Below, one piece after another: positions 1 through 64,000 of a stretch of 64,000 nucleotides of DNA. Source of the stretch: Raillietiella orientalis (taxonomy: Eukaryota). A program made the translations under genes and the position numbers. The stretch lies in assembly GCA_036172245.1 (NCBI GenBank), contig JAYWIR010000043.1, positions 62,001 through 126,000 of the forward strand, read 5' to 3'. Below the pieces are notes generated by a model that saw nothing but the letters and a program-made list of their open reading frames with translations, made no database searches and was not told the DNA's origin. How positions within the stretch are numbered: the stretch's first letter is position 1; every line of letters begins with the position of its first letter.

Positions 1-2
1 CA

Positions 3-1751
3 TACGTACCCCAAGGCTATAGACCTTCTCTCCGATATAAGGTGAGTGGCTTTCTTTCTGCGCGCGACGGAAATCAGTTCAACGATGAACTGACCCGTGT
101 TGGCGTGCGGGAGGATGACCTTCTCGCCATTATGCCCGTAAAAGACATGGGCTATTTCAAGGTGCGTTGCAAAGACGTTGCACTTGTGCAACGCTTGCTG
201 CGCACCCCGTTGTCGATCCGTGGCCAGAAGGTCTTCCCGGCCGCCATGGACGACTCATTTGTGGCGGAGATTTTCGACATCGATTCGGAAATCTCCGATA
301 TTGATATTCGGAACGCGTTGGCACAATTCGCCACGGTCCATGCGTTGTGGAGGGTGCGTAGCAACCTCAAGGAGTTTTCGTCCATACACAGCGGAGTCGC
401 TGGAGTCCGGCTTACAATGCCGGACCGCCGTCTGCTGCCCACCAAACTACAGGTGAAAGACACGGTCGTTCACCTGTGGTTCGTGGGCAAAGTAAGAACG
501 TGCGAGCAATGCGGGAAGGAGAGGCATTGTTTCGATAAATGCCCTTCTGGAAAATGCCGTTATTGCAAACTATCCGGGCACCAATTGAAAAATTGCCCGG
601 ATCTTTTGCGAAAAAAGGCAGCCGCAGAGCTCCATTTTAAAAAACAAAGCGCGGATAAAAAGAAAAAATCTGCGAAAAACCTGGAGACTCCAAGGCAGAA
701 ATTCCGAAATAACGCGAGGCGGAATGTCGCCCCAAAGCAGCAGGAAACCTCGCACGCGAAGCCCTGCGCGCCCCCTCTCGCGGCAGGGGAGCCGCAAAAG
801 AAAGGGTGCGGGGAATCCGGGGCAATGGTAAGTCCCCCTAGGCGCAATAGCTGTCATTCGCAAGCACGCCCGGCTCTTTCGGAGTTCGAGCAACCGGCGG
901 GGACGTCAATGGACAACGGCGGTAAGGACACTTCCAGTACCGTCAGATCCATTCCTTCACCTCCTGCAGTGGCTGAGAAGCCCAAATCGGATAAGAAGGG
1001 TTGTGCCGTGTCGACTTCGAAAGTCGGCAAAAAAAAATCCGCGTCGCGTTCCAACACCGCGAAAGCGGAGAAAAATCTCACGCCGTCGCAATCGAAGAGG
1101 AAGCTCTCGACTGGCGCGGATGCCATGCCAACGAAGGGATTAAAATCCCTTCCGAAGGCAGCGTCCATGACGAGCGTGTCGAAGCCATCCAAACTGCTCC
1201 CGTCCAAAGACGCGGATGGCTTCAAAGATGGCACTGGAGCACAATCTCCATTTACGGCGCCACGCGAAGTAAGGAACCGTAATGAAGTAAAGAAGACTTC
1301 AGCAAAGGTCCCTCGTGCAACTGCGCGTGAGCACGCTGAAAACGCGCGCGCCGGGAAAGCAGCCGTCACCAAAAGCGATGCTCTGGTGACGGAAAACGAA
1401 AACAGGACAGCTGTCAATCCAGCAGAACCTGTCACTGTTTCGCGGAAGGCCGAAACCCGATCGACCATGCGCCGGTCGGACTCCGAAATGGATGCCGTTC
1501 CGATCACCGAGACGAGGACAACTCGTTCGAAACCGTGTGCGCGCCGATCAAAAGTAGGCAGCCAGGCAACTCTATCCGCGAAGCCACGCGAAGTCTCCAC
1601 GAAACCCGACGGGGATAAGCCTGGCGTGGAGGCATTACATGCATGCAGCACGACAGAGGACGGTGGCGACCGTCCCCTCCAGCCAGTCGTGCTGCTCGCC
1701 CTCTGCTCGCCGGATAAAGCGAGCAAAAAGCCGCCACCTTCCCAGCAGTAA
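3..1751 (+). CDS. ORF1 (gag-like nucleic-acid-binding protein) of A, 5'-partial
   Basis: Frame is open from position 3; knuckles CEQCGKERHCFDKC and CRYCKLSGHQLKNC; homologous to the ORF1 at 45562. Confidence 0.88.
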   Translation, partial: YVPQGYRPSLRYKVSGFLSARDGNQFNDELTRVGVREDDLLAIMPVKDMGYFKVRCKDVALVQRLLRTPLSIRGQKVFPAAMDDSFVAEIFDIDSEISDIDIRNALAQFATVHALWRVRSNLKEFSSIHSGVAGVRLTMPDRRLLPTKLQVKDTVVHLWFVGKVRTCEQCGKERHCFDKCPSGKCRYCKLSGHQLKNCPDLLRKKAAAELHFKKQSADKKKKSAKNLETPRQKFRNNARRNVAPKQQETSHAKPCAPPLAAGEPQKKGCGESGAMVSPPRRNSCHSQARPALSEFEQPAGTSMDNGGKDTSSTVRSIPSPPAVAEKPKSDKKGCAVSTSKVGKKKSASRSNTAKAEKNLTPSQSKRKLSTGADAMPTKGLKSLPKAASMTSVSKPSKLLPSKDADGFKDGTGAQSPFTAPREVRNRNEVKKTSAKVPRATAREHAENARAGKAAVTKSDALVTENENRTAVNPAEPVTVSRKAETRSTMRRSDSEMDAVPITETRTTRSKPCARRSKVGSQATLSAKPREVSTKPDGDKPGVEALHACSTTEDGGDRPLQPVVLLALCSPDKASKKPPPSQQ

Positions 1752-4700
1752 TGCGGGGAATCGCGTCTTCTCGTCGTCTGTCCGTAACGTGTTGGAACGT
1801 GAACGGACTACAGAACGACGTGAAGAGGTGATTAGTAGCCAACGCCCTGCGCCCCTTCGACCTCGCGCTCCTGCAGGAGATTCACGTAATCTGCGACGAG
1901 CAATCAACCGAAATCGAGGAGCGCGCAGGCGGAACGCTACATTGGGGGTGCGGCGGCGCACACACGTGCGGCGTTGCGTTCCTCGTAAGAGGAAAAATGG
2001 CGGAAGCGGTGCGTAGTGTTCGTTTCGATGACGACGGACGGATAGGCCAGCTTGTCATCAAGTGGTCCGAGTCCATCGATCTCGTCGTTACAAACGTTTA
2101 CGCGCCGAGTGGCTCTCGCTACCTCGAATAAAGAGTAGCTTTCTTTGGTGATGTGCAGAGCCACTGGCTCAACAACTCCGGTTTCCAAGTGGCGCACCTC
2201 CTCGTTGGGAACTTCAACGTCCGCCTGCTCTCCGACGATTGGAGCCGCCCGAGGGAGCGCGCGCTGCCCATCGAGATGTGCGCGTCCGTGCACGCCGCCA
2301 ACTTGATAATCAGCGAATTTGGAATGGAAAGATCGCTCGATCACGTTTTCCTCGATGAAAACCTGCATTCGCGTGTGGGTAGGAGAGGAAGATTGTTGAC
2401 TAGGCTTTCTGACCACCAGAGGTTAAAGTTTGAGATCCTTCCGCCAGGCAGGGGGCCTCCGTTGCAAAACTGGAGGATGCAGGCGGATTGGCTTAGCCAC
2501 CCGGAGGCTGCGAAGCATCTACGTGGATACCTCCGAGGCTTTGCCATTCAAGAACTTGCGGACTGGGACGATCTCAAAAGATCTGTCCGCGAGTTCTGCT
2601 GCCAATTCCCCTTGCACCGGCTTCCACGCGGTTTCGGAGAGGGCGTTGCCAACAGTAGAGACTTTCTGCAGGCCCGCACGTTTTCGAGACGCGCGGATGT
2701 CGGGCGTTTCGCAGAGTACAGGGCGAGGGCCGAGCGCCAGGTCTGGCAGTCCGGAGCAGCATGCCTGTTGGACGACAATCGCCAGGAATGTTCGGCCCCA
2801 GCCGAAGTACGCCGCATTGTGAGACGCTACTACTCCTCGCTCTAAGCGGAATGCCCGACGGAGGATATTCTTTCTGAGATACTCCTGTCTCAGGATGCTC
2901 GTGTTGTCGGCGAGGAGGAACGCGAACGTCTCGACGAGCCCTTCACGGCGGATGAATTTTCGTCCGCCATCGCTGGGCTGAAGAGACGAAAGAAGCCAGG
3001 CGAGGATGGGCTCCCTGCAGAGTTTTATCAGTGCTTTGCAGTGGAGCTCATTTCCTTGATGCTCAAACTCGCGACGCTGATGAGTGAATCCGGGAATGTC
3101 CCTGATTCCTTCCGCTCAGCGAAGGTGCGTCTCCTGCCGAAAGGCGGAGACTTGCGCCAACTTAACAACTGGCGTCCGATCACCTTGGTGAACTCGGACG
3201 TCAAGTTGTTTTCCAAGCTGTGGGTCGCGCGGTTAGGAAGAATCGCGGAATCTGTGGTGATCCCGGAACAAACCTACGCGGTTCCGGGACGATCCATGCA
3301 GGCGAACATCCTTTTCGCGCGTACATGGATGCAGCTGCAGTAAGTTGTAGCGCAGCAAAGCCAGGCTGCTGCGAAAGTCACTGCCGCAGGCAAAAAGAAC
3401 AGGCGCCGACGGCAGGAGGGAACGCCAGGTGCCTTGGCGGTCGCGGTCGATCTCCACAAGGCGTTCGACTGCGTAAACGAGAAGCTGCTTTTGGAGCTTA
3501 TGGAACGCCTTGGGTTCCCGGCGCAACTCCTGCTGTATTTGCGCGCGTGCTGGCGCCACGCGCTAACCTGCATCACTTTTAGCGGCTGCCGCGTGTATGG
3601 TATTCCCGTTCGTAGGGGCATCCGACAGGGCGACAGCTTAAGCCCGTTGCTCTTCGGCATCTTCTTTGAGTTGGTGCTAAGAGCATACAGGCTGACGCTG
3701 TCTCACTTGCCAAGCTCCTGCCCGGGAACGCCTGCCGTGGCCGCCTACGCTGATGACCTGCTTCTTCTGATCCCCATGTCCACCCCGGCGTCCAGTGTCG
3801 AGGATTTCTTCGACCTGATTCGTCGGGGAGCGGGCGTGAGCGTGAACAGAGAGAAGAGCGTGGTGGTTCCTGTGGGTACGTCGTGGGAGGGGCAGTCCGA
3901 CTGGATCCGCCTGGGGATCCCCACGGGCGGGTACTTTAAGTACCTTGACGTTCCGTTGGGCGCTTTCGGCGCAGCCGAAGCGTGGACGGACTGTCTTCAG
4001 ATAGCAGAGTTGGCCATCAGCCCGTTCTTTAACGGCAAGTTTACCTTGCAGGAACGGGCGACTATTTGGAACACCTTTGTGGCCCCCCTCCCTTGTCCCC
4101 TGTTTTTTGTTTTGGACCCCCCCTATGCGGCAAAACAGCGGGCTTAGCGCCTGCTCAGGAACGCTCTCTGGTGTACGGCGAGATCCAGGATTCGCCTTAA
4201 AGATTTGTCAGCTCCGCGTCGGGATGCTGGTTTGGGTATCCTGACAATGGAGCGAATCGGACTGCAGGTGCAGTTCCGACTGCTGGCACTGTGTGCCCAG
4301 CTATGGACATCCCCCCTGTGTGTGCCAGCTCGCATTCTCCTGCGGAGATGCGCCGGCAGCGGAGGATTTCTCTCGCTTTTGCCGGGCACTCAATACAGGA
4401 AGCGGGGTTTCGGGTTTCCATTGCGGCTGTTGACCGCACTTCTGGAAGCACACTCTTGGATCTCCTGCCACCCAATGAACTTTGAAGCTTGGCGGCAGGA
4501 GTCTGTTGAATCCTGGGCGGCGTTCCAAGGAATACGCTCTGAAGATCTTCGCCCCCTCCGCCAATTTTTTCCACGATCCTTGGAAGAAGTACTGCAGGAG
4601 GAGGTGAAGTTTTCTACCCTGGCTGCCACGCCTCTTGCCGCAGCGCTGTCTGCCCTCAGGGCAAGAAACGACAGTGACCAACCGGCGAGGTGGGAGGTTT

Positions 4701-5344
4701 CCTGCACGATAGCGGGAAGAACCAAACTCCTTGGCACCTGGAAGACAAGTGAGTTGGCGGACGCCGCCACTCCTCGTGTTACTGCAAAGGGACTCCTCCG
4801 GTGAGCAGAAGAACTTGCTGTCACCCCCGAAAAACTTGTAGTCCCCCCACAGTGTATAAACAGTTCGCTGCTCCCCCTTGCTTGGAAACAAGCCGTGCTG
4901 CTTTTCGTTCACTGGGGTTTTCAGTGCAACGAGCGTTGGCATCGTGACTCCGGGGGACTTGCGTCTGCGAACTGCGTTCGGTGCGGATCGACGGAGTCGA
5001 TTCCGCACCTACTTCTGGAGTGCGGTGTCCTACAAGGACTGTGGCGTAGGCTGGCAACAGCACTATTGCATCCCGTGGACACCGCAAGAGACTTGCTGCG
5101 ACGATTCTTCACGCCGAGCGGGCTTTCACTAAGCGCAAGGATTGCAACCATCGGTTGCATACCCGCGATAGTTTCCGTCCGCCAGGCGTTGGAAATCAAC
5201 GGACAGCACCAAGAGGTAATTAGCAAAGCATACTTCTTAATGGGAGCATCCGCTAGATGGCCTCATTTGACAGAGGAGACAAAGAGGAATCTCGCCGCAA
5301 TACACCGCCGGTTTACACACCCTCATCAGCGGCCAACCCGGTGA
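1751..5344 (+). pseudogene. ORF2 (APE-RT-CCHC) of A; single frame with six nonsense codons
   Basis: Motifs WNVNG, LQE, YAPS, GNFN, SDH, DLHKAFD, GIRQGDSLSP, YADD and CVRC..H..C; stops at 1829, 2129, 2843, 3341, 4145 and 4802. Confidence 0.92.
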
Positions 5345-5650
5345 TCATTGCCCTACCCTCCATGAACTAAATTTGTATTTTCTTTTTACACCCGCGTCCC
5401 CATAGGCTCCGGAACATTTTTGGTGCTTATCGTATAAATCCCCGTGAGTACGGAGCCTAACCAAAAACCCGTTACCCTTCCCTCCAGTTTTTGATTTTTG
5501 TTTGTTTCCCCTCATTCCTCCCACGCTGCGAGCGGTTTGTTTACCAGGCCTGCGTGCCGGTAATTTTTCTATGTTCTCTGTCGTTCTCTTGGTTGGGGAC
5601 ATTGTCCCTCACCAGTTTATTATTATTAATAAACGCCCCGGAGTGACCGG

Positions 5651-8600
5651 GTGATAAATTTCAATCTCCGCCTGCTAACAGGTGAGCCGGAAACACAGGT
5701 GAACGCGATGAACGAGTTGTGCGTCGCCATGCGTGCGCGCAACTTGTTTGCTGGTGAGAGGGGAATGGTCCGCAGCATCGACCACGTCCTCCTCGACGCT
5801 GACCTGTGTTCACGGGTCGGCAAACGGGGGAGGGTTGCGTCAACGTTGTCGGACCATTCCCGGTTTATTTTCGAGATGCGGCCTCGCGACAAAGGACCGC
5901 CATCCAGAGACTGGAGTCTGCCGGGGGACTGGACGCGACTCTCAGGTGCAAAGGAACACCTTCGTGAATACCTGAGAGGCGTCACGCTCCGGAATCTCCA
6001 AGACTGGGACCTTTTCAAGGAATCGGTCCGGGAATTCTGCGAGCAGTTCCCTTTGGACCGCCTGCCCTCCGGATTCGGCGAGGGTCCTCGCAACCATCGG
6101 GCCTATTTACAGGTTCGAAGGTACGAGCGAACCCCTAATGTCCGTCGCCTGGCCGAGTACCGCGCCGGGGCCGAACGCCAAGCCTGGCAATCCGGGTCGG
6201 CCAGCTTGCTGGACGACCAGGGCCGGGAATGTTCGTCCCCGGCGTCGGTACGGCATCTCGTGCGGAGTTATTATTCCTTTCTTTACGCTAGAACGCCCCC
6301 GGATCAAGATGCCTCTCGGCTCTTGCTTCCGGATGGTGCCTCGACAATAGGGGAGGAGGAGTCGTTAAGCCTCGATGAGCCTTTTACCACCGGCGAAATT
6401 CTCGCCGGTATCAAAAGGCTCAAGAGGCGGAAAGCTCCAGGGGAAGACGGCTTGCCCGCGGAGTTCTATCAGAGCTTCACGGAAGAGCTGGCACCCCTGC
6501 TGCTTCAGCTGACAAGGCTGATCCGAGACGAAGGCGATGTTCCCGCCTCGTTTCGGTCAGCCAGAGTGAGGCTCCTTCCGAAAGGGGGAGACTTTAGGAA
6601 TTTGAACAACTTGCGTCCGATCACGATTGTGAATACGGACGCCAAGTTGGTTGCCGGGCTATGGGCTTCGCGTCTGGGGCAGGTGGCAGAATCCATTATT
6701 AGCCCGGAGCAGACATATGCTGTTCCCGGGCGAAGTATGGATGCCAACCTTTTCTTCGCGAGCACGTGGTTGCACGCGCAGAGGTATCAAAAGGAAGCGA
6801 AAGGAAAAATCGGCAACCCCACTTTGGGGCCGCCAGCAGGGCAGGGAATGGACTCCCGGGCGGGGAAGGAGGCCTTAGCGCTCGAAGTCGATCTCCATAA
6901 GGCGTTCGACTGTGTTGACCAGGGGCTTTTGTTGGAGCTCCTGGGTCGCATGGGCTTCCCACCCTCCTTGATCAACTACCTGCGCTCCTGCTGGCGCCAT
7001 GCCATAATTTCCGTCTCTTTCAGCGCTCAGAAGGTGCATGGCGTGCCGGTGCGGCGGGACATCAGGCAGGGAGATAGCCTGAGTCCCCTGCTCTTCAGCA
7101 CCTACTTTGAGTTGGTGCTGAGAGCCTACAGGGTGACTTTGGCCTCCTTGCCTAGCTCGTGTCCCGGCACGCCCGCCGTAGCAGCCTATGCCGACGACTT
7201 TCTGCTCCTGTTACCTATGTCCACCCCGGCGAAGGCGGTCGGAGACTTCTTCGATCTGCTCAGCCGTGGGACCGGACTGCAGGTCAACATGGCGAAGTCG
7301 TCGGTGGTGCCAGTAGGTGCGGCGTGGGCAGGGCAGCAGGACTGGGTCCGTCTGGGGATCCCCACGGCGAGGTGCATCAAGTACCTTGGTGTGCCGTTGG
7401 GTGACTACTCCCCTGCGGAAGCGTGGTCCAGCTGTCTTCAAAAAGTTGAGACGGCGATCGGCCCGTTCCTGGAAGGCAAGTTTCACTTGCCGGAACGGGC
7501 CGCGGTTTGGAACGCCTTCGCGGCCCCCATCCTCCGCCCCTTGCTTTTTGTTTGCCCCGCCCCCAGAGAATGCAAAAAGAGGACGAAGGACCTCCTCCGC
7601 ATCGCCCTTTGGGGCAAGGGGAGGCCCCGAGTGCCTCTGCAGGACTTGTGCGCTCCGCGTCGGGACGGCGGTCTTGGCCTCCTGACGCTGGAGCGCGTGG
7701 AAATCCAGCTGCGGTGGCGAACCCTTGCCATCGCAGCGAAGATGTGGAGCACCCCTTGGTGCGTTCTGGCCCGTCACCTCGCCAGGCGTGTGTCCCGATG
7801 CGAAGGACTCGCGTCGTTTCTTCTGTGCCCTGGCCGGAAGATCCGAAGATGCGGCCTTATGCTCGGACGCATAGCAACCTTGGCGAAGACGAACGGTTGG
7901 ATGGCTTGTGGCCCCGCCAAATCCTCCGCCTGGTTGGAGGAGTCTGCTGGCACATGGGCTAAGCTAAACCGGAGGAGCGAAAACCACATGAACTGCCTGC
8001 GAATCGGCCCATACGCCAACCGCACCCTGCGGGAAATACTGGAATTTCCTCGGAGTCGCAGGTGGGCGTTGACGACCTCCCTTGCTACGGCGATGCCCTA
8101 CCTCCTGAGGGCGCTTCAGGATTGCCAGAAGCCGAGGTGGCAAGTCACCTGCCAGATCGCAGGCAGGGAGAAGATGTTAAGCGGCTGGACCACAAAAGAA
8201 CAGGCGGACGCCACGACCCCGAGCGTCCAGCCGCGTGGACTAATGAGATGGGGCGAGCTGCTCGCCATCCCTACGGATGTGCTGAAGTGGCCCCCGGTAT
8301 TAAAGGAATCCAGGATCCTGCCCCTGAAGTGGCAAGAGTCGGCGTTGCTTTTGTTGCACTGGGGTCTACCCTGCAACGCGCGCCGCTTCCACTGGACGAG
8401 GGGAGCTGTGGATCCTTCGTGTGCCAGGTGCGGGGAGCGGGAATCGCTTACCCACCTTATTTTGGATTGTACTGCCATCCGACCCCTCTGGGAACGGTTC
8501 GGGGCGACCCTAGGGCTCCCTACGGGCAGCACCCCCAGAGACGTTCTTCGGCCCCTCTTCGTGAAGGACGCACTGCAGCTAGCCGCAGCCATCGCAGCCT

Positions 8601-8794
8601 TGTGCTGTGTCCGTGGAATCGTGGCGGCATGGAGCGACGCCAATAACGAAGGACTGGGTCCACACGCGAGGGATGTCATCCCATACGCCCAACGCTTCAT
8701 GCGGAGGGCTGCCGGATGGCCCCAACTGGGGAATATACGGACGGACCTCGAGGGCTTCCTTCAACGGATGGGCCCTCCTCACAGCGTTCAGTGA
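5651..8794 (+). CDS. ORF2 of B: uninterrupted for 1047 aa but lacking the N-terminal half of the endonuclease
   Basis: Motifs IDH, SDH, DLHKAFD, RQGDSLSP, YADD, YLGVP, CARCGERESLTHLILDC; the GTG start is created by the A/B junction. Confidence 0.88.
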   Translation: MINFNLRLLTGEPETQVNAMNELCVAMRARNLFAGERGMVRSIDHVLLDADLCSRVGKRGRVASTLSDHSRFIFEMRPRDKGPPSRDWSLPGDWTRLSGAKEHLREYLRGVTLRNLQDWDLFKESVREFCEQFPLDRLPSGFGEGPRNHRAYLQVRRYERTPNVRRLAEYRAGAERQAWQSGSASLLDDQGRECSSPASVRHLVRSYYSFLYARTPPDQDASRLLLPDGASTIGEEESLSLDEPFTTGEILAGIKRLKRRKAPGEDGLPAEFYQSFTEELAPLLLQLTRLIRDEGDVPASFRSARVRLLPKGGDFRNLNNLRPITIVNTDAKLVAGLWASRLGQVAESIISPEQTYAVPGRSMDANLFFASTWLHAQRYQKEAKGKIGNPTLGPPAGQGMDSRAGKEALALEVDLHKAFDCVDQGLLLELLGRMGFPPSLINYLRSCWRHAIISVSFSAQKVHGVPVRRDIRQGDSLSPLLFSTYFELVLRAYRVTLASLPSSCPGTPAVAAYADDFLLLLPMSTPAKAVGDFFDLLSRGTGLQVNMAKSSVVPVGAAWAGQQDWVRLGIPTARCIKYLGVPLGDYSPAEAWSSCLQKVETAIGPFLEGKFHLPERAAVWNAFAAPILRPLLFVCPAPRECKKRTKDLLRIALWGKGRPRVPLQDLCAPRRDGGLGLLTLERVEIQLRWRTLAIAAKMWSTPWCVLARHLARRVSRCEGLASFLLCPGRKIRRCGLMLGRIATLAKTNGWMACGPAKSSAWLEESAGTWAKLNRRSENHMNCLRIGPYANRTLREILEFPRSRRWALTTSLATAMPYLLRALQDCQKPRWQVTCQIAGREKMLSGWTTKEQADATTPSVQPRGLMRWGELLAIPTDVLKWPPVLKESRILPLKWQESALLLLHWGLPCNARRFHWTRGAVDPSCARCGERESLTHLILDCTAIRPLWERFGATLGLPTGSTPRDVLRPLFVKDALQLAAAIAALCCVRGIVAAWSDANNEGLGPHARDVIPYAQRFMRRAAGWPQLGNIRTDLEGFLQRMGPPHSVQ

Positions 8795-9010
8795 TCCCTT
8801 CCCTGCCCTCCAACTTCTTTTTGTCTGTTTATTTTTTTTTATTTTTCTTTTTGTTTTATCCCCATCCCCCTTTGCTGCTGAGGAACGCTACGCTGGGCTG
8901 CGTCCCGGCGTCCCGGCAGGTCCAGTGCATATGGCCGTGAGCGGGGCCTTGTACCGCGGATGTAGAGTTGTTTTTTAAAAATAAACGCCCCGGGCGTACC
9001 CGGGTGTAAA
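5658..9010 (+). mobile_element. Element B (family II), 3' portion starting inside the endonuclease domain
   Basis: Begins within the (GD)FNLRLL motif directly after the tail of A; terminus AATAAACGCCCCGGGCGTACCCGGGTG at 8980-9006. Confidence 0.92.
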
Positions 9011-12000
9011 ATCCGGAAGACGGGTCGCAAGTCCCAAAAGCAGAGGAGGCGCCTTCCCTCCACAAGCGAAGAGAAGAAGCAGGAAACCGACGACAGAGTG
9101 GGAATCCCGGAGGGGAAAATCCCACGCGCAGAAGTCGTCGAGCAGGCCACCCTCATGGAGGAGGGTGAGCAGGGGGGCGAAGTCCTCCTTGCCAGCGCGG
9201 ACCCTGTACAGCGCACCCCTATGGAGGCGGGCCAACAGGTGGGCGCGACCCCACTGGAGGATGACCCTCCCGACGCGCCGTCACCGATGGAGCAGGGGGA
9301 TCAGGTGCTCGAGGCACCTGTCCCTCCTGCTCCACCTAGCGTCCCGCCTCAACAAGTGGCGGACGCTGCAGAGCCGATTTCCCAAGAATAACACCTTGGC
9401 TCGCCTGTCGTCGTCGAATCCGCGTGGCCAGTTGGAACGTCAACGGGCTGCGCGACGACGGCAACAGACGAGATACGGCCGACACCCTGCTTGAGTTCGA
9501 CCTGGCCCTGCTGCAGGAGATCGATGTGATCACCTCGGCAGACGTCCAGGAGATCGAGACGATCGCGAGGGGTCAACTGTATTGGCGATGCGGCGCCCGC
9601 AACACCTGTGGGGTCGCGTTTTTCGTGAATCGGGTCATCGACGCCGCCGTGAAGGGCGTACGCTTCGATGACGACGGTCGGGTCGGTCAGCTGATTCTCA
9701 GCTGGTCCGACTCGATCAAATTGATCGTCACGAACGTGTACGCCCCTAGCGGGAAAGGGGGATACAGCGACCGTACCAGGCTGCTGGAAACCCTGAAGCG
9801 CGACTGGCTGGCCGATACGAACGTGCGGAAGGCACACCTGATAGCTGGGGACTTTAATCTCCGTCTGCTGTCAGGTGAGCCCGAAGCACAAGAACGCACG
9901 GCCAACGAGTTGTGCACTGCCATGCGCACGCGCAACTTGTTGGCGGACGCGGAGTGAATGGACCACAGCATCGACCACTTCTTCCTGGATTTCGACCTGT
10001 GCTCGCGGGTCGGCAAACAGGGAAAAGTTACGTCGACACTTTCGGACCATTCCAGGCTAATCGCCGAGGTTTGCCCGCGTAATAAAGGACCCGCGTCCGA
10101 GGCGTGGCGGCTGCCTGGGGACTGGACGCGGTTCTCATGTGCGAAGGAACACCTTTGCGAATTCCTGAGAGGCGTCACCCTCCGCAGTCTCAAAGATTGA
10201 GACCTCTTCAAGGCCTCGGTCCGCGAGTTCTGCGACGAGTTCCCCCTGCACCGCCTGCCCCTCGGATTTGGGGAGGAGGCTCGGAACCATTGGGCATATT
10301 TATAGGCCCGCCGGTACGAGAGGACCCCTAATGTCCATCGCCTGGCCGAATATCGAGACGGGGCCGAGCGTTAGGCCTGGCAATCCGGGTCGGCCAGCTT
10401 GCTGGACGACCAGGGCCGGGAGCGATCGGCCCCACCCGCGATCACGCACCTCGTGCGGCATTATTATTCCTCCCTCTACGCTAGGGCACCTCCAGAGCGT
10501 AACGCCTCGCGACTCCTGCTACCGGATGGAGGCCCGACAATAGGGGAGGAGGAGACGATCAGCCTGGACGAGCCTTTTTCTACCGATGAAATTCTCGCCG
10601 ATATTAAAATGCTCAAGAGGCGTAACGCGCCAGGGGTGGAAGGCCTGCCTGCGGAATTTTTTTAATGCTTCGCGATGGAGCTGGCCCCCCTGGTGCTCCA
10701 GTTGACCGGGCTGATCCGAGACGAAGGCGACGTTCCCGCCTCGTTTCGGTCAGCCCGTGTGAGCCTCCTCCCTAAGGAAGGAGACCTGAGATCCTTAGGC
10801 AATTGCCGTCCGATAACAAGTGTGAATACGGACACCAAGCTGGTCGCTGGACTGTGGGCTTTGCGTGTAGGACAGGTGGCAGACTCCATAATTAGTCCGG
10901 AGCAGACATACGCTGTTCCCGAGCGAAGTATGGATGCCAACCTGTTCTTCGCGAGCACATGCTTCCATGTGCAGCGCTGCCTAAATGAAACTGGCGGAAA
11001 GATTGGCAACCTCACTTTGGGGCCTCCAGCTGGGCTGGCAATAGACACCCGGGCTGGGAAGGGGGCATTAGCGATCGCGGTCGATTACCATAAGGCGTTC
11101 GACTGCGTTGACCAAGAGCTACTGTTGGAGATCCTGGGTCGCATGGGCTTCTTACCCTCCCTTCTTTCCTTCCAGCGCTCCTGCTGGCGCAACGCCATCG
11201 TTAACATCTGCTTTTCCAGCCAACAGGTTTACGGCGTGCCGGTGTGGCGGGGCATACGGCAGGGCGATAGCCTCAGTCCCCTGCTCTTTAGCACATACTT
11301 TGTGTTGGTGCTGAGAGCGTACAGGGTGACTTTGGCTGCCCTGCCGAGCTCGTGCCCCGGCACTTCCGCCGTAGCAGCATACGCCGACGACCTTCTGCTC
11401 ATGTTTCCCATGTTTGCCCGGCAGCCGCAGTCGAGGATTTCTTCGACCTGCTAAGTCGTGGGACTGGACTTCGGGTAAACAAGGCCAAGTCGTCGGTCGT
11501 ACCGGTAGGTGCGACGTGGGTCGTACGGCCTGACTGGATCCGCTTGGGGATCCCCGCGGCCAGGTACCTGAAGCACATGGGTGTCCCGTTGGGGGAATTC
11601 TGCCTCGCAGAAGCCTGGTCAGATCGTCTCCAAAAGGTAGAGTTGGCTATCGGCCCGTTCCTGGAAGGCAAGTTCCTTCTGCGGGAATGGGCCGCGGTGT
11701 GTAACGCGTTTGCGGCTTCCATCCTCTGCCCCCTGCTTTTTGTTTGTTGCGTCCCCCGTGACATTAAAAAGAGGACCAAGGACCTAATCTGCATCGCCCT
11801 CTGGGGCAGCGGGAGGCCACATGTGCCTCTAGATGACTTATGCGCTCCTCGTCGGGACGGCGGTCTCGGCCTCCTGACGCTGGAGAGCCTGGACATACAG
11901 CTGCTATGGCGCACACTCGCCATCGCAGCAAAATCATGGAGCACCGCTTGGTGCGTTCCGGCCCGTATCCTCGCCAGCCGTGTGTTCAGGACGCAAGGAC

Positions 12001-13200
12001 TCGCGTCGTACCTACTGTGCTCTGGCAGGAAGGTCAGAAGATGCGGCCATCTCCTTGGGCGCATGGAAGCCCTATTGAGAGACAAGGGCTGGATGGTCTG
12101 CAGCCCCGCAAACTTCTCCGCCTGGCTGGAGGAATCCGTTGCGACGTGGGCCAAGCTGAACCTCCAGACTTCCCCGGACTGGAACCGCCTGCGATTCGGC
12201 CCCAACGCCTGCTGCACACTGCGGACTACTCTGGAGTGTCCCGTCAGGAGCACGTAGGCGGAGACTTCCCCTCTAGCCTCGACCCTGCCCTTCCTACGAA
12301 GAGCTTTAACCAGTGGCCGCAAGCCGAAGTGGCAAGTCTCCTGCCGAATCGCAGGCAAGGTAAAGAAGATGAGCGGTTGAACCCTGGGATAACTGGTAGA
12401 TGCCACGACCCCGAGTGCCCTCCCGCGTGGACTTCGTCTCTCGGGCGAGGTGCTCGGCATCCCGACGGATGACCTGAAGTGGCCCTTAATACTAATCGGA
12501 TCCAGACGTCTTCCCTTGAAGTGGCAAGAGTCGGCGCTGCTGCTGTTCCACTGGGGTCTACCTTGGAACGCGCGCTGCTTCCACTGGACGCGGGGAAGTG
12601 TAAGGCCTGAGTGTGCCAGGTGTGGGGAGCGGGAATCGCTTCCCCACCTGATCGTTGACTGTGCTGCCCTCCAACCCCTTTGGGAACGGTTCGGGACGAC
12701 CCTCGGGCTCCCAATTGGCAGCGCGCCCAGAGACGTTCTTCGGCCCCTCTTCGTGAGGGACGCCCTGCAGCCCGCCGCAGCCCTTGCAGCCCTCTGCTGC
12801 ATCCGGGGCATCGTGCCGGCCTGGAGCGACATTCGCGACGAACGAGTGGATGCCAACGCGAGGGATGTCATCCCATATGCGGTCTGCTCCATGCGGAGAG
12901 CTGCGAGATGGCCCCATATGGGAAGCATGAAGATGGACCTGGAGGGCATCCTGCAAAGGATGGGTTCTCCTCCCAGTGGATTGTGATCCCTTCCTCTTCC
13001 TCCAAACTCTTTTTTTGTTTTCCTTATCTTTATTGTTCTTTTTGTTTTGATCCCTATCACCCTCCACTGACGAGGAGTGTCACGCCGGGCTGCGTCCCGG
13101 CGTCCCGGCAGGTCCGGTGTTGTGTGGCCGTTTGTGAGGCCTCGTACCACGTTTATGCAGAGTTTTTTCAATAAACGCCCCGGGCGTACCCGGGTGACAA
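9011..13200 (+). mobile_element. Element C (family II): ORF1 3' end plus degenerate ORF2
   Basis: ORF1 ends ..ISQE* at 9391; ORF2 9391-12986 has stops and frameshifts; terminus at 13170-13196 followed by ACAA. Confidence 0.92.
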
Positions 13201-13290
13201 CTTCGAAGCCGCGGGGAAGCAGGTACAAGGGGAACCGGCAGCATAACTAGCGGACCGATCTTTTCAGATCGTCCCAGTCCAAGAGCGAGA
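13201..13290 (-). mobile_element. Fragment N: family I ORF2 linker remnant; host of C and D
   Basis: Reverse complement encodes DWDDLKRSVR..CCRFPLYLLPRGF. Confidence 0.8.
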
Positions 13291-13297
13291 GCTGACA

Positions 13298-16200
13298 GGT
13301 TTATGTTTCGCTTTTAAGCGTTTGTGGTTTTATTTTATTCTTTTTTTTCTCAGTGTTGCAGTGGATTCGGTGGTGGCTAGGCAGCGATACCTAAGACTAC
13401 CTCCAATGTTAAGGAGGAGGCGACGTCTATATCGCCTCCTGAATCAATGGATGTGGATGCAACCGCCCCCACAGAAGCGACTCCCCCTCTAGGGAAAAGC
13501 TGGGTTCCGTGGCTGCGGCGGAAACCCAAGCAGCGGCGTCTCAGTTAAAAGCCTACCTAAAGGAGGGGTACAATCCCCCTCTTCTCTACAAGGTAGGCAA
13601 CCTTTACTCCTCTGAGAGTGCACGCGCTTACTCGGAAGGGATGCACTCTTTCAAAGTACTCCAGGAGGAGCTCTTGGCGATGACCATCAGGAGTAGTAGA
13701 CAGTACGTTGAGGTGATTTGCAAAGAAGCAAGTCTTGCACAGCGTTTGCTCCGTACACCTGTTCCTTTAGGGAATCGCCGGCTCCTTCCCATCACGCAGG
13801 ATAGATCTATCGTGATCCACCTCCTCGAAATCAACTTCAGGATGACCGAAGAGGCTGTCCGGAAGGAACTAATTAAATTTGGAACTGTCCTCGCGTTGTG
13901 GAAAAGACCGACTCCGTTTTGGGAGTACGATCTCCTGAATTGGAGTATGGCTTCCGCGCGCATCACGGTCCGCGAGGGTTGCTTTCTACCAAACAAGCTG
14001 GAGGTCAACGGAGAACCCGTTGGCATCTGGTATGTAAGAAAGCCGCATTTCTGCGGGCATTGCAGCACCCCAGATCTCCTGAAAAAATGTGCTTTCACTT
14101 CCAGTGCAAGCAATTGAAGCAACCCGGGCACACTCTTCCAGTGTGTCCGCAAAATGCAGTCCGCGTTGCGTCCGCACTAAATGCGAAGAAGCGCGCGGCG
14201 AGAAAGAGACGAGTCCAGGCAGCCCGAGAGACAGCAGCCGCTCGAAAAACAACTATCGTACCCCAGGTGAAAGTCAGCTCCGAGATCTTGGAAAACTCGG
14301 ACAACGTCGAGGAGAACGGCCAGGAACCTGGATGGCAGGTAGTAAAATCCAAGAGGGAGAAAAGCCTCAAGGAAGCAAAAAAAAATGTCGCGAAACGCAG
14401 CGAGAATTTGCCGCGTCCCGAAAATATCAAACGCTGCTCTGTCGTCATCAAGCGCATTCCTGCGGTCGAACAAAGCGTCAAAATTGCAGTCGTCGCTGAC
14501 TACTTTCAGCCCTCCTCCAAATTAATGATGGAGGCTATCGACCCGGCGGTGGCGTCCGTCTTCGAACACATGCACGACGACGTCGCCTTTGAGCGAGCAG
14601 CGGAGGAGCTCGCTGCGTCCTTGCAGCGTCTCCTCACATCCGCGAAAAAGGCCTTAAGGCGTCCGACCTCGATCAAGAAGTCGGAGATTCCGAACTCTGA
14701 CGCAGAGGCGGAAAACACAGCCTGCGGCATCGCGGCCTCCCACTCGAAGGCCAATCGCACGAAGAAGGCTACCCGCAAAATTATCCCTTTCCGTGGAAAA
14801 GGGAGAGATAATTGAGGAAAGCGTGCGTGCCAAAAAAGTTGGGAACTCCGGGGTCTCTCCTCGAGAGGTAACCTCACGCTGCGACCCCGGAAAGAGGGAA
14901 AGGGTAGAGTCTGTGCCCCAGGTGCTTCTAGTGCCTGAGATGGCGGCGGTCCCCTTACTCATCCCTCCCACCTGTCCCTTCACAGGTGCTGCAACGCTAC
15001 GTTCCCAGCCTTAATGCCGAGAATCGCCTCTTGCCGCCGTCTGCGAATAGCCTGTTGGAACGTCAACGGGCTAAGCGACGACGGCAAGAGACGAGACGTG
15101 GCCTCCACCCTGGCATCGTTCGACCTGGTGCTGCTGCAAGAGATCCACGTGATCTCCGCAGATCAAGCAACGGAGATCGAGCGTATCTCGGGTGGACGTC
15201 TGCTGTGGCGCTGCGGCATCGTTAAATCTTGCGGTGTCGCGTACCTGCTTCGTCCAGCTTTCGAGGCTGTGGCAAAAGGCGTACGGTTCGATAGTGCCGG
15301 TCGCGTCGGGCAGTTGACCATCAGGTGGTCCGACTCCATCGATCTGGTCATTACCAACGTGTACGACCCAAGCGGCAGCGACGCGCTAAGGGCAAAGGCA
15401 AGGAGAGATTTCTTCCTTACCCTGAGGCGCGAAGATCTGGAGGAAGCGGGAGTGCACGAAGCGCACCTAATCGGAGGTGACTTTAACCTGCGCCTGCTGT
15501 CAGGTGCTTCCGACACACTTCGGGACCGCGTGAACGAGCTCTGCGCAGAAATGCACACTTGCAACTTGTTCGCGGTAGATCCGGAAATGGCCGACACCAT
15601 AGATCACATGCTTTTTGGCCAGCACCTATGCTCACGCGTGGGCAGGCGCGGCAAGTTATCGTCGCAACTGTCGGACCATGATTGGATCGTACTTGAGGTG
15701 CGCGCACGCAATAAGGGTTCGCCGTCATCTGCGTGGCGCTTATCGTGGGACTGGCTGGAACTTCCGAAAGCCGCGGAGGATCTCCGCGGATTCATACGAG
15801 GTTTCAGTTTCCAGACGCTTTAGGACTGGGACCGCTGGAAGCGCACCGTCCGGGATTTTTGCTACGAGTTCCCTATAAACCTCCTGCCTACCGGGTTTGG
15901 TGAAAGCGTGAGTAACGAGAGATGGTATTTACAATCTCGAGGTTACGCGCGAACTGCTGACGTACGCAGGCTAGTTGAATACCGTCCGGGAGCCGAGAGG
16001 CAGGCGTGGCAATCGAAGTCGGCCAGCTTACTGGACGACCAGGGTTCGGAGCACTCAGCCCATGCCCAGGTAAAAGGCTTATTAAAAAAATTCATCTCCT
16101 CCCTGTACGCGCGCGCTCCACCGAAACGGGATGTCTCCCGAATTCTTCTTCCGGAAGGCGCTCCGGCGATCGGGGAGGAAGATAGAAAGACCCTCGACGA

Positions 16201-18135
16201 GCCTTTCACGATGGGCGAGATCATCTCGGCCATCGGAAAGCTCAAGAGGCGTAAGGCTCCAGGGGAGGATGGCCTGCCAGCGGAATTTTTTCAATGTTTC
16301 GCGGCAGAGCTCACTCCTCTGGTGAAGAAACTCACCTTGCTGATTCGCGAAACGGGCGACGTCCCCTCCTCATTTCGTTCGGCAAAGGTGCGTCTCCTCC
16401 TTAAGGGAGGAGTCCTTCGAGCATGACTAACTGGTGGCCGATTATCGTGATAAACGCGGACGTCAAGTTGCTGGCGAAATTGTGGGCTGAACGCCTGAGA
16501 CGGTTAGCGGAAAGCTTCATTAGCCCGGGGCGGACATATGCTGTACCCGGGCGTAGCATGGATGTCAACCTGTTCCTCGCCAGTACCTTTTTCGCGCTCC
16601 AACAGAAAAGGGTCAGGATGGGCAGCTGGACTTCCATAATGTACGTCGCTAGGAAACGGGATGGTTGGGGGAAGGAGGGAGCCCTCGCAGTAGCAGTCCA
16701 TTTGCATAAAGCATTCGACTGTGTCGACCAGAGGCTCCTCCTGGAGCTCCTGGAACGCTTGGGCTTCCCGGTTTCTTTGTTGACCTACCTGCGATCCTGC
16801 TGGCGCGACGCGCTCATCCAGATGTTTTTCAGTGGACACACCGTGCACGGCGTACCGGTGCGACGCGGCATACGGCAGGGAGACAGCCTGAGTCGCTTGC
16901 TCTTCAGTACCTCCTTCGAGTTGGTACTGATAGCGTACAGGGAAACTCTAGCGCACCTGCCGCGCGACTATCCCGGTACGCCCGCGGTGTCAGCATATGT
17001 GGACGACCTACTGCTGCTGCTCCCTATGTCCATCCCGGCATCGGCGGTCGAGGAGTTCTCGGACCTGCTAAGTCGGGGAACCGGGCTTGAGGTGCACAGG
17101 GCGAAGTCGTCCGTCATGCCAATCGGTGCGGCGTGGGCAGAGAAGCCGGACTGGGTCCGTTTTGGGATACACGGTTCCGTTCTCCAAGTATCTTGGTGTA
17201 CCGATGGTTGATTATCTCCCTTTGAATGCGTGGTCCAGCTGCCTTCAAAAGGTAGAGACGGCGATCGGCCCGTTCCAAGGCCGCAGGTTTTTCCTGCCGG
17301 AACGGGCCGCGGTGTGGAACGCATTCGCTGCGCCCCTCCTACGTTCCCTGCTTTTTGTTTGTCCCCCCACCACGGAGACTAAAAAGCGGACGAAGGACCT
17401 CCTAAGGATTGCCCTGTGGGGTAATGGGAGGGCCCGAATCCGGCTTGAGGACTTGAGCGCTCCGCGTCGTGACGGCGGTCTCGGCCTCCTGACACTAGAG
17501 CGGCTGGAGCTCCAGCTTTAATTTCGGTTGCTCGCCCTAGTGGCCAAATATTGGAATAGTAGTTGGTGCGAGCCCGCACGTCTCCTCGTCGAGCAGGCTA
17601 CACGCAAGGTGGCTCTGTCATCCTTCCTTGCGCTGCGTCGGCGCCGCCAAGTCGGTCACTGCAGGTTGCAGCTACGGAGAGTGGCTGACCTGATGAGGAA
17701 AAACGCTGGATGGCTCTACTGTCGGCCCGTTAAAGGACCTGCATGGCTGCAGGAAACGGTTCAGACGTGGGCAAGGAGCAACCGGCAACGCACCCAAGAA
17801 ATGCAGAGACAATTCTTCACCCGTAATGACCACCTGACGCTCCGGGAGGTCCTGGAGAACCCCCAGAAACAAGCGTGGGCAAGTAAAAATTCCTCTCACT
17901 GCAATGCTGTTTCCGCTCGCGGAACATTTGAACGGCAACACTGCTGCGAAATGGGATGTTTTCGTCAAAATCTCCTGTACAGAGAAAAAGATCGGGGAAT
18001 GGAAAACGGGAATTCTCTGCGATACCATGGCGCGGACTATCAACCGTATTGGACTTTTGCGCTAGGGCGAGCTGCTTAATGTTCCGCGGGAACAATTAAA
18101 GTGGCCCCCGGTGCTGATGAACACCTCCACATTTC
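13298..18135 (+). mobile_element. Element D (family III): 5' UTR, frameshifted ORF1 and degenerate ORF2; 3' end deleted
   Basis: ORF1 pieces 13509-14117, 13898-14815 and 14793-15014; TAATG at 15012-15016; ORF2 motifs from 15014 to ~18135. Confidence 0.88.
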
Positions 18136-18139
18136 CCAG

Positions 18140-20628
18140 TCCCCCTGGTCCTGAGGATTTCTGCGCTGATTCGAGAGACGGGCAATGTCCTGGCCTCGTT
18201 TCGCTCAGCAAGGGTGCGTCACTTGCCGATAGGCGGAGACATGCACCATTCAAGCAACTGGCGTCCCATCACCTTGGTGAATGCGGACGTCAAGTTGTTC
18301 TCCGTGCTGTGGGTCGAGCGCCTAGGCAGGATCGCTGGATCCGTGGTAAGTCCGGAGCAGTCTTACGCTGTTCTCGGGAGGTCCATGCAGGCGATCCTGT
18401 TCTTCGCGCCCACGTGGCTAGAGCTGCAACGTTGCGTGGCGCACGACAGCCAGGCAACCGCATCTGTGACTGCCCAGGTTAGGCGTCGCTGCATTCGGCC
18501 TGGGGAAGTGCCGGGTGTCTTGGCGGTCGCGGTCGATCTCTTCAAGCCGTTCGATTGCGTAAATCAGGATCTCCTGCTGGAGCTCCTAGAACGTCTCGGT
18601 CTCCCGGTGCACCTCCTGGTGTATTTGCGCGCTTGCTGGCGTCACGCGCTCATTTCCATCTTTTTTAGCGGCTGCCACGTGTACGGCGTGCCGGTGCGGC
18701 GGGGCATCAGGCAGGGCGACAGCTTAAGCCCGTTGCTCTTCAGCATATTCTTTGAGGTGGTGCTGAAGGAGTACAGGCTGACGCTGGCCAACCTTACGTG
18801 CTCTTGTCGAGGAACGCCGTCCGTGGCGGCCAATGCTGAAGACCTGCTTCTCCTCTTACCCATGACCACCCCGGCATCTAGTCTCGAGGATTTCTTCGAG
18901 CCGATTCGCCGGGGAGCGGGCATGAGCGTAAACCGGAGCAAGAGCGTGGTCGTACCTATTAATGAGGCGTGGGAGGGGAAGTCCGACTGGATCCGCCTGA
19001 GGATCCCGACCGCTTTCTCCATGCAATATCTGGGCGTTCCGCTGGGGAACATCAGCCCAGTGGAAGTGTGGTCGGACTGCCTTCGGAAGAATTCGAATGC
19101 CCTGAGCCCCTTCCACCATAGCAGATTTGTCCTGCCGGAGCGGGCCACGATATGGAAGACCTTCGTTGCCCCCTCTTGCGCCCCCTGCTTTTTGTTTACC
19201 CGCCCCCCTACTCGGCCAAGCTCCAGGCGAACAGCCTATTGAGGAACGCTCTGTTGAGACCAGCGAGTTCCAGGTTCTGCCTCAAAAACTTGACGGATCC
19301 GCGTCGGGATGCTGGCTTAGGCATCCTGACGCTAGAGAGAATCGAGCTGCAGGTGCAGCTTCGGATGTTGGCCCTGTGCGCCAACCTTTGGTCCACTCCG
19401 TGTTGCTATCCCGCGCGTCTGCGACTGCGGCGCTGCACAGGCAGCGATGGACATCTGTCGCTGCGGCCGCACACGGAGCGCGTCACGAGAAGCTTCGGTT
19501 TCACCTTGAAACCGCTGTATTGGCTCCTGGATGCCCAGGAATGGATCTCCTGCCTCCCAACGAACTTTGAAACCTGGTGGCAGGAACCGTTGCATGGCTG
19601 GGCAAAGCACCAGGACGTTTCCCTCCTGGAACTCCGTTGCGCTCACCTCTCCCCGTACTGCACGGTGAATGAAGTGTGCAACAGCCAGCAGAAGTTTACC
19701 CTCCTGGCCGTCACCCCCCTCGCCGACGCACTGTCAGCCCTCAGGGCAAGAGATGACAGTTGCGAACAGGCAAGATGAAAGGTCGCCTGCACCATCGCAG
19801 GAACAACGCGACCTATTGGCGGCTAGAGGACTTGCGAGCTGGCGGACGCCGCCACAGCTCGCCACGTTCCGAAGGGACTCCTTCGGTGGAGCGAACACTT
19901 AAGTGTGCCCCCCGAAGAACTTGTGGTTCCTCCCTCCTGTTTGAACACTTCTGGTTTCCCCCTTTCGTAGAAGCAGGACGTCATCATGCTGGTGCATTGG
20001 GGTTTTCACTCCAACCAGCGGACGAAGCGTGTTTTCGGGGGAGTTGTCTCCCCAAACTGTAAGCGGTGCGGGGAAGTGGAAACGCTCCCGCAAGTGCTCC
20101 TGGACTGCGGTGCCCTTCTAGAACTCTGGCGGAGGCTGGCCTGAGCTCTCCTGCATCAGGGGGACACCGCAAGGGACTTGATGCGCCGCTTTTTCACGCC
20201 AGGCGGCCTGTCATTGGGTGCTGTCGTTGCAGCCGTGTGTTGCACCCGCGCCTTCGACAAGGCCCACCGAGAGTTGGAGAAGCTGTCCATCCTACTTCAG
20301 CCCACTGGATTAGCCAGCACAAACGCGTCGTCGGCTGCCCAGTGGGGCCATCTGCCACAGGGCGTAAGGAGAGAGATCGCCGGCATCCATCGCCGGTTTT
20401 GAAAAGAAGGAATGGACTCACCAAAGACCCCTGTCCCCTGCACTCCATATTTTTCTTTTATTTTTTTATAGTAGTGTGTTTGTGGACCCTTACCTGCCGT
20501 TCCGTACTTTCGGGATACCGACCTGCATGTCGGGGATCCCACCCTTTTCGTCTCTTGTTTTCCCCTTTGTCCGGGAACCCTGTTCCCGGATAGTTTATAA
20601 TAAACGCCCCGGCGCACCCGGGTGATAA
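18140..20628 (+). mobile_element. Element E (family I), 3' part: degenerate RT through the 3' terminus
   Basis: WRPITLVNADVK, GIRQGDSLSP and a degenerate YADD (NAED); terminus at 20599-20624. Confidence 0.88.
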
Positions 20629-22880
20629 TCTACCGTCCCCCTGCGATCCTTTCGATCTCCTGGGCGTTCTCCGCGGTGATCACGTGGATCTCCTGCAGGA
20701 GTGCCAGGTCGAAGTCACGCAGGGTGGCGGCCGTGCCCCGTCTGTTGCCGTCGTCGCGCAGCCCGTTGACGTTTCATCAGGCCACGCGTAATCGACGGCG
20801 ACAGGCGAGCCCAGGTGTTACTCCTGGGAAAGTGACAATGGGGCGCCCGCCACCTGGTCGGGCGGGACGGATGGAGGAATGGGATCACCGCGCACCGGTT
20901 CTCCCTCCTCCATGGGGGCCGATTCCTTGGCGGACCGCAACGGTTGAAGGGGGCGGGTTCCACGCACATGCTCCCCCTCTTCCATGGAAGCCGATTCGTC
21001 GGCTGCGCTGGACGGCAGGGGGGAGCGGTTGTCAGCTGTTTGCTCCTCCTCCTTTATGGCTATCTCCTGAGCAGGTTCCACCGTTGGGAGGGGACGTCAA
21101 TCACTCATCTTATCCCCCTCCTCCATGGGGGTCACCAGCTGCTTGGTAGCGGAGGTCTAGAAAATCCCTCCCTCCGTTCCCACGCTGCCGGCTTCCCCCT
21201 CGGTAGCTGGTGCGTCCCCCTCCTTCTTTGTCGGGATGCGTCTCTTTGGATTTTTGGACTTCCGTCCAGTCTTCTTCGGAGGCGCCTCCGCGGAGGAGGA
21301 CGCACTTCCGGCATCCGGTTCGTGGTCACCTGTCGTAGGTGCCTTGCTCACGGCCGGCCTTCGCAAGGCCTTTCGCGCGCCGTTCTCACGCTCCGCGAGT
21401 TCGACCGCGAGCTCTTCCGCCGCCTGTTGGTAGGCGGCGTCCTCGATTGCGGCAAGCGCGTCGCTCGGCTCCCCCTCTGTTTGCACAGAGGGTTCGCCTT
21501 TCTCGATCGCGGCTTCGGCGTCAACGAGGCGGGAGATATCTCCCCCGGTGGAGGTCTCGGGGATCTCCACGCGCTCCAACGCGACCGAACATTCGCGGAG
21601 CAAAGCGCGGCGTTGCCTTCTATTTAAAAAAGTTGTCGCGGGTTCCGCTGTCGGTTCTTCGGTTTTTCGGCTTTTTTTACTTTTCGGCTTCGCTGTCCGC
21701 CAGTTCTCGTTGTCACCCGCGTCGTCGGGAGTTTTCTCGACCGCCGTTTGCTGGAAGCATTCCGAATCTGGCTTTTTGCTTGGCCTTTCCTTTGCTTCTT
21801 TTGGCTTGCTTGTTTTCTCCAAGCGTTTCCCCTTACCTTTTTTGAAGGCAGAGGGCGCTGAAGGTTCCCGCTGTTGGCACACTTTTTGGAGGTGGCCCTT
21901 CTCTTTGCAGTGGAAACACTGGATGTGAGGGCACCGTTTTTTCAGGTGCCCTGTTGCATCACAGTGCCCACAGTACTTGGGCTTACCCACGTACCAGACG
22001 TCGACGACCTCGTTGCCGATGTCGAGTTCGTGGGGCAGCCCACCGTTTTCGCGGACGGTCACAGGCGCTGCAACCATGCCACTGAACAGTCTTCCGTATG
22101 TTTGGTAGACGTTGGGCTTGGTCCAGAGCGCGTGCACCGTACCATGTTTTCGCAACTCTTCCTGCACGCCAGCTTTTGTCATGCGCAGAGTTACACCGAT
22201 AAGGTGGGCAACAATGAAGCGGTCCTCCGTCAAAGGGAAGAACTTTTGGCCTTCCAGAGAGAAGGGAGTGTTCAGCAGGCGTTGAGCCAGACTTGCATTT
22301 TTGCAAGTCAGCTCCACCCGCTGGCCCCCAATCATCACGGAGAGACCTTCCAGGTCTCCCTCTATCACATCCAACTGCTGTAACTCTCTTTCAAAGTTAA
22401 GAGCGGGGTTTCCCACAAACAGATTTTCTACCTTGTAAATCAAGGACATCTTGTATCCTTGTGCAAGGTAGGCGCGCTTTTCTGCTGAGGCTACAGGAAA
22501 TGGCGCTGCAGCCACTGAGCTGCAGGTCTCCGTCGTTGCCGAGGAAGCATCCAAAGACGCGGTTAACACCTTTTTCAAGAAGGCGGTTGCGCTTTTTTCC
22601 AAGGCGGCGGTTGTCCTTTTTTTCAAGAGAAAGTTTGCTGCCTTTTCCACGAGGGCGGTTGCCCCCTTTTTCAAGGGGGCGTTTGCCCTCTTCTGCGTCA
22701 AAGCGGTTGCCCCCACCTCAATCGGTTGGGGAGAGGAACAATCCTCTCCACCGGCGACTTCCATCGCGGTGTCCTCAGGCATTTCTGCTATTGGACACCG
22801 CAGATGTTGCACACACAAACACTAACGGAAGGAAACGCTTTACAACAGGCTTAGAGGAGCGCGGAAAAAACACGTTTGCA
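20629..22880 (-). mobile_element. Element F (family II-like), 5' part: 5' UTR, ORF1 and start of ORF2
   Basis: ORF1 22818-21157, frameshifted into 21081-20818; knuckles CGHCDATGHLKKRC and CFHCKEKGHLQKVC; TAACA junction at 20816-20820; endonuclease N-terminus cut by E. Confidence 0.88.
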
Positions 22881-25217
22881 CGCCAAGTTGCTGGCTAAGT
22901 TTTGTTCAGAGCGCCTGGGACGTGTCGCCAACATCTTCATCAGCTCGGAAAAGACACATGCTGTTCTCAAGCGAAGTATGGAGGCAATTCTGTTCCACGC
23001 TTCCACATGGTTAGAGCTCCAACAAGGAAGGAGCATAATAAGCAACCGGAATTCCATGGCGTCCGTCGGTGGGGGACGGGATGGTCGGGAGCGGAGAGGA
23101 GCCCTCGCCGTCGCAGTCGATTTGCATAAAGCATCCGATTGCGTTGACCACGATCTCCTTTTAAAGCTTCTGGAACGCTTAAGCTTCCCGGTTTCTTTGC
23201 TGGTTTACCTGCGCTGCAGCTGGCGCTACGCGCTTATCAATGTCTTTTTAAGTGGATCCACCGTGTACGGCGTACCGGTGCGACAAGGCACACGGCAGGG
23301 AGACAGCCTCAACCCCTTGCTCTTGAGCGCCCATTTCGAATTGGTGCTGAGAGCGTACAGGAATACTCGGGCGCACCTGCCGTGCGATTGTCCCGGTACA
23401 CCTGCGGTTTCGGCGTACGCGGACGACATTCTGCTGCTGTCCACTCCGGCCTCGGTGGTCGAGGACTTCTTCGACCTGCTAAGTCGTGGAACAGGACTGA
23501 CGCAGAACAGGGAAAAGTCGTCCGTAATGCCAGTCAGAGCGGCGTGGGCAGAGCAGCAGGACTGGGTTCGTTTGGGAATCCCCACGGTCGGGTACTTCAA
23601 GTACCTTGGTGTGCCGTTAGGGGATTACTCCCCTGGGGAAGCGTGGTTTGGCTGCCTTCAGGAGGCTCAGGCTGCGATCGGCCCGTTCCAGGACGGCAGG
23701 TTCTTCCTGCATGAACGGGCTGCGGCGTGGAACGCGTTTGCGGCCCCCCTCCTTCGCCCCTTGCTTTTTGTTTGCCCCCCCTCAGCGGAGTCAAAGAAGA
23801 GGACGAAGGACCTCCTGAGGATCGCCCTTTGGGGCAGATGGAGGCCCCGAGTCCGTCTTTCGGACTTGTGCGCTCCTCGTCGGGATGGTGGTCTGGGCCT
23901 CCTGACGTTGGAGCGGCTGGAGCTACAGCTCCAGTTCCGAGTTGTTGCCTTCATGGCAGGAAATTGGTGCACCCCTTGGTGCCTCCCTGCACGTCTCCTC
24001 GTCGAGTGGGTCACCAGCAATGCGGGACTCTCGTCCTACTTTGCACTCCGAAGCCCCATCTGCCACTGCGGTCTTCAACTTCGGAGGGCGGCCAAGCTCG
24101 TGAAGAACAACTCGGCGCGGATCCTCGTACGCCCCGCGAACGGTCCTGCATGGCTACAGGAAACCGTGCGCACGTGGGCGATGATTCAGGAGCAGAGTCC
24201 GAAACACGAGCGAATAGCTCTGTCCGGGCCTCACGCCCACCGCACGCTCTGAGAAATCTTCCAGGATCCCCGAAGGAGAGCGTTGTCTCCAAGAACCTCC
24301 CTTACTGCGGTACTGCCTACCCTACGGGAACATCTGGGCAGCAACGTCGCGGCACAATGGGAGGTTACTGTCAAAATCGTCAGCAGGGCAAAGAAGATCG
24401 AAGACTAGAGATCAGGACAACTCACCAACGCTGCGACTCCGAGGACCACACCAAATGGACTCTTGCGCCGGGGAGAGCTACTGGATGTTCCAGAGGAACA
24501 TCTCAAGTGGCCCCCGGTGCTCATGGACTCGCGCACCCTCCCCATGAAGTGGCAACAGTCGGCACTGCTGGTGTTGCATTAAGGGCTTTCTTGCAACGCC
24601 CGCCGACACCACTGGACGCGGGGGGTGTCAACCCTAATTGTGCCAGGTGCGGGGAGAGGGAATACCTCCCCCACCTGTTAGTGGATTGTGTTGCCCTCCG
24701 TCCCTTGTGGGAACGCTTTGCCGCAGCCCTGGGGATCCCCGGAGGCAACCCCAGAGACGCTTTGCGCCCCCTCTTCGTCCGTGACGCCCTGCTTCCAGCG
24801 GCCTCCCTTGCAGCCCTGTCCTGCCTACGCGGGATCGTCGTGGCATGGAGCAAAGCGACGTGAGGATCCAGCGACAGGGATGCCAACGTGTATGCCGCCC
24901 GTTTCCTTAGGTTGGCGACGCGATGGCCCCATCTGGAACCACACAAGCAGAAACAGCTTGCCGGCATCCTCCAGAGGATGACGGACCCTCCCAGCAGACT
25001 GTGATCCCTTCCCGCTCCCTCCCTGATTTTTGTTTATTTTTTGTTTTCTTTTTGTTTCGTTCCCCCTCCCCTCTGTTGCCGACGTCGATCGCGGCGGTCT
25101 GCGCACCGGTAGCCCGGCAGGCTATATCTTTCCAGGGCATGGCTGGACTACTGGTCCAGTCACAGATTATATTGGTTTATTCGTGAGAATAAACGTCCCG
25201 GTGCTCCCGGGTTTCAA
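22880..25217 (+). mobile_element. Element G (family III), 3' part; near-identical to the 3' end of J
   Basis: RT ORF 22876-24252 with YADD; CCHC finger; terminus AATAAACGTCCCGGTGCTCCCGGGTTTCAA at 25188-25217. Confidence 0.9.
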
Positions 25218-25474
25218 GCGAGACTGCGGACGGTGACGCCTCTCAGGAATTCGCAAAGGTGCTCATTCGCATCTGAGAGTCCCGTCCTGTCCCCAGGCAG
25301 ACGCCACGCCTTAAATGGGGGGCCCTTGTCGCGCGGGCACACCTCGAATATCAACCGGAAATGGTCAGACAGCTCCGACGCAACTTTCCCCCGTTAGCCG
25401 ACGCGTCAACACAAGTCGCCATCCAGGAAGAAGTGTTCGATGCTGCGGTCCATTCACCTCTCACCCGCGAACAA
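25218..25474 (-). mobile_element. Fragment U: family II (C-like) endonuclease C-terminus and linker; host of G
   Basis: Reverse complement matches C at about 9935-10190 (SDHFR..EHLCEFLRGVTVRSL). Confidence 0.8.
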
Positions 25475-25479
25475 GATTA

Positions 25480-27592
25480 ACGATTTACATAAAGCATTCG
25501 ATTGCGTCGACCAAGATCTCCTTCTGGAGCTTCTGGAAAGCTTGGGCTTCCCTGCCTCATTAGTGGTCTATCTGCACTCCAGCTGGCGCGATGCTCTCAT
25601 CAAGGTTTCTTTCAGCGGACAGACCAAGCGCGGCGTGCCGGTGCGGCGTGGGATCCGGCTGGGAGACAGCTCGAGCCCCTTGCTATTGAGTACCTACTTT
25701 GAGTTGGTACTGAGAGCGTACAGGGGAACTCTGGCGCACCTGCCGCACGAATGTGCCGAAACGCCAGCCGTTTCAGCGTACGCGGACGACTCTCTGCTGC
25801 TGCTCGATATGTCCATCCCGGCTGCGGCGGTCGAGGAGTTCTTCGACCTGCTGCATCGGGGAACCGGAACGGTGAACAGAGCGAAGTCGTCCGTGATGCC
25901 AGTTGGTGCGGCGCGGGCAGGGCAGCAGTAATGGGTACGTTTGGGGATCCCCACGGGAGGTACTTCAACTACCTTGGTGTGACGTTGGGGGACTACTTTC
26001 CTGCGGAAGCGTGGTCCGGCTGCCTCCAAAATGTAGATACGGCGATCAGTCCGTTCCTGGAAGGCCAGTTTCACTTGCCGGAACCGGCCGCGGTTTGGAA
26101 CGGCTTTGCGGCCCCCATCCTCCGCCCCTTGCTTTTTGTTTGCCCCGCCCCAGGAGTTGTTAAAAAGAGGACGAAGGACCACCTCCGCATCGCCCTTTGG
26201 GGCAAGAGGAGTCCCCGAGTCCCTTTGAAGGACCTTTTTGCTAATCGTCGGGACCGCGGACTTAGCCTCCTGACGCTGGAGCGCGTGGAGAAACAGCTGC
26301 GATGGCGTACCCTCGCCATCGCAGCGAAGATGTGGAGCACCCCGTGGTGCATTCCGACTCGCCTACTCGCCAGTCCTTTGTCCCGGTGGAGGGACTCGCG
26401 TCTTTTCTTTTGATCCCCGGCCGGAAGATCAGAAGATGCGGCCTACAGCTGGGGCGCATGGCATCGTTGCCCATGGAGAACAGCTGGATGGTTTGCTGCC
26501 CCACCAACTCTTCCGCCTGGCTGGAGGAGTACATTGGAACGTGCGCTGTGGTGAACCGGAGAAGCCACGTAACGTAGAATCGTCTCTGATGCAGCCCCTA
26601 CGCCCGCTGCACTCTGAAAAATCTCTTGGAGAATCCAGCTAGAAGCACGTGGGCAGAGACAACCTGCCTGGCTACGGCGCTGCCCTTCCTGAGTAGGGCG
26701 CTTCACAGCAGTCGGACGTCAAGGTGGCAAGTCTCCTGCTGCATCGAGGGACATGAGAACAGAATGAGCGGCTGGAGCATTGGTAAACTTGCGGACGCCA
26801 CGACCCCTAGCGTCCAGCTGCGAGGACTAAGAAGATGGTGCGAGCTGCTGGCCATCCCTATGGATGTGCTGAAGTGGCCCCCGCTTCTTTAGGAATCCAG
26901 GATCCTGCCCTTTAAGTCGAAAGAGACGGCATTGCTGTTGTTGCATTGGGGTTTACCCTGCAACGCACGCCGCTCCCACTGGACAAGAGGAGTTGTGGAT
27001 CCTGCGTGGGTCAAGTGCGGAGAGCGGGAATCGCTCTTCCACCTTATTGTAGACTGTTCTGCCCGTCGTCCCCTTTGGGAACGGTTTGGGACGACCCTCG
27101 GTCTCCCTACGGGCAGTTCCCCTAGAGACGTTCTTCGGTCCCTCTTCGTGAAGGACGCCCTGCAGCCACCCGCAGCCCTTGCAGCCTTGTGCTGCGTGCG
27201 AGGCATCGTGACGGCATGGAGCGACATCAGCAAGGAAGGAGTGGGTCAACACGCGAGGGATGTCATCCCATATGCCCAACGCTTCTTGTGGAGAGCTGCT
27301 GGATGGCCCCAACTGGGGAATATACGGATGGACCTCGAGGGCTTCCTTCAACGGATGGGCCCTCCTTTCAGCGAACAGTGATCCCTTCCCTGCCCTCCAA
27401 CCTCTTTTGTTTGTTTTCGTTTTTGTTTTTATTTTTGTTTTTCCCCATCCCCTTTCGCTGCCGGGGAGTGCCACTCCGGGCAGCGTCCCGGCGTCCCCGT
27501 AGGTCCCGTGCATAAGGCCGTGAGCGGGGCCTGGTGCCGCGATTGTAGAGTTTTTTATCATCAATGAACGCCCCGGGCGTACCCGGGTGGCA
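25480..27592 (+). mobile_element. Element O: degenerate RT through the 3' end; front is family III-like, rear is M-like
   Basis: Starts at DLHKAFD; YADD; CCHC finger; terminus AATGAACGCCCCGGGCGTACCCGGGTG at 27563-27589. Confidence 0.88.
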
Positions 27593-27912
27593 TCTCCCCA
27601 CACAAGTAGTCTACGATGTTTGGGCACCACTTTTGGATGTGCCCGACCTCATCGCAGCAATTGCAATACCGTGGCTTACCCGCATACCAGAGGTCTACTG
27701 GTTCTCCCGCGACCTCAAGTTTGTGGGGAAGCTTGCGCCCATAGCTGTAGGTCTTGTGGAAGGACTTGCCTCCCTCACAACTACATCCATCGTGGTGTCC
27801 TCTGGCACGGCTGCTATCGGACACCGACGACCCACGCTTTACACCTGAGTACACTAAAATCTCCGGTTGCTTCCCAGACAAGCTCTGGCGGAGCCACCAA
27901 GAAACACGTCCA
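27593..27912 (-). mobile_element. Fragment S: internally deleted family II 5' end and ORF1 knuckle region
   Basis: Reverse complement gives LPHKLEVAGEPVDLWYAGKPRYCNCC..; ORF1 start resembles 39170-39250; 5' motif at 27902-27909. Confidence 0.78.
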
Positions 27913-30806
27913 CCCACACCGACTTTCGGCGATGGCTTGAGGAACGACCGGAACTATCTCCAGGCCCGGAGTTTCTCCAACATTGCCGACTTCAGTCGCC
28001 TGACTGAGTTCGAGGGTGGAGCTGAGAGGCACGCCTGGCAATCCGGGTCTGCCTGCTTACTGGACGAAGAAGGCCAGGAGCACTCTTCTCCAGCGCAGGT
28101 TTGCCGCATTTTGCGGGATTTGTACTCCTCTCTCTACGCCAAGAGACCACCAGAGCGCCCTGTTGTGCAGCGTCTGCAGCCAGAGGGTGCTTTCGCTTCA
28201 AGGGAGGACGAAGGTCACACCTTCCAACTGGAATTTACGATGGGGGAGATTGTTTCCATCATCAAGAATCTAAAAAAGAACGAAGCATCATTGGAAGTCG
28301 GCCTGATAGCTGAATTCTACCAACACTTTGCGGCAGAGTTGGCTTCCATGGTGCTCAATTTATGTTTGCTGATCCGTTAACGCGGCGATGTCCCCAACTC
28401 GTTCCAAGCAGCTAGAGTACGTCTCCTTCCTAAGGGAGGAGACTTGCGCAACGTTGGCAACTGGCGTCCCATCACTGTGGTCAATGTGGACGCAAAGATG
28501 CTTGCCAAACTCTGTGCTGAGCATTTGAGACGGGTGTCGGAATCCGTGGTCAGTCCGGAACAGACTTACGCTGTTCCCCGACGAACCTTGGAGGCCAACC
28601 TGTTCCTCGCAAGCACCTTTTGGCAGTTAAAACAGCGCAAGGCTCAGCAAGGTCTGGAGAGTTTTGGACTCTTCAATGACCGAAGGGAGGGAAGCCGGGG
28701 GAATGATGCGGCGCCCGAAGCCCTTGCGGTCGCAGTCCATTTGCGTAAAGCTTTCGAATGCGTCGACCAGGGGCTCCTCCTGGAGCTCCTGGAACGCTTG
28801 GGATTTCCGACCTTCTTCCTGGCGTACCTGCGCTCTTGCTGGCGCTTCAAGCCAATTACCATTAATTTCAGCGGCCGGCACGTGTACGGAGTGCCGGTTT
28901 CTCGCGTCATCCAGCAGGGTAACAGCCTGTGCCCCCTGCTCTTCAGCATCTACCTTGGTTTGGTGCTGAGAGCATACAGAGAGACCTTGGCAACCCAGCC
29001 GAGCTCATGTCTTGGCACGCCTGCCGTGTCAGCCTATGCCGACGACCTTTTGCATCTGCTTCCCGAGTCCACCCCGGCATCGGCGCTCGAAGATTTCTTT
29101 GAGTTGCTGAACCGTGGGACGGGCTTCGAGGTAAACAGGGCGACGTCGTCAATCGTTTCTCCGAAATCCTCGCAAGCAGGATGGTCGGACTGGATCCTCT
29201 TGGGGATCCCCACGGGCAAATACATCAACTTCCTTGGCGTTCCGTTGGGGGACTTCTGCTCTGCAGAAGCCTGGTCCGACCGTTTACAAAAGGTGGAGCT
29301 GGCGATCGGCCCGTTCCGGAACGGCAAGTTTCATTTGCAGGAACGGGCCACGGTATGGAACGCTTTTGCGGCCCCCTCCTTCGCCCTCTACTTTTTTTGT
29401 GCCCTATCCCGTACCAAATTAGGACCCGGACTAGGGGCCTTATACGGAAAGTCCTCTGGGGCAAGCGGAGGCCTCGCGTCCGGCTCAAAGACTTGTGCGC
29501 TCCACGCAGGGACGGTGGACTTGGTCTCCTGACGTTGGAGCGCATGGAGCGACAGCTCCAATTCAGAAAACTTGCTCTTGTGGCAAAGTCTTGGACAGCA
29601 CCCTGGTGTGCACCGGCAAGACTCCTTGCTCACAGGGCAACCTGTTGCTTCGGATTGACTTCAATCCTGGTAGCCAACGAACGCAGCCTTAACCACTACG
29701 GCTTTCAGCTGCGGGAATTGGTTGCCCCGTTGTGAGACAATCCGTGGATCTCCTGCAACCCTGCGGACTGGACTACTTGCTCCAGGAATCCGTTTCCGTA
29801 TGGGCTAAAATCAACGACACCAGCAAGGAGGACTTCTCTTGCCTCCGTAGAGGCAGGTACGCTGGTCAGCCACTGCAGCAGGCAACGTGGGAAGCGGCCT
29901 GCCTCATCGGAGGCAGGAAAAAATTACTGAAGGCGTGGACGTCCCGGGAACTAGCGGACGCTACTACCCCGAGTGTGCCGCCGAACGGAATTGTACGCTG
30001 GGGCGCGCTGCTCAGCATACCTCCGGAGGAGGTGAAGTGGCCCCAGCGTCTTGGGTCAACGGTACCCTTCCCCTGCAGTGGCAGGAGACGGCGTTGCTTC
30101 TGCTCTTCTGGGGCTTTTAAGCAGAGCACGCCTGTCTCACTGGACATCAAGGAGTGTGGATGCTAGTTGTGCAGAGTGCGGGAAAAGAGAAATTTTCTGT
30201 TACTTAATCATAGAATGCGTTGCCCTTCTCGAGATGTGGAACAGACTCTCGTCGATGCTGAACATTCCGGTTGGCGACCCAAAACATCTATTCAGACGCC
30301 TTCTGATGCGAGACGGCTTGCCAGCCTCCGGATGCGTAGCAGTGCTCTGCTGCATACGCGGTATCCTGGATAAGTGGACCGCGTCAAGGAGAGGAAGAAT
30401 CAGTCGAAGAGCCATCCACTGGGCAGCGATCTCTTTGGAGAAAGCCTGTTGTTGACGCCGACTTAATATACATTTGCCGGCATTTGTTCGCATCCGAAAC
30501 CGGATGCAAAGGCCTCCTCACGGCGCACCGTGATTCCCTCCCTCCCTCCCCATCCCCATAAAACATTGCCGTCTACACGTTATTCTTTGTTTCTTTGTTT
30601 TATTTTTTATTTTACCCGCCCCGGCGCTAGTAAGAAGGACCATATCGGCCTCCGGGTCGGTAAGGACAAGTGCAACGACACTACGATAAACTTCTGAATG
30701 TCCTAAAGAGGAAAATTAACCTTGTTTAAAAATTAAGACCTTATTATGAAATTTTTGTATTCTCAAAAATTTAAATAATAAAGGTCCCGGCTTACCCTGG
30801 TGAAAA
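27913..30806 (+). mobile_element. Element P (family IV): degenerate ORF2 from the linker through the 3' end
   Basis: FGDG..RN, WRPITVVN, YADD, CAECGKREIFCYLIIEC; terminus AATAAAGGTCCCGGCTTACCCTGGTG at 30777-30802. Confidence 0.88.
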
Positions 30807-30996
30807 ACCTTGTATACAAGCGACAGCTTGTATTCACAGGACCGATAGGCGGATTCCTCTGCCAAGACCTCCGCAATAAGCGCGGCGACCATTTCGCACC
30901 AAGTCTTTGTCGGCTGCGAAGACGGTCCAGGGTCTGTTGCCCTCATAGCCGTAGGTTGTGTGGAAGGACTTGCCTCCTTCACGAATACATCCATCC
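30807..30996 (-). mobile_element. Fragment T: family II ORF1 N-terminal remnant; host of P
   Basis: Reverse complement gives ..YKLSLVYKV; similar to 27740-27790. Confidence 0.72.
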
Positions 30997-31021
30997 AACG
31001 TCCCGGCGTACCCGGGTGGAA
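30997..31021 (+). repeat. Orphan 3'-terminal hairpin whose element body has been deleted
   Basis: AACGTCCCGGCGTACCCGGGTG followed by GAA, with no 3' UTR upstream. Confidence 0.75.
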
Positions 31022-31597
31022 GCTCTGAAGCAGCGCGGAAGCTGGTGCAAGGGAAACCGGCAGCAAAACTCGCGGACCGATTTTTTCAGATCGCCCCAGT
31101 CAGAGAGGTCACTCATGAAGAAGCCGCGGAGGTACTGGAGAAAATGCTCCGCCACCTCCGAATGACTTAGCTAGTCTGCCATCATCCTCCAACACAGTTT
31201 GGAGGCCCCTTGCCTGGAGGGAGCAGTTCGAACTCGAGCCTGTTGTGGTCTGAAAGTAAGAGACGCACCCTTGCTGAGCGAAACGAGGCAGGGACATTGC
31301 CCGTCTCTCGCATCAGCGCATGAAGCCTCACCACCAGAGGAATGAGTTCCGCCGCGAAGCACTGGAAGAACTCCGCAGGCAGACCATTTTCACATAGCAG
31401 CTTGTGCTGATCGAAGTCCGCTAAAGCGAAAGACACTTCTTCCGCCATGAAGGGCAAGTCAAGAGTGGCTCGTACCTCCTCGTCGACCGCCGGGGAATCC
31501 GCCGGCAGAAGCAGCTCCGAGAGACTGCGTTCCGTCGGCTCCCTAGCATACATCGAGGAGTAGTAGCTCTTTAGGAGGCGGCGAACTCCGGCCCCGC
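31022..31597 (-). mobile_element. Two fused family I ORF2 fragments (R region)
   Basis: 31597-31254 encodes YYSS..FRSARVRLL, joined out of order to LSDHNRLEFELL..LPRCF at 31253-31022. Confidence 0.8.
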
Positions 31598-33056
31598 CAA
31601 AGCCCTCTTGAGGACTGCCCTTTGAGGCACAGCGAGGTCACGTGTCCGGTTGAAAGACTTGTTCGCTCCACGCAGGGATGGTGGTTTGGGGCTCCTTACG
31701 TTGGAGCGCATCCAACTACAGACAACACTTCGGAAGTTAGCCCTTGCGGCTAGCTTATGGATGACGCCATTGTGCGATCCGGCACGGCTCCTCGCCAGAA
31801 GAGCGACCGGCTGCGAAGGATTGTCCTCGATCCTCGTGGCCTACCAGCGCAGCCTCTCCAGCTGTGGCCTTCATTTGCGCCAGATGGTCGCCCTGATGAT
31901 GGAGAATACCTGGATCTCCTGCCTTCCCGCGAACTGCACTGCCTGGCTTCAGAAGTCAGCTTCCGCGTGGGCTAAGATCAACGGCACGAGCGAGGCGGAA
32001 TACAACTGCCTACGACGAGGACCGTACGCTCGACAGCCGCTGCAGGAGATAATCAACACGCCCCGGAAGTTTCTGTGGGCTTCTTTCAGCCCTGTTGCCC
32101 CCGTTCTGTCCTCTTTTAAAAACACTAGGAGCATTAACGAGCGGGCATCGTGAGAAGTGTCCTGCCTCATCCGAGGCAGGAAAAAACCATTAAAGGCGTG
32201 GACGACTCGGGAGCTTACGGACGCTGCCACCCCGAGCGTTCCGCTTCATGGACTTGCGCGCTGGGGAGAGCTGCTCGCAATACCTCCGAAGGAGGTGAAG
32301 TGGCTCCCAGCGTGTTGGCATTGTGGCACACTCCCGTTGAAGTGGCAGGAGACGGCGTTGCTATTTCTGCACTGGGGACTGTTAAGCAGAGCACGCCTGT
32401 CTCACTGGACACTGGGGCATGTGGATGCCCGCTGTGTCGAGTGCGGAGAAAGAGAAACCTTCCCGCATCTCACCTTCGAATGTGTCGCCCTGGATGGACT
32501 CTGGAGTCAAATCGCCCCAATCCTCCATCTTCCAGTAGGCGACCCTAAGGAAACTTACCGTCTCCTCTTTCTGCGAGACGGCCTGCGCCCCGCTGCGTCT
32601 CTAGCAGTCCTCTGCTGCGTGCGCGGCATTGTGCAAAGGTGGCACGCCAGAAGAAGAGGCCCAAGATGCAGGGACGCCTACCACTGGACGATGATCTCTT
32701 TATAGACGGCGACAAGGTGGCGTCTACCTTTCACAGTTGAAGCAGAACTTGACTGCATCCTTAACAGGATGCGGAGGACCGTCCCAGGCGCCCAGTGATC
32801 CCTTCCTTGCCCCCCCCCTCTCCCCATACAACTGTTTTCCTTCCCGTTATCTCTCTTTTTGTTTGTTGTTTTTCTAGTTTTCCCTTCCCATGCGCCTCGG
32901 GAATGTTCCTAACCGGTCTATGCACCGGCAACCGACACGTCCAGCAATGTAGGAGAACCCAGTGTTTCTCCTCAGAAAACATCTTTTTTGAAGACTTTAT
33001 TATCTAATTTTTGTAAAAAATTAGAATAATAAATGCCCCGGCATATCCTGGTGCCA
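31598..33056 (+). mobile_element. Element Q (family IV), 5'-truncated, with TSD
   Basis: TSD AACTCCGGCC(C/G)CGC at 31584-31597 and 33057-33070; CVECGERETFPHLTFEC; terminus at 33028-33053. Confidence 0.88.
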
Positions 33057-33310
33057 AACTCCGGCCGCGCTCAAGCACTTCATGCCTTGGTCGTCGAGCA
33101 GAGAAGCCGCTCCTGACTGCCAGACCTCGCGCTCGTCCTTGGCCTTGTACTCTGTAAGGAACCGGACGTCCGTGCTTCGAGAGAATTGGCGGGACTGCAG
33201 AAACTCTGCTGTTGGCCACGCCATCTTCCAAGCCACGAAGAAGCAGGCGCAAAAGGAACCGGCTGCAGAACTCGCGGACCGATGTTTTCAGATCGTTCCA
33301 GTCCACGAGC
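33057..33310 (-). mobile_element. Continuation of host R on the other side of Q
   Basis: Reverse complement gives DWNDLKTSVREFC..WQSGAASLLDDQG. Confidence 0.8.
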
Positions 33311-33319
33311 GAGAGCGGA

Positions 33320-34570
33320 TGGATTTATGTTTCGCTCTTGAGCGTTTGTGGTTTCATTTTTTTCTTTTTTTTCTTGGTGTGCCAGTGGATTCGGTGGTGG
33401 CTAGGCAGCAATGCCTAGCCAACATCAATGTTAGGGAGGGGGCGACGTCTATATCGCCTCCTGAATCAATGGATGTGGGGGCAAGCGCCCCCACAGAAGC
33501 AACTCCCTCGCTAGAGAGATGCTGGAGTTCCGTGGCTGCGGCGTCAACGCAAGCGGCTGCGGCTGAGTTGAAAGCCTACCTGGAGAAGGGGTGAAATCCC
33601 CCTCTACTCTACAAGGTAGGCAACCTTTACTCCTTTGAGAGTGCACGCGCTTTCTCGAAAGCGATGCACTCTTTCAAAGTACCCCAGGAGGAGCTCTTGG
33701 CGATGACCATCAGGAGTGGTGGACAGTACGTTGAAGTGATTTGGAAAGAAGCAAGTCTTGCCCAGCGTTTGCTCCGTACACCTGTTCCTTTAGGGAATCG
33801 CCGGCTCCTCCCCATCACGGAGGATAGATCTATCGTGATCCACCTCCTCGGAATCAACTTCCGGATAACCGAAGAGGCTGTCCGAAAGGAACTAGTTAAA
33901 TTTGAAACTGTCCACGCGTTGTGGAAAAGGCCGACTCCGTTTAGGGAGTACGATCTCCTGAATTGCGTTATGGCTTGCGCGCTAAGCACGGTCCGCGAGG
34001 GTTGCTCCCTACCAAAAAGGCTGGAGGTCAACGGCGAACCCGTTGGCACCTGGTATGTAGGAAAGCCGCATTTCTGCGGGCATTGCAGCACTCCAGATCA
34101 CCTGACAAAATTTTCTTTCACTTCCAGTGCAAGCAATTGAAACAACCCTGGCACACTCTTCCAGTGTGTTCGCGAAATGAAGTCTGCGTCGCGTGCGTAC
34201 GGAATGCGAAGAAGCGCGCGGCCAAAAAACGAAGAGTTCAGGCAGCCCGAAAGAGAGCCGCAGCTAAAAAGACAACTGTCGTGCCCCAGGTGAAGGTCAG
34301 CTCCGAGATATTGGAAAACTCGGACAAAGTGGAGGAGAACGGCATGGAACCTGTATGGCAAGTAGTAAAATCCAAGGGGCAAAAAAGCCTCAAGGAACCA
34401 AAAAGTGTCGCGAAACGCAGCGAGAATTTGCCGCGTTGGGGAAAGATGAACCGCTTCTCTGTCGTCATCAGGTGCATTCCTGCGAGCGAACAGAGTTGCC
34501 AAATTGCACTTATCGCTGCAGACTTTCAAACCTCCGGCAAAGCAATGCCGGAGGATATCGACCCAATTTA
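33320..34570 (+). mobile_element. Element D': second copy of the D 5' UTR and ORF1
   Basis: Colinear with about 13300-14545; carries the same frameshift (..FTSSASN*). Confidence 0.85.
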
Positions 34571-36149
34571 AGGGTGACCTCTGGTCAGGGTGGGGACATC
34601 CGTGCGGGCAAGGGTGTCCTACCGATCGTAGTCGATCTTCTTAAAGCTTTCAATTGCGTGGACCAGGAGCTTCTCCTCAGGCGTGTGCATCGCATGGGTT
34701 TCCCACCTACCTTAACGGCGTACCTGAGCTCCTACTTGCGCATTGCGCTCACAAATATCTGTTTCAGAAGACAGAACGACTACGGCATGCAGGTGCGCCG
34801 CGGGATTCGGCAGGGCGATAGCCTCAGTCCCCCGCTCTTTAGTACCTACTTCGAGGTGGTGCTGAGAGCTTACAGGATGAATTTGGCTGCCTTGCCAAGC
34901 TCATGCTCCGACACTCCTGCCGTGCCCGCCTTTGCCGACGATCTGCTGCTCCTGCTACCAATGTCCGCCCCGGGAACGGCAGTCGAATATTTCTTCAACC
35001 TGCTAAGACGTGGGACAGAACTACTGGTCAACAGGGCAAAATGGTCGATGGTGGCAGTTGGAGCGACGTGGGTAAGACGGCCCGACTGGATCCGCCTGGG
35101 GATCCCGACGGCCACACATCTGAAGTACCTTGGCATTCCGCTGTGGGACTTCTGCCCGTCAGAAGCATGGTCAGGCCGTCTTCAGAAAGTGGACTGGGCG
35201 ATCCGCCCATTCCTGGAGGTCAAGTTCCACTTGCCGGAACGGGCCACAGTATGGAACGCGTTTGAAGCTCACATCCTCCGCCCCCTGCTCTTTGTGTGTC
35301 CCGTCCCCCGTGACTTGAAGAAGAGGACAAAAGACCTTCTCCGCTTTGCCCTCTGGGGTAGCGGGAGGCCTCGTGCTCTTCTTAAGGACATATGCGCTCC
35401 GCGTCGGGACGGAGGTCTAGGCCTCCTGACGTTGGCGCGCATGGACATACAGCTGCAATGGCGCACCCTTGCCATCGCAGCAAAGACGTGGAACACCCCT
35501 GATGCGTCCCGGCCCGCATTCCCGCCAGCCGTGTATCGAGGACGCAAGGACTCGCGTCTTTCCTTCTGTGCCCCGGCCGGAAGGTCAGGAGATGCGGCCT
35601 TCTCCTTGGGCGCATGGAATCCCTGGTGAGATAGAACGGCTGGACGGTATGCAGCCCTGCCAACTACTCCGCTTGTCTGGAGGAATCCGTTGGGACGTGA
35701 GCCAAGGTAAACCTCCAGACTGGACGTGAATGGAACCGCCTGCGACTCGGTTCCAACGCCTGCTGCACCTTACGGACTACTCTGGAGTGTCTCTCCAGGA
35801 GCGAGTAGGCGGAGACCACCCCTTTGGCTTCGACGCTGCCCTTCCTACGAAGGGATCAAACCAGGGGCCGGACGCCGAAGTGGCACGTCTCCTGCCGGAT
35901 CGCAGGCAGGGAAAAGAAAATGAGCGGTTGGACCATAGGTGAACTGGCAGATGCCACGAACCCGAGTGCCCTTCCACGTGGACTTGTTAAATGAAGCGAG
36001 CTGCTCGGCATCCCGACGGATGACCTGAAGTTGCCCCCAGTATCAATCGGATCCAGGCTTCTCTTGCTAAAGTGGCAAGAGTCGGCAGTGCTGCTGTTTC
36101 ACAGGGTTTTACCCCGTAACGCGCGACGCTTCCACTGAACAAGAGGAAA
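34571..36149 (+). mobile_element. Element H (family II, C-like): degenerate RT and C-terminal fragment; host of I
   Basis: DLLKAFN, GIRQGDSLSP, FADD; cut just before the CCHC finger. Confidence 0.85.
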
Positions 36150-39091
36150 TTTTCACCCGGTCACGCCGGAGCCTTTATTGCTAAACACTATGTTTTCGCG
36201 GTACGAGGCCCCGCTACGGCCAATAGTTCTTTGGAGCTGCCGGGAAGCCGGCTCGCAGGCCGGCTTTACTCTTCTCGGCAGCGGAGGGGGAAGGGGGTAA
36301 AAACGAAAAGAAAAATAGAAGAAATAAACGGAAACAAACTATTTGGAGGGCCGGGAATGGATCACAGCCCGCTGGAGGAAGAGACCATCCTTTCGAGGAT
36401 GCCCTCGAGGTCCCTCCTTATTGTTCCCAGATGGGTCATGCCGATCGCGATTCGTAGCTATCTACCAGCGTGTACGATAGGATCCCTGTCACGGCTTCCT
36501 CTGTTGGCTGCGCTCCACGAGGCCACAATCCCTCGGAGGCAGCAAAGTGCTGCAAGGGCTGAGGCCGCTGTCAGGGCATGTCTCACGAAGAGGAGTCCCA
36601 TAACGTCTCTGGAAGTGCTGCCTAACGGCATTGAAAGGTTCGTAGCAAAACGTTCCCACAAGGGCCGAAGGACACCGCAGTCCACTAACAGATGGGGGAG
36701 GGATTCCTTCTCCCCGCACACTGCACAGTTCTGTTTAACATTCCCCCACGTCCAGTGGTGGCGGCGCGCGTTGCAGGGAAGACCCCAGTGCAACAACAAC
36801 AGCGCCGTTTCCTGCCACTTTAGGAAGAGGATTGATGAATCAATGAACGACGGGGGCCACTCTAGGTCATCCGTCGGGATGCCAAGCAGCTCGCTCCATC
36901 TCCGTAGTCCATGCGGGTGAATTCTTGGGGTCGCGGCGTCAGCCAGTTCCCTCATGGTCCACGCAGTCAGATCCTTCTCTTTGCCCGCTATCCGGCTGGA
37001 GACTTGCCATCTCGGCTTTCGAATATTTTGGAGCGCCCTCCGTAGGAAGGGTAGAGCCGTGGCCAGTGGGGTCGTCTCCGCCCATGTGCTTCTGGCGGGA
37101 CACACGATCATGTTCCGCAGCGTGCAGTGGGTGTAGATGCCGGTACGCAGGCCGTAGCAGGATTCTTCACTGATATTATTTATCTTTGCACACGTTCCAA
37201 CTGTTTCTTCCAGCCATGCGCTGGAGTTGACAGGGCTGTAGGTCATCCACGCGTTCTCCTTTGCCAGGGTGGCCATGCGTCCCAGTAGAAGTCTGCATCT
37301 TCTTTTTTTCCGGCCGGGGCACAGAAGAAAAGACGCGAGTCCTTCAGTCCCGGACACACGTCTGACGAGAAGGCGGGCCGCTGCGCACCACGGGGTGTTC
37401 CACATTTTCGCTGCGATGGCTAGAGTACGCCAACGCAGCTGTGTTTCCATTCGCTCCATCGTCAGTACGCTGAGACCTCCGTCCCGACGTGGAGCGCACA
37501 AGTCTTTTAGAGGCACACGAGGCCTCCCGCCGCCCCACAGGGCGATAGGTAGGAGGTCCTTCGTTCGTTTACTTAATTCACGGGGTACAGGGCAAACAAA
37601 AAGTAGGGTGCGAAGGAGGGGGGCCGCGAACGCGTTCCACACCGCGGCCCGTTCCGGCATGTGAAGCTTGCCTTCCAGGAACGGGCCGATCGCTGACTCC
37701 ACTTTTTGGAGACGACCTGACCAGGCTTCTGACTGACAGAAGTCCCCCAACGGAACGAGGAGGTACTTTAAGTACCTGTCCGTGGGGATCCCCTGGTGGA
37801 TCCAATCAGGTAGTCCTGCCCACGTAGCACCAACAGCAACCAGCGATGACTTCGTCCTGTTTACCTGTAGTCTTGTCCCACGGCTCAACAATTCGAAGAA
37901 ATCTTCGACTGCCGAAGCCGGGGCGGACATGTGCGGCAGGAGCAAAAGATCGTCAGCGTACGACGACACGGCCGGCGTACTTGGACACGAGCTTGACAGG
38001 GCAGTCAATGTCACCCTGTAGGCTCTCAGCACCAGTTCGAAATAGTTGCTGAAGAGTAGAAGACTCAGGCTGTCGCCCTGCCGGATGCAGCGCCTCACCG
38101 GTACGCCGAACACATGCTGTCCTCTAAAAAGTACGTTAATGATCGCATTGAGCCAGCAGGCGCGCAGGTAAACCAGTAAAGTGTCCGGGAAGTCCATGCG
38201 ATCCAGGAGCTCAGGAAGGAGTACCTGGTCCACGCAATCGAACGCTTTGTGCAGATCGACTGCGATCGCTAAAGCCCCCTTCCCTTCCCTGCAGTCCCTT
38301 GTTTGCCGCGCTGGCGCTCCCAAATTAGGTTTGTCGTCATTTCGTTCTTTTTTCTTCTCTTTTTCTTCGTATTGTAGATTGAACCATGCGCTGGCGAAGG
38401 ACAGGATCGCTTCCGTGCTCCGCCCGGGAACAGCGTACGTCTGTTCCAAGCTGACGAAAATTTCAGCTACCTGTCCAAGTCGCGCAGCCCACAGTCCGGC
38501 CAGCATCTTGACGTCCGTGTTCACTATCGTGATCAAACGCCAGTTGCTTAATTTCCTAAGGTCTCCTTCCTTAGGGAGGAGCCTCACCCTGGCTTACCGA
38601 AACGAGGAAGGAACATCGCCTTGGTCTCGGAACAGCGATGTCAATTTGAGCGCCAGGGAGGTCAGCACTGCGACGAAGCACTGAAAGAACTCCGCCGGCA
38701 GGCCGTCCTCCCCTGCTTCCTTACGCCTTTTGAGCCTTTCAATCGCGGTGATGATTTCCCCGGTCGTAAATGGCTCCTCGATGCTTTCTTTCTCCTCCTC
38801 ATCTATGGCCGGGGCTCCAGCAGGAAGCAGGCGTGGCGAAGCATCCCACTCCGCAGGTGCCCTTTCGTATAGAGAGGAGTAAAATCCACACACGAGGCGA
38901 CGTATCAAAGCCGTCTCCGAGTGTTCCTGGTCCAAATCGTCCAGCACGCAGGGCGGTCCGGTTTGCCATGCTAGACACTCGGCCCCGGCTTTGTATTCCG
39001 CCAAGAGACGGACGTAAGGGGTCCTTGCGAGACCACAGGCGTGCAAATACGCCCTTTCGTTGCAGGTCCCTACTCGAAATCCCCTCTGTGG
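36150..39091 (-). mobile_element. Element I (family II-like), 3' part; host of M
   Basis: ORF 38587-36458 (709 aa, with YADD and CAVC..H..C); minus-strand terminus AATAAAGGCTCCGGCGTGACCGGGTG at 36154-36179. Confidence 0.9.
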
Positions 39092-41800
39092 AGGGAGGAC
39101 GTGCTTTTCCTGCGCTCCGCCTGCGTGGCAAGGCGAGCGGTTTTTTGCTGAGTGGTTTGTGCGTGCACATCGTCGGTGTCCGATGGTAGCGCTGCCAGAG
39201 GACATCGCGATGAAAGTAGGCGTGAGGGAGGCTTGTTCCTCCCCACAGCCTACTGGATCAGGGGCATCCGCCCCGGAATCGTCCCCGGCGAAGCCGAGGT
39301 CATGGAGCGCCATGGAGGCCGCGCCTAGCGTGGAAACCATGGCCGAGATGGAAGCCTACAAGACAGCGGGGTATAAACCCTCGCTAGTCTACAAGGTAGG
39401 CAAACTTTTTGATGGGCGAATTGCACGCGCCTTCAAGAAGGCGCTGCAGAACGCCAATATCATCGAAAAAGATCTTCACGGCCTCTCCGTCCTCAGCGGC
39501 GGGCAGCGGGTCGAGGTAGTATGCAAAGATATCACCTTGGCCCGACGCCGTATCACCGAACCGCTGATCGTTGATGGTCGGAAGATCTTGCCGGTGACGA
39601 TGGACCGCTCGGTGGTGGTCCATCTGACTGGGATCTCCAGTCGCATGACTAGGTCAGCGGTTCGTGAACAGTTGCAAAAGCACGCAGAAGTGCACGCGCT
39701 GATGGCCGAAGTCCACGATTTTCCAAGGCTACAATAGCCTTTTCGGAGGTTGAGCTGCGGCGCGTATCACAGTAAAAGAGGGTGGTGCGCTTCCTTTGAA
39801 GCTGGAGGTCTGCCAAGAAGCGGTGGACCTCTGGTACGTGGGAACACGCCAATTTTGTGGCTACTGCAATGCAGTAGGGCATCTACGAAAAAGGTGCTCG
39901 AACATTGTGTGCCACCTATGCGGCGAAAAGGATCACGTTCGGCGCGTGTGCCCCAAGCGCCCCAACCCGGTGCCCCCTGCCGCGAAAAAGGCGCAGGGAA
40001 AACGTGGAAAGCTGGTAGAAAGGCCAGCTCGAGAAAATGGCCGTTCCCAACTGCCAGCCTCCCTTCCTCCCGTACAGACGTCGGAGGAAATAGCTCCCGT
40101 GAACGCGGAAACGGAGGAGGGTTGGCCGCTGGTTTAATCCAGAAACGAAAAAAAAAAGAAAGTGATGCCAGATGAAAAGTCCAAGAAAACTGCCGGCAAC
40201 AAGAAAAAAGCCGCGCCGCTTTCAAAAAAAAAATAACTCCGCGAATGCTCGGGGGCACTGGAACGCTTAGCCGTTCCTGCCGAGTCCGCCCGCGGCAATG
40301 TTCAGCAAACAGCTGATACGGCCGCGATGAATACTGGCGTGGACTAGCCTATTCTACGTTTAGAGGGTGAGACGCGAGAGTCGCGCGCCGACAGCCAGGA
40401 CGCCGCGCTCGATAAAGTCGCGGAGCAGCCCGCGGCAACGGTCGCCGCTGGCGAAGACGCGGCCTTCGAGAAAGCGACGGAAAAGCTCGCAGCAACGCTC
40501 GCCGAGCGCGAAACCCCGTCGCGCAAGGCCGTACGCAGATCGGCATCGACGAAGAAGGCCCCCGCAGGTGAGTGCGACCTGGAAGCCGGAAGCGGATCCT
40601 CCTCCTCGGAGGCACCCCGCAGGAGACGGGACGCAAGTCCCAGAAACCCAGGAGGCGCCTCCCCTCCACCAACGAGGAGTAGAAGCCGGAATGAAGCGGC
40701 AACGTGGGAATCCCGGAGGGGGAACACCCACGCCCGGAAGCCGTCGAGTCGGCCACCCCCATGGAGGAGGGTGAGCCGGGGGGTGAAGTCCTCCCTGCAG
40801 TTGCGAAACCTGAGCAGCCCGAACCCATGGAGGAAGGCGAACAGGTAGGCGCGACTCCACGTGCGGGTGATCCGGCCGACGCGCCGGCACCGATGGAGGA
40901 GGAGGAACAGGTGCCTTCAGTACCTGTCCCCCCTCCTTCTCCACCTAGCGTCCCGCCCCAGCAGGTGGCCGACGCTACAGAGCCGATTTCCCAACAATAA
41001 CACCTGGACTAGCCTGTCGCCGTCGAATCCGCGTGGCCAGTTGGAACGTCAACGGGCTGCACGACGACGGCAACAGACGAGATACGGCCGACACCCTGCT
41101 TGAGTTCGACCTGGCCCTGCTGCAGGAGATCTACGTGATCACCGCGGCAGGCGCCCAGGAGATCGAGACGATCGCGGGGGATCGGTTGTATTGGCGTTGC
41201 TGCCTCCACAACACCTGCGGGGTCGCGTTCTTCGTGAAGCCGGCCATCGACGCTGTCGTAAAGGGCGTGCGGTTCGATGACGACGGTTGGATCGGTCAGC
41301 TGATTCTCAGCTGGTCCGACTCGATCGAATTGATCGTCACGAATGTGTACGCCCCCAGCGGTAAACAGGGGTACCGCGACCGCACCAGACTGCTGGAAAC
41401 CCTGAAGCGCGACTGGCTGGCGGAGACCAATGTGCGAAAGGCTCACCTGATAGCGGAAGATTCCAATCTCCGTCTGCTAACAGGTGAGCCTGAAACAGAA
41501 GAGAACGCGATGAACGAGTTGTGCGCCGCCTTGCGTGCGCGCAACCTGTTCGCGGGTGAGTGGGGAATGGTCTGAAGCATCGACCACGTCTTCCTCGACG
41601 CTCACCTGTGTTCACGGGTCGGCGAACGGGGAAGATTGCCTCGACGCTGTCGGACCATTCCAGGCTAATTTTCTAGATGCGGCCTCGCGAGGAAAGACCG
41701 CCATCCAGAGACTGGCGTCACCCCGGGGACTGGACGCGTCTCTCAGGTGCAAAGGTACACCTTCGCAAAGACCTGAGAAGCGTCACGCTCCGGAATCTCC
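39092..41800 (+). mobile_element. Element M part 1 (family II): 5' UTR, disrupted ORF1, endonuclease domain
   Basis: ORF1 about 39183-41000; TAACA at 40998-41002; WNVNG, LQE, YAPS, SDH; ends at the TSD of J. Confidence 0.9.
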
Positions 41801-44800
41801 ATTGAAACCCGGGAGCACCGGGACGTTTATTCTCACGAATAAACCAATATAATCTGTGACTGGACCAGTAGTCCAGCCATGCCCTGGAAAGATATAGCCT
41901 GCCGGCCTACCGGTGCGCAGACCGGCGCGGTCGACCTCGGCAACAGAGGGGAGGGGGAACGAAACAAAAAGAAAACAAAAAATAAACAAAAATCAGGGAG
42001 GGAGCGGGAAGGGATCACAGACTGCTGGGAGAGTCCGTCATCCTCTGGAGGATGCCGGCAAGCTGTTTCTGCTTGTGTGGTTCCAGATGGGGCCATCGCG
42101 TCGCCAACCTAAGGAAACGGGCGGCATACACGTTGGCATCCCTGTCGCTGGATCCTCACGTCGCTTTGCTCCATGCCACGACGATCCCGCGTAGGCAGCA
42201 CAGGGCTGCAAGGGAGGCCGCTGGAAGCAGGGCGTCACGGACGAAGAGGGGGCGCAAAGCGTCTCTGGGGTTGCCTCCGGGGATCCCCAGGGCTGCGGCA
42301 AAGCGTTCCCACAAGGGACGGAGGGCAACACAATCCACTAACAGGTGGGGGAGGTATTCCCTCTCCCCGCACCTGACACAATTGGGGTTGACACCCTCCT
42401 GCGTACAGTGGTGTCGGCGGGCGTTGCAAGGAAGCCCCCAATGCAACACCATCAGTGACGACTGTTGCCACTTCATGGGGAGGGTGCGCGAGTCCAAGAG
42501 CACCGGAGGCCACTCGAGATGTTCCTCTGGAACATCCAGTAGCTCTCCCCAGCGCAACAGTCCATTTGGGGTGGTCCTCGGGGTCGCAGCGTTGGTGAGC
42601 TGACCCGTTCTGCAGTCCCCGATCTTCTTTGCCCTGCTGGCGACCTTGACAGTAACCTCCCATTGTGCCGCGACGTCGCTGCCCAGATGTTCCCGTAGGG
42701 TAGGCAGTACCGCAGCAAGGGAGGTTTTTTGTGCCCACGCTCTCCTTCGGAGATTCTCGATGATTTCTCGCAGCGTGCGGCGGGCATGCGGCCCGAACAG
42801 AGCTATTCGCTCGTGTTGCGGGCTCTGCTCCTGAATCATCCCCAACGTGCGGACGGTTTCCTGCAACCAGGCAGGACCGTTCGCGGGGCGTACGAGGATC
42901 CGCGCCGAGTTGTTCTTCACGAGCTTGGCCGCCCCCCGAAGTTGAAGTCCGCAGTGGCAGATGGGGCTTCGGAGTGCAACGTAGGACGAGAGTCCCGCAT
43001 TGCCGATGGGCCGCTCGACGAGGAGACGTGCAGGGAGGCACCAAGGGATGCACCAATTTCCTGCCATAAAGGCAACAACTCGGAACTGGAGCTGTAGCTC
43101 CAGCCGCTCCAACGTCAGGAGGCCCAGACCACCATCCCGACGAGGAGCGCACAAGTCCGAAAGACGGACTCGGGGCCTCCATCTGCCCCAAAGAGCGATC
43201 CTCAGGAGGTCCTTCGTCCTCTTCTTTGACTTCGCTGAGGGGGGGCAAACAAAAAGTAAGGGGCGAAGGAGGGGGGCCGCATACGCGTTCCACGCCGCAG
43301 CCCGTTCCTGCAGGTAGAACCTGCCGTCCTGGAACGGGCCGATCGCCGCCTGAGCCTTCTGAAGGCAGCCGGACCACGCTTCCGCAGGGGAGTAATCCCC
43401 CAACGGCACACCAAGGTACTTGAAGTACCTCACCGTGGGGATCCCTAAACGGACCCAGTCCTGCTGCCCTGCCCAAGCCGCTCTGACTGGCATTACGGAC
43501 GACTTCGCCCTGTTCACCGTCAGTCCTCTTCCACGACTCAGCAGGTCGAAGAAGTCCTCGATTGCCGAGACCGGGGTGGACATAGGCAGCAGCAGCAGCA
43601 GATCGTCCGCGTGCGCCGAAACCGCAGGCGTACCGGGGCAATCGCACGGCAGGTGCGCAAGAGTCTCCCTGTACGCTCTCAGCACCAATTCGAAAAAGGC
43701 GCTAAAGAGCAGGGGGCTCAGGCTGTCTCCCTGCCGTATGCCGCGTCGCACCGGTACTCCGTGCACGGTTTGCCCGCTGAAAAGAACATTAATGAGCGCG
43801 TCGCGCCAGCTGGAGCGCAGGTAGGCCAACAAAGAGGCCGGGAAGCCCAAGCGTTCCAGAAGCTCCAGCAGGAGATTCTGGTCGACACTGTTGAATGCTT
43901 TACGAGAGTCGACAGCGACCGCAAGGGCTCCCTTCCCCACTCGACCGTTCCGTCTCCCGCCAACGGACGCACCGGAATTCCGGCTGCTCAATAAGCCCCT
44001 TCCTTGTTGGAGCTCCAACCATGTGGAAGCGTGGAACAGGTTCGCCTGCATGCTCCGCCCGGGAACAGCATCAGTCTCTTCCGGGCTGATGAAGATGTTG
44101 GCAACCTGTCCCAGACGCTCTGCCCACATCTTGGCTATCTACTTGGCGTCTGCATTCACTATTGTGATGGGACGCCAGTTGTTCAGGCTCCTTAGGTCTC
44201 CTCCCTTCGGGAGGAGCCGCACCTTTGCTAAACGAAACGAGGTGGGAACGTCACCTGTTTCACGGATCAGCAAGGTGAGCTGATGTACCAGGGGAGTAAG
44301 CTCAGCCGCGAAAGTTTGGTAAAAGTCCGCGGGCAGGCCGTCCTCCCCTGGAGCCTTCCGCCTCTTGAGCTTTCCGATGGCCGAGAGGATCTGGTCCATC
44401 GTGAAAGGCTCGTCGAGGCTTCTTTTCTCCTCCTCCCCGATCGCTGGAGCACCTTCCGGAAGCAGAAGTCGTGAGACGTCTCGCTCCGAAGGCGCCCTGG
44501 CGTACAGGGAGGAGTAAAATTTCCTCACTATTCCGCGTTTCTGAGCGGGAACCGAGTGCTCCCGGCCCTGGTCGTCCATTAAGCTGGCCGACCCGGATTG
44601 CCAGGCTTGCCTCTCGGCTCCCGCTCGATACTCTGCTAACCTGCGCATGTCGGGGGTTCTCGCGTAACGTCGGGCCTGAAGATAGAGCCTTTAGTTACGC
44701 GGCTCCTCCCCAAATCCCGCAGGTATGCGATGGAGGGGGAACTGGTTGCAGAACTCCAGGACCGACCGTTTGAAGCCGTCCCAGTCCTGAAGTGTCTGCA

Positions 44801-45444
44801 TCCTGAAGCTCCAAATAAACGCGCGGAGGTGCTCCGCCGCGTCGGGAAACTTCTGCCAGTCCCCTGGCAGACGCCACGCTGACGAGGGGGGGCCCTTGTC
44901 GCGCGGACGCACTTCGAACATGATCCGACCATGGTCCGACAGCTCGGACGGTACCTTGCCGCGCCTGCCCACCCGAGAGCATAGGTGCTGATCAAGGTAC
45001 ACGTGATCGATGCTGCTTTCCATGGCTGTGTCCCCAACCAACAAGTTGCGCGTGTTCATTTGTGCGCACAACTCGTTGACGCGGTCGTTCAGTGTATCCG
45101 GCACACCTGAAAGCAGGCGCAGGTTGAAATCACCAGCGATGAGGTGCGCTTTGCGAACTCCTGCATCGGTCAGCCAATCGCGTCTCAGGGCAAGGTAGAA
45201 TTCCCTTCTTGCCTTCGCCCTCAACGCGTTATTTCCGCTAGGAGCGTATAGGTTGGTGACGACCAGGTCGATAGAGTCGGACCAGCTGAGAGTCAGCTGA
45301 CCGATGCGACCTGCGTCATCGAACCGAACGGCCTTTATTGCGGTCTCGATGGCTGGCCGAAGCAGGAAGGCGACACCGCTTGATTTCGCGGTGCCGCAAC
45401 GCCACAACAGCCGCCCACCCGAGATCCGTTCGATCTCCCGGGCT
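41801..45444 (-). mobile_element. Element J, 3' part (family III)
   Basis: ORF2 pieces ~45432-44691, 44648-44139 and 44129-42156; terminus at 41804-41831; 16-bp TSD ACGCTCCGGAATCTCC at 41785-41800 and 53298-53313. Confidence 0.93.
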
Positions 45445-45561
45445 CGTACAGTGCAGACGTGTTTCCGCGTCTTTCCGCGCCAACGATCGGGCAACTTTGT
45501 GCCTGCGTTTTTGCTCGCACTTGTGTGTTCCTGTGCAATCTGCCAAGTAGCATAGTGCAGC

Positions 45562-47274
45562 ATGGCCAGTACACAGGATAGTGTGGAGGAGCAAGCCACT
45601 GGATGCACTTCAGCTGCACTTGAAGTGGCCGCATCCTCCGTAATGGTTTCCTCGCCCCCGGTGAGGAGTTACGCCGTCGTTACCTCCCAAAGACCAGGAC
45701 CCTGCGATGCGGAGTTCCAGGCATATGTGTCATCAGGATACATGCCTGCACTCCGTTATAAGGTCAGTGGGCCACTTAACGGGAGAATCGGTCGTGAGCT
45801 CAATGATGAGCTCGTCCGGATAGGCGTTCGCGAGGAGGAACTCCTTGCCATAATGCCTGCTGGCAGGATGGAATATACGAAGATTCGGGGCAAGAACGCA
45901 GCACTTGTGCAGCGCCTTCTCCGTACGCCGTTGACCATCAATGGCAAGGAAGTCCTACCTACCGCGATGGACGACTCTTTTGTCGTTCAATTGTGCGACA
46001 TCGAACCGGAAATCTCCGACCGCGATGTCGTAAGTGTGCTGGCGAAGTTCGCCACCGTGCACGCTCTGTGGAGGAGGCCAAATCCTCTAAAGGATTTCCC
46101 CTCTGTCCACATTGGACAAGCCTCCGCGAGGATCACCGTCGCGAACAGGCGTGTTGTGCCTGAGCAGCTGCAGGTGAACGGCACGGTCGTTCACCTGTGG
46201 TTCATAGGCCAGACTCGCGCGTGCGAGCAGTGCGGCAAGGATGGGCACCGAATTAAAGAGTGCCCCTCTCCAAGATGCCGCTATTGCAAAGATTCCGGGC
46301 ACGAAATCAAGAAGTGCCCGGTACTTGCAAGTAAAAGAGCCGCAGCGGAAATTCGTCGGGTTCAAGAGACCACTGCACGAAAAGCCGCAGCGGCAAATAA
46401 AAAACGTCGTCCGCAAAAACTCGAAAAAAACCACGAGCGATCCGCGGATAAAAAGAAAGCATCCCCGCCCGCAACGCCCCGAAAGGGGAAAGTCACGGCG
46501 GGGAAGCCAATTAAAAAGGGGGGCGAGGGTTTGACGCGTGCCGTGCCTTCCCTCTCTGCCGAACTCGCAGGCACCTTTCCGAACCTGGAACCAGGAAATC
46601 TCCGTAACACCCTGGAGAAAAAGGTAGGAAAACAGGAAGATCGCAACAGTGCGAAGACTTCTTGCCCCGTTCCGTTGTCCCTTCCGAGTTCCGGACAGCC
46701 CCACTGCAGCGCAGGCCCCACTGCAAAGGCTACGAAAGCCGTAAAAAGCAGCGTCGCAACGACCAAAAGCACGCTGCATGCAGTCGCCCCATCGCCGACT
46801 CGGCAGGAGAGGAGCAATCTCCCGACTGTCAAGAAGGTGACTCCGTTGCCGCTTTTTAAACGCGTAGCGAAAGCAACGCCCCCAGAGAACGCAGCGAAAA
46901 TCCCGGAGGTTTCCGCAACTTCTGTCGCGAAAGCTTCCGAAAATCGCGAAGGCGAATGGAAGGTTGTGGAGAGGAGGAAAGAAAAATCTCCAAAGAAAGC
47001 TCCGCAACCTCCATCCCTGAGCTCTTCCAAAGGAAGAAGCAGTCGCGCGAATACGAAAACACGCGCGGCTTGTGACTCTTCCAAGGAAAAAGCCAACGCC
47101 TTCAACGCGTGCAAGTCCGCTTCTGTGACCGCCGAGAAGACCATTCCGGTGCAATCGGACGGATGCAAGCGCACGTCGATCGTGCGAGCATCAGACTCCG
47201 CAAAGGAGTCCGATAACGCAGCTGAACGACGCGTAACTCGCGCGGGAGCGAGCGCCCGCAGGGCTGAAGCCTGA
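45562..47274 (+). CDS. ORF1 of K; a frameshift near 47270 separates the conserved C-terminus, which ends at 47465
   Basis: Knuckles CEQCGKDGHRIKEC and CRYCKDSGHEIKKC; another frame continues ..GGDRALQPVVLL..SQP*, matching the C-terminus of A. Confidence 0.85.
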   Translation: MASTQDSVEEQATGCTSAALEVAASSVMVSSPPVRSYAVVTSQRPGPCDAEFQAYVSSGYMPALRYKVSGPLNGRIGRELNDELVRIGVREEELLAIMPAGRMEYTKIRGKNAALVQRLLRTPLTINGKEVLPTAMDDSFVVQLCDIEPEISDRDVVSVLAKFATVHALWRRPNPLKDFPSVHIGQASARITVANRRVVPEQLQVNGTVVHLWFIGQTRACEQCGKDGHRIKECPSPRCRYCKDSGHEIKKCPVLASKRAAAEIRRVQETTARKAAAANKKRRPQKLEKNHERSADKKKASPPATPRKGKVTAGKPIKKGGEGLTRAVPSLSAELAGTFPNLEPGNLRNTLEKKVGKQEDRNSAKTSCPVPLSLPSSGQPHCSAGPTAKATKAVKSSVATTKSTLHAVAPSPTRQERSNLPTVKKVTPLPLFKRVAKATPPENAAKIPEVSATSVAKASENREGEWKVVERRKEKSPKKAPQPPSLSSSKGRSSRANTKTRAACDSSKEKANAFNACKSASVTAEKTIPVQSDGCKRTSIVRASDSAKESDNAAERRVTRAGASARRAEA

Positions 47275-47464
47275 GGCGTGACACACTCGCCGCGGAACGG
47301 CGAGTGCTCACCTCGGAACCCACAGGTTCTGCACCCGGGGAGGAGCACCCGATTACGTGCAGCACAGTTGAGGCCGGTGGCGACCGCGCCCTCCAGCCCG
47401 TCGTGCTGCTTACTGCCCGCTCGCCGGGTGAGGCGAGCACAACGGCCTCGCTTTCCCAGCCGTG

Positions 47465-50400
47465 ATGAGGGCAATCGCGTCTTCTCGTCGTGTTGCCGTA
47501 ACGTCTTGGAACGTCAACGGGCTCCAACACGAGGAGAAAAGGCGACTAGTGGCTGACGCTCTGCGCGCCTTCGACTTGACGCTCCTGCAGGAGATTCACA
47601 GCATCTCCGGAGAGCAGGCTGCCGAAATCGAACGGCGCGCGGGCGGAACGCTACTTTATAGGTGCGGCGTTGCACGTACGTGCGGCGTCGCTTTCTTCGT
47701 GCGAGGAACTTTGGCGGGAGCGGTGCGCAGCGTTCGTTTCGACACGGAAGGCCGAGTGGGACAGCTTGTACTCAAGTGGTCCGACTCGATCGACCTTGTC
47801 GTAACCAACGTGTACGCGCCGAGCGGTGCTGGACGATAGGCCGAAAGGATTGAGTTCTTCGGTACCCTTCAAGGCCAGTGGCTCACTCGATCTCACCCTA
47901 CTGTGGCCCATCTCATTGCGGGGGACTTTAACGTCCACCTGCTGTCCGAGAATAGATCCCACAAAAGGGAAAAGTTGCTAGCGGAAGAGATGTGCGCGTC
48001 CGTGCACGCGTGCAACTTGTTCGCTAGCGACCCTGTTATGGCAGCAACGCCGGACCACGTAGACCTTGATGAACACTTGCTCTGTCGAGTGGGTCGGAGA
48101 GGTCCCGTGCCGTCCGTGCTTTCAGACCACAACAGGCTCGAGTTCGAGTTGCTCCCGCCAGGCAAGGGGCCTCCAAACTGTTTTTGGAGGATGCCGGCAG
48201 ACTGGCTAAGCCACTCGGAGGCGGCTGAGCATCTTCGCCAGTACCTCCTCGGCGTTGCCATAAGTGAGCTCGAGGACTGGGACGATCTGAAAAGATCGGT
48301 CCGCGAGTTCTGCTGCCGGTTTCCCTTGCACCAGCTTCCGCGCGGCTTCGGAGAGGGCGTAGCCAACAGCAGAGATTTTCTGCAGGCCCGCTCCTTTTCC
48401 AGGCGCGCGGACGTTGGTCGATTATCCGAGTACAAGGCCAAGGCCGAGCGCCAGGTCTGGCAGTCAGGGGCGACAGTTCTGCTCGACGACCAGGACCAGG
48501 AATGCTCGGCTCCAGCCGACGTGCGACGGATAGTCAGGCGCTATTACTCTTCTCTGTATGCAGAGGCACCGACGGAACGCAGCCTCTCCCGGCTGCTTCT
48601 GCCGATTGATGCACCTGTTGTAGACGAGGAGGAACGCGCGCGTCTTGATGAGCCCTTCACGGCAGAGGAAATTTCCTCGGCCATCTCGGGACTCAAGAGA
48701 CGAAAAGCGCCAGGCGAAGATGGGCTCCCCGCGGAATTCTTTCAGTGTTTTGCGGCGGAGCTCATCCCTCTGGTGCTCCAGCTCTCGTCGCTGATGCGAG
48801 ACTCGCGCGATGTCCCCGCCTCGTTTCGCTCAGCGAAGGTGCGTCTACTGCCGAAAGGCGGAGATTTGCGCCAACTGAACAACTGGCGTCCGATCACATT
48901 AGTGAATTCGGACGTCAAGTTGTTCTCGAAACTTTGGGTGGCGCGGATGGGTAGGATCGCGGAATCCTTGGTAAGTCCGGAGCAGACGTACGCTGTTCCT
49001 GGGCGGTCCATGGACGCGAATCTCTTGTTCATCCGCACATGGCTGCAATTGCAGCATCGTGTGGCGGTGGATCGTCGTGCGGAAGCGACGCCTTCGATCT
49101 CTCACCGACGGAGGCGCGGGACGCAAAGGGAGACACCGGGAGCCTTGGCGTTTGCAGTCGATCTGCACAAAGCTTTCGATTGCGTGAACCAAAAGCTTCT
49201 TCTTGAGCTTTTGGAACGTCTGGGTCTTCCGGCATCCCTGATGGCGTACTTGCGCTCCTGCTGGCGCCACGCGATTACATCCATTGTTTTCAGTGGCTGT
49301 CGCGTGTACGGCGTGCCGGTACGACGAGGAATTAGGCAGGGTGACAGCTTAAGCCCGCTGCTCTTCAGCATCTATTTCGAATTGGTGCTGGAGGCTTACA
49401 GGCTGACGCTAGCCAACCTGCCGAGCTCCTGTCCAGGTACGCCCGCCGTGGCAGCCTATGCCGACGACCTGCTTCTCCTGTTGCCCATGTCCACCCCGAC
49501 AGCGTCGCTTGAAGATTTCTTTGAGTTGATCCGTCGTGGTGCGGGCGTGAGCGTTAACAGGAGTAAGTGTATGGTTGTTCCGGTTGGTGCGACGTGGGAG
49601 GGGCAGTCCGACTGGATCGACCTGGGGATCCCCCCGGGCAGGTACCTCAGGTACCTTGGCGTGCCGTTGGGCGACTTCTGCGTCTCAGAAGCGTGGTCGG
49701 ACTGCCTTCGGAAGGCAGAGCGTGCACTTAGCCCGTTTTCAGGAGGCGAGTTCGTCTTGCCGGAACGGGCCTGCATCTGGAACACCTTCGTTGCCCCCCT
49801 CCTCCGCCCCCTGTTTTTTGTTTGTCCACCCCCCCAGGAAGTCAAAGTCTGGGCGCAGCGCCTTCTACGCAGAGCGTTGTGGGGCGCTGCAAGATCCCGT
49901 GTTAGACTTAAAGACTTGGTGGCGCCGCGTCAGGATGCCGGCTTGGGCATCCTCGACTTAAACAGCATCGAACTGCAGGTGCAGTTTCGCATGCTGCGGC
50001 TCTGTGCCAAGCTGTGGTGTACGCCGTGGTGCTTACCCGCACGCCTTATACTGAGGCGCTGCACGGGAAGCGAGGGACTGCTTTCGTTGCTACCCCACTT
50101 TCGGCACACCAGAATAGGGTTTGGCTTCCCGCTGAGGCAGCTTTCCTCACTGCTGGAAGCCCAAAGCTGGATCTCCTGCCGCCCCATGAACATTAATGCA
50201 TGGCGGCAGGAATCTTTTTCATCGTGGGCAGCTTCCGAAGGAACGCGCCCGGAAGATCTTCGACGCCCTCGACTTCTCCTCAGTCATCAAATGGACGAAG
50301 TCATGCAGGACAAGAAGTTGTCGGATCGTCTGGCCGCCACACCACTCGCCGTAGCGCTGTCTGCCCTCAGGGCAAGCAACGACGGTTGCCTACCGGCGGA

Positions 50401-51037
50401 ATGGGAGTTCTCCTGCAAAATGGCGGGAGTCAGTAAGCTCCTCGGCAGCTGGACGACAAAGGAGCTGGTGCAAGCCGCCACACCTCGGAATCGGGCGAAG
50501 GGACTGCTTCGGTGGAGCGAACATTTAAGTGTGCCCCCCGGAGAGATAGTGGTTCCCCCCGTTTGTTTGGACAGCTCCGTGTTCCCCCTTAAGTGGAAAC
50601 AAGATGTGCTGCTCTTTTTACATTGTGCATTTCACTGTAATAGGCAGCGAAGCATCGTTTCCGGGGGAGCTGCTTTGCCAAACTGTTTAAGGTGCGGAGA
50701 GATCGAGTCTTTTCCGCACCTTTTGTTGGACTGCGGTGACCTCCGGGAACTGTGGCAAAGGCTCACTTCGGCCATCATGCCACAAGGAGGCACTGCCATT
50801 GATGTGCTGCGGCGCTTCTTCAGCAGAAATGGACTTTCGGTTGGCGCGATTGTCGCGACCATGTGTTGCGTTCGCGCCATCGTGAAGGCCCGCTACGCCC
50901 TGGAGTTGTCATCGCAGCGAAGGGAGGCTCACCTGCTTGCAGCTCAATTCATGGAGAAGGCTTCAAGGTGGTCTCATCTTCGTGACAAGGTGAATGAGGA
51001 CATCACCGGCATACATCGCCGGTTTACACACCTTTGA
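47465..51037 (+). pseudogene. ORF2 of K (~1190 codons) with a single in-frame TAG at 47837
   Basis: TGATG overlap at 47463-47467; full EN, RT and CCHC motif set; 47462-47839 and 47903-51037 are the same frame. Confidence 0.92.
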
Positions 51038-51393
51038 GAACGGCGTAATCCGGTGACCCCTGCGACCTCTCGCCCACCCATACCCCGTCCCCGTTCGCTC
51101 GGTAAATTTTCCGGTGCCCATGCTTTTATCCCCGTGTCTTCCAGAGCGATCCCAAAGACCCTTATCCCGTCCTCCTTATTCATTGTTTTTATTTTATTTT
51201 GGTTTCTGTGTGTTTCCCGCCCCCCCACACCGTTCACAAAACTGTTACTCTGGCCTGCGTGCCAGCAATATTCTCTTCATTCTTGTTCAGTCGTCGGTTG
51301 GGAGTTTGGTTCCCAACTGGTTTATTTTGTATAATTGCTTTTTTTTTTGGTTATGTTATATGGAATAAACGCCCCGGCGTGACCGGGTGAGAA

Positions 51394-53297
51394 ATCTCCC
51401 GGGCTTGATCTGCGGAGATCACGTGGATCTCCTGCAGCAGCACCAGGTCGAAGGATGCCAGGGTGGCGGCCACGTCACGCCTCTTGCCGTCGTCGCTTAG
51501 CCCGTTCACGTTCCAACATGCGATCAGAAGACGACGGCGAGAGGCGATTCCCGGCATTATGGCTGGGAAAGTGGCGTCGAGGCACCTGCCGCGGGGCAGG
51601 TGTAAAAAAGGTCCATCGGTACGAGGACCATCGGAACGAGGACGGAGGCCCCATTAGGAGCCTGGGGTACCTGTTCGGCCTCCATCCTCACCATCCCCTC
51701 CGTGTCCGAGCGTGGAATTCTCTCGGGCGACGGGTCCCGGGAGTTTCCCACGCTCATGGCACCCTCGCTACCGGAAGCCATCTCTTCCCCTTCGACGGGG
51801 GATACGAGCTTCCTTGGCTTTGTGGACTTACGTCCAGCCTTCTTGCGGGGTGCCGCGGAGATGGATGCTGTGTTTCCTGCCTTCACCTCGGGGTCGGAAG
51901 TGGCCGACTCCTGAGGGGAAGCCGGACGCCTGACGGCCTTCTTGCCAGCCTTGGGGGCAACAGGCTGCTGCGAGGCAGCCAGCTCCTCCGCGTCGCGCTC
52001 GAAGGCGAAGTCATCAAGCGTGAGCTCGATGACGGACGCCGCCGACTCGCTCCCCTCCTTGTTGACTTTGTCAACGGAGGGTTGAGCAGGGGCAGCAGCG
52101 AGTTCTTTAGCGCCGCATTCGTCGATGGCGGGAATCCGCTCTACGACGACGCAGCAGCTTTTAATTTTATCGCGGCGCAGAGCGGTTTCGCTTCGTTTCG
52201 CCACGTTCTTTCCCTTCTCATGGGAGTTTTTCTTGGGGTCGACCTTCTGCCACCCTGGCTCTTGACCCTCGCTCTCGACCTTTTTGGCGTTTTTCGCCGA
52301 AGTTTCGGGGCTGGACTTCGCCTTGGTGGCGGAGGTGACCTCCTTAGCAGCAGCACGAGCTGCCAGCTTCTTTCTCTTTTTTGCCGCGCACTTTCTCGCG
52401 TTTTTCGCGGACACGACGCGGACTGTGTTTTGTGGGCACACCAGACGGGTGTGCCCCGCTTGTTTGCATTGCTGGCACTGCACGCTCTTACACTTCATTT
52501 TAAGGTGACCAAAGCTGCTGCAGCAGCCGCAAAACTTGGGTTTCCCCACGTACCACACGTCAACGGATTCACCGTTGACGGTGAGTTTGTGGGGAACCTC
52601 ACATCCCTCGCGAACCGTCACTCGCGCTGCACCCAGGCCGCCAAGCAACCCGTCGTAATCGACATAACGAGTAGGCTTTCCCCACAGCGCGTGGATAGTT
52701 GCGAATTTTTCCAATTCGTTCCGGACGGCCTCCTTCGTCATCCGGAACGTGATACCGGTCAGGTGAATGATCACCGACCGGTCTTCAGTTATTGGGAGAA
52801 GCCTCCGGCTGCCCATACTTACGGGGGTTCGCAGAAGTCTTTGCGCAAGAGTTGCCTCCTTGCAGATAACTTCCACAAAGTGACCCCCGCTTCTGACGGA
52901 CATAGCCAGAAGCTCCTCTTTCTGTACGCCGAGAACGCGCATCGCCCGTGAGAAGGCGCGCGCGTTCGCGGGAGAATATAGACCGCCTACCTTACATAGA
53001 AGGGGTGGGTTATACCCCTCCTCCAGGAAAGCGCGCATTTCCGCCATAGCCGCTGGCGTAGGTGCCGCAGCCACGGCGTTCCAAGCCCTGGGTAGGGCCG
53101 GGGGCGCATCCGTGCTGGCGGGAGCCTCCACTGATGCGGGAGCCCTCACCTCCATCTGCTCCGGGGGCAATGAGGTCATCGTCGCAGGATCCTCACCGGT
53201 GGTGGTATCAGGCATTTCTGCCTAATCCTCCACCCACACCACACAAAAGCACCAACGGAAATGGAACTCAGGAGCAACGAAAAGACACGTCCGCTCG
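51394..53297 (-). mobile_element. Element J, 5' part
   Basis: Endonuclease N-terminus ..DQAREI continues as ERISGGR at 45432; 5' motif at 53281-53290. Confidence 0.93.
51557..53215 (-). CDS. Intact ORF1 of J (552 aa)
   Basis: Open from ATG to stop; knuckles CGCCSSFGHLKMKC and CQQCKQAGHTRLVC; TAATG overlap at 51555-51559. Confidence 0.9.
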   Translation of the reverse strand: MPDTTTGEDPATMTSLPPEQMEVRAPASVEAPASTDAPPALPRAWNAVAAAPTPAAMAEMRAFLEEGYNPPLLCKVGGLYSPANARAFSRAMRVLGVQKEELLAMSVRSGGHFVEVICKEATLAQRLLRTPVSMGSRRLLPITEDRSVIIHLTGITFRMTKEAVRNELEKFATIHALWGKPTRYVDYDGLLGGLGAARVTVREGCEVPHKLTVNGESVDVWYVGKPKFCGCCSSFGHLKMKCKSVQCQQCKQAGHTRLVCPQNTVRVVSAKNARKCAAKKRKKLAARAAAKEVTSATKAKSSPETSAKNAKKVESEGQEPGWQKVDPKKNSHEKGKNVAKRSETALRRDKIKSCCVVVERIPAIDECGAKELAAAPAQPSVDKVNKEGSESAASVIELTLDDFAFERDAEELAASQQPVAPKAGKKAVRRPASPQESATSDPEVKAGNTASISAAPRKKAGRKSTKPRKLVSPVEGEEMASGSEGAMSVGNSRDPSPERIPRSDTEGMVRMEAEQVPQAPNGASVLVPMVLVPMDLFYTCPAAGASTPLSQP

Positions 53298-54223
53298 ACG
53301 CTCCGGAATCTCCTGGACTGGGACCTTTTTAAGGAATCGGTCCGCGAGTTCTCTGAGCAGTTCCCTCTGGATCGCCTGCCCCCCGGATTCGGCGAGGGTG
53401 CTCGCAACCATCGAGCCTATTTACAGACCCGTCGTTACGAGAGAACCCCTAATTTTCGTCGCTTGGCCGAGTACCGCGCTCAAGCCGAACGCCAAGCCTA
53501 GCAATCCAGGTCGGCAACTTGCTGGACGACCAGGGCCGGGAATGTTGGACCCCGGCGTCAGTACGGCATCTCGTGAGAAGATTTTATTCATGTCGCTACG
53601 CAAGGACGCCTCCGGACCAAGATGCCTCTCGGCGCTTGTTCCCGGATGGTGCCCCTGCAATAGGGGAAGAGGAGTCGGTAAGCCTCGACGAGCCTTTCAC
53701 TACCGGAGAAAATCTCGCCGGTATCAAAAGCCTCAAGATACGTAAAGGCGTCAGGGGAGGACGGCTTGCCCGCGGAGTTCTCTCAGTGCTTCGCGGAAGA
53801 GCTGCCACAACTGCTGCTCGTGTTGACAAGGCTGATCCGAGGCAATAGCGATGTTCCCGCTTCGTTTCGGTCAGAAAGAGTGAGGCTCCTTCCGAAAGGG
53901 GGAGACCTCAGGAAATTGCACAACTGGAGTCCGATCACAATCGTAAAAACGGACGCCAAGTTGCTAGCGGGGCTATGGGCGTCGGGTTTGTGACAGGTGG
54001 CAGAGTCCATAATTAGCACGGAGCAGACCTATGCTGCTCCCGGGCGAACTATGGACGCAAGGCTCTTCTTCGCAAGCACGTGGATGCACCGGCAAAGGAG
54101 AGAAAAGAAAGGGAAAGGGAAAATCGGCAACCCCACATTGGGGCTGTTAGCGGTTCTGGGAAGGGACCCCGGGGCTGGGAAAAGAGCCCTAGCGATCGCA
54201 GTCGATCTCCATAAGGCGTTCGA
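53298..54223 (+). mobile_element. Element M part 2: ORF2 linker to DLHKAF
   Basis: Resumes exactly at the TSD of J and ends at the TSD of L; similar to B at about 5985-6910. Confidence 0.9.
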
Positions 54224-57200
54224 TTTTCACCCGGATTTCGCCGGGGCGTTTATTGTAAAATAAACTTTTACCAAGACGTGCGGTGGCTGGAGCATTGCTC
54301 CAGCCACGCACGAACAAACACAGAGCCTGCCGGGTCACCGGTTCGCAGACCGGTACGGTTTACCACGGCAGCAGGGGGAAAAGGGAAAAACAAAAAAAAC
54401 AAAACAAAAAAAAAAAGAAAAGTTTTGAGGGTAAGGGAAGGGATCACAGTTGCTGGTGGGGCCGTTGCATCCTTTGCAGGATGCCGGCAAGCTCCATCTG
54501 TATTCCTGGATTTAGGTGGGGCCATCGGATCGCCCTTCTCAGAAACTAAGAGGCTGGCTGCATAGCACCCTGGTCGTGTGGTCCTCCCGTAGCCTTGCTC
54601 CAGGCGACGACGATTTCGCGGAGGCAGCACAGAGCTGCTAACGAGGCCGCTAGTCGAAGGGCGTCGGCAACGAAGAGGGCTTTCCGTGCGTCCCTAATGT
54701 TGCTGCAGGGGATTCCGATGGCCGCGGCAAAGCGAAACCAAAGGGGCCGAAGGGCAACACAATCCACTAGCAGGTGGGGGCGGGAATCCCGTTTCCCACA
54801 CTTGACGCAATTGTGGTCCACCGCTCCCCAGGTGCAGTGGTGTCGGCGGGCGTTGAAGGGGAGTCCCCAGTGCTGCAACAGGAGAGCCGACTCCTGCCAT
54901 TTTAAGGAAAGGGCGGAAGTGTTCATGAGCACCGGGGGCCACTTCAGATGTTCAATGGGAACATCGAGCAGAGCACCCCAGCGCAGAAGTCCATTGGGAG
55001 GCGTACTCGGGGTCGCAGCGTCTGTTAACTGGCCCGTCTTCCACTCTCCTATCTTCTTCTCCTTTCCGGAGATTGTTACTGTAACCACTCACTTCCTTGC
55101 AACATTGCTGCCCAGATCTTCCATCAGGGAGGGAAGCGCAGCAACGAGGGGGGTTCTTCCTGCCCACGCTCCCTTCTTTGGATCCTCCAGGATCTCGCAG
55201 AGCGTGCAAATTCTGTAACCCCCAAACAGGAACCTTCGTTCCTGTTGGGAGCGTTGCATGCCGAACTGTCCCCACGTTCGAACGGTTTCCTGCAACCAGG
55301 CACTACCGTTCAAAGGGCGACAGGTGAGCAATCCTGGGTTTTTCCTATACAGCGCAGCCACCCTCCGTAGCTGGAGTCCGCATCGGTTGACGCAGCGACG
55401 GAGTGCAAGAAACGACGTCAGTCCCGTCTTGCCGGTGGCTTGCTAGAGAAGGAGACGTGCAGGGACGCACCAACAGGTGCACCACAACTCTGGAACGAGT
55501 GCGGACAATCGGAACTGGAGCTAAAGCTCCAGCCGCTCCAACGTCAGGAGGCCCAGACCACCATCCCGACGAGGAGCGCACAAGTCCTTTAAGCGCACTC
55601 GGGCCCTCCCGTTGCCCCAGAGGGCGATACGGAGGAGGTCCTTTGTCCGCTTTTTAATTCTCTCTGTGGGGGGGCAAACAAAAAGCAAGGTGCGGAGGAG
55701 AGGAGCCGCGAACGTGTTCCAAACCGCGGCCCGTTCAGGCAGGAAAAACCTGCCGCAAGGAACGGGCCGATCGCCGTCTCTACTTTTTGGAGGCAGCCGG
55801 ACCACGCTACCGAAGGGGAGTAGTCCAACAACGGCACACCAAGGTACTTGAAGCATCTCGCCGTGGGGATCCTTAGACAGACCCAGTCCTGCTGCCCTGC
55901 CCACGCCGTACCAACTGGCATCTCAGACGACTTAGCCCTGTTCACCGTAAGTCCGGTTCCCGATGCAGCAGGTCCAAGAACTCCTCGACCGCCGAAGCCG
56001 GGGTGGACATAGGGAGCAGCAGCAGAAAATCGTCCGCGTATGCTGAAACGACCGATGTACCGGCACAGTCGTGCGGCAGGTGCGCCAGAGTTCCCCTGTA
56101 CTCTCTCAGTACCAATTCAAAGTAGGTACTGAAGAGCAAGGGGATCAGGCTGTCTCCCTGCCGGATCCCACGCCGCACCGGCACGCCGTGCACGGTCTGC
56201 CCGCTAAAAGTATCATTGATGAGCGCGTCGCGCCAGCAGGAGCGCAGATAGGCCACTAATAATGCCGGGCAGCCCAAGCGTTCCAGAAGCTCCAGAAGGA
56301 GATTCTGGTCGACGCAATCGAATGCTTTTCGCAAGTCGATTGCGACCGCAAGGGCTCCCATTCACACCCGACCATCCAACCCCTTGCCGGCGCACGCACC
56401 GGAATTCCAACTGCGTACCAAGCTCCTTTCATGTTGGAGCTCTAGCCAGGTGGAAGCGAGGAAAAGGTTCGCCTTCATGCTTCGCCCGGGAACAGCATAT
56501 GTCTGTTCCGGGCTGATGATTATGTTGGCAACTTGTCCCAGACGCTCTGTTCAAACCTTAAACAGCAACTTGATGTCCGCATTCACTATTGTGATGGGAC
56601 TTCAGTTGTTCATGCTCCTCAGATCTCCTTCCTTAGGGAGGAGCCGCACCTTTGCCGAACGAAACGAGGCAAGAACGTCACCTGTTTCGCGTATCAGCAA
56701 GGTGAGATGCTGTACCAGGGGAGTAAGCTCAGTCGCGAAAGTTTGATAAAACTCCGCGGGCAGGCCGTCCTCCCCTGAAGCCTTTCGCCTCTTGAGCTTC
56801 CCGATGGCCGAGAGGATCTCGTCCATCGTGAAAGGCTCGTGGAGGGTCTTTCTCTGCTACTCTTCGATCGCTGGAGCGCCTTTGGGAAGCAGGAATCGTG
56901 AGAAGTTCGTCTCCGGAGGTGCCCTGGTATACAGGGAGGAGTAGTAACTCCTCAGCAGGCCGCGGATTTGGACAGGTGCCGAGTGCTCCTGGCCCTGATC
57001 GTCAGTAAGCTGGCCGATCCCTACTGCCAGGCTTGCTTCTCGGCTCCCGCTTTGTATTCCGCCAGCCTGCGGATGTCGGGGGTCCTGGCATAAGGACGGG
57101 CCCGCAGGTAGGCTCGTTCTTTACGGACCCCGGTCCCATAACCGGTAAGTAAGCGGTGCAGAGGGAACTGGTCGCAGAACTCCTGGACCGACCGCTTGAA

Positions 57201-59791
57201 GCGGTCCCAATCCTGGAGTGTCCGCAGCCTGAAGCTCCGTATGAACGTGCGGAGATGTTCCGCCGCGTTCGGGAGCTTCAGCCAGTCCCCTGGGAGACGT
57301 CACGCTGAAGAAGGGGGGCCCCTGTCGCGCGGATGGATCTCGAGGACTAGCGGGCGATGGTCGGAGAGCTCGCACGGTACCTTGCCGCGCCTCCCCACGC
57401 GAGGGCACAGGTGCTCGTCAAGAAACACGTGGTCAATGCTTTCTTCCATCACCGGTGCACTGGCCAACAAATGACAGGTGTGCACCGCCATGCACACCTC
57501 GTTCACCTGGACACGCACGTGATTCTGCCCATCTGGTTTCAGGCGAACGTTGAAATCGCCTGCAACCAGATGGGCATTCCGCACGCCTCTTCGGTCAGCC
57601 AGTCTCGCCGGAGGGCAAGGAAAAACTCTTTCCTCGCCCTCCTGCTCATCAGGTCCTTGCCGCTCGGTGCGTACACGTTCGTGACGATCAGATCGATCGA
57701 GTCGGACCACCTGAGAGTCAGCTGGCCGACACGACCGTGATCGTCGAACCGCACGCCCCGAGCCGCGGTCTCGACGGCTGGCCGAAGCAGGTAGGCGACA
57801 CCGCAACTTCTCGCTCTCCCACACCTGTACCATAGCCGTCCTCCGGAGATCCTTTCGATCTCTTGCGCTGGTTCTGCAGAGCTCACGTGGATCTCCTGCA
57901 GCAGCGCAAGGTCCTAGTACTCCAGAAGGGCGGATATGTCTCGTCTCCTGCCGGCGTCTGTCATGCCGTTCACGTTCCAAACGGCGATGCGCAGACGACG
58001 GCGGGTGGTGATTCTTGGCATTACTGCTGGGAAGATTAAGGTGTAGGGGAGCCCTCCTCTTGCGAGGCGGGCGGGATGTCCATGGGGGTTTCGGCCTTCT
58101 CAGGCACCTGAGGCACCTATTGGGCCTCCACTTCCTCCATCCCCTCCGTGTCCGTGCGTGGGATTCTCTCGGGCGACGGGTTTCGAGAGTTTCCCACGCT
58201 CATGGCACTCTCGCTTGCGGAAGCCATCTCTTCCCCTTCGACGGGGGACACGAGCTTCCTCGGCTTTGTGGACTTACGTCGAGCCTTTTTGCGCGGTGCC
58301 GTGGATACGGAGGCTGTGCTTCAGGCCTCCACCTCGGGGTCGAAAGTGGGGGATTCCTGAGGGGATGCCGGACGCCTTACGGCCTTCTTGCCAGCCTTGG
58401 AGGGTTCTGGCTGCAACGAGGCTGCCAGCTCCTCCGCGGCTCTCGCGAAGGCTACGTCATCGATGGTGTTGTCGATGACGGACGGCGCCGCCGGCTAGCT
58501 CCCCTCGCTGTTGATTGTGTCAGCAGAGGGGTGGTCGTTGGTAGCGGGGAGTTCTTTCCGGCAGCGTTCGGCAACATAGAGAACGCGTTCGACAACGACG
58601 CTGCACTCTTTAATAATCGCGCTACCCTGCTCTTTCTGCTTCTGTTGGTAGGCGATTTTCTCTTCCATCCTCCTCTCCTTCTTTGATTTTTTGGCCGTTG
58701 CCACTTGCCATCTAGTCTCCATACTGGCTCCCTCAACTTTTTCGGCGTTGGTTGCCAGGGTCTCGGCTGCGGCCTGGGTCTTGGGCGCGGGTGGCCCAGC
58801 CTTCGCGGCAGCTTTCGCCGCCAGCCTTTTCTGCAGAACCCGTGCGCGTTTTTTAAGGTTTCTCTTGGAAACCACCCGCACTGCTCCTTTTGGGCAAACC
58901 TCCCTCGTATGGCCCATTGTGCCGCATACTTGGCACTGCACATTGGGACACCTCTTTTTGAGGTGGCCCGACGTATTGCAGAAGCCACAGTATTTCGGCT
59001 TCCCCACATACCAGAGGTCGACGGTTTTGCCTTCAACCACCAATTTGTGGGGAAGTGTGCAATCCTCCCGAACGGTCACGCGCGCAGCAGTGAGGACGTG
59101 TTGCAGCCCCGTGTAGTCCTCGAAAGGACTAACTTTCGTCCACTGCGCGTGGACCGTTCCGTATTCCTCCAACGCGGCGCGAACCTGTTCTTTGCGCATT
59201 CGCGGGGTGACGCCTAACAGGTGGACCACCATGCTGCGGTCCGTCGTAGTGGGGAGGAGCCTGCGCATCTCCATCACAACGGGGATTTTAAGCAGTCGTT
59301 GGGCCAGCTCTGCATGTTTGCAGATGACCTCAACGTACTGACCCCCGCTGCGGATGGTCATAGCGCTGAGCTCCTCCTCTTTCACATCGAGAGCGCGCAT
59401 GTCCTTCGAGAAGGCGCGCGCGCTCTCTAAAGAATATAAATTGCCTACCTTGTAAAACAATGAGGGGTTGTACCCCTCCTCTACATAGGCCGACAATTCC
59501 GAAGCGGCTGTAGGCGATGGCGCCGACACAACGGCGCTCCACGCCCGCGCTGCAGCGGGGAATGATTCTGTGGGGGCGGATTCCTCCACCTACATCGCCT
59601 CTGGGGGCGAAGTTGGCGCCGCCCCCTGGCTCTCCATCGCCTCCGGGGGCGGCGTTGCCGCTGTCCCCTGGCTATCCCTGGTGGTCGCGTCAGGCATCGC
59701 TGCCTGATCGACCACCGAACCACACGACGCTTGCACTGGGGGAGACTTCCTGGCACGAGAAGCACTGAGAAAACACGTACACCCAGGAGCG
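54224..59791 (-). mobile_element. Element L (family III): full length, degenerate
   Basis: TSD CA(T/C)AAGGCGTTCGA at 54210-54223 and 59792-59805; ORF1 about 59697-58021; TAATG at 58019-58023; terminus at 54228-54254. Confidence 0.93.
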
Positions 59792-61897
59792 CACAAGGCG
59801 TTCGACTGTGTGGACCAGGAACTTTTCTTGGAGCGATTGGGTCGCATAGGCTTCATACCCTGCTTGATATCCTTCCTGCGCTCTGGCTGGCGGAATGCGA
59901 TGATTACCGTCTCTTTCAGCGGTCACAAGGTGTATGGCGTGCCGGTGCGGCGGGGCATAATGCAGGGAGATAGCGTCAGCCCCCTGCTCTTTAGCACCTA
60001 CTTTGTGTGGGTGCTGAGAGCGTACAGTGTGACTTTAACCCCCTTGCCGTGCTCGTGCCCCCTTACGTCCGCCGTAAGTGTTTATGCCGACGATCTTCTG
60101 CTCCTGTTACATATGTCCCCCCCCTTGAAGGCGGTCGGAGATTTCTTCGACCTGCTCAACCGCGGGACCGGACTGCAGGTGAACAGGGCGAAGTCGTCGG
60201 TGGTGCCAGTTGGTGCGACGTGGGCAGGGCAGCAGGAATGGGTTCGTTTGGGGATCCCAATCTCGAGATGCATCAAGTAACTTGGTGTGCCGTTGGGGGA
60301 CTTCTCCCTTGCGAAAGCGTGGTCCACTTGCCTCCAAAAGTCCTGACGGCGATCGGCCCGTTCCTGGAAGGCAAGTTTCACTTGCCAGAACGGGCCGCGG
60401 TTTTGAACGCCTTTGCGGCCTTCATCCTCCGCTTATTGCTTTTTGCTTTCCCCGCCCCAGGAGTTGTTAACAAGAGGACGAGGGTCCTCCTCCGCATCTC
60501 CTTTGGGGCAAGGGGAGGCCCCGAGTCCCTTTGAAGGCCCTTTGCGCTCCTCGTCGGGACAGCGGGCTCAGCCTTCTGACGCTGGAGCGCGTGGAGAAAC
60601 AGCTGCGATGGCGTACCCTCGCCATCGCAGCGAAGATGTGGAGCACCCCGTGGTGCATTCCGGCTCGTCTACTCGCCAGTCCTTTGTTCCGGTGGAGGGA
60701 CTCGCGTCTTTTTTTTTGAACCTAGGCCGGAAGATCGGAAGATGCGGCCTACAGCTGGGGCGCATGGCATCGTTGGCCATGGAGAACAGCTGGATGGTTT
60801 GCTGCCCCACCAACTCTTCCGCCTGGCTGGAGGAGTACATTGGAACGTGCGCTGTGGTGAACCGGAGAAGCCACGTAACGTAGAATCGTCTCTGATGCAG
60901 CCCCTACGCCCGCTGCACTCTGAAAAATCTCTTGAAGAATCCAGCTAGAAGCACGTGGGCAAAGACAACCTGCCTGGCTACGGCGCTGCCCTTCCTGAGG
61001 AGGGCGCTTTACAGCAGTCAAACGCCAAGGTGGCAAGTCTCCTGCTGCATCGAGAAACATGAGAAGAGAATGAGCGTCAGGACCATGGGTCAACTGGTGT
61101 TCGCCACGACCCCGTGCGTCCAGCCGCGAGGTCTAAGATACAGCGAGCTGCTGGCCATCCCTACGGATGTGCTGAAGTGGCCCCCGCTTCTTCTGGAATC
61201 CAGGATACTGCCCCTTAAGTGGAAAGAGTCGGCGTTGCTCTTGTTGCATTGAGGTTTACCCTGCAACGCACGCCGCTCCCACTGGACAAGAGGAGTTGTG
61301 GATCCTGCGTGGGTCAGGTGAGGAGAGCGGGAATCGCTCTCTCACCGTATTGTGGACTGTGCTGCCCTTCGCTCCCTTTGGGAACGGTTCGGGACGACCC
61401 TCGGTCTCCCTGCGGGCAGTTCCCCTAGAGACGTTCTTCGGCCCCTCTTCGTGAAGGACTCCCTGCAGCCAGTCGCAGCCCTTGCCGCCTTGTGCTGCGA
61501 CCGAGGCATGGTGGCGGCATGGAGCGACACCAAGAAGGAAGGAGTGGGTCAACACGCGAGGGATGTTATCCCATATGCCCAACGCTTCTTGCGGAGAGCT
61601 GCTGGATGGCCCCAACTGGGGAATATACAGATGGACCTCAAGGGCTTCCTTCAACGGATGGGCCCTCCTCTCAGCGAATTGTGATCCCTTCTCTGCCCTT
61701 CAACCTCTTTTGTTTTTTTGTGGTTTTGCTTTTTGGTTTTTGTTTTTTCCCCATCCCCTCTTGCTGCAGGGGAGTGTCACGCCAAAATGCGTTCCGGCGT
61801 CTTGGTAGGTCCCGTGCATAAAGCCGTAAGCGGGCCTGGTACCGCGTTTGTAGAGTTTTTTTTAATAATTAACGCCCCGGGCGTACCCAAGTGGCAA
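59792..61897 (+). mobile_element. Element M part 3: RT through the 3' terminus
   Basis: Resumes HKAFDCVDQ; YADD; terminus AATTAACGCCCCGGGCGTACCCAAGTG at 61867-61893 followed by GCAA. Confidence 0.9.
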
Positions 61898-61916
61898 TTC
61901 CAATTCCCCTCTGTGG

Positions 61917-62490
61917 TAAGAGGACGTGCATTTCCTGCGCTCCGCCTGCGTGGCAAGGCGAGTGGTTTTTTGCTTAGTAGTTTGTGCGTGCACATCGTCG
62001 GTGTCCGATGGCAGCGTTGCCCGAGGACACCGCGATAAAAGTAGGCGTGAGGGAGGCTTGTTCGTCCCCACAGCCTACTAGATCAGGGGCATCCGCCCCG
62101 GAATCGTCCCCGGCGAAGCCATGGTCATGGAGCGCCATGGTGGCCGCTCCTACTGTGGAAGCCATCGCCGAGATAGAAGCCTACAAGATAGCGGGGTATA
62201 AACCCTCGCTAGTCTACAAGGTAGGCAACCTTTTTGATGGGCGAATTGCACGCAACTTTAAGAAGGCGCTGCGGAACGCCAATATCTTCGAAGAAGATCT
62301 TGACGGCCTATCCGTCCTCAGCGGCGGGCAGCGGGTCGAGGTGGTATGCAAAGATATCAGTTTGGCCCGACGCCTAATCACCCACCCTCTGATCGTTGAA
62401 GGTCGTAAGATCTTGCCGGTGACCATCGACCGCTGGGTGGTGGTCCATCTCACTGGGATCTCGAGTCGAATGACTAGGTCAGCGGTTCAG
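61917..62490 (+). mobile_element. Element M': second M-type 5' UTR and ORF1 start
   Basis: Colinear and highly similar to about 39092-39665. Confidence 0.88.
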
Positions 62491-62770
62491 CCATGAGTTC
62501 TTCCACCGCCTGCAGGAAGGCGTCATCCTCGATTGCGTCGAGCTCGGCGCGCGGTTCCCCCTCTCTTTCGCCAGAGGGTTCAATATCGACAGTCGCCACT
62601 TCACCGGACGCGAGAACAGGGATTGCTCCCCCAGTGGCGGCATCAGTTGCCTCCACACTTTCCACTTCTACCGAACAAGCGCGGAGCTTTTCGCGGCACG
62701 ATTTTGTGCGCTGCGTTTTTGTCTTAACAGCGCTTCGTTCGGGACTCCCAGGCGTTCTTCTAAGATGTAC
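62491..62770 (-). mobile_element. ORF1 fragment (F-like), possibly the ORF1 of I
   Basis: Reverse complement gives LRACSVEVE..EGEPRAELDAIEDDAFLQAVEEL, similar to ORF1 of F. Confidence 0.75.
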
Positions 62771-62844
62771 CATCTGCTAGCCTACGCCGTCGCCAGCGTG
62801 GTCAAGAGTGCTCTCAACCGAAGTTTGCTGGGATGGCATGAGGG

Positions 62845-62943
62845 NNNNNNNNNNNNNNNNNNNNNNNNNNNNNNNNNNNNNNNNNNNNNNNNNNNNNNNN
62901 NNNNNNNNNNNNNNNNNNNNNNNNNNNNNNNNNNNNNNNNNNN
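62845..62943. other. Assembly gap
   Basis: Run of N bases. Confidence 1.
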
Positions 62944-63533
62944 GTCCGCACGAGAAAAAGCTTTCATTTTCGAAACACACGAATGCAGTACAGCATCGAT
63001 GACCTGTTCCGTCTTGTCACACACGTGAACGGTCTTTTACGGCTGGGCATGCGTCAACTGTGAAGCGCGTCACTGTTGACGCATGCGCATCCAGAAACCA
63101 TGTTTCCCGTCTTCCGAAAACTGCACGCTATGAGACGGTTCCAAGCGATCGGAAGAGGAATCGGGAATACGCAGGGCTGTCTTTATCGTTCGCGGTTGCG
63201 TTGCGCCGGCCTGCAGACAGACCACCGGCCAGGATGAGCGGAAAGTTCGGAAATCGGGGTAACTCGCTGCTGCTGCTGAGTAGGATGTAATTAGCGAGAG
63301 CGCTGGACGTGATCCTTGACGATGCCTTTGTCCCGAGCAAGCGGCATCTTTGCTTTGTTGCTGCGTGCAAAAGTGCGCATTAGCAGCACCTGCCAAAGTA
63401 TTTGATGTAGAAGGAAGGGAAAAGAAAAGCTCTGCATAATCCCCAGCTAAGGATCCTCCGTGTTGTGGGCAGTGAAACCGCTACCCCGAAACGGATAGAG
63501 AGTCCTCGAGTTTTCCTTCGTTACCCACGGTTT

Positions 63534-63557
63534 CAGCTCAGCTCAGCTCAGCTCAGC
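63534..63557. repeat. Short (CAGCT)n microsatellite
   Basis: Four complete units plus a partial unit. Confidence 0.7.
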
Positions 63558-64000
63558 CATGTCGCTGGGATTTTTCACGCTTGCGTTCCCTGTACAAGTC
63601 CAGCATCCGAGATCCGCATGCAGGCATTGCTCGAATTGCGAACGCTCTGGGAGGATGTGTGTGAACCTGAGGTTCGGAAGCCATCGCGTAGCCTTCTTGG
63701 ACGCGCGCCTGGAAGAACACGACACCATTTGAGGTTGCCAGTGGTAGCGGAATGCCTGATCGACGAATGCGGATTTCCGTGCATTCGCGCTGGGAATTCG
63801 CGAAAACGTATAGAGAATGTAGTGGTATGATCTTGTCGGCTTGAGGCCAACCCATGGGAATGGCGAGAGATGGGAAGGTGCCGGTTGCCGAAATCAAGGA
63901 GGCGGCATGCTATATGGTGGTGGCTCCACGATCCTCTTGCCTTCGGTTGCGTACCGTCACGCTCTGGTCGGCTGCCTCAGCTACCCTGGGGTGCAACAAC

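Follow-up and report, generated by a model that had tools for sequence, protein, structure and literature searches.

Nested L1-type LINE copies with recurrent insertion sites and an excess of antisense insertions

L1-type LINEs that insert into one another are known from green algae. In Zepp of Coccomyxa ('Chlorella' C-169) and ZeppL of Chlamydomonas and its relatives, both L1 LINEs, the copies nest into a single cluster on each chromosome, at the putative centromere, and for several green algae such self-nesting L1 clusters have been proposed as the centromeres. The cues proposed for the self-finding of such elements are chromatin marks, CENH3 and sequence. Target-specific lineages are also known within the APE/L1-type endonuclease fold (R1, TRAS, Tx1), while human L1 has a weak TTTT/AA target preference and primes on poly(A). 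Self-nesting LINE clusters are known already, and what the locus described here possibly adds is a rule of site and strand.

Composition and map of the cluster

In our analysis of the window (the whole 64-kb stretch of DNA), L1-type LINE sequence makes up essentially all of bases 1-62,770, in copies inserted into one another. A paralogue search within the window matched 89.1% of bases 1-62,770 at the nucleotide level versus 0% of 62,771-64,000, and the stretches of the cluster that have no nucleotide paralogue fall within mapped elements. Around 30 ORF1/ORF2 fragments were mapped on both strands (tblastn and tblastx), RVT_1 was found in 6 of the 12 longest ORFs (best E = 2e-20), and GC is 57-62% within the cluster vs 53% outside. 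These results bear out the extent of the cluster given in an earlier reading made from the letters alone (the sequence-only reading). The cluster ends at 62770, and an assembly gap lies at 62845-62943.

The full-length copy is 5.95 kb long and has ORF1 and ORF2, with an APE endonuclease and a reverse transcriptase (RT). The endonuclease profile PF03372 matched 15014-15718 (E = 1.3e-13, 51.6 bits, cut-off 24.5), the top PDB matches of the endonuclease were LINE-1 endonucleases (E = 8e-8), and the motifs WNVNGL, LLQEIH, GDFN and SDH are present in the translation. Matches to zf-RVT were weak (E = 1.6e-4 and 3.5e-3, both under the cut-off), and the protein relatives in the database have the domain set PF03372 + PF00078 + PF13966; the closest is 60% identical and all others at most 30%. 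Plant and algal L1 elements carry a CCHC knuckle in ORF1 as a nucleic-acid-binding motif. Here the zf-CCHC match of ORF1 stays under its cut-off (E = 0.0015, 19 bits against 20.8), and a knuckle of the type CNCCDEVGHIQKWC is visible in the translation. Judged by its predicted APE endonuclease and RT, the element is an L1-type LINE, apparently present as several old subfamilies. At least five copies (E23, X, Y, Z and S5) have kept their 5' ends. The 3' end motif AATAAAcG-CCCC(G)GG-n5-CC(C)GGGTG-nnAA was found in 13 of 14 termini, and all 13 full termini have a stem-loop followed by GGGTGnnAA and 2-5 A; a poly(A) tail is absent at all 13, and the longest A-run in the window does not exceed 11.

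Scanning of metagenomes for the 3'-end motif gave 0 matches. Metagenome contigs scanned with a protein profile yielded 43 loci, of which 40 have 21-35% best-segment identity; the others stand at 47% over ~200 residues (L034 and L035) and 64% over 28 residues (L040). One sequencing run contains 58% of the words of 45000-52000; 626 of its contigs were placed on 700-20699 at 80% likeness, and the joints (15 of 37 shown) are skips or returns between paralogous positions. None of the contigs listed from this run crosses a nest junction by as much as 31 nt, and the closest pieces show 2-3% divergence from the window.

The copies and fragments are mapped below; coordinates such as 2913 are positions along the family element, and positions in the window are given separately.

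E1, 1..5657, + strand: 5' end beyond the window; 3' terminus 5657 sense into E2, at ~2485.
E2, 5658..9011, + strand: runs from the endonuclease (EN) region to the 3' terminus and has an ORF2 that is open over 1053 aa; 3' terminus 9011 sense, adjoining E3.
E3, 9012..13200, + strand: 3' terminus antisense in S4, at hot spot B (2913).
S4, 13201..13287, - strand: antisense host piece from the EN region, coordinates 2913 to 2829.
S5, 13288..18137, + strand: 5' end intact, joined to antisense host at hot spot A (~2829); 3' cut at coordinate 5147. The S4 + S5 junction is duplicated at 33222-34564 (87%).
S7/E7, 18139..20628, + strand: coordinate 3324 to 3' terminus, in the same orientation as the adjoining S5; 3' terminus 20628 antisense in S8, at hot spot C (2214).
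S8, 20629..22880, - strand: antisense host 5' part with ORF1, coordinates 2214 to 1.
S9 + S10, 22885..25474, + strand: repeats in inverted form, at 89% identity, the 3' end of X together with its antisense Y flank.
E11, 25482..27592, + strand: 5'-truncated; 3' terminus antisense in S12 ORF1, just past the zinc knuckle (hot spot E).
S12, 27593..27924, - strand: 5' UTR and ORF1 knuckle; its 5' end meets E13 at ~2907, beside hot spot B.
E13, 27925..30807, + strand: coordinate ~2907 to 3' terminus; terminus 30807 lies antisense in a piece of ORF1 (30808-30995), at a distance of 11 nt from the site of E11.
Orphan 3' tail of 27 nt, 30996..31022, + strand: the antisense host S14 comes next, starting precisely at hot spot B (2913).
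S14 + S14b, 31023..31597, - strand: antisense pieces, coordinates 2913 to ~2660 and 3410 to ~3070, meeting in the same orientation at ~31260; S14b forms the left half of the E15 host.
E15, 31598..33058, + strand: 5'-truncated; antisense nest in S14b + S16 with a 14-nt target-site duplication (TSD; 1 mismatch).
S16 + S17, 33059..34564, S16 on - and S17 on +: S16 is host from ~3081 to 2829 and S17 a 5' part; duplicate of the S4/S5 junction.
S18, 34592..36149, + strand: coordinates 3678-5210, in the same orientation as the adjoining S17; host of E19.
E19, 36150..39099, - strand: 3' terminus 36150 antisense in S18; hosts Y at hot spot B.
Y, 39100..61897, + strand: full length, in pieces 39100-41801, 53298-54223 and 59792-61897, split by X and Z.
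X, 41802..53297, - strand: full length; sits antisense within Y at 2833 (hot spot A), flanked by a 16-nt TSD free of mismatches, GGAGATTCCGGAGCGT; itself split by E23.
E23, 45445..51393, + strand: innermost full-length copy, antisense in X at 2190, with a perfect 12-nt TSD, ATCTCCCGGGCT; ORF1 45556-47274, ORF2 frame 47411-51037 with one in-frame stop.
Z, 54224..59791, - strand: near full length; antisense in Y at ~3741; TSD TCGAACGCCTT, 11 nt perfect or 14 nt with 1 mismatch.
Spacer of ~27 nt, 61898..61924, - strand: antisense EN region between the Y 3' end and the W 5' end; it repeats the hot-spot-B target and is homologous to 39074-39099.
W, 61925..62770, + strand: 5' part, 92% identical to the Y 5' end, head-to-tail behind Y.

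The part from 13 to 39 kb did not resolve into simple nests, and several of its junctions require deletions or duplications. S12 was considered as a duplicate of Y, which its 69% identity rules out, and E13 as a duplicate of E19, which the differing 3' UTR type and flank rule out.

Orientation of the nested copies

We located all 14 of the 3' termini claimed in the sequence-only reading, 13 with the full motif (5657, 9011, 13200, 20628, 25217, 27592, 30807, 33058, 51393 and 61897 on the + strand; 36150, 41802 and 54224 on the - strand) and one as the 27-nt orphan tail (30996-31022). Using blastx, antisense coding sequence was found past nine of them (13200, 25217, 27592, 30807, the orphan, 33058, 36150, 41802 and 54224) and sense coding sequence past 5657. 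For 20628 and 51393, homology to uninterrupted copies at the DNA level shows an antisense flank; the flank of 9011 is sense, and 61897 is followed by just ~27 nt of antisense spacer and then by the 5' end of another + copy. The 3' junctions thus total 12 antisense and 2 sense (E1 in E2 and E2 in E3), which reproduces the earlier tally but not its independence: termini 25217 and 41802 go back to one insertion that was doubled in an inverted segmental duplication (41547-44149 vs 25473-22880, 89.4% identical, 98% in the last 300 nt), and the independent tally is therefore 11 of 13. That every terminus abuts LINE sequence is also true, and uninformative, since in a region of ~100% LINE it is expected by composition.

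The antisense bias in this window is real but modestly beyond chance, and it was spotted post hoc. One-sided binomial tests give p = 0.0065 for 12/14, p = 0.011 for 11/13 and p = 0.019 for 10/12; with each hot spot scored once the count falls to 8/10 (p = 0.055), and the singleton sites are unbiased (3 antisense, 2 sense). All site and strand evidence comes from one 64-kb window whose left and middle parts are rearranged. Chance combined with non-independence, in a small post-hoc sample from one rearranged and partly duplicated region, would account for the excess in this way: duplications copy junctions, two such pairs were found, and the observation was picked by a reader seeking oddities. 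We nevertheless consider this account rather unlikely, as five TSD-verified nests come from different subfamilies and the recurrence of sites described below is hard to obtain at random in simulations.

Five nests, every one of them antisense, have both junctions and TSDs identified (TSD lengths 12, 16, 11-14, 14 and ~26 nt). S18 (+) hosts E19 (-), which hosts Y (+), which hosts X (-), which hosts E23 (+); the alternation along this chain indicates that orientation is biased with respect to the host, rather than towards one strand in absolute terms. An absolute preference (11 of 14 termini lie on the + strand) was rejected as a cause on the same chain. Strand asymmetry of short motifs (YYY, TYYC, TCTCC, TTCC, TCGAA) was likewise rejected, as it gives an antisense fraction of 0.51-0.58, too small for the bias.

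The excess could conceivably reflect survival rather than insertion. If copies insert in both orientations, direct-repeat recombination in sense nests would delete the 3' terminus of the insert and leave a chimera, whereas antisense nests can only invert with their junctions kept, and counts of 3' termini would then over-sample antisense events. The sequence-only reading had itself named the loss of sense nests as its alternative, and it had taken the additional 5' junctions to be all antisense; three same-orientation ones were missed (18137/18139, 34564/34592 and ~31260). None of these has a matching sense 3' junction, which is the scar that such loss predicts, and with them added the sense events number 5 vs ~12-13 antisense. 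Copies do exchange sequence: identity between X and its duplicate is 89% overall but rises to 98% over the last 300 nt. However, insert and host at 60-75% identity are a poor substrate for homologous recombination, the two sense nests persist with intact termini, and neither the 5/5 antisense count among nests with intact TSDs nor independent insertions at the same nucleotide and strand are explained. Survival is on this evidence an unlikely source of the whole bias; later loss of sense-nest 3' junctions may nonetheless add to the antisense excess. Were the bias a survival artefact, it would call for caution in inferring insertion preference from old nests.

Recurrent insertion sites and nick context

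Site recurrence is a stronger signal than the orientation count. At hot spot B the host flanks of E3, the orphan and Y begin at one column (2913), in hosts from two subfamilies; the S12 5' junction lies near it (2907), and W stands behind a copy of the hot-spot-B target. Beyond this triple-hit nucleotide in the endonuclease-coding region there are three more pairs, each within 25 nt: hot spot A (X at 2833, S5/S17 at ~2829), hot spot C (E23 at 2190, E7 at 2214) and the ORF1 site, where E11 and E13 are 11 nt apart. Under a uniform simulation, at least the observed 5 close same-strand pairs arose in 27 of 200,000 runs; with the orphan left out, 3 pairs were reached in 856 of 200,000, and with the simulation limited to coordinates 1650-3750 the conservative set was reached in 9,173 of 200,000. 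Inserts at a common site belong to different lineages (73-80% identical in their last 300 nt). The S5 junction is common to H1 and H2 and E3 is present only in H1, so by parsimony E3 and the orphan are separate events. Some events scored as independent could still be old duplications. The 13 independent events occupy at least nine distinct positions, two of them sense, and at least five target sites were used, hence there is no strict site specificity, nor any (near-)exclusive use of one target sequence in the window.

Positions +1 to +3 of the 13 independent flanks hold a pyrimidine on the insert strand in 35 of 39 cases, against a background of ~50%. When the hot spots were compared, no motif in common was found beyond RRR|, and inspection of the junction sequences by eye revealed no microhomology through which the nicked end could prime on the RNA 3' end. 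A palindromic hexamer lies within 12 nt of the nick in 5 of the 13 independent target sites, against a background of 0.124, a comparison made post hoc.

The account that we tentatively favour, at somewhat short of even confidence, is site-selective target-primed reverse transcription (TPRT) into the family's own earlier copies, with the sense strand nicked at a few positions. The L1-type family would integrate by TPRT into earlier copies of itself, and its endonuclease would nick immediately 3' of a purine triplet, most often on the sense strand at three endonuclease-coding spots and one just past the ORF1 zinc knuckle. Nicks on the sense strand would leave each new copy antisense to its host, and successive nests would therefore alternate. 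The recurrence would represent recognition by the element's own proteins. The TPRT logic of the sequence-only reading, in which an antisense nest means a nicked host sense strand, is sound, and its claim of self-targeting gains support from recurrence at the same nucleotides of the element's own sequence, although not from the abutting of LINE sequence on which it had been built.

The homing by R-loop, homology or transcription that it went on to propose found no such support. There the displaced sense strand of a transcribed or RNA-paired host would be nicked, and hot spots would be structured points on that strand. The antisense bias itself agrees with this, as do the palindromic hexamers; the hosts hit in the EN region are mostly full length, with their own 5' ends (X, Y and the S4 + S8 host), and could be transcribed. 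Pairing of incoming RNA is opposed by the insert-host identity near the sites (60-75%, exact runs of at most 19 nt). The primer end lacks microhomology to the RNA 3' end, and an R-loop would not predict that hosts from different subfamilies are hit at fixed nucleotides. We regard R-loop- or transcription-directed nicking as improbable, and are equally doubtful of a version in which the endonuclease acts on the host-transcript R-loop of full-length relatives, nicking palindrome-bearing points after a purine triplet. If R-loop homing were true, active relatives would be hit antisense and silenced, and a centromere-like alternating cluster would be built.

Should sense-strand nicking at preferred sites hold instead, the targeting could be tested with short oligonucleotide substrates. 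Older copies would be disrupted automatically, giving alternating arrays rich in inverted repeats, which would bear on cluster stability and small-RNA production.

Comparison with other LINEs

With Zepp and ZeppL the element shares its L1 type and a dense, GC-rich cluster of mutually nested copies. Zepp carries a poly(A) tail, whereas the window element has none. Zepp-type clusters have a GC of 61% vs 53% for the genome (PMC3446292), and ZeppL is 8.3 kb long (bioRxiv 10.1101/2025.03.28.645958) vs 5.95 kb for the window element. Zepp/ZeppL arrays are mostly 5'-truncated 3' ends in tandem, whereas the window has many full-length copies in alternating orientations and 12 of 14 junctions antisense. 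A partial literature search found no site or strand rule for Zepp or ZeppL.

Independent insertions at the same nucleotide and in fixed orientation recall the R1, TRAS/SART and Tx1 group; here, in contrast, the target is the element's own coding sequence, with at least five sites and no common recognition sequence found. R1 tandems are described as head-to-tail copies with a 33-nt rDNA spacer, and the Y-spacer-W tandem agrees with this double-insertion signature of site-preferring elements (PMC5932611). As in human L1, there is an APE endonuclease with ORF1 + ORF2, 5' truncation and variable TSDs (11-26 nt here); unlike human L1, the element has a conserved 3' stem-loop and a 2-5 A tail in place of poly(A), and is nicked after a purine triplet instead of a T-run. 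CNL1 of Cryptococcus neoformans is R2-superfamily-like with one ORF and has a subtelomeric location, with telomere-like sequence as its possible target, whereas the window element is of L1/APE type with two ORFs and no telomeric repeats nearby. In essence, the element possibly behaves like Zepp/ZeppL or CNL1 with a site and strand rule added.

Extent of the cluster and structure of its element

One LINE family makes up the window to ∼62,770, and both strands are tiled with ORF1 and ORF2 fragments; RVT_1 is present in six of the 12 longest ORFs (best E = 2e-20). A nucleotide paralogue within the window was found for 89.1% of bases 1-62,770 versus none of 62,771-64,000, and the stretches of the former without a paralogue fall within mapped elements. 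GC content is 54-62% up to 62 kb versus 53% in the final 2 kb. The cluster ends abruptly; in 62771-64000 GC drops to 53%, paralogues in the window are absent and no convincing ORF was found; an assembly gap of 99 N (62845-62943) and a (TCAGC)5 microsatellite (63533-63557) lie in this stretch. Identity among copies is 71-89% in long self-HSPs and 52-68% between ORF2 proteins, and the copies are old and of several lineages. In the only public sequencing run found to contain this DNA, contigs differ from 700-5676 by ∼2-3% at best fit, so this run probably does not derive from the exact source, unless the cluster is polymorphic.

The best-preserved copy, E23 (45445-51393; 5.95 kb), has an open 572-codon ORF1 encoding a weak CCHC knuckle and an ORF2 that is open except for a single in-frame stop (47837-47839) within the endonuclease domain (...PSGAGR*AERIEFF...). 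ORF2 runs from an N-terminal APE-type endonuclease (PF03372, E = 1.3e-13, measured on the S5 copy), whose closest solved structures are L1 endonucleases, through the RT to a Cys-rich C-terminus. Only distant relatives occur in the databases: an unnamed protein reaches 60% identity and the remainder ≤30%, with PF03372, PF00078 and PF13966 as their typical domain set. All 13 complete 3' ends have the form AATAAAcG-CCCC(G)GG-n5-CC(C)GGGTG-nnAA, in which 2-5 A come after a short stem-loop. This stem-loop (CCCGG n5 CCGGG; e.g., 51364-51393) and the upstream AATAAA are kept despite an ORF2 protein identity of only ∼50% between lineages, and the conserved structure fits a 'stringent' LINE, with an RT that recognises the 3' structure of its own element. 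The copies vary in their 5' regions. Two on the minus strand, S8 and Z, carry short tandem repeats (22554-22692, 48 nt x 2.9; 59593-59677, 42 nt x 2.0) close to the 5' end or to the N-terminal part of ORF1.

Nests and insert orientation

The nested LINE cluster is real, and the right half of the window resolves cleanly into nests.

Nested copies and their hosts
39100-41801, 53298-54223 and 59792-61897, +: Y, full-length in three pieces, interrupting E19 (-); a target repeat of ∼26 nt flanks Y on either side
41802-53297, -: X, within Y; perfect 16-nt TSD
45445-51393, +: E23, within X; perfect 12-nt TSD
54224-59791, -: Z, within Y; TSD of 11 nt perfect (14 nt with one mismatch)
31598-33058, + (to the left): E15, within the minus-strand host S14b + S16; 14-nt TSD with one mismatch
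3' end of E19, -: interrupting S18 (+)

Both junctions are present in five nests, every one of them antisense. Orientation alternates along the chain S18(+), E19(-), Y(+), X(-), E23(+), so the bias is relative to the host; an absolute strand preference as the source of the plus-strand excess (11 of 14 termini) is ruled out by the same alternation. The 13-39 kb interval could not be reduced to simple nests, as it holds duplications and at least three junctions requiring deletions or recombination.

3' termini
+ strand: 5657, 9011, 13200, 20628, 25217, 27592, 30807, 31022 (27-nt orphan), 33058, 51393, 61897
minus strand: 36150, 41802, 54224

Flank orientation was determined by blastx of the 400 nt past each terminus, which gave an antisense coding match for nine termini and a sense match for 5657. 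The flanks of 20628 and 51393 fall in the ORF2 N-terminal region, absent from the protein queries; DNA comparison with uninterrupted homologous copies shows both to be antisense (e.g., 51394-51602 versus 15177-14969, 86.6%). The 9011 flank has sense orientation (80% identity to 40624-40733). Past 61897, blastx finds sense ORF1 from nt 270, and the first ∼27 nt are endonuclease-region sequence in antisense, with homology to 39074-39099, the host sequence directly before the Y 5' end; after this spacer comes the 5' end of W, another plus-strand copy. The count of 12 antisense and two sense termini in the sequence-only reading was thus borne out; its observation that all termini adjoin LINE sequence is true but expected anyway, the region being essentially all LINE. 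Its list of antisense 5' junctions left out three same-orientation ones (S5|S7 at 18137/18139, S17|S18 at 34564/34592, S14|S14b near 31260).

The termini at 25217 and 41802 represent one event, because an inverted duplication (41547-44149 / 25473-22880; 89.4% identical overall) spans the junction; the S4/S5 junction (∼13.29 kb) is also duplicated at ∼33.31 kb (87%). The final 300 nt of X (41802-42101) are 98% identical to the inverted duplicate E9 (24918-25217), against 89.4% for the whole segment, which suggests that inverted copies underwent gene conversion or that the duplication is mosaic. In one-sided binomial tests, the antisense excess gave p = 0.0065 (12/14), 0.011 (11/13), 0.019 (10/12) and 0.055 (8/10, each hot spot counted once). 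The excess is real in this one window, and statistically modest; chance together with hidden duplication is an unlikely explanation. Survival bias through direct-repeat recombination is about equally unlikely: it is favoured by three same-orientation 5' junctions that have no 3' partner and by the signs of sequence exchange between copies, but it leaves the hot spots and the TSD-verified nests unexplained.

Recurrent sites and choice of strand

The host side of every junction was mapped to a common alignment and checked against uninterrupted homologues, with coordinates given as window position minus 45,440 on E23 and carried to other copies by alignment. Insertion events group into four hot spots.

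Insertion sites
Hot spot A, 2833 / ∼2829: X; S5/S17 5' junction
Hot spot B, 2913 (coding ...LPRGFGEG): E3, the orphan, Y; S12 5' junction at ∼2907; W, following a second target copy
Hot spot C, 2190 / 2214: E23; E7
Hot spot E, ORF1 directly past the zinc knuckle: E11 and E13, 11 nt between them
Singletons, antisense: ∼3081, ∼3741, 5210
Singletons, sense: 2485, ∼1650

At hot spot B, three host flanks start at the identical column (host sense strands ...TTCGAAG|, ...TTCAGAG|, ...TTTCGAG|). Inserts at a common site are 73-80% identical over their last 300 nt, and their hosts come from different lineages. E3 and the orphan are by parsimony separate events, since sister hosts with the common S5 junction differ in having E3. 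The statistic simulated was the number of same-strand pairs lying ≤25 nt apart, out of 78 pairs. Under uniform placement, the five pairs were reached in 27/200,000 simulations; with the orphan left out, three pairs were reached in 856/200,000, and for this reduced set the figure rose to 9,173/200,000 once placement was limited to coordinates 1650-3750. Site recurrence, newly noticed here, is a stronger signal than the antisense excess in this one window. Y-spacer-W is the arrangement expected from double insertion at one preferred site, as in R1 tandems, for which PMC5932611 gives a 33-nt rDNA spacer between copies; it would equally be expected from unequal exchange between TSDs.

Positions +1 to +3 of 13 independent flanks (insert strand) are pyrimidines at 35/39 by hand count, so that the nicked strand ends in a purine triplet. 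This preference is strand-symmetric within this LINE family: purines make up 50.4% of the sense strand, and the antisense fractions of YYY, TYYC, TCTCC, TTCC and TCGAA are only 0.51-0.58. With p0 = 0.58, 11/13 antisense still gives p = 0.043. Comparison of the hot spots yielded no longer shared motif. A palindromic hexamer lies ≤12 nt from the nick at 5/13 independent sites (13201, 9012, 30808, 33059, 51394) versus a background of 12.4% of 14-nt windows; the palindromes are TTCGAA within CTTCGAAG, TCCGGA, GTATAC within the 12-nt CTTGTATACAAG, CGGCCG and CCCGGG, and this link, noticed post hoc, is only suggestive.

Homing by pairing of a homologous copy with the incoming RNA, as initially proposed, is unlikely, because insert and host are 60-75% identical around the sites, the longest exact runs are 9-19 nt, and no complementarity of the nicked 3' end to the RNA 3' end was found in the junction sequences compared. 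R-loops formed by host transcripts are improbable, although most hosts interrupted in the endonuclease region are full-length and retain a 5' end. The best-supported account, held tentatively, is TPRT that selects sites on the sense strand of sequence belonging to the family itself; the nick would fall after RRR| at selected sites, with a putative further determinant beyond RRR|.

Comparison with known LINEs

Strictly site-specific LINEs have a single target, unlike the element of the window, and typical L1 has the poly(A) that this element lacks. In the excerpts available, Zepp of Coccomyxa C-169 has one nested cluster on each chromosome, GC-richer than the genome (PMC3446292), ZeppL elements form the putative centromeres of Chlamydomonas, and the Cryptococcus element CNL1 reportedly inserts into its own copies with undefined specificity (PMC12810828). 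A self-nesting LINE cluster is a known kind, which the element shares with Zepp, ZeppL and CNL1. The excerpts searched mention no antisense rule and no fixed sites in an element's own coding sequence. Earlier publication being possible, the antisense excess and the recurrent sites may be what is new relative to the known self-nesting clusters.

Follow-up and report, generated by a model that had tools for sequence, protein, structure and literature searches.

The LINEs that fill a 64-kb window (the whole stretch of DNA analysed here) end in a shared 3' module, which consists of AATAAA, a putative CCCGG/CCGGG hairpin, GTG and a 4-nt A-rich tail (NNAA) without poly(A). The reading that we favour, with somewhat better than even confidence, is that this module serves as the cis-acting 3' end in a single old lineage of apurinic-like endonuclease (APE)-type, apparently L1-like LINEs of the "stringent" kind, in which it probably fixes both the end of the RNA and the start of reverse transcription.

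The LINE nest and its shared 3' module

The entire 64 kb was found to be LINE sequence, made up of wall-to-wall diverged copies that are nested three deep (F within S/T within R/U/W), with V also lying within R/U/W and O within X' (Table 1). 5' truncation is frequent and copies begin at many ORF2 positions. Same-orientation chimeric junctions between families were located at 18138/18139 (D|G) and near 34564 (D'|P), in addition to three head-to-tail junctions in which the tail of one element abuts the 5' end of another. The reverse transcriptase (RT) domain RVT_1 was detected in nine of 17 long ORFs (E 2e-20 to 1e-9), and Exo_endo_phos, an apurinic-like endonuclease N-terminal to the RT, in three of 12 upstream ORFs, with two matches above the curated cut-off (14939-15823, E 2.6e-13; 44691-45668, E 1.6e-7) and the third below it. 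Together with target-site duplications, 5' truncation and the lack of LTRs, these domains identify the elements as APE-type LINEs. The closest solved relative of ORF2 was human L1 ORF2p (E 1e-38), with R2 reaching only 1e-14, and a plant L1-type protein cluster (Fagus) was matched at 28% identity over 462 columns with a probability of 99.9; judged from best matches alone, the window LINEs thus appear L1-like. A protein atlas search returned only generic RT clusters that indicate no clade or taxon. The zf-RVT domain scored 22.7 bits in one of 17 ORFs, under its cut-off of 27.5, and a C-x2-C ... H-x4-C pattern was invariant in alignment A2.

The string AATAAACGCCCCGG, allowing at most two mismatches, occurred 13 times in the window against 0.39 expected, a number reached by none of 100 dinucleotide shuffles. 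A covariance model made from 12 module sites and applied without filters to the entire window recovered 14 sites (E 1.2e-8 to 8.7e-3), and no further credible site was present in the window by this model, the next-best match having an E of 6.5. These are the sites at which the original prediction had placed 14 copies of one motif, but the count of copies had to be reduced. The site at 30997 retains hairpin and tail and lacks AATAAA, and upstream of it stands an antisense ORF1 start instead of a LINE 3' UTR. The modules at 25188 and 41831 represent one event, because both are inside an inverted segmental duplication (22880-25473 versus 41547-44149, 89% identical; 97% over the 200 nt upstream of the two modules). 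Moreover, the 3' arm at 61867 has decayed to CCCAAG. The independent tally is therefore 12 full copies and one remnant (30997).

In all 13 LINE copies that retain the end of ORF2, the module is terminal, on the same strand and 155-329 nt past the ORF2 end, and its length is steady at 30-31 nt. The loops differ between copies (AGTGA, GCGTAC, CGCAC, TGCTC, CTTAC, CATAT, CGTGA, CGAAAT). The tail measures 4 nt at 14/14 ends and reads NNAA at 12 of them, the other two being GCAT and GAAG; the longest A-run is 4-5, i.e., the poly(A) typical of the L1 clade, though not found in all its members (Table 1 of PMC3472496), is not present. Apart from the 30997 remnant, the covariance model revealed no SINE or other non-LINE carrier in the 64 kb.

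Table 1. Positions of elements, 3' modules and target-site duplications (TSDs) in the window
Feature	Position	Strand	Details
Element B	5658-9010	+	5'-truncated; 1053-aa open frame 5633-8794
Element C	about 9011-13200	+	
Element G	18139-20628	+	
Element J	25481-27593	+	
Element M	27925-30806	+	
Element O	about 31594-33057	+	
Element S/T	53297 to 41802	-	full length; interrupted by F
Element V	59794 to 54224	-	full length
Element R/U/W	about 39075-61897	+	full length; interrupted by S/T+F and V
Element F	45445..51393	+	full length, 5949 bp; 3' UTR 329 nt
ORF1 of F	45556-47274	+	CCHC knuckle, weak
ORF2 open frame of F	47840-51037	+	end of APE, RT, C-terminal Cys/His motif
Module of E1	5628..5657	+	loop AGTGA; tail ATAA; ORF2 end 5326; element B adjoins
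Module of B	8980..9010	+	tail TAAA
Module of C	13170..13200	+	tail ACAA; flanked by antisense LINE fragment
Module of G	20599..20628	+	tail ATAA
Module of I	25188..25217	+	tail TCAA; duplicate of 41802-41831
Module of J	27563..27593	+	hexamer AATGAA; tail GCAT
Module of M	30777..30806	+	3' arm CCTGG; tail AAAA
Remnant module	30997..31022	+	tail GAAG; E 0.0087, model positions 9-36
Module of O	33028..33057	+	3' arm CCTGG; tail CCAA
Module of Q	36150..36179	-	5' arm CTCCGG (U-G wobble); tail AAAA
Module of S/T	41802..41831	-	tail TCAA
Module of F	51364..51393	+	tail AGAA
Module of V	54224..54254	-	loop CGAAAT; tail AAAA
Module of R/U/W	61867..61897	+	hexamer AATTAA; 3' arm decayed
Left TSD of F, ATCTCCCGGGCT	45433..45444	+	
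Right TSD of F	51394..51405	+	X1 paralogous empty-site contigs diverge exactly left of 51394
TSD of S/T, 3' side, GGAGATTCCGGAGCGT	41785..41800	-	second copy 53298-53313
TSD of V, 3' side, TCGAACGCCTT	54213..54223	-	second copy 59795-59805
Left TSD of O, AACTCCGGCC	31584..31593	+	right copy from 33057/33058

Terminus, conservation and structure

Reconstruction of the host elements yielded target-site duplications of 10-16 bp for four elements (F, S/T, V and O), all of which set the terminus 4 nt after GTG. B, C, I, J, M and Q showed no clear duplication; the candidate of G proved to match over 9 nt only, in flanks that are not contiguous, and the apparent one of R/U/W reflects homology of two 5' ends. 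The possibility, raised in the original prediction, that the motif also stands at empty host sites was checked, and the paralogous empty sites lack it: a V paralogue at ~57860, an uninterrupted X' copy at ~33222 and five contigs of run X1, in which 31 contigs were aligned to 50800-51500 and which is informative only for the empty-site ends at 51394. Because the terminus sits at target-site duplications and the paralogous empty sites are free of the motif, the motif belongs to the element. As to a target motif of the endonuclease, TCC lies within 9 nt of the flank in 6/13 cases versus a 16% background (P 0.011), a weak, post hoc hint in which several ends are off by one. The strand asymmetry of GGAG/GGAA-type words, considered as a cause of the antisense bias, amounted to just ~1.2-fold, too little to account for it.

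Mean pairwise p-distances over the 12 independent copies were 0.053 for the hexamer, 0.134 for the 5' flank and arm, 0.11 for the 3' arm and GTG, and 0.103 for all non-loop positions of the module, versus 0.443 over the final 900 nt of ORF2 and 0.493 in the 3' UTR. The non-loop module is thus about four times better conserved than either, and the hexamer, stem arms and GTG are far more constrained than ORF2. The loop and tail are free, drifting to 0.497 and 0.39, and the 4 nt upstream of the module reach 0.63. The lineages that share the module have ORF2 proteins only ~51% identical and 3' UTRs that align at background level. A conserved stem with a variable loop, a true end only a few nt past the stem and a common module across families with dissimilar 3' UTRs had all been foreseen, and each was confirmed by these data.

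The two arms complement each other in 90.5% of cells, which falls to 27-50% once one of them is shifted by 1-3 columns, and the complementarity is kept when loop length changes between copies. Covariation, proposed in the original prediction as a check, gave no support: none of the seven stem pairs (two of which never vary) showed compensatory changes, and the covariation score of 0.061 was no better than the 0.068 of shuffles. The absence of compensatory changes is due to a stem that hardly varies, so this null result neither refutes nor proves the structure, and the conservation could be of sequence rather than of structure. Folding was likewise no better than in dinucleotide shuffles (13 sequences, -4.3 to -13.9 kcal/mol, z -1.55 to +0.39), and the 30777 and 33028 copies, with a C-U mismatch in the middle pair, fold only via a register shift with a G-U pair. 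The hairpin is accordingly a putative structure, suggested by the pattern of conservation. The hexamer was unpaired at at least five of six positions in all 12 folds having one. In the group I 3' UTRs, RNAalifold drew upstream stems with 4/23 pairs compensatory, on an alignment that is doubtful between subgroups.

Proposed mechanism and its alternatives

In the transcript, the unpaired AAUAAA would direct cleavage ~24 nt downstream, right behind the hairpin. The ORF2 protein would then bind the hairpin together with the conserved CG that precedes it and the GUG that follows it, and set the nicked target 3'-OH at the first, or the first two, of the terminal A residues. Almost no poly(A) would therefore be copied and insertions would end GTG-NN-AA, in which NN would come from the parent copy and AA would be made anew in each cycle. 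Considering that all lineages of the nest keep the same module, their ORF2 proteins could in principle act across families on each other's module-bearing RNAs.

The same features might arise if the module were only a signal for 3'-end formation, as a cleavage site and/or for RNA-end stability, and a relaxed RT, primed by microhomology where the poly(A) begins, produced the short tail. No other part of the module is as well conserved as the hexamer (p-distance 0.053), which stays unpaired in the folds and lies 24-25 nt from the end, the canonical hexamer-to-end spacing. Relaxed poly(A) priming, however, should give varied A-runs, whereas 14/14 tails are 4 nt long; no consistent T-run for priming lies beside the four target-site duplications, and the GTG and CG flanks, unneeded for cleavage, are kept across lineages, which makes this explanation unlikely, though it is the strongest competitor. 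Less probable still is that exchange took the place of deep conservation, with template switching or recombination between co-resident families transplanting one 3' end again and again. The chimeric junctions (D|G, D'|P) and the three tail-to-5'-end junctions are in keeping with such exchange, yet it would need a break exactly at AATAAA in every lineage, because similarity stops there (0.63 upstream; UTRs at background). The lineages also differ in loops and tails, and even under exchange the module would have to be functional in every family.

It is highly improbable that the motif is a DNA-level feature outside the element RNA, such as a palindromic host target or landing pad. Although CCCGGG is a DNA palindrome, another element directly follows three module ends and CCGG was read by eye in 4/12 flanks, this explanation is contradicted by the motif-free paralogous empty sites and by the location of the motif inside the target-site duplications, on the element strand and a fixed distance past the ORF2 stop in 13/13 copies.

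The reading of the module as a cis-acting 3' end could be carried further in a scenario that we consider a long shot. The RNA would have no real poly(A) and, like histone mRNAs, would end a few bases past a stem-loop; by holding on to this end, the enzyme would be able to switch to a second template at its 3' end, or to use the AA of a resident tail for priming. If insertion were also strictly antisense at a few preferred sites of resident copies, this might generate head-to-tail runs and a self-feeding LINE nest of the algal-centromere kind.

Searches elsewhere and relation to known LINEs

A metagenome scan with the ORF2 alignment returned 43 distant relatives, with best-segment identities of 21-64% (mostly 21-35%); the motif was present at none of the 43 loci, and hence the module has not been seen outside this genome; the 66% identical protein P0001 is not among these loci. 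The motif scan of prokaryote genomes gave one match, about the chance number by a rough estimate, on a bacterial MAG contig without LINE similarity by tblastn and blastn, and viral contigs gave no match. Rfam, which holds a model of the UnaL2 3' element, returned no match over the window at gathering score (Rfam 15) and only chance-level matches around two modules (E 0.34-9.7). In the searchable literature, outside which most subscription journals and Repbase lie, the literal motif strings matched only an unrelated cancer paper.

Stringent L1-clade lineages with conserved 3' hairpins have already been published (Ohshima 2012, PMC3472496). The division into stringent and relaxed LINEs on which the original prediction drew agrees with that work, but its contrast with an L1 reliant on poly(A) is limited to mammalian L1, because such lineages are known. 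In the monocot L1 lineage that includes LINE1-1_ZM, a conserved 3' hairpin accompanies a divergence of 0.144 in the last 45 nt versus 0.570 overall (PMC3472496). This lineage and L1-1_CR of Chlamydomonas resemble the window LINEs in combining an L1-like ORF2 with a far better conserved terminus, whose putative hairpin is read as an RT recognition site (PMC3472496). They end in poly(A) and show compensatory stem changes with a conserved loop and 3' flank (PMC3472496), whereas the window LINEs have no poly(A), a near-invariant stem and a free loop, the reverse of the monocot case, with the poly(A) hexamer AATAAA inside the conserved block. The 3' repeat is missing in 5/15 green-algal L1 families (Table 1 of PMC3472496); like the window LINEs, those families have neither poly(A) nor repeat, and their terminal sequences are absent from the main text of that paper. 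The stringent L2-clade LINEs UnaL2 of eel and ZfL2 of zebrafish, as well as SART1 of silkworm, are described as needing a 3' stem-loop for recognition and having a defined RT start (PMC3472496), similar to our reading of the window. They belong to other clades, however, and their ends are short tandem repeats in the case of UnaL2 and ZfL2 and poly(A) in that of SART1, whereas the window LINEs end in neither.

Stringent 3' hairpins are a known LINE feature, and the module does not overturn current understanding; the window would rather offer a clean natural example of a LINE lineage that sets its RNA end and RT start without poly(A). Should this be confirmed, the module would be one more case for the view that stringent recognition is ancestral in L1-like elements (PMC3472496), and with its compact 30 nt it could serve as a tag by which non-autonomous partners are found, and insertions dated, in this genome. 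The nest around it may also have a bearing on how LINE-only clusters grow. As described in PMC8226300 and PMC3446292, the green-algal Zepp/ZeppL clusters, which are putative centromeres, share with the window a GC-rich nest of L1-type LINEs only, mutual insertion, frequent 5' truncation and tandem runs of 3' ends. Zepp, compared by description only, has an (A)n end, as does L1-1_CR (Table 1 of PMC3472496), unlike the window LINEs.

Conserved 3′ terminus of the LINEs

The LINEs in the window terminate in a module composed of AATAAA, a CCCGG/CCGGG hairpin, GTG, and a 4-nt tail (NNAA), and its 14-mer AATAAACGCCCCGG with up to two mismatches occurs 13 times in the window versus 0.39 expected. A covariance model built from 12 module copies and run with filters off recovered exactly the 14 sites listed in the original prediction, with no other credible match in the window. 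All of these sites were thus confirmed, but they do not represent 14 independent copies: the 30997 site is a remnant in which just the hairpin and tail survive, adjoining the start of an antisense ORF1, and 25188 and 41831 belong to the two arms of an inverted duplication (89% identity) that spans the insertion junction and hence count as one event. From AATAAA through the last tail base, the length was 30–31 nt in 13 of 13 full copies.

Mapping of the copies by tblastn with two ORF2 frames as queries placed the module 155–329 nt downstream, on the same strand, in all 13 copies reaching the ORF2 C-terminus, and the copies without it were those interrupted by later insertions. Reconstruction of the interrupted hosts yielded four pairs of target-site duplications (see table), according to which the element ends 4 nt past GTG in the individual copies F, V, and O and 5 nt past it in the interrupted copy S/T, where one extra base precedes the duplication. 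This agrees with the predicted end about 3–5 nt after the stem. The motif might alternatively be a host target already present at empty sites. Uninterrupted paralogous copies, however, are continuous across these sites and lack the motif, and five contigs from the DNA sequencing run turn into host-type sequence exactly left of 51394; this scenario is therefore excluded.

Self-comparison revealed diverged repeats with 65–91% identity throughout the 64-kb window, which has a GC content of 53–62% and no recognizable host genes. RVT_1 was detected in 9 of 17 long open frames tested and Exo_endo_phos, at E 2.6e-13 or weaker, in upstream frames; ORF1-like frames gave weak matches to CCHC knuckles. 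The closest solved protein was human L1 ORF2p (E 1e-38), with R2 proteins far behind (1e-14 or weaker). On these grounds, the repeats are assigned by sequence to APE-type, L1-like LINEs. The best named relatives of their proteins are plant L1-type proteins (~28% identity). The strand opposite element C's ORF2 contains a 615-aa open frame without a Pfam match, which probably results incidentally from the GC richness of the coding sequence.

Constraint and structure of the module

The ORF2 proteins diverged strongly among lineages, with 51% identity between copies B and F and 31–39% in some C-terminal segments. As mean pairwise values over 12 independent module copies, the p-distance was 0.443 for the last 900 nt of ORF2, 0.493 for the 3′ UTR, and 0.63 for the 4 nt upstream of the hexamer, versus 0.103 for all non-loop module positions and 0.053 for the hexamer; similarity between copies ends abruptly at AATAAA. 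The module is thus far more tightly constrained than the sequence coding for protein. The predicted combination of a conserved stem and a variable loop was borne out by p-distances of 0.134 (5′ flank and arm) and 0.11 (3′ arm and GTG) versus 0.497 for the loop, and the tail reached 0.39. Sorted by 3′ UTR, the copies form one alignable set (8980, 13170, 27563, 61867, 36179, 25188/41831, and 54254) and a pair (30777 and 33028), and three further copies (5628, 20599, and 51364) show near-background identity.

Arm pairing was possible in 90.5% of cells versus 27–50% with the partners slid. The covariation check suggested with the original prediction yielded no signal on the nearly invariant stem: no pair among the module copies had changed in both arms, and the score for covariation equaled the shuffled expectation. 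Single-sequence folds ranged from -4.3 to -13.9 kcal/mol (z -1.55 to +0.39 versus dinucleotide shuffles) and left the hexamer unpaired, two copies folded only with a register shift plus a G-U pair, and no Rfam family was matched. Evidence for the hairpin is therefore indirect, coming from the conserved complementary arms and a loop variable in sequence and length rather than from covariation. Two more GC hairpins are located 40–110 nt upstream of the module at 8885–8975 and at the equivalent place in the other 3′ UTRs of the largest set, for which RNAalifold gave compensatory changes in 4 of 23 pairs on an alignment that is uncertain between subgroups.

A proposed combined signal and its precedents

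We infer that the module, whose position, constraint, and precise end are observed, acts as a combined signal of poly(A) hexamer and RT-recognized hairpin. AAUAAA would direct cleavage ~24 nt downstream, immediately behind the hairpin, the ORF2 protein would recognize the hairpin plus its CG and GUG flanks, and reverse transcription would begin within the first A residues, which would account for the uniform 4-nt NNAA tail and the absence of A-runs. The main rival is a pure 3′-processing signal used by a relaxed enzyme, which leaves the uniform tail length unexplained. The earlier interpretation as an RT-recognition or 3′-processing signal, one that might in principle allow mobilization across families, is reasonable, and close precedents already exist. 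In a monocot L1 lineage, the last 45 nt diverge by 0.144 versus 0.570 overall, with a hairpin showing compensatory changes and with SINE partners; a Chlamydomonas L1 also has a SINE partner, and 5 of 15 green-algal L1 families lack a 3′ repeat (Ohshima 2012, PMC3472496). The window LINEs fit this kind, yet differ in their invariant stem with a free loop and in having the hexamer inside the conserved block without poly(A).

In form, the window nest is similar to the Zepp/ZeppL clusters (PMC8226300 and PMC3446292), but the elements of those clusters end in (A)n. The literal motif was absent from the literature searched (Repbase outside its scope). Among sequences, the motif occurred in none of 43 distant metagenome relatives and in no viral contig; one match in a bacterial MAG contig was rejected as a chance match.

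Architecture of the nest

Four full-length elements of 5.5–5.9 kb are nested three deep at 39075–61897, and the nest includes an assembly gap.

Coordinates of elements, duplications, and other features
Feature	Coordinates	Strand or orientation	Size or identity	Target-site duplication	Remark
F	45445-51393	+	5949 bp	ATCTCCCGGGCT	inside S/T
S/T	53297 to 41802	-	5535 bp without F	GGAGATTCCGGAGCGT	inside R/U/W
V	59794 to 54224	-	5571 bp	TCGAACGCCTT	inside R/U/W
R/U/W	about 39075-61897	+		none	outermost host of S/T and V
O	about 31594-33057			AACTCCGGCC	5′-truncated
Segmental duplication	22880-25473 vs 41547-44149	inverted	89%
Segmental duplication	13198-14544 vs 33222-34564	direct	87%
Segmental duplication	39074-39663 vs 61899-62488	direct	91%
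ACGTG + T-rich motif	45445-45470, 39085-39110; 53280-53297(-), 59770-59794(-), 22850-22875(-), 27905-27930(-)
Open frame	11399-13246	-	615 aa
Assembly gap	62845-62943		99 N

Counted from the 3′ flanks 13201, 20629, 25218, 27594, 30807, 33058, 36149, 51394, and 54223, 9 of 9 independent insertions into another LINE's body are antisense to the host and none has the same orientation (two-sided binomial P ~0.004 on our own count, for sites that may not be independent). The orientation is antisense in all four insertions verified by target-site duplications. Candidate nick motifs have a strand asymmetry of only ~1.2-fold, which does not explain the bias. Insertion sites fall mostly at positions 2160–3070 of the 5.9-kb element. 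Some sites were used repeatedly. At 13201 and 31023, element C and the 30997 remnant entered two paralogous hosts at positions that match to within 1 nt, with a third paralogue (~33222) empty, and in another pair of paralogues the sites of G and F (20629 and 51394) are separated by ~28 nt.

At three head-to-tail junctions (5657/5658, 9010/9011, and 61897/61898), the 4-nt tail abuts the 5′ start of a same-orientation element (two truncated, one full-length), with 0–5 filler bases between them and no A-run. Either a template jump onto the 3′ end of another RNA or priming on resident tails could produce such junctions. Chimeric junctions between different families in the same orientation, at non-homologous positions, join 3′-truncated D to 5′-truncated G (18138/18139) and D′ to P (~34564), and could derive from internal template switches or rearrangements. 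The duplicated segments are composite pieces that include insertion junctions, and the nest has grown in parts by duplication besides insertion. In full-length copies, a short shared motif consisting of ACGTG and then a T-rich stretch lies 8–25 nt from the 5′ terminus and might serve as a conserved promoter or start element.

Follow-up and report, generated by a model that had tools for sequence, protein, structure and literature searches.

The 64-kb window (the whole stretch of DNA that was analysed) resolves entirely into LINE fragments, with at least four nested insertions that carry target-site duplications. The elements, designated here by letters of our own (A, B, C, D, I, K, L, M, S, T and so on), are diverged APE-type LINEs with the ORF2 layout APE-RT-zinc finger, and many copies are 5'-truncated. 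The APE-like endonuclease domain of the ORF2 N-terminus (PF03372) was detected in C (E = 9e-10), D (2.6e-13, full length) and L (1.9e-5), the APE regions of C and L being alike (81.9%); 12 long ORFs were scanned for the reverse transcriptase domain (PF00078), and seven contained it (lowest E = 2e-20). Regarding ORF1, matches to PF00098 scored 19.0 and 16.6 bits, below the cut-off of 20.8, and two C-X2-C-X4-H-X4-C motifs are visible in the translations. The nearest database relatives reached at most 28% identity, the closest named one being a plant L1-type protein cluster (27%), and a protein atlas comparison yielded generic RT clusters only. Contigs from sequencing run X1 and two other runs were compared with positions 42001-62000; 659 X1 contigs were placed there at 80% likeness, with breaks readable only among the best-supported loose ends listed. 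Of the words sampled from element I, a fraction of 0.66 was present in X1.

All elements share one type of 3' terminus, consisting of AATAAA, a GC hairpin and NNAA; poly(A) is absent. Each of the 14 termini counted in the window closes with the hairpin plus 3-5 nt. Folding of the hairpin was predicted in three of the four termini folded, with z-scores (-0.5 to -1.7) indistinguishable from those of shuffles, and because the stem is built of invariant C/G, the number of countable covariations is zero. Termini of family II type, with the GCGTACCCGGGTG hairpin, are those of B, C, P, M and an isolated terminus called the orphan (n=5). A metagenome scan with the shared 3'-terminus pattern returned one match, which lies in a coding contig of bacterial appearance and is due to chance. 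Target-site duplications of ~12-20 nt flank four insertions (I in QO, QO in LM, N in LM, and S2 in H), so ordinary TPRT operates in the window. The features that bear on the recurrent insertion sites are listed in the table.

Table. Features at and around the recurrent insertion sites, in window positions (^ marks the putative nick position or its equivalent; I-ref, position in the reference element I)
Feature	Position	Strand	Description
C	9018..13200	+	Guest of family II, 5'-truncated within the C-terminal part of ORF1; last base of the 3' terminus (..AATAAACGCCCCGGGCGTACCCGGGTGACAA) at 13200
G1	13201..13286	-	I-family ORF2 fragment, I-ref 2829-2914; 89.5% identical to I over 86 nt (C flank)
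Q'	22880..25217	+	Second Q-type guest; last 500 nt 98-100% identical to Q
L'	25218..25475	-	Fragment, ORF2 aa ~21-122, host of Q'; 70-78% identical to L
U1	27593..27922	-	L-type 5' UTR and partial ORF1 with internal deletion; 5' end faces S
S	27923..30806	+	Host ORF2 from the GFG codons (CTTTCGGCG^ATGG) to its own 3' terminus; nick-equivalent 27931/27932
U2	30807-30997	-	ORF1 N-terminal fragment, left of the orphan
Orphan	30998..31022	+	25 nt of family-II-type 3' terminus, ACGTCCCGGCGTACCCGGGTGGAAG
G2	31023..31256	-	I-family ORF2 fragment, I-ref 2680-2914; 87.7% identical to I over 235 nt (orphan flank)
G3	33088..33310	-	I-family fragment, I-ref 2829-3053; independence control
K	36150..39072	-	Host; ORF2 present from the GFG site onward, down to the element's own 3' terminus; sense ..GGATTTCGAG^TAGGGACC
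12-mer, K to L	39073..39084		CTCGAAATCCCC; antisense, K's GFG codons
L	39085..41801	+	5' UTR, ORF1 and ORF2 start of the full-length family II element LM
Q	41802..45446	-	Guest at the second recurrent site; 3' terminus ..CCCGGGTTTCAA
Intact site in I	48340..48366	+	Reference site, ..CGCGGCTTCGGAG^AGGGCG; putative nick position 48353/48354
LM, middle part	53293..54225	+	ORF2 aa ~104-426, between the QO and N insertions
M	59792..61897	+	3' part of LM, ends ..GGGCGTACCCAAGTGGCAA
12-mer, M to T	61898..61909		TTCCAATTCCCC, antisense GGGGAATTGGAA; GFG-like remnant between the M 3' end and T
T	61910..62488	+	5' UTR with the beginning of ORF1, from a second full-length copy of family II; 91% identical to L
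L-type 5' end			Sequence ..GGACGTGYTTTYC

The site of interest is intact in element I, which served as the reference (window 45440-51410, base 2914 being window position 48353), and there consists of the codons for G-F-G-E-G, ~60-70 aa past the APE domain. At the C/G1 junction (13200/13201) the C end ..CCCGGGTGACAA is followed by CTTCGAAGCCGCGG, and at the orphan/G2 junction (31022/31023) the orphan end ..CCCGGGTGGAAG is followed by CTCTGAAGCAGCGCGG. Both flanks are I-family ORF2 in antisense orientation, and since both stop at base 2914 of the reference, the two breaks coincide to the nucleotide, after GGC TTC GRA G (..TTCGRAG). The preliminary description had placed the 3' junctions of C and the orphan at the GFG codons, and is confirmed in this respect. 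The end of G1 away from C adjoins the 5' end of D; G2, which has the same end nucleotide as G1 at the site, is unbroken at reference position 2829. G3 is unbroken across the site (~33225), and its junction with D' is that of G1 with D. That 13201-13286 represent D's own 5' UTR was ruled out, G3 running on through the site. The element body upstream of the orphan is absent. The orphan was also considered as the 3' end of S, which was ruled out because S ends at 30806 with a terminus of its own. Twin-priming inversion fits the orientation of the orphan and U2, but nearly the whole element would need inverting.

Hosts at the GFG site belong to three lineages (I-like twice, K and S). K, which was not listed in the preliminary description, is broken at the GFG position (..GGATTTCGAG^TAGGG) and adjoins the 5' end of L. 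In S the GFG codons are read through (..GACTTTCGGCG^ATGG, 27921-27935), and homology to ORF2 starts there. The ORF2 homology of K and S begins at G147/F148 of the GFG motif, and each adjoins an antisense L-type 5' end, that of U1 carrying the motif GGACGTG at 27905-27911. S had previously been described as a guest whose 5' end abuts 18 nt of host P at this site; it is indeed broken at the GFG site, but it is host rather than guest, and its neighbour is the 5' end of U1.

The full-length family II element LM begins next to K and is itself interrupted, by Q at 41801/41802 within L and by N further on; the duplications that flank these insertions measure ~16-20 nt (QO) and ~16 nt (N). The 12 nt between K and L represent a target-site duplication or else already belong to the beginning of L. 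Regarding the opposite end of LM, the junction of M at 61897/61898 reported earlier is real, but the flank is not host ORF2, as had been thought: 12 GFG-like bases are followed by the 5' UTR and ORF1 of T. Read in antisense, these bases (GGGGAATTGGAA) match those of K (GGGGATTTCGAG) at 9 of 12 positions. The stretch 61899-62488 matches 39074-39663 at 91% identity, and T differs from L mainly at third codon positions.

A second lineage, represented by Q and Q', has a recurrent site of its own, parallel to the family II case. The 3' terminus of Q adjoins L at ..GGAATCTCCA (corresponding to B position ~6000), and the 3' terminus of Q' adjoins L' at the same nucleotide. Identity between Q and Q' is patchy along their length.

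The probability of the triple coincidence at the GFG site was calculated for 14 random junctions as 2.5e-6 when position and strand together give 11,000 states, and as 8.6e-3 if only 200 sites are allowed. The site is occupied by three of the five family-II-type termini and by none of the nine others (Fisher p=0.027); the remaining family-II-type termini, those of B and P, are located elsewhere. Antisense orientation was found at 12 of the 14 junctions (p=0.013). The GFG region is unbroken in nine of the 13 copies that carry it (A, B, C, D, Q, I, LM, N and G3). None of the GFG events shows both halves of one host around the guest, hence neither a filled/empty pair nor a clean target-site duplication is evident among them. 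The sample is one window with 4-5 events. Within it, the core of the earlier inference, a preferred place for family II insertion within the ORF2 linker of LINEs from other families, is supported, whereas the flank of M and the role of S had to be corrected.

Judging from the sequences, the probable though by no means secure explanation is that family II copies are inserted into sibling LINEs by target priming, in antisense and at a preferred nick. Family II (L-type) would integrate by ordinary TPRT but strongly favour a single nick position in other LINEs. The sequences show that the break positions coincide, that the guests lie in antisense, that one family is concerned and that the events are independent, and from this we infer a nick at the GFG position and a selector for it: the nick would be made on the host coding strand inside GGN TTY GGN G^AG GG (G-F-G-E-G), in the linker just past the APE domain, and a nick on this strand would leave the guest antisense to its host. 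The guest 3' terminus would be joined exactly at the nick (C/G1, orphan/G2, M/12-mer) and the guest 5' end 7-12 nt upstream of it (K/L, S/U1), as from a short target-site duplication; a second hit at the half-site that survives a first insertion would give the order K, 12-mer, LM, 12-mer, T. The 12-mers proposed as the LM duplication are, however, more divergent than the ~5-8% between L and T predicts. The site could be selected by recognition of the conserved coding motif by the endonuclease or ORF2p, or alternatively by pairing of read-through guest RNA with homologous hosts. Simple sequence recognition is not obvious, since the sites differ among hosts (K, TTTCGAG^TAGGG; S, TTTCGGCG^ATGG; I-type, CTTCGGAG^AGGG). 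The arrangement suggests that elements may use each other as safe landing sites.

It is very unlikely that the coincidences were inherited from one or two old insertions, which segmental duplication would have spread before the copies recombined or underwent gene conversion. The window does hold a duplicated composite junction (13198-14544 versus 33222-34564, 87%), and differences between D and D' at the three codon positions (0.08/0.09/0.11) look neutral, so that the G1/D and G3/D' junctions are one DNA-level duplicate. Early duplication would also be expected to give the divergence of G1 and G2, each ~10-12% from I and ~19% apart, with the three codon positions changed equally often, and gene conversion could account for the patchiness of Q and Q'. 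Yet G3, the sister of G1 by the common D junction, has an unbroken site, and D is missing from G2, from which it follows that the C and orphan junctions arose separately; their tails moreover differ at three of four bases (ACAA versus GAAG). Descent by duplication is further strained by three pairs that differ mainly at third codon positions: K and S (0.26/0.24/0.44 at positions 1/2/3), which are therefore distinct host lineages that diverged under selection; L and T (0.05/0.06/0.14), which by this pattern are separate retro-copies; and the 5' parts of Q and Q' (0.16/0.11/0.27), whose divergence was likewise under selection. Q and Q' are 98-100% alike to the last base, whereas their hosts L and L' diverge immediately past the junction. 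The codon-position tests and the nested-duplication argument thus identify the GFG junctions as separate events; a single old insertion that was later duplicated, which the preliminary description had named as the outcome that would contradict it, is opposed by the K/S codon positions, by G3 and G2, and by the restriction of the site to family-II-type 3' ends.

A low probability is also assigned to a loose nick motif combined with survivorship, in which the endonuclease would prefer short purine-rich ends (..GAAG^, ..GGAG^, ..GAGA^), antisense hits in dead LINEs would be tolerated and GFG would be the best-conserved instance, or to a general breakage or recombination hot spot. Such a motif would agree with the prevalence of antisense junctions, with the pyrimidine-rich string (of the type CTTC, CTCT, TTCC, TCTCC, CTCC, TTTCC or TCCGG) that opens 11 of the 14 3'-terminus flanks, and with the target of B in the ORF1 of C (CTTCCGGA^), which resembles the GFG site. 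CTTCRRAG, however, occurs 19 times in the window, with two copies at junctions, both GFG-located, and without an insertion at the other GFG-located copy (in I) or at any of the 16 elsewhere, so that the 8-mer alone does not explain the site. The triple coincidence stays improbable even with 200 permitted sites (p=0.0086), the site is used by family-II-type termini only, and Q and N nick after pyrimidine-rich ends, which does not indicate a general hot spot. An explanation at the level of RNA, unlikely in our estimation, is that an antisense promoter in ORF2 starts transcripts at GFG, that elements a little way downstream (D' at 86 nt, L-type copies at 9-12 nt) carry the short stretch in between as a 5' extension when copied, and that end-to-end template jumps of the reverse transcriptase join the 3' terminus of the next RNA to the 5' end of the extended one, the position then being an RNA 5' end and not a DNA target. 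Both C/G1 plus D and M/12-mer plus T run from a 3' terminus into the antisense-GFG leader and 5' end of a full-length element; A/B, B/C, C/G1-D and D/E form a one-strand head-to-tail array without spacers; L, T and U1 carry a GFG-like 9-12-mer before the 5' motif GGACGTG, at which O starts directly; and the LM 12-mers, matching at 9 of 12 positions, agree better with inherited leaders than with a fresh target-site duplication. On the other hand, K and S, 3-kb hosts of different lineages that end against guest 5' ends, would require antisense RNAs ending there; a promoter-like or conserved 5' motif is absent after the antisense GFG position in G1 and G2; and the neutral pattern of D and D' is equally compatible with a DNA duplicate.

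Antisense insertion at a preferred nick can be extended to a broader proposal, which we regard as possible but doubtful. Co-resident LINE lineages would form a guild in which each docks with nucleotide precision at its own position within the conserved 5' third of ORF2 in the others, always antisense and chosen by homology (pairing of read-through or element RNA with siblings) rather than by endonuclease recognition alone, with the GFGEG linker used by family II and a position ~80 nt upstream by the Q type. Such LINE-on-LINE parasitism would disable competitors and make a self-growing, gene-free, centromere-like niche.

The 3' end of Zepp is a poly(A) tail, whereas the 3' ends in the window consist of the hairpin plus 3-5 nt. 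Nested Zepp clusters, one per chromosome and with 61% GC, are described by Blanc et al. (2012, PMC3446292). The centromeric Zepp and ZeppL clusters (L1-type LINEs of the green algae Coccomyxa, Chlorella and Chlamydomonas; Craig et al.) resemble the window in forming GC-rich islands of nearly only nested LINE copies with frequent 5' truncation. The window differs in that it holds several diverged lineages, one of which inserts in antisense at a single nucleotide position of the others' ORF2 linker. In the portions of the literature covered, no nucleotide-precise site within Zepp was found, nor was any nucleotide-precise LINE-in-LINE site found in the literature searched. Islands made up of LINEs alone, Zepp clusters among them, are believed to grow through the landing of new copies in old ones, and the sections covered do not state a rule that guides this; if the proposed insertion mode is correct, a conserved coding motif as landing point would be a molecular handle on that rule and a testable target of an APE-type endonuclease or ORF2p. 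It would also explain gene-free islands that are still growing, and provide an example of retrotransposons inactivating each other.

In R2 and R1 (studied in the Eickbush and Fujiwara laboratories), read-through target RNA guides initiation, and the reverse transcriptase jumps end to end between templates. These mechanisms could serve as a model for the precise 3' junctions at homologous targets and the spacer-free joins A/B, B/C and M/T, although R2 differs from the window elements in its restriction-like endonuclease and its rDNA target. The Drosophila elements HeT-A, TART and TAHRE likewise form head-to-tail arrays of several LINE lineages in a dedicated chromosomal niche, but add to chromosome ends and not to an internal coding position, and are not known to nest in antisense.

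Target-specific APE-type LINEs include Tx1L (Tx1 clade) in the Tx1D transposon, R1 in 28S rDNA, and TRAS and SART in telomeric repeats. Like these, the window holds APE-endonuclease LINEs, for which one preferred position in a multicopy sequence is proposed, where repeated hits would give head-to-tail neighbours, and as for Tx1L the target would itself be a transposon. In contrast to them, the preference seen here appears to be partial (three of five family-II-type termini plus two 5' junctions), and the putative target lies in the coding sequence of sibling LINE lineages, in a motif where sequence differences are tolerated (K, S, I-type). If this is confirmed, the targets of APE LINEs, which comprise rDNA, snRNA genes, telomeres and DNA transposons, would come to include coding sequence belonging to other LINEs.

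Five junctions in the window involve a single position in host ORF2, the break point within the codons for G-F-G-E-G (the GFG position), about 60-70 aa past the APE domain. Three are 3' junctions located exactly at this position (C/G1, orphan/G2 and M/12-mer), and two are 5' junctions located 7-12 nt upstream of it (K/L and S/U1). The 3' end of element C is at 13200 and that of the orphan, a 25-nt terminus of the type of family II (the L-type lineage of proposed guests) lacking an element body, is at 31022. The adjoining pieces G1 and G2 both end at base 2914 of the I reference (I-ref), which corresponds to 48353/48354 in the intact copy I, so that the two breaks coincide to the nucleotide, as the preliminary description had proposed. 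Across the site copy I reads cgcggcttcggag followed by agggcg, G1 cgcggcttcgaag followed by ttgtcaccc and G2 cgctgcttcagag followed by cttccaccc. The body of the orphan is replaced by an inverted ORF1 N-terminal fragment, U2 (30807-30997, minus strand; 86% identity to U1 over 59 nt), which joins the inverted 25-nt terminus (30998-31022) about 10 nt before its ATG; inversion or twin priming may account for this architecture.

The third 3' junction had been assigned to an element M inserted into host ORF2. The nest can be resolved into ordinary TPRT insertions, whose duplications identify M as the 3' part of LM. Its end (..GTGGCAA) does adjoin GFG-like bases, and the agreement of the three 3' junctions holds, but these bases are only 12 in number (TTCCAATTCCCC) and are followed directly by the 5' UTR and ORF1 of T, another full-length copy (91% identity to L), not by host ORF2. 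The antisense 12-mer (GGGGAATTGGAA) matches the GFG codons of K (GGGGATTTCGAG) at 9/12 positions. S had been described as a guest abutting P; the junction indeed lies at GFG codons, but S is a host read from there on (GAC TTT CGG CG^A TGG, where its ORF2 homology starts), and its left neighbour is the 5' end of U1, a minus-strand L-type element. The ORF1 of U1 (27593-27800) has an internal deletion that fuses codon ~20 to the zinc-knuckle region. K (36150-39072, minus strand) begins at the GFG motif (GGA TTT CGA G^TA GGG) and adjoins the 5' end of L. In none of the GFG events in the window were both halves of one host found flanking a guest. Two of the junctions described previously are thus real and two are modified, and one junction (K/L) and a second site are added.

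Coordinates of nested elements, host pieces, array joins and 5' ends
Feature	Position	Strand	Context
I	45447-51393	+	inside QO, duplication ATCTCCCGGGCT
QO	41802-45446 and 51394-53292	-	inside LM, duplication ACGCTCCGGAATCTCC
N	54226-59791	-	inside LM, duplication CAYAAGGCGTTCGAYT
S2			inside H, duplication CTCCGGCCSCGC
LM	39085-41801, 53293-54225, 59792-61897		full-length family II element
G1	13201-13286	-	I-family ORF2 piece adjoining C
G2	31023-31256	-	I-family ORF2 piece adjoining orphan
A/B join	~5657
B/C join	~9015-9018
D/E join	18137/18139
5' ends with GGACGTGYTTTYC	39097, 61922, 27911(-), 53292(-), 59779(-), 45456

The preliminary description would have been refuted by a single old insertion later duplicated, which is not borne out. 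K and S differ by 0.26/0.24/0.44 at codon positions 1/2/3, indicating divergence as functional lineages and not decay of duplicates, and L and T (0.05/0.06/0.14) are separate retro-copies by the same measure. D and the second D-type copy D' show a neutral pattern (0.08/0.09/0.11), which makes G1/D (13201-14544) and G3/D' (33225-34564; 87% identity) a DNA-level duplicate; since G3 is intact through the site, C inserted into the G1 copy after that duplication. G2 continues unbroken across the D junction (I-ref 2829) to 2680 and so lies outside the duplicate, making orphan/G2 a separate event. The tails also differ (ACAA in C vs GAAG in the orphan). By these comparisons a minimum of four events is counted, each in a different host copy, with three host lineages involved (I-like twice, K and S); the hosts of C and the orphan are both I-like.

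The probability of a triple coincidence among the 14 3' junctions is 2.5e-6 when all 11,000 position-by-strand states are open, rising to 7.5e-4 if 700 sites are allowed and to 8.6e-3 if 200 are. Of the 19 copies of the 8-mer CTTCRRAG in the window, two lie at junctions, both of them GFG-located, and the 16 outside GFG are free of insertions. Use of the site is confined to termini that bear the hairpin GCGTACCCGGGTG of family II (3/5, among B, C, P, M and the orphan, vs 0/9 others; Fisher p=0.027), and the endonuclease regions of C and L are 81.9% identical. The preference is not absolute, as stated previously: the family-II-type termini B and P lie elsewhere, and the site is intact in 9 of the 13 copies bearing the region. 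The orientation relative to the host is antisense at twelve of the 14 3' junctions (binomial p=0.013), the exceptions being the head-to-tail joins A/B and B/C.

A preferred site within other retrotransposons is, with moderate confidence, the best explanation. The host coding strand would be nicked at GGN TTY GGN G^AG GG, followed by target-primed reverse transcription, which would place the guest antisense. Its 3' end would then meet the nick, and its 5' end would attach 7-12 nt upstream, giving the duplication. Were the half-site kept beside K hit a second time, the outcome would be K - 12-mer - LM - 12-mer - T. The site might be chosen by protein recognition of a motif conserved because it encodes G-F-G-E-G, or by read-through RNA that pairs with homologous hosts. 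Such pairing with the target is a feature of R1 and R2. The K and S site sequences differ and the LM 12-mers match at 9/12, which is compatible with either selector. Alternatively, antisense transcription might start at the GFG position; combined with 5' transduction and template jumps from end to end, this would account for C/G1-D, M/T and the spacer-free array A, B, C, (G1)D, E (1-20630, one strand, head-to-tail), but leaves the K and S breaks unexplained. The array itself, in which D ORF2 aa 916 is joined to E aa 309, could derive from template jumps, sense-oriented nesting or deletions. The codon-position tests sit poorly with identity by descent plus gene conversion. A loose purine-rich nick motif combined with survivorship explains the flank composition but neither the exact recurrence nor the restriction to one family.

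The preferred-site reading is strengthened by a parallel case. Q (3' end 41802) and Q' (3' end 25217) adjoin L and the minus-strand ORF2 fragment L' at the identical nucleotide (41802/41801 and 25217/25218; equivalent to B ~6000, ORF2 aa ~122), with host flanks ending in GGAATCTCCA (L) and GCAGTCTCGC (L'). The Q lineage therefore seems to use a recurrent ORF2 site of its own, which lies some 80 nt upstream of the GFG position. The two copies (22880-25217 and 41802-44149) are 98-100% identical over the last 500 nt, whereas the hosts share merely 70-78%; in the 5' 600 nt identity is 74-87%, and the 5' parts differ by 0.16/0.11/0.27 at the codon positions, a selection-type pattern. Among other breakpoints, the I-family guests E (20628/20629) and I (51393/51394) lie antisense in the APE N-terminal region of the L/N-type hosts F and O, ~22-28 nt apart (N-ref ~1960 vs 1938). 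The P 5' end (25481; B 6889 equivalent) is 7 nt from the point where N split LM (59792/54225; duplication at B 6896-6911) and may mark a further cluster.

The window (56-62% G+C) consists wholly of non-LTR retrotransposon fragments, with ~25 element pieces resolved by self-comparison and tblastn; a run of 99 N after T (62845-62943) is an assembly gap or masked stretch. RVT_1 was found in 7 of 12 long ORFs scanned and zf-RVT in two, PF03372 (APE endonuclease) in upstream ORFs of C, D and L, and two CCHC-like knuckles in the ORF1s. All lineages share a 3' terminus of AATAAA, a CCCGG(G)..CC(C)GGG hairpin, TG and 3-5 nt, without poly(A) (13 by pattern search plus the orphan). Close to their 5' start, full-length copies of several lineages share the motif GGACGTGYTTTYC, preceded by 0-26 extra bases; this motif is a possible internal promoter or initiator. 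In the RT-segment tree I, A and E form one clade, S comes next, and a broad group includes C, K, V, (B,M) and (P,N,(D,(Q,Q'))). Mosaic copies are present; the RT segment of P (25481-27592) falls with N/Q/D, yet its 3' half falls with M (85.6% identity of P to M overall). This mixed grouping and the uneven Q/Q' identity suggest that lineages have recombined, either through template switching on RNA or through gene conversion.

Comparison literature for LINE clusters includes Craig 2021 (PMC8226300) and Blanc 2012 (PMC3446292). The portions of the literature searched describe no nucleotide-precise antisense site in the ORF2 of a sibling LINE, and the original Zepp papers may bear on this point. 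Among named relatives, plant L1-type proteins come closest (27% identity). Target-specific APE LINEs include Tx1L in Tx1D, R1 and TRAS/SART, to which the proposed use of the GFG site bears a functional likeness. Zepp has poly(A), unlike the elements of the window.

Follow-up and report, generated by a model that had tools for sequence, protein, structure and literature searches.

Two family III LINEs probably inserted independently at the same nucleotide of two different host LINEs within a retrotransposon nest

Two LINE copies of family III, G and J, end at the same position in two host LINEs that differ in sequence, which raises the question of whether they arrived there separately, at a site characteristic of their family, or descend from one insertion that was copied afterwards. 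The window examined here is a stretch of 64,000 nt, and all positions are given as coordinates within it, numbered from its first letter (Table 1).

The window is made up of densely nested non-LTR (LINE) retrotransposons, laid out as a CCHC ORF1 followed by an ORF2 with APE endonuclease, reverse transcriptase (RT) and zinc finger. Among 11 ORFs scanned, the RT domain was recognised in ORF 5651-8794 (PF00078 RVT_1, E = 2e-20, 73.8 bits, cutoff 29.6) and in four others. The endonuclease was detected in residues 15-222 of the copy D ORF at 15014-15823 (PF03372 Exo_endo_phos, E = 2e-13, 51.1 bits, cutoff 24.5) and in the Hj ORF at 41033-41575 (25.5 bits), while zf-RVT (22.7 bits) and zf-CCHC in ORF1 (19 bits) stayed under their cutoffs of 27.5 and 20.8. 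The elements are APE-type LINEs. Their best database relatives are proteins of 19-28% identity carrying RVT_1, many of them also with Exo_endo_phos and/or zf-RVT, except for one fragment of 66% identity; the named ones come from plants, a fish, an octopus and a protist.

An A run is absent from all 14 LINE 3' ends in the window, which consist of a GC hairpin followed by a short tail of 6-9 nt, for example TGAxAAT, or TTTCAA in G and J. Ten of these ends lie antisense against another LINE, two in sense and one in tandem, with one unassigned. A metagenome scan with the 3' motif returned 21 matches, all unrelated and none similar to LINE proteins by tblastn. 5' truncation is seen in copies G, B, C, E, F and Hg. 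For J in Hj, K in J, L in Hj and Hj in M, the nesting is shown in each case by duplications or by host halves that match. The target-site duplications are exact for J (13-16 bp) and K (12 bp) and contain one mismatch for L (13 bp). The window is almost wholly repetitive, with a gap of 99 N at 62845-62943, and insertion does not explain the joins at 18137/18139 and 22880/22881.

Table 1. Coordinates of the elements at and around the DWD-site junctions.
Feature	Position	Strand	Description
H1	13201..13294	-	94-nt remnant of A/K-like host ORF2 between GFG and DWD sites; C 3' end (13200) on one side, D 5' end (13295) on the other
D	13295..18137	+	Family III-related LINE; ORF1, ORF2 to residue ~1041; 5' end at H1 DWD site
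G	22881..25217	+	Family III LINE, 5'-truncated (tblastn map, terminal 20-mer); ORF2 from ~residue 485 (reference ORF2) to stop, plus 3' UTR; ends ...CCCGGGTTTCAA
Single base	25218..25218	.	G on +, between G end and host
Hg	25219..25481	-	Host of G; piece of a C-like LINE ORF2, residues ~185-269 of the reference; DWD site on one side, own truncated 5' end adjoins copy F at 25482
H'	33059..33318	-	A/K-like host ORF2 fragment, residues ~269-352; D' 5' end (33319) at its DWD site, Q 3' end (33058) opposite
D'	33319..34564	+	5' UTR and ORF1 portion of a copy; 87-92% identical to D
Hj piece 1	39086..41800	+	Full-length family-B LINE; 5' UTR, ORF1, ORF2 residues 3-270; terminus is left copy of J target-site duplication (41785/41788-41800)
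Single base	41801..41801	.	A on +, between Hj and J 3' end
J, 3' part	41802..45444	-	Family III LINE; ORF2 residues ~51-1188 plus 3' UTR
K	45445..51393	+	Full-length LINE, family A/K/E, antisense within J; 12-bp duplication AGCCCGGGAGAT at 45433-45444 and 51394-51405
J, 5' part	51394..53300	-	ORF2 start, ORF1, 5' UTR; 5' end 53297-53300
J ORF1	53215-51557	-	Intact, 552 aa
Hj piece 2	53301..54222	+	Opens with right copy of J duplication CTCCGGAATCTCC (53301-53313), then TGGACTGGGAC (DWD codons); reaches ORF2 residue ~572
L	54223..59791	-	Full-length LINE from a lineage sister to family III, antisense in Hj at HKAFD codons; 13-bp duplication, left copy CATAAGGCGTTCG, right copy CACAAGGCGTTCG
Hj piece 3	59792..61898	+	ORF2 residues ~568-1187 plus 3' UTR; downstream a 12-nt target-like spacer, then 5' end of family-B copy N2

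Both junction strings of the original prediction are present in the sequence. On the + strand, positions 41781-41800 read CGTCACGCTCCGGAATCTCC, followed by A at 41801 and by TTGAAACCCGGG from 41802 onward, and the reverse complement of 25206-25238 reads CGTCACCGTCCGCAGTCTCG-C-TTGAAACCCGGG. The terminal 20-mer of the guests, CCGGTGCTCCCGGGTTTCAA, has exactly two matches in the window when up to three mismatches are allowed, at 25198-25217 (+) in G and at 41802-41821 (-) in J; shuffling gives an expectation of 0.02, and two matches were obtained in 0 of 100 shuffles. G and J provide the only two family III 3' junctions in the window. Each lies antisense to the ORF2 of its LINE host and is joined directly upstream of the DWD codons, the host sense strand being interrupted at ...N13^TGGACTGGGAC. 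Hosts Hg and Hj both break off 20 nt past a common CGTCAC, that is, at the same nucleotide. The guest 3' end connects to the host through one additional base, which in J (41801) has no counterpart in the intact host sequence beyond the far end of the element; the base at 25218 cannot be assigned to G or to its host and may be untemplated. At occupied DWD sites with a visible downstream side the host reads T-GGACTGG (three of three), and empty DWD sites in the window carry A or G at that position (seven of seven). To the left of the nick the bases vary among hosts (CTCC, CTCG, CTCT, CTCG); the block on its right is the conserved one.

What is new here is that J is a full-length element, split by K and flanked by an exact duplication beyond which Hj resumes. 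The 13-16 bp that precede the break (41785/88-41800) recur at the guest 5' end (53298/301-53313), and the duplicated string ACGCTCCGGAATCTCC occurs once in the related copy B. We take this exact duplication as proof that J is a target-primed insertion. The 5' end of G (22881) meets that of another element in head-to-head orientation, so that no duplication can be checked for G.

Guests and hosts differ sharply in how far they have diverged. The last 537 nt of G and J match at 530 positions (98.7%), whereas the host flanks Hg and Hj match at 195 of 260 (75.0%), with the step in identity located at the junction (Fisher p = 1e-26); the flanks are therefore not as similar to each other as the guests, an equality that had been named beforehand as the sign of an inverted duplication or gene conversion. 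The earlier description of the guests as near-identical holds for their 3' end but not overall, since G and J match at 2135 of 2337 positions (91.4%) across the full length of G, and an alignment of 2348 nt likewise gives 91%. In 300-nt blocks the identity runs through 79, 83, 93, 96, 91, 92, 99.7 and 97.5%, a mosaic which implies that some recombination or gene conversion has acted, and in the 5'-most 600 nt it is 82% (492/600), to be compared with the 75% of the hosts (p = 0.02).

The hosts themselves belong to different types, as had been proposed (B/M-type versus C-type). Hj matches copy B, in which the site is empty, at 231 of 262 positions (88%), compared with its 75% to Hg (p = 1e-4). 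Hg resembles C in its final 60 nt, but it is not significantly closer to C than to Hj (p = 0.41). Moreover, Hj is a full-length element with ORF1 located in copy M, while Hg is 5'-truncated and lies against copy F. Hj and Hg are separate retrotransposition products. LINE insertions do not excise, and since Hj is closer to the empty-site copy B than to Hg, J must have inserted into Hj once the two hosts had already separated. Taken as a whole, the best explanation, which we consider probable, is that family III inserted twice by target-primed reverse transcription, as G and as J, each time hitting one and the same nucleotide in a distinct, older LINE copy, in the coding region just past the APE endonuclease domain of the hosts. 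The independence claimed in the original prediction is thus supported by the step in identity, the position of Hj relative to B, the J duplication and the separate hosts.

The other two elements at this site, D and D', had been placed there less precisely by their 5' ends, and these ends (13295 and 33319) do lie at the DWD site, at a distance of 13 nt from the shared nick position. Their hosts represent a third family that reads DWDDLKRSVR like A and K, and all four guests (G, J, D, D') are antisense to their hosts. In a tree of the ORF1 core, J groups with D and D' and L is their sister, with the A/K and N/X families apart; trees of the RT and C-terminal regions pair J with G. As D and D' have diverged about equally in host flank (67/81) and guest (87-92%), they may, judged by this comparison, be one insertion that was duplicated afterwards, which would leave three independent events and not four.

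A further landing site, the GFG site, is used by family B and lies 81 nt from the DWD site, somewhat more than the ~75 nt first estimated. It holds four junctions, namely the 3' ends of C and S, which share one register across two hosts, and the 5' ends of N and x; its guests of known family, C, N/Hj and the short fragment S, all carry family-B sequence (3/3). The 3' ends of A, K and E (family A/K/E) lie at three separate places that have only the motif ATCT(C/A)CC in common. The notion of a second, family-specific site near GFG is supported on small numbers, and since Hg, which is B/C-like, sits no more than 6 nt from the L site, family specificity may not be strict.

Could a single ancient insertion account for both junctions, if the composite of host and guest had been duplicated in inverted orientation, and either the guests were homogenised by conversion with active members or one host flank was converted by a C-type element? 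G and J are indeed inverted at a distance of 16.6 kb, and the repeat-finder match that joins them (pair I4) runs 153 nt into the host flank. The patchy guest identity, 79-99.7% per block, is what conversion would give, its most diverged part (82%) comes near the 75% of the flanks, and D and D' resemble exactly such a duplicated composite. However, the step in identity coincides exactly with the element end, Hj is nearer to empty-site B than to Hg, and the two hosts do not correspond in extent or setting, Hg being truncated at residue ~185 against F while Hj is full-length with ORF1 inside M. Conversion across a whole 260-nt flank at 75-80% identity would be unusual, and D and D' occupy the same site in hosts from another family. 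We therefore regard this history as improbable. A further suspicion is that mis-joining or cross-polishing of near-identical repeats produced the junctions, or else the 99% identity between the guest 3' ends; the sole public run found comes from a relative with mostly 90-95% identity and a 0.18 share of sampled words. The repetitive nature of the window, its gap and the two unexplained joins are in line with such an artefact, but both junctions continue into coherent, diverged host sequence in frame to the same codon, and a mis-join would not create the matching duplications that flank J 11.5 kb apart, which renders it extremely improbable.

Independent insertions might also have met at a hot spot set by local DNA structure, a short nick motif or chance, and not by sequence recognition through the endonuclease. 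Some families do seem to follow a short motif, as seen for A, K and E, and no more than 14 3' junctions are available in the window. Nevertheless, the breakpoint is identical to the nucleotide and in orientation, the stagger is constant at 13 nt (J, D, D'), and by our own estimate a chance coincidence would amount to ~0.02 among 14 junctions with ~12,000 position-and-orientation states per element. The variable bases left of the nick next to the conserved block on its right, as well as the equal precision of the GFG site for another family, likewise make such a hot spot distinctly improbable.

For the preferred reading, separate target-primed insertions, we infer a sequence-specific endonuclease in family III. 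Its APE domain would recognise the conserved TGGACTGG(G/A)AC block and nick the sense strand next to it, the nicked end would prime cDNA synthesis, and a nick in the other strand 13 nt off would yield the target-site duplication. Against this reading, the window also has seven DWD sites that stand empty. Sister families would have fixed sites of their own, family B at GGC TTC GGA G^AG, 81 nt downstream, and L at the HKAFD codons. Every inserted LINE would thereby supply new landing sites, so that the elements pile up as a self-feeding nest. We tentatively extend this to a guild, an idea which may well apply but which we stop short of favouring: the endonuclease of each sibling family would be aimed at a different conserved ORF2 codon block of the others, always antisense, with family III before DWD, family B after GFG and L at HKAFD, and the LINE nest would be their exclusive, self-renewing landing pad. 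As the duplication would preserve the used site at the 5' side of the guest, repeat hits could give rise to tandem arrays (compare Hj, the spacer and N2).

In several green algae, islands of nested LINE copies make up the chief repeat associated with centromeres. If the guild is real, it would offer a nucleotide-level mechanism for the growth and confinement of Zepp-type islands, proposed as algal centromeres, for which the window supplies base-level anatomy in the form of a defined nick site, a stagger of 13 bp, one constant antisense orientation and sites that differ between families. Should the pattern extend genome-wide, APE endonucleases would be retargetable to coding regions of kindred retrotransposons, a safe-haven strategy whereby the target grows in number together with the parasite. 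The nest would then also provide endonucleases naturally matched to targets of ~10 bp, in which the evolution of LINE target specificity could be studied.

Among known systems, the Zepp-type nested LINE clusters and the site-specific APE LINEs (R1, Tx1L) come closest. Zepp of Coccomyxa subellipsoidea C-169 (formerly Chlorella vulgaris) and the Zepp-like L1 LINEs (ZeppL-1_cRei) of Chlamydomonas form nested clusters and resemble the present elements in their gag-like ORF1 and RT-encoding ORF2, nested copies, frequent 5' truncation and tandem arrays (PMC3446292, PMC8226300). In contrast to the elements here, which have no A tail, Zepp and L1-1_CR are listed as ending in (A)n (PMC3747384, Table 3). 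The Zepp-type texts consulted say no more than that new copies 'target existing copies', and in their passages we found no description of nucleotide-precise antisense ORF2 sites that differ family by family. Here several diverged families coexist, each with its own such site.

R1 (28S rDNA), TRAS1/SART1 (telomeric repeats) and Tx1L likewise carry the APE domain at the ORF2 N-terminus and are joined precisely by their 3' end to a single site in many target copies, with fixed orientation and a defined duplication, and the endonucleases of R1Bm, TRAS1 and Tx1L recognise ~10 bp around the cut (PMC1919474). The same point and orientation in independent targets, which mark a site-specific LINE, are found here for G and J and, in hosts of another family, for D and D'. 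The targets of R1, TRAS1 and SART1 are host multicopy genes or simple repeats, whereas here other LINE copies are hit in their coding sequence, and the target family thus enlarges with each insertion. A LINE aimed at another transposable element is also seen in Tx1L of Xenopus laevis, which inserts into the DNA transposon Tx1D (PMC6719617, PMC1919474); its target is an unrelated DNA transposon, whereas the targets here are sibling LINE families, entered antisense in ORF2 at sites that differ between families.

The 64-kb window consists almost entirely of copies of one element type, with a GC content of about 0.53–0.62 in 2-kb windows. A complete copy encodes an ORF1 of about 550–580 aa with CX2CX4HX4C knuckles, which match zf-CCHC only weakly (19 bits, under the cutoff of 20.8), and an ORF2 of about 1190 aa. 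In the latter, an apurinic-type endonuclease at the N-terminus (PF03372, E = 2e-13, 51 bits at a cutoff of 24.5) is followed by a reverse transcriptase (PF00078, E = 2e-20) and, at the C-terminus, by a zinc finger that scores below cutoff as zf-RVT (22.7 bits). The elements are APE-type non-LTR retrotransposons (LINEs), and tblastn with two ORF2 references detects about 40 LINE fragments on both strands; an assembly gap of 99 N (62845–62943) lies within one copy, N2. The only close database match of ORF2 is a 619-aa fragment with 66 % identity, which does not reach the DWD/GFG region of the insertion sites described below, while the remaining best relatives, those named being from plants, a fish, an octopus and a protist, are 19–28 % identical; RVT_1 is present in all of them, and Exo_endo_phos and/or zf-RVT in many. 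The ORF1 protein search returned no match at E <= 0.01 among 8000 scored candidates, and an Atlas search retrieved only generic RT clusters without an informative taxon.

The evidence supports a LINE nest that arose as LINE families inserted, site-specifically and in antisense, into the ORF2 of one another; the family III copies G and J are one facet of it. Both junction strings of the original prediction were found in the window as given. G and J each adjoin an antisense LINE ORF2 with the family III terminus ...CCGGTGCTCCCGGGTTTCAA. In both cases the host sequence breaks off immediately ahead of the DWD codons (DWD site), 20 nt past a shared CGTCAC. A single base, assignable to neither guest nor host, lies in between (25218 and 41801). 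The terminal 20-mer common to both guests does not occur a third time in the window even when 3 mismatches are allowed (0.02 expected).

Positions of guests, host pieces, empty DWD sites and LINE 3′ ends, with Hj denoting the host of J
Feature	Position	Strand	Remark
G	22881–25217	+	family III guest
J, 3′ part	41802–45444	-	family III guest
K	45445–51393	+	full-length LINE of family A/K/E, antisense in J, interrupting ORF2 at residue ~51–55
J, 5′ part	51394–53300	-	ORF2 start, intact 552-aa ORF1, 5′ UTR
Hj, middle piece	to 54222	+	then split by L
L	54223–59791	-	13-bp duplication: left CATAAGGCGTTCG, right CACAAGGCGTTCG
Hj, end	61898	+	
Empty DWD sites	2561, 6002, ~10195, 15824, 44786 (-), 48275, 57212 (-)		
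LINE 3′ ends, common type	5659, 9012, 13200, 20629, 27593, 36149 (-), 51393, 54223 (-), 61898		
LINE 3′ ends, variants	25217, 41802 (-), 30807, 31022, 33058		

In a global alignment of G and J, the identity step falls exactly at the junction: the guests match at 530 of their last 537 nt, whereas only 195 of 260 host-flank positions agree (Fisher p = 1e-26). Host flanks as similar as the guests, the outcome that would speak against independent insertions, were thus checked for and not found. The guests had been called near-identical, which holds for these last 537 nt, but G as a whole reaches only 91.4 %. Identity per 300-nt block amounts to 79, 83, 93, 96, 91, 92, 99.7 and 97.5 %, and in the 5′-most part J is closer to L, a copy of the sister lineage (84 %), than to G (80–82 %; 22881–25217 against 41802–44148). 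Such a mosaic is evidence that members of the family have recombined or undergone gene conversion.

That the two guests arrived independently is supported by this contrast between host and guest identity, by an empty site in a close relative of one host and by the distinctness of the hosts themselves. Hj, a family B copy, matches copy B of the same window at 231 of 262 positions (88 %), but Hg, the host of G, at only 195 of 260 (75 %; p = 1e-4), and the DWD site of B is empty. LINE insertions do not excise, so the entry of J into Hj postdates the split of the Hj and Hg lineages. The final 60 nt of Hg resemble copy C, whose DWD site is also empty. Hj is full length with ORF1 and has its 5′ end within copy M, and Hg is truncated at residue ~185, adjoining copy F; the two are separate retrotransposition products. 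Some evidence points the other way. The 5′-most 600 nt of G and J are only 82 % alike, little above the 75 % of the hosts (p = 0.02), and no significant difference separates the similarity of Hg to C from that to Hj (p = 0.41). In addition, G offers no 5′ junction: at 22880/22881, where it is truncated, it adjoins the 5′ end of element X head to head. Copy D is ruled out as the lost 5′ part of G, since both cover ORF2 residues 485–1041. At 18137/18139, D breaks off at ORF2 residue ~1041 and copy E directly continues on that strand from residue ~434. Neither this join nor that at 22880/22881 fits simple nesting, and both could be deletions, rearrangements or assembly errors. X1, the only public sequencing run found (word share 0.18, with no RNA run among the matches listed), is by comparison with 22800–42799 a relative and not the source of this DNA (152 of 212 contigs 90–95 % alike), and none of its pieces listed bridges the junctions at 25217 and 41802.

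The insertion of J can be followed on both sides. Its full-length state is masked by K, which is flanked by an exact 12-bp target-site duplication (AGCCCGGGAGAT, 45433–45444 and 51394–51405) and whose ORF2 has one in-frame stop as its sole defect. Directly past the 5′ part of J, Hj restarts at 53301 (+) with CTCCGGAATCTCC followed by TGGACTGGGAC, and the same 13 bases, or 16 with ACG counted, terminate its left piece at 41800. The string occurs only once in the related copy B, so the repeat flanking J was produced by the insertion. Being full length and flanked by an exact duplication, J is a textbook target-primed insertion, with the Hj sense strand nicked between ...AATCTCC and TGGACTGGGAC and the other strand 13–16 nt upstream.

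The same site was used further, as had been proposed for the 5′ ends of the copies D (13295) and D′ (33319), which indeed lie antisense to host fragments starting, in host sense, 13 nt before the DWD-side block. After these 13 nt, a boundary that we infer from the uninterrupted host frame (QLSLLDWD, PLSLVDWN), the block reads TGGACTGGGAC in H1, the host of D, and TGGACTGGAAC in H′, the host of D′. Both hosts read DWDDLKRSVR as do A and K, and therefore belong to another family than Hj and Hg. The ORF1-core tree places J with D and D′ and L as sister to these three, with A/K and X/N/N2 as separate groups; the RT and C-terminal trees pair G with J. A single blast match crosses host and guest of D and D′ (13198–14544 against 33222–34564, 87 %), and their host flank is alike at 67 of 81 positions compared with 87–92 % in the guest. 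Judged from these identities, D and D′ may not be independent of each other, so we count three secure independent DWD-site events (G, J and D), and possibly four. Occupied sites have T before GGACTGG in all three cases with a visible downstream side (13279 (-), 33303 (-), 53316), whereas in all seven empty sites (copies A, B, C, D, J, K and L) GGACTGG or its variant is preceded by A or G. With very small numbers, 3 versus 7, this pattern hints at the recognition sequence. The family III copies J and D themselves carry the empty-type base.

A second insertion point, the GFG site, lies nearby as predicted, although 81 nt downstream in host sense and not ~75. Four junctions in four hosts fall there (13200/13201, 31022/31023, 27924/27925 and 39085/39086). 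The 3′ end of C (13200) adjoins H1 after GGC TTC GAA G, and S, a family-B 3′ terminus of ~30 nt ending at 31022, adjoins another host after TGC TTC AGA G in the same register. N, which is Hj, and copy x have their 5′ ends (39086 and 27924) against the hosts M and P, which restart at the GF codons. C, S and N are family-B sequence, as are all GFG guests of known family, and H1 is a 94-nt remnant caught between a family-B and a family III guest. Past the 3′ end of Hj follow 12 nt, TCCAATTCCCCT, similar to the duplicated segment CTCGAAATCCCCT of M, and after this spacer (61898–61911) begins the 5′ end of N2, a family-B copy 91 % identical to N. The order Hj–spacer–N2 would fit re-insertion at a site kept intact by the duplication on the guest's 5′ side. 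In one X1 contig, an F-like 3′ end is likewise linked through ATTCCAAT to an N-like 5′ end, as at 61898.

A third recurrent site is found at the HKAFD codons, where L sits with its 13-bp duplication (54210–54222 and 59792–59804); the join of F with the truncated Hg 5′ end (25475–25500), which includes about 6 additional bases, falls within 6 nt of this position. Copies A, E and K have their 3′ ends at three distinct host positions (5660, 20630, 51394) with only ATCT(C/A)CC in common, which suggests a short-motif preference without a unique site for family A/K/E, so that not all families here would use a long, unique site. A adjoins B in sense, unlike most junctions.

An A tail is absent at all 14 LINE 3′ ends in the window. 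Their neighbours are an antisense LINE in ten cases, a sense LINE in two (A to B, B to C) and the Hj/N2 tandem in one, with the end of P left unassigned. The majority end in an AU-rich stem including AATAAA, a CCCGG-loop-CCGGG hairpin and 6–9 unpaired bases, and share the motif AATAAACGCCCCGG-N4-6-CCGGGTG followed by a short tail. P, Q, M, Hj and S show variations of it, and in G and J it is replaced by ...CCCGGGTTTCAA, with TTTCAA in place of the TGAxAAT of most other termini. The hairpin is part of the minimum-energy structure in five of nine termini folded, with modest z-scores (A -3.4, J -3.1, weaker in the rest). A metagenome scan for AATAAACGYCCCGG-N4-6-CCGGGT gave 21 loci that look unrelated, none of them similar to LINE proteins by tblastn. 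The 3′ UTRs of G (25140–25163, +) and J (about 41856–41878, -) contain another hairpin, CTGGAC-TACTG-GTCCAG, whose arms, together with the nucleotides that follow, are similar to the target block TGGACTGG (reverse complement CCAGTCCA), a likeness that may be fortuitous or meaningful.

Breakpoints, orientation, duplications, domain content and family groupings are observed here. By analogy with the endonucleases of R1Bm, TRAS1 and Tx1L, which are described to recognize about 10 bp around the cut (PMC1919474), the family III endonuclease is likely to recognize the conserved TGGACTGG(G/A)AC block and to nick beside it. Most family III ends would then be expected to adjoin, after 0–1 additional base, the reverse complement of the 13 nt preceding TGGACTGG in a LINE ORF2, and family-B ends that of ...GGCTTCGGAG. 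Pairing of the guest RNA 3′ end with the nicked target is unlikely, because the primer ends ...ATCTCC and ...GTCTCG lack complementarity to ...UUUCAA and are separated from it by an additional base.

The closest known system is Zepp of Coccomyxa C-169 together with the Zepp-like L1 elements of Chlamydomonas, which likewise form clusters of nested LINEs, described as one per chromosome and proposed as centromeres (PMC3446292, PMC8226300). Zepp and L1-1_CR have (A)n tails (PMC3747384, Table 3) whereas the elements of the window do not, and they are therefore not classed as Zepp. A fixed nucleotide site within the element, an antisense rule and family-specific sites are not described in the Zepp literature covered, which is later than the original 1997–2003 papers, nor do the brown-alga centromere and CENH3/ZeppL preprints, in the parts covered, mention insertion sites inside elements. 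A LINE aimed at another transposon is already known from Tx1L, which is described to insert into Tx1D (PMC6719617).
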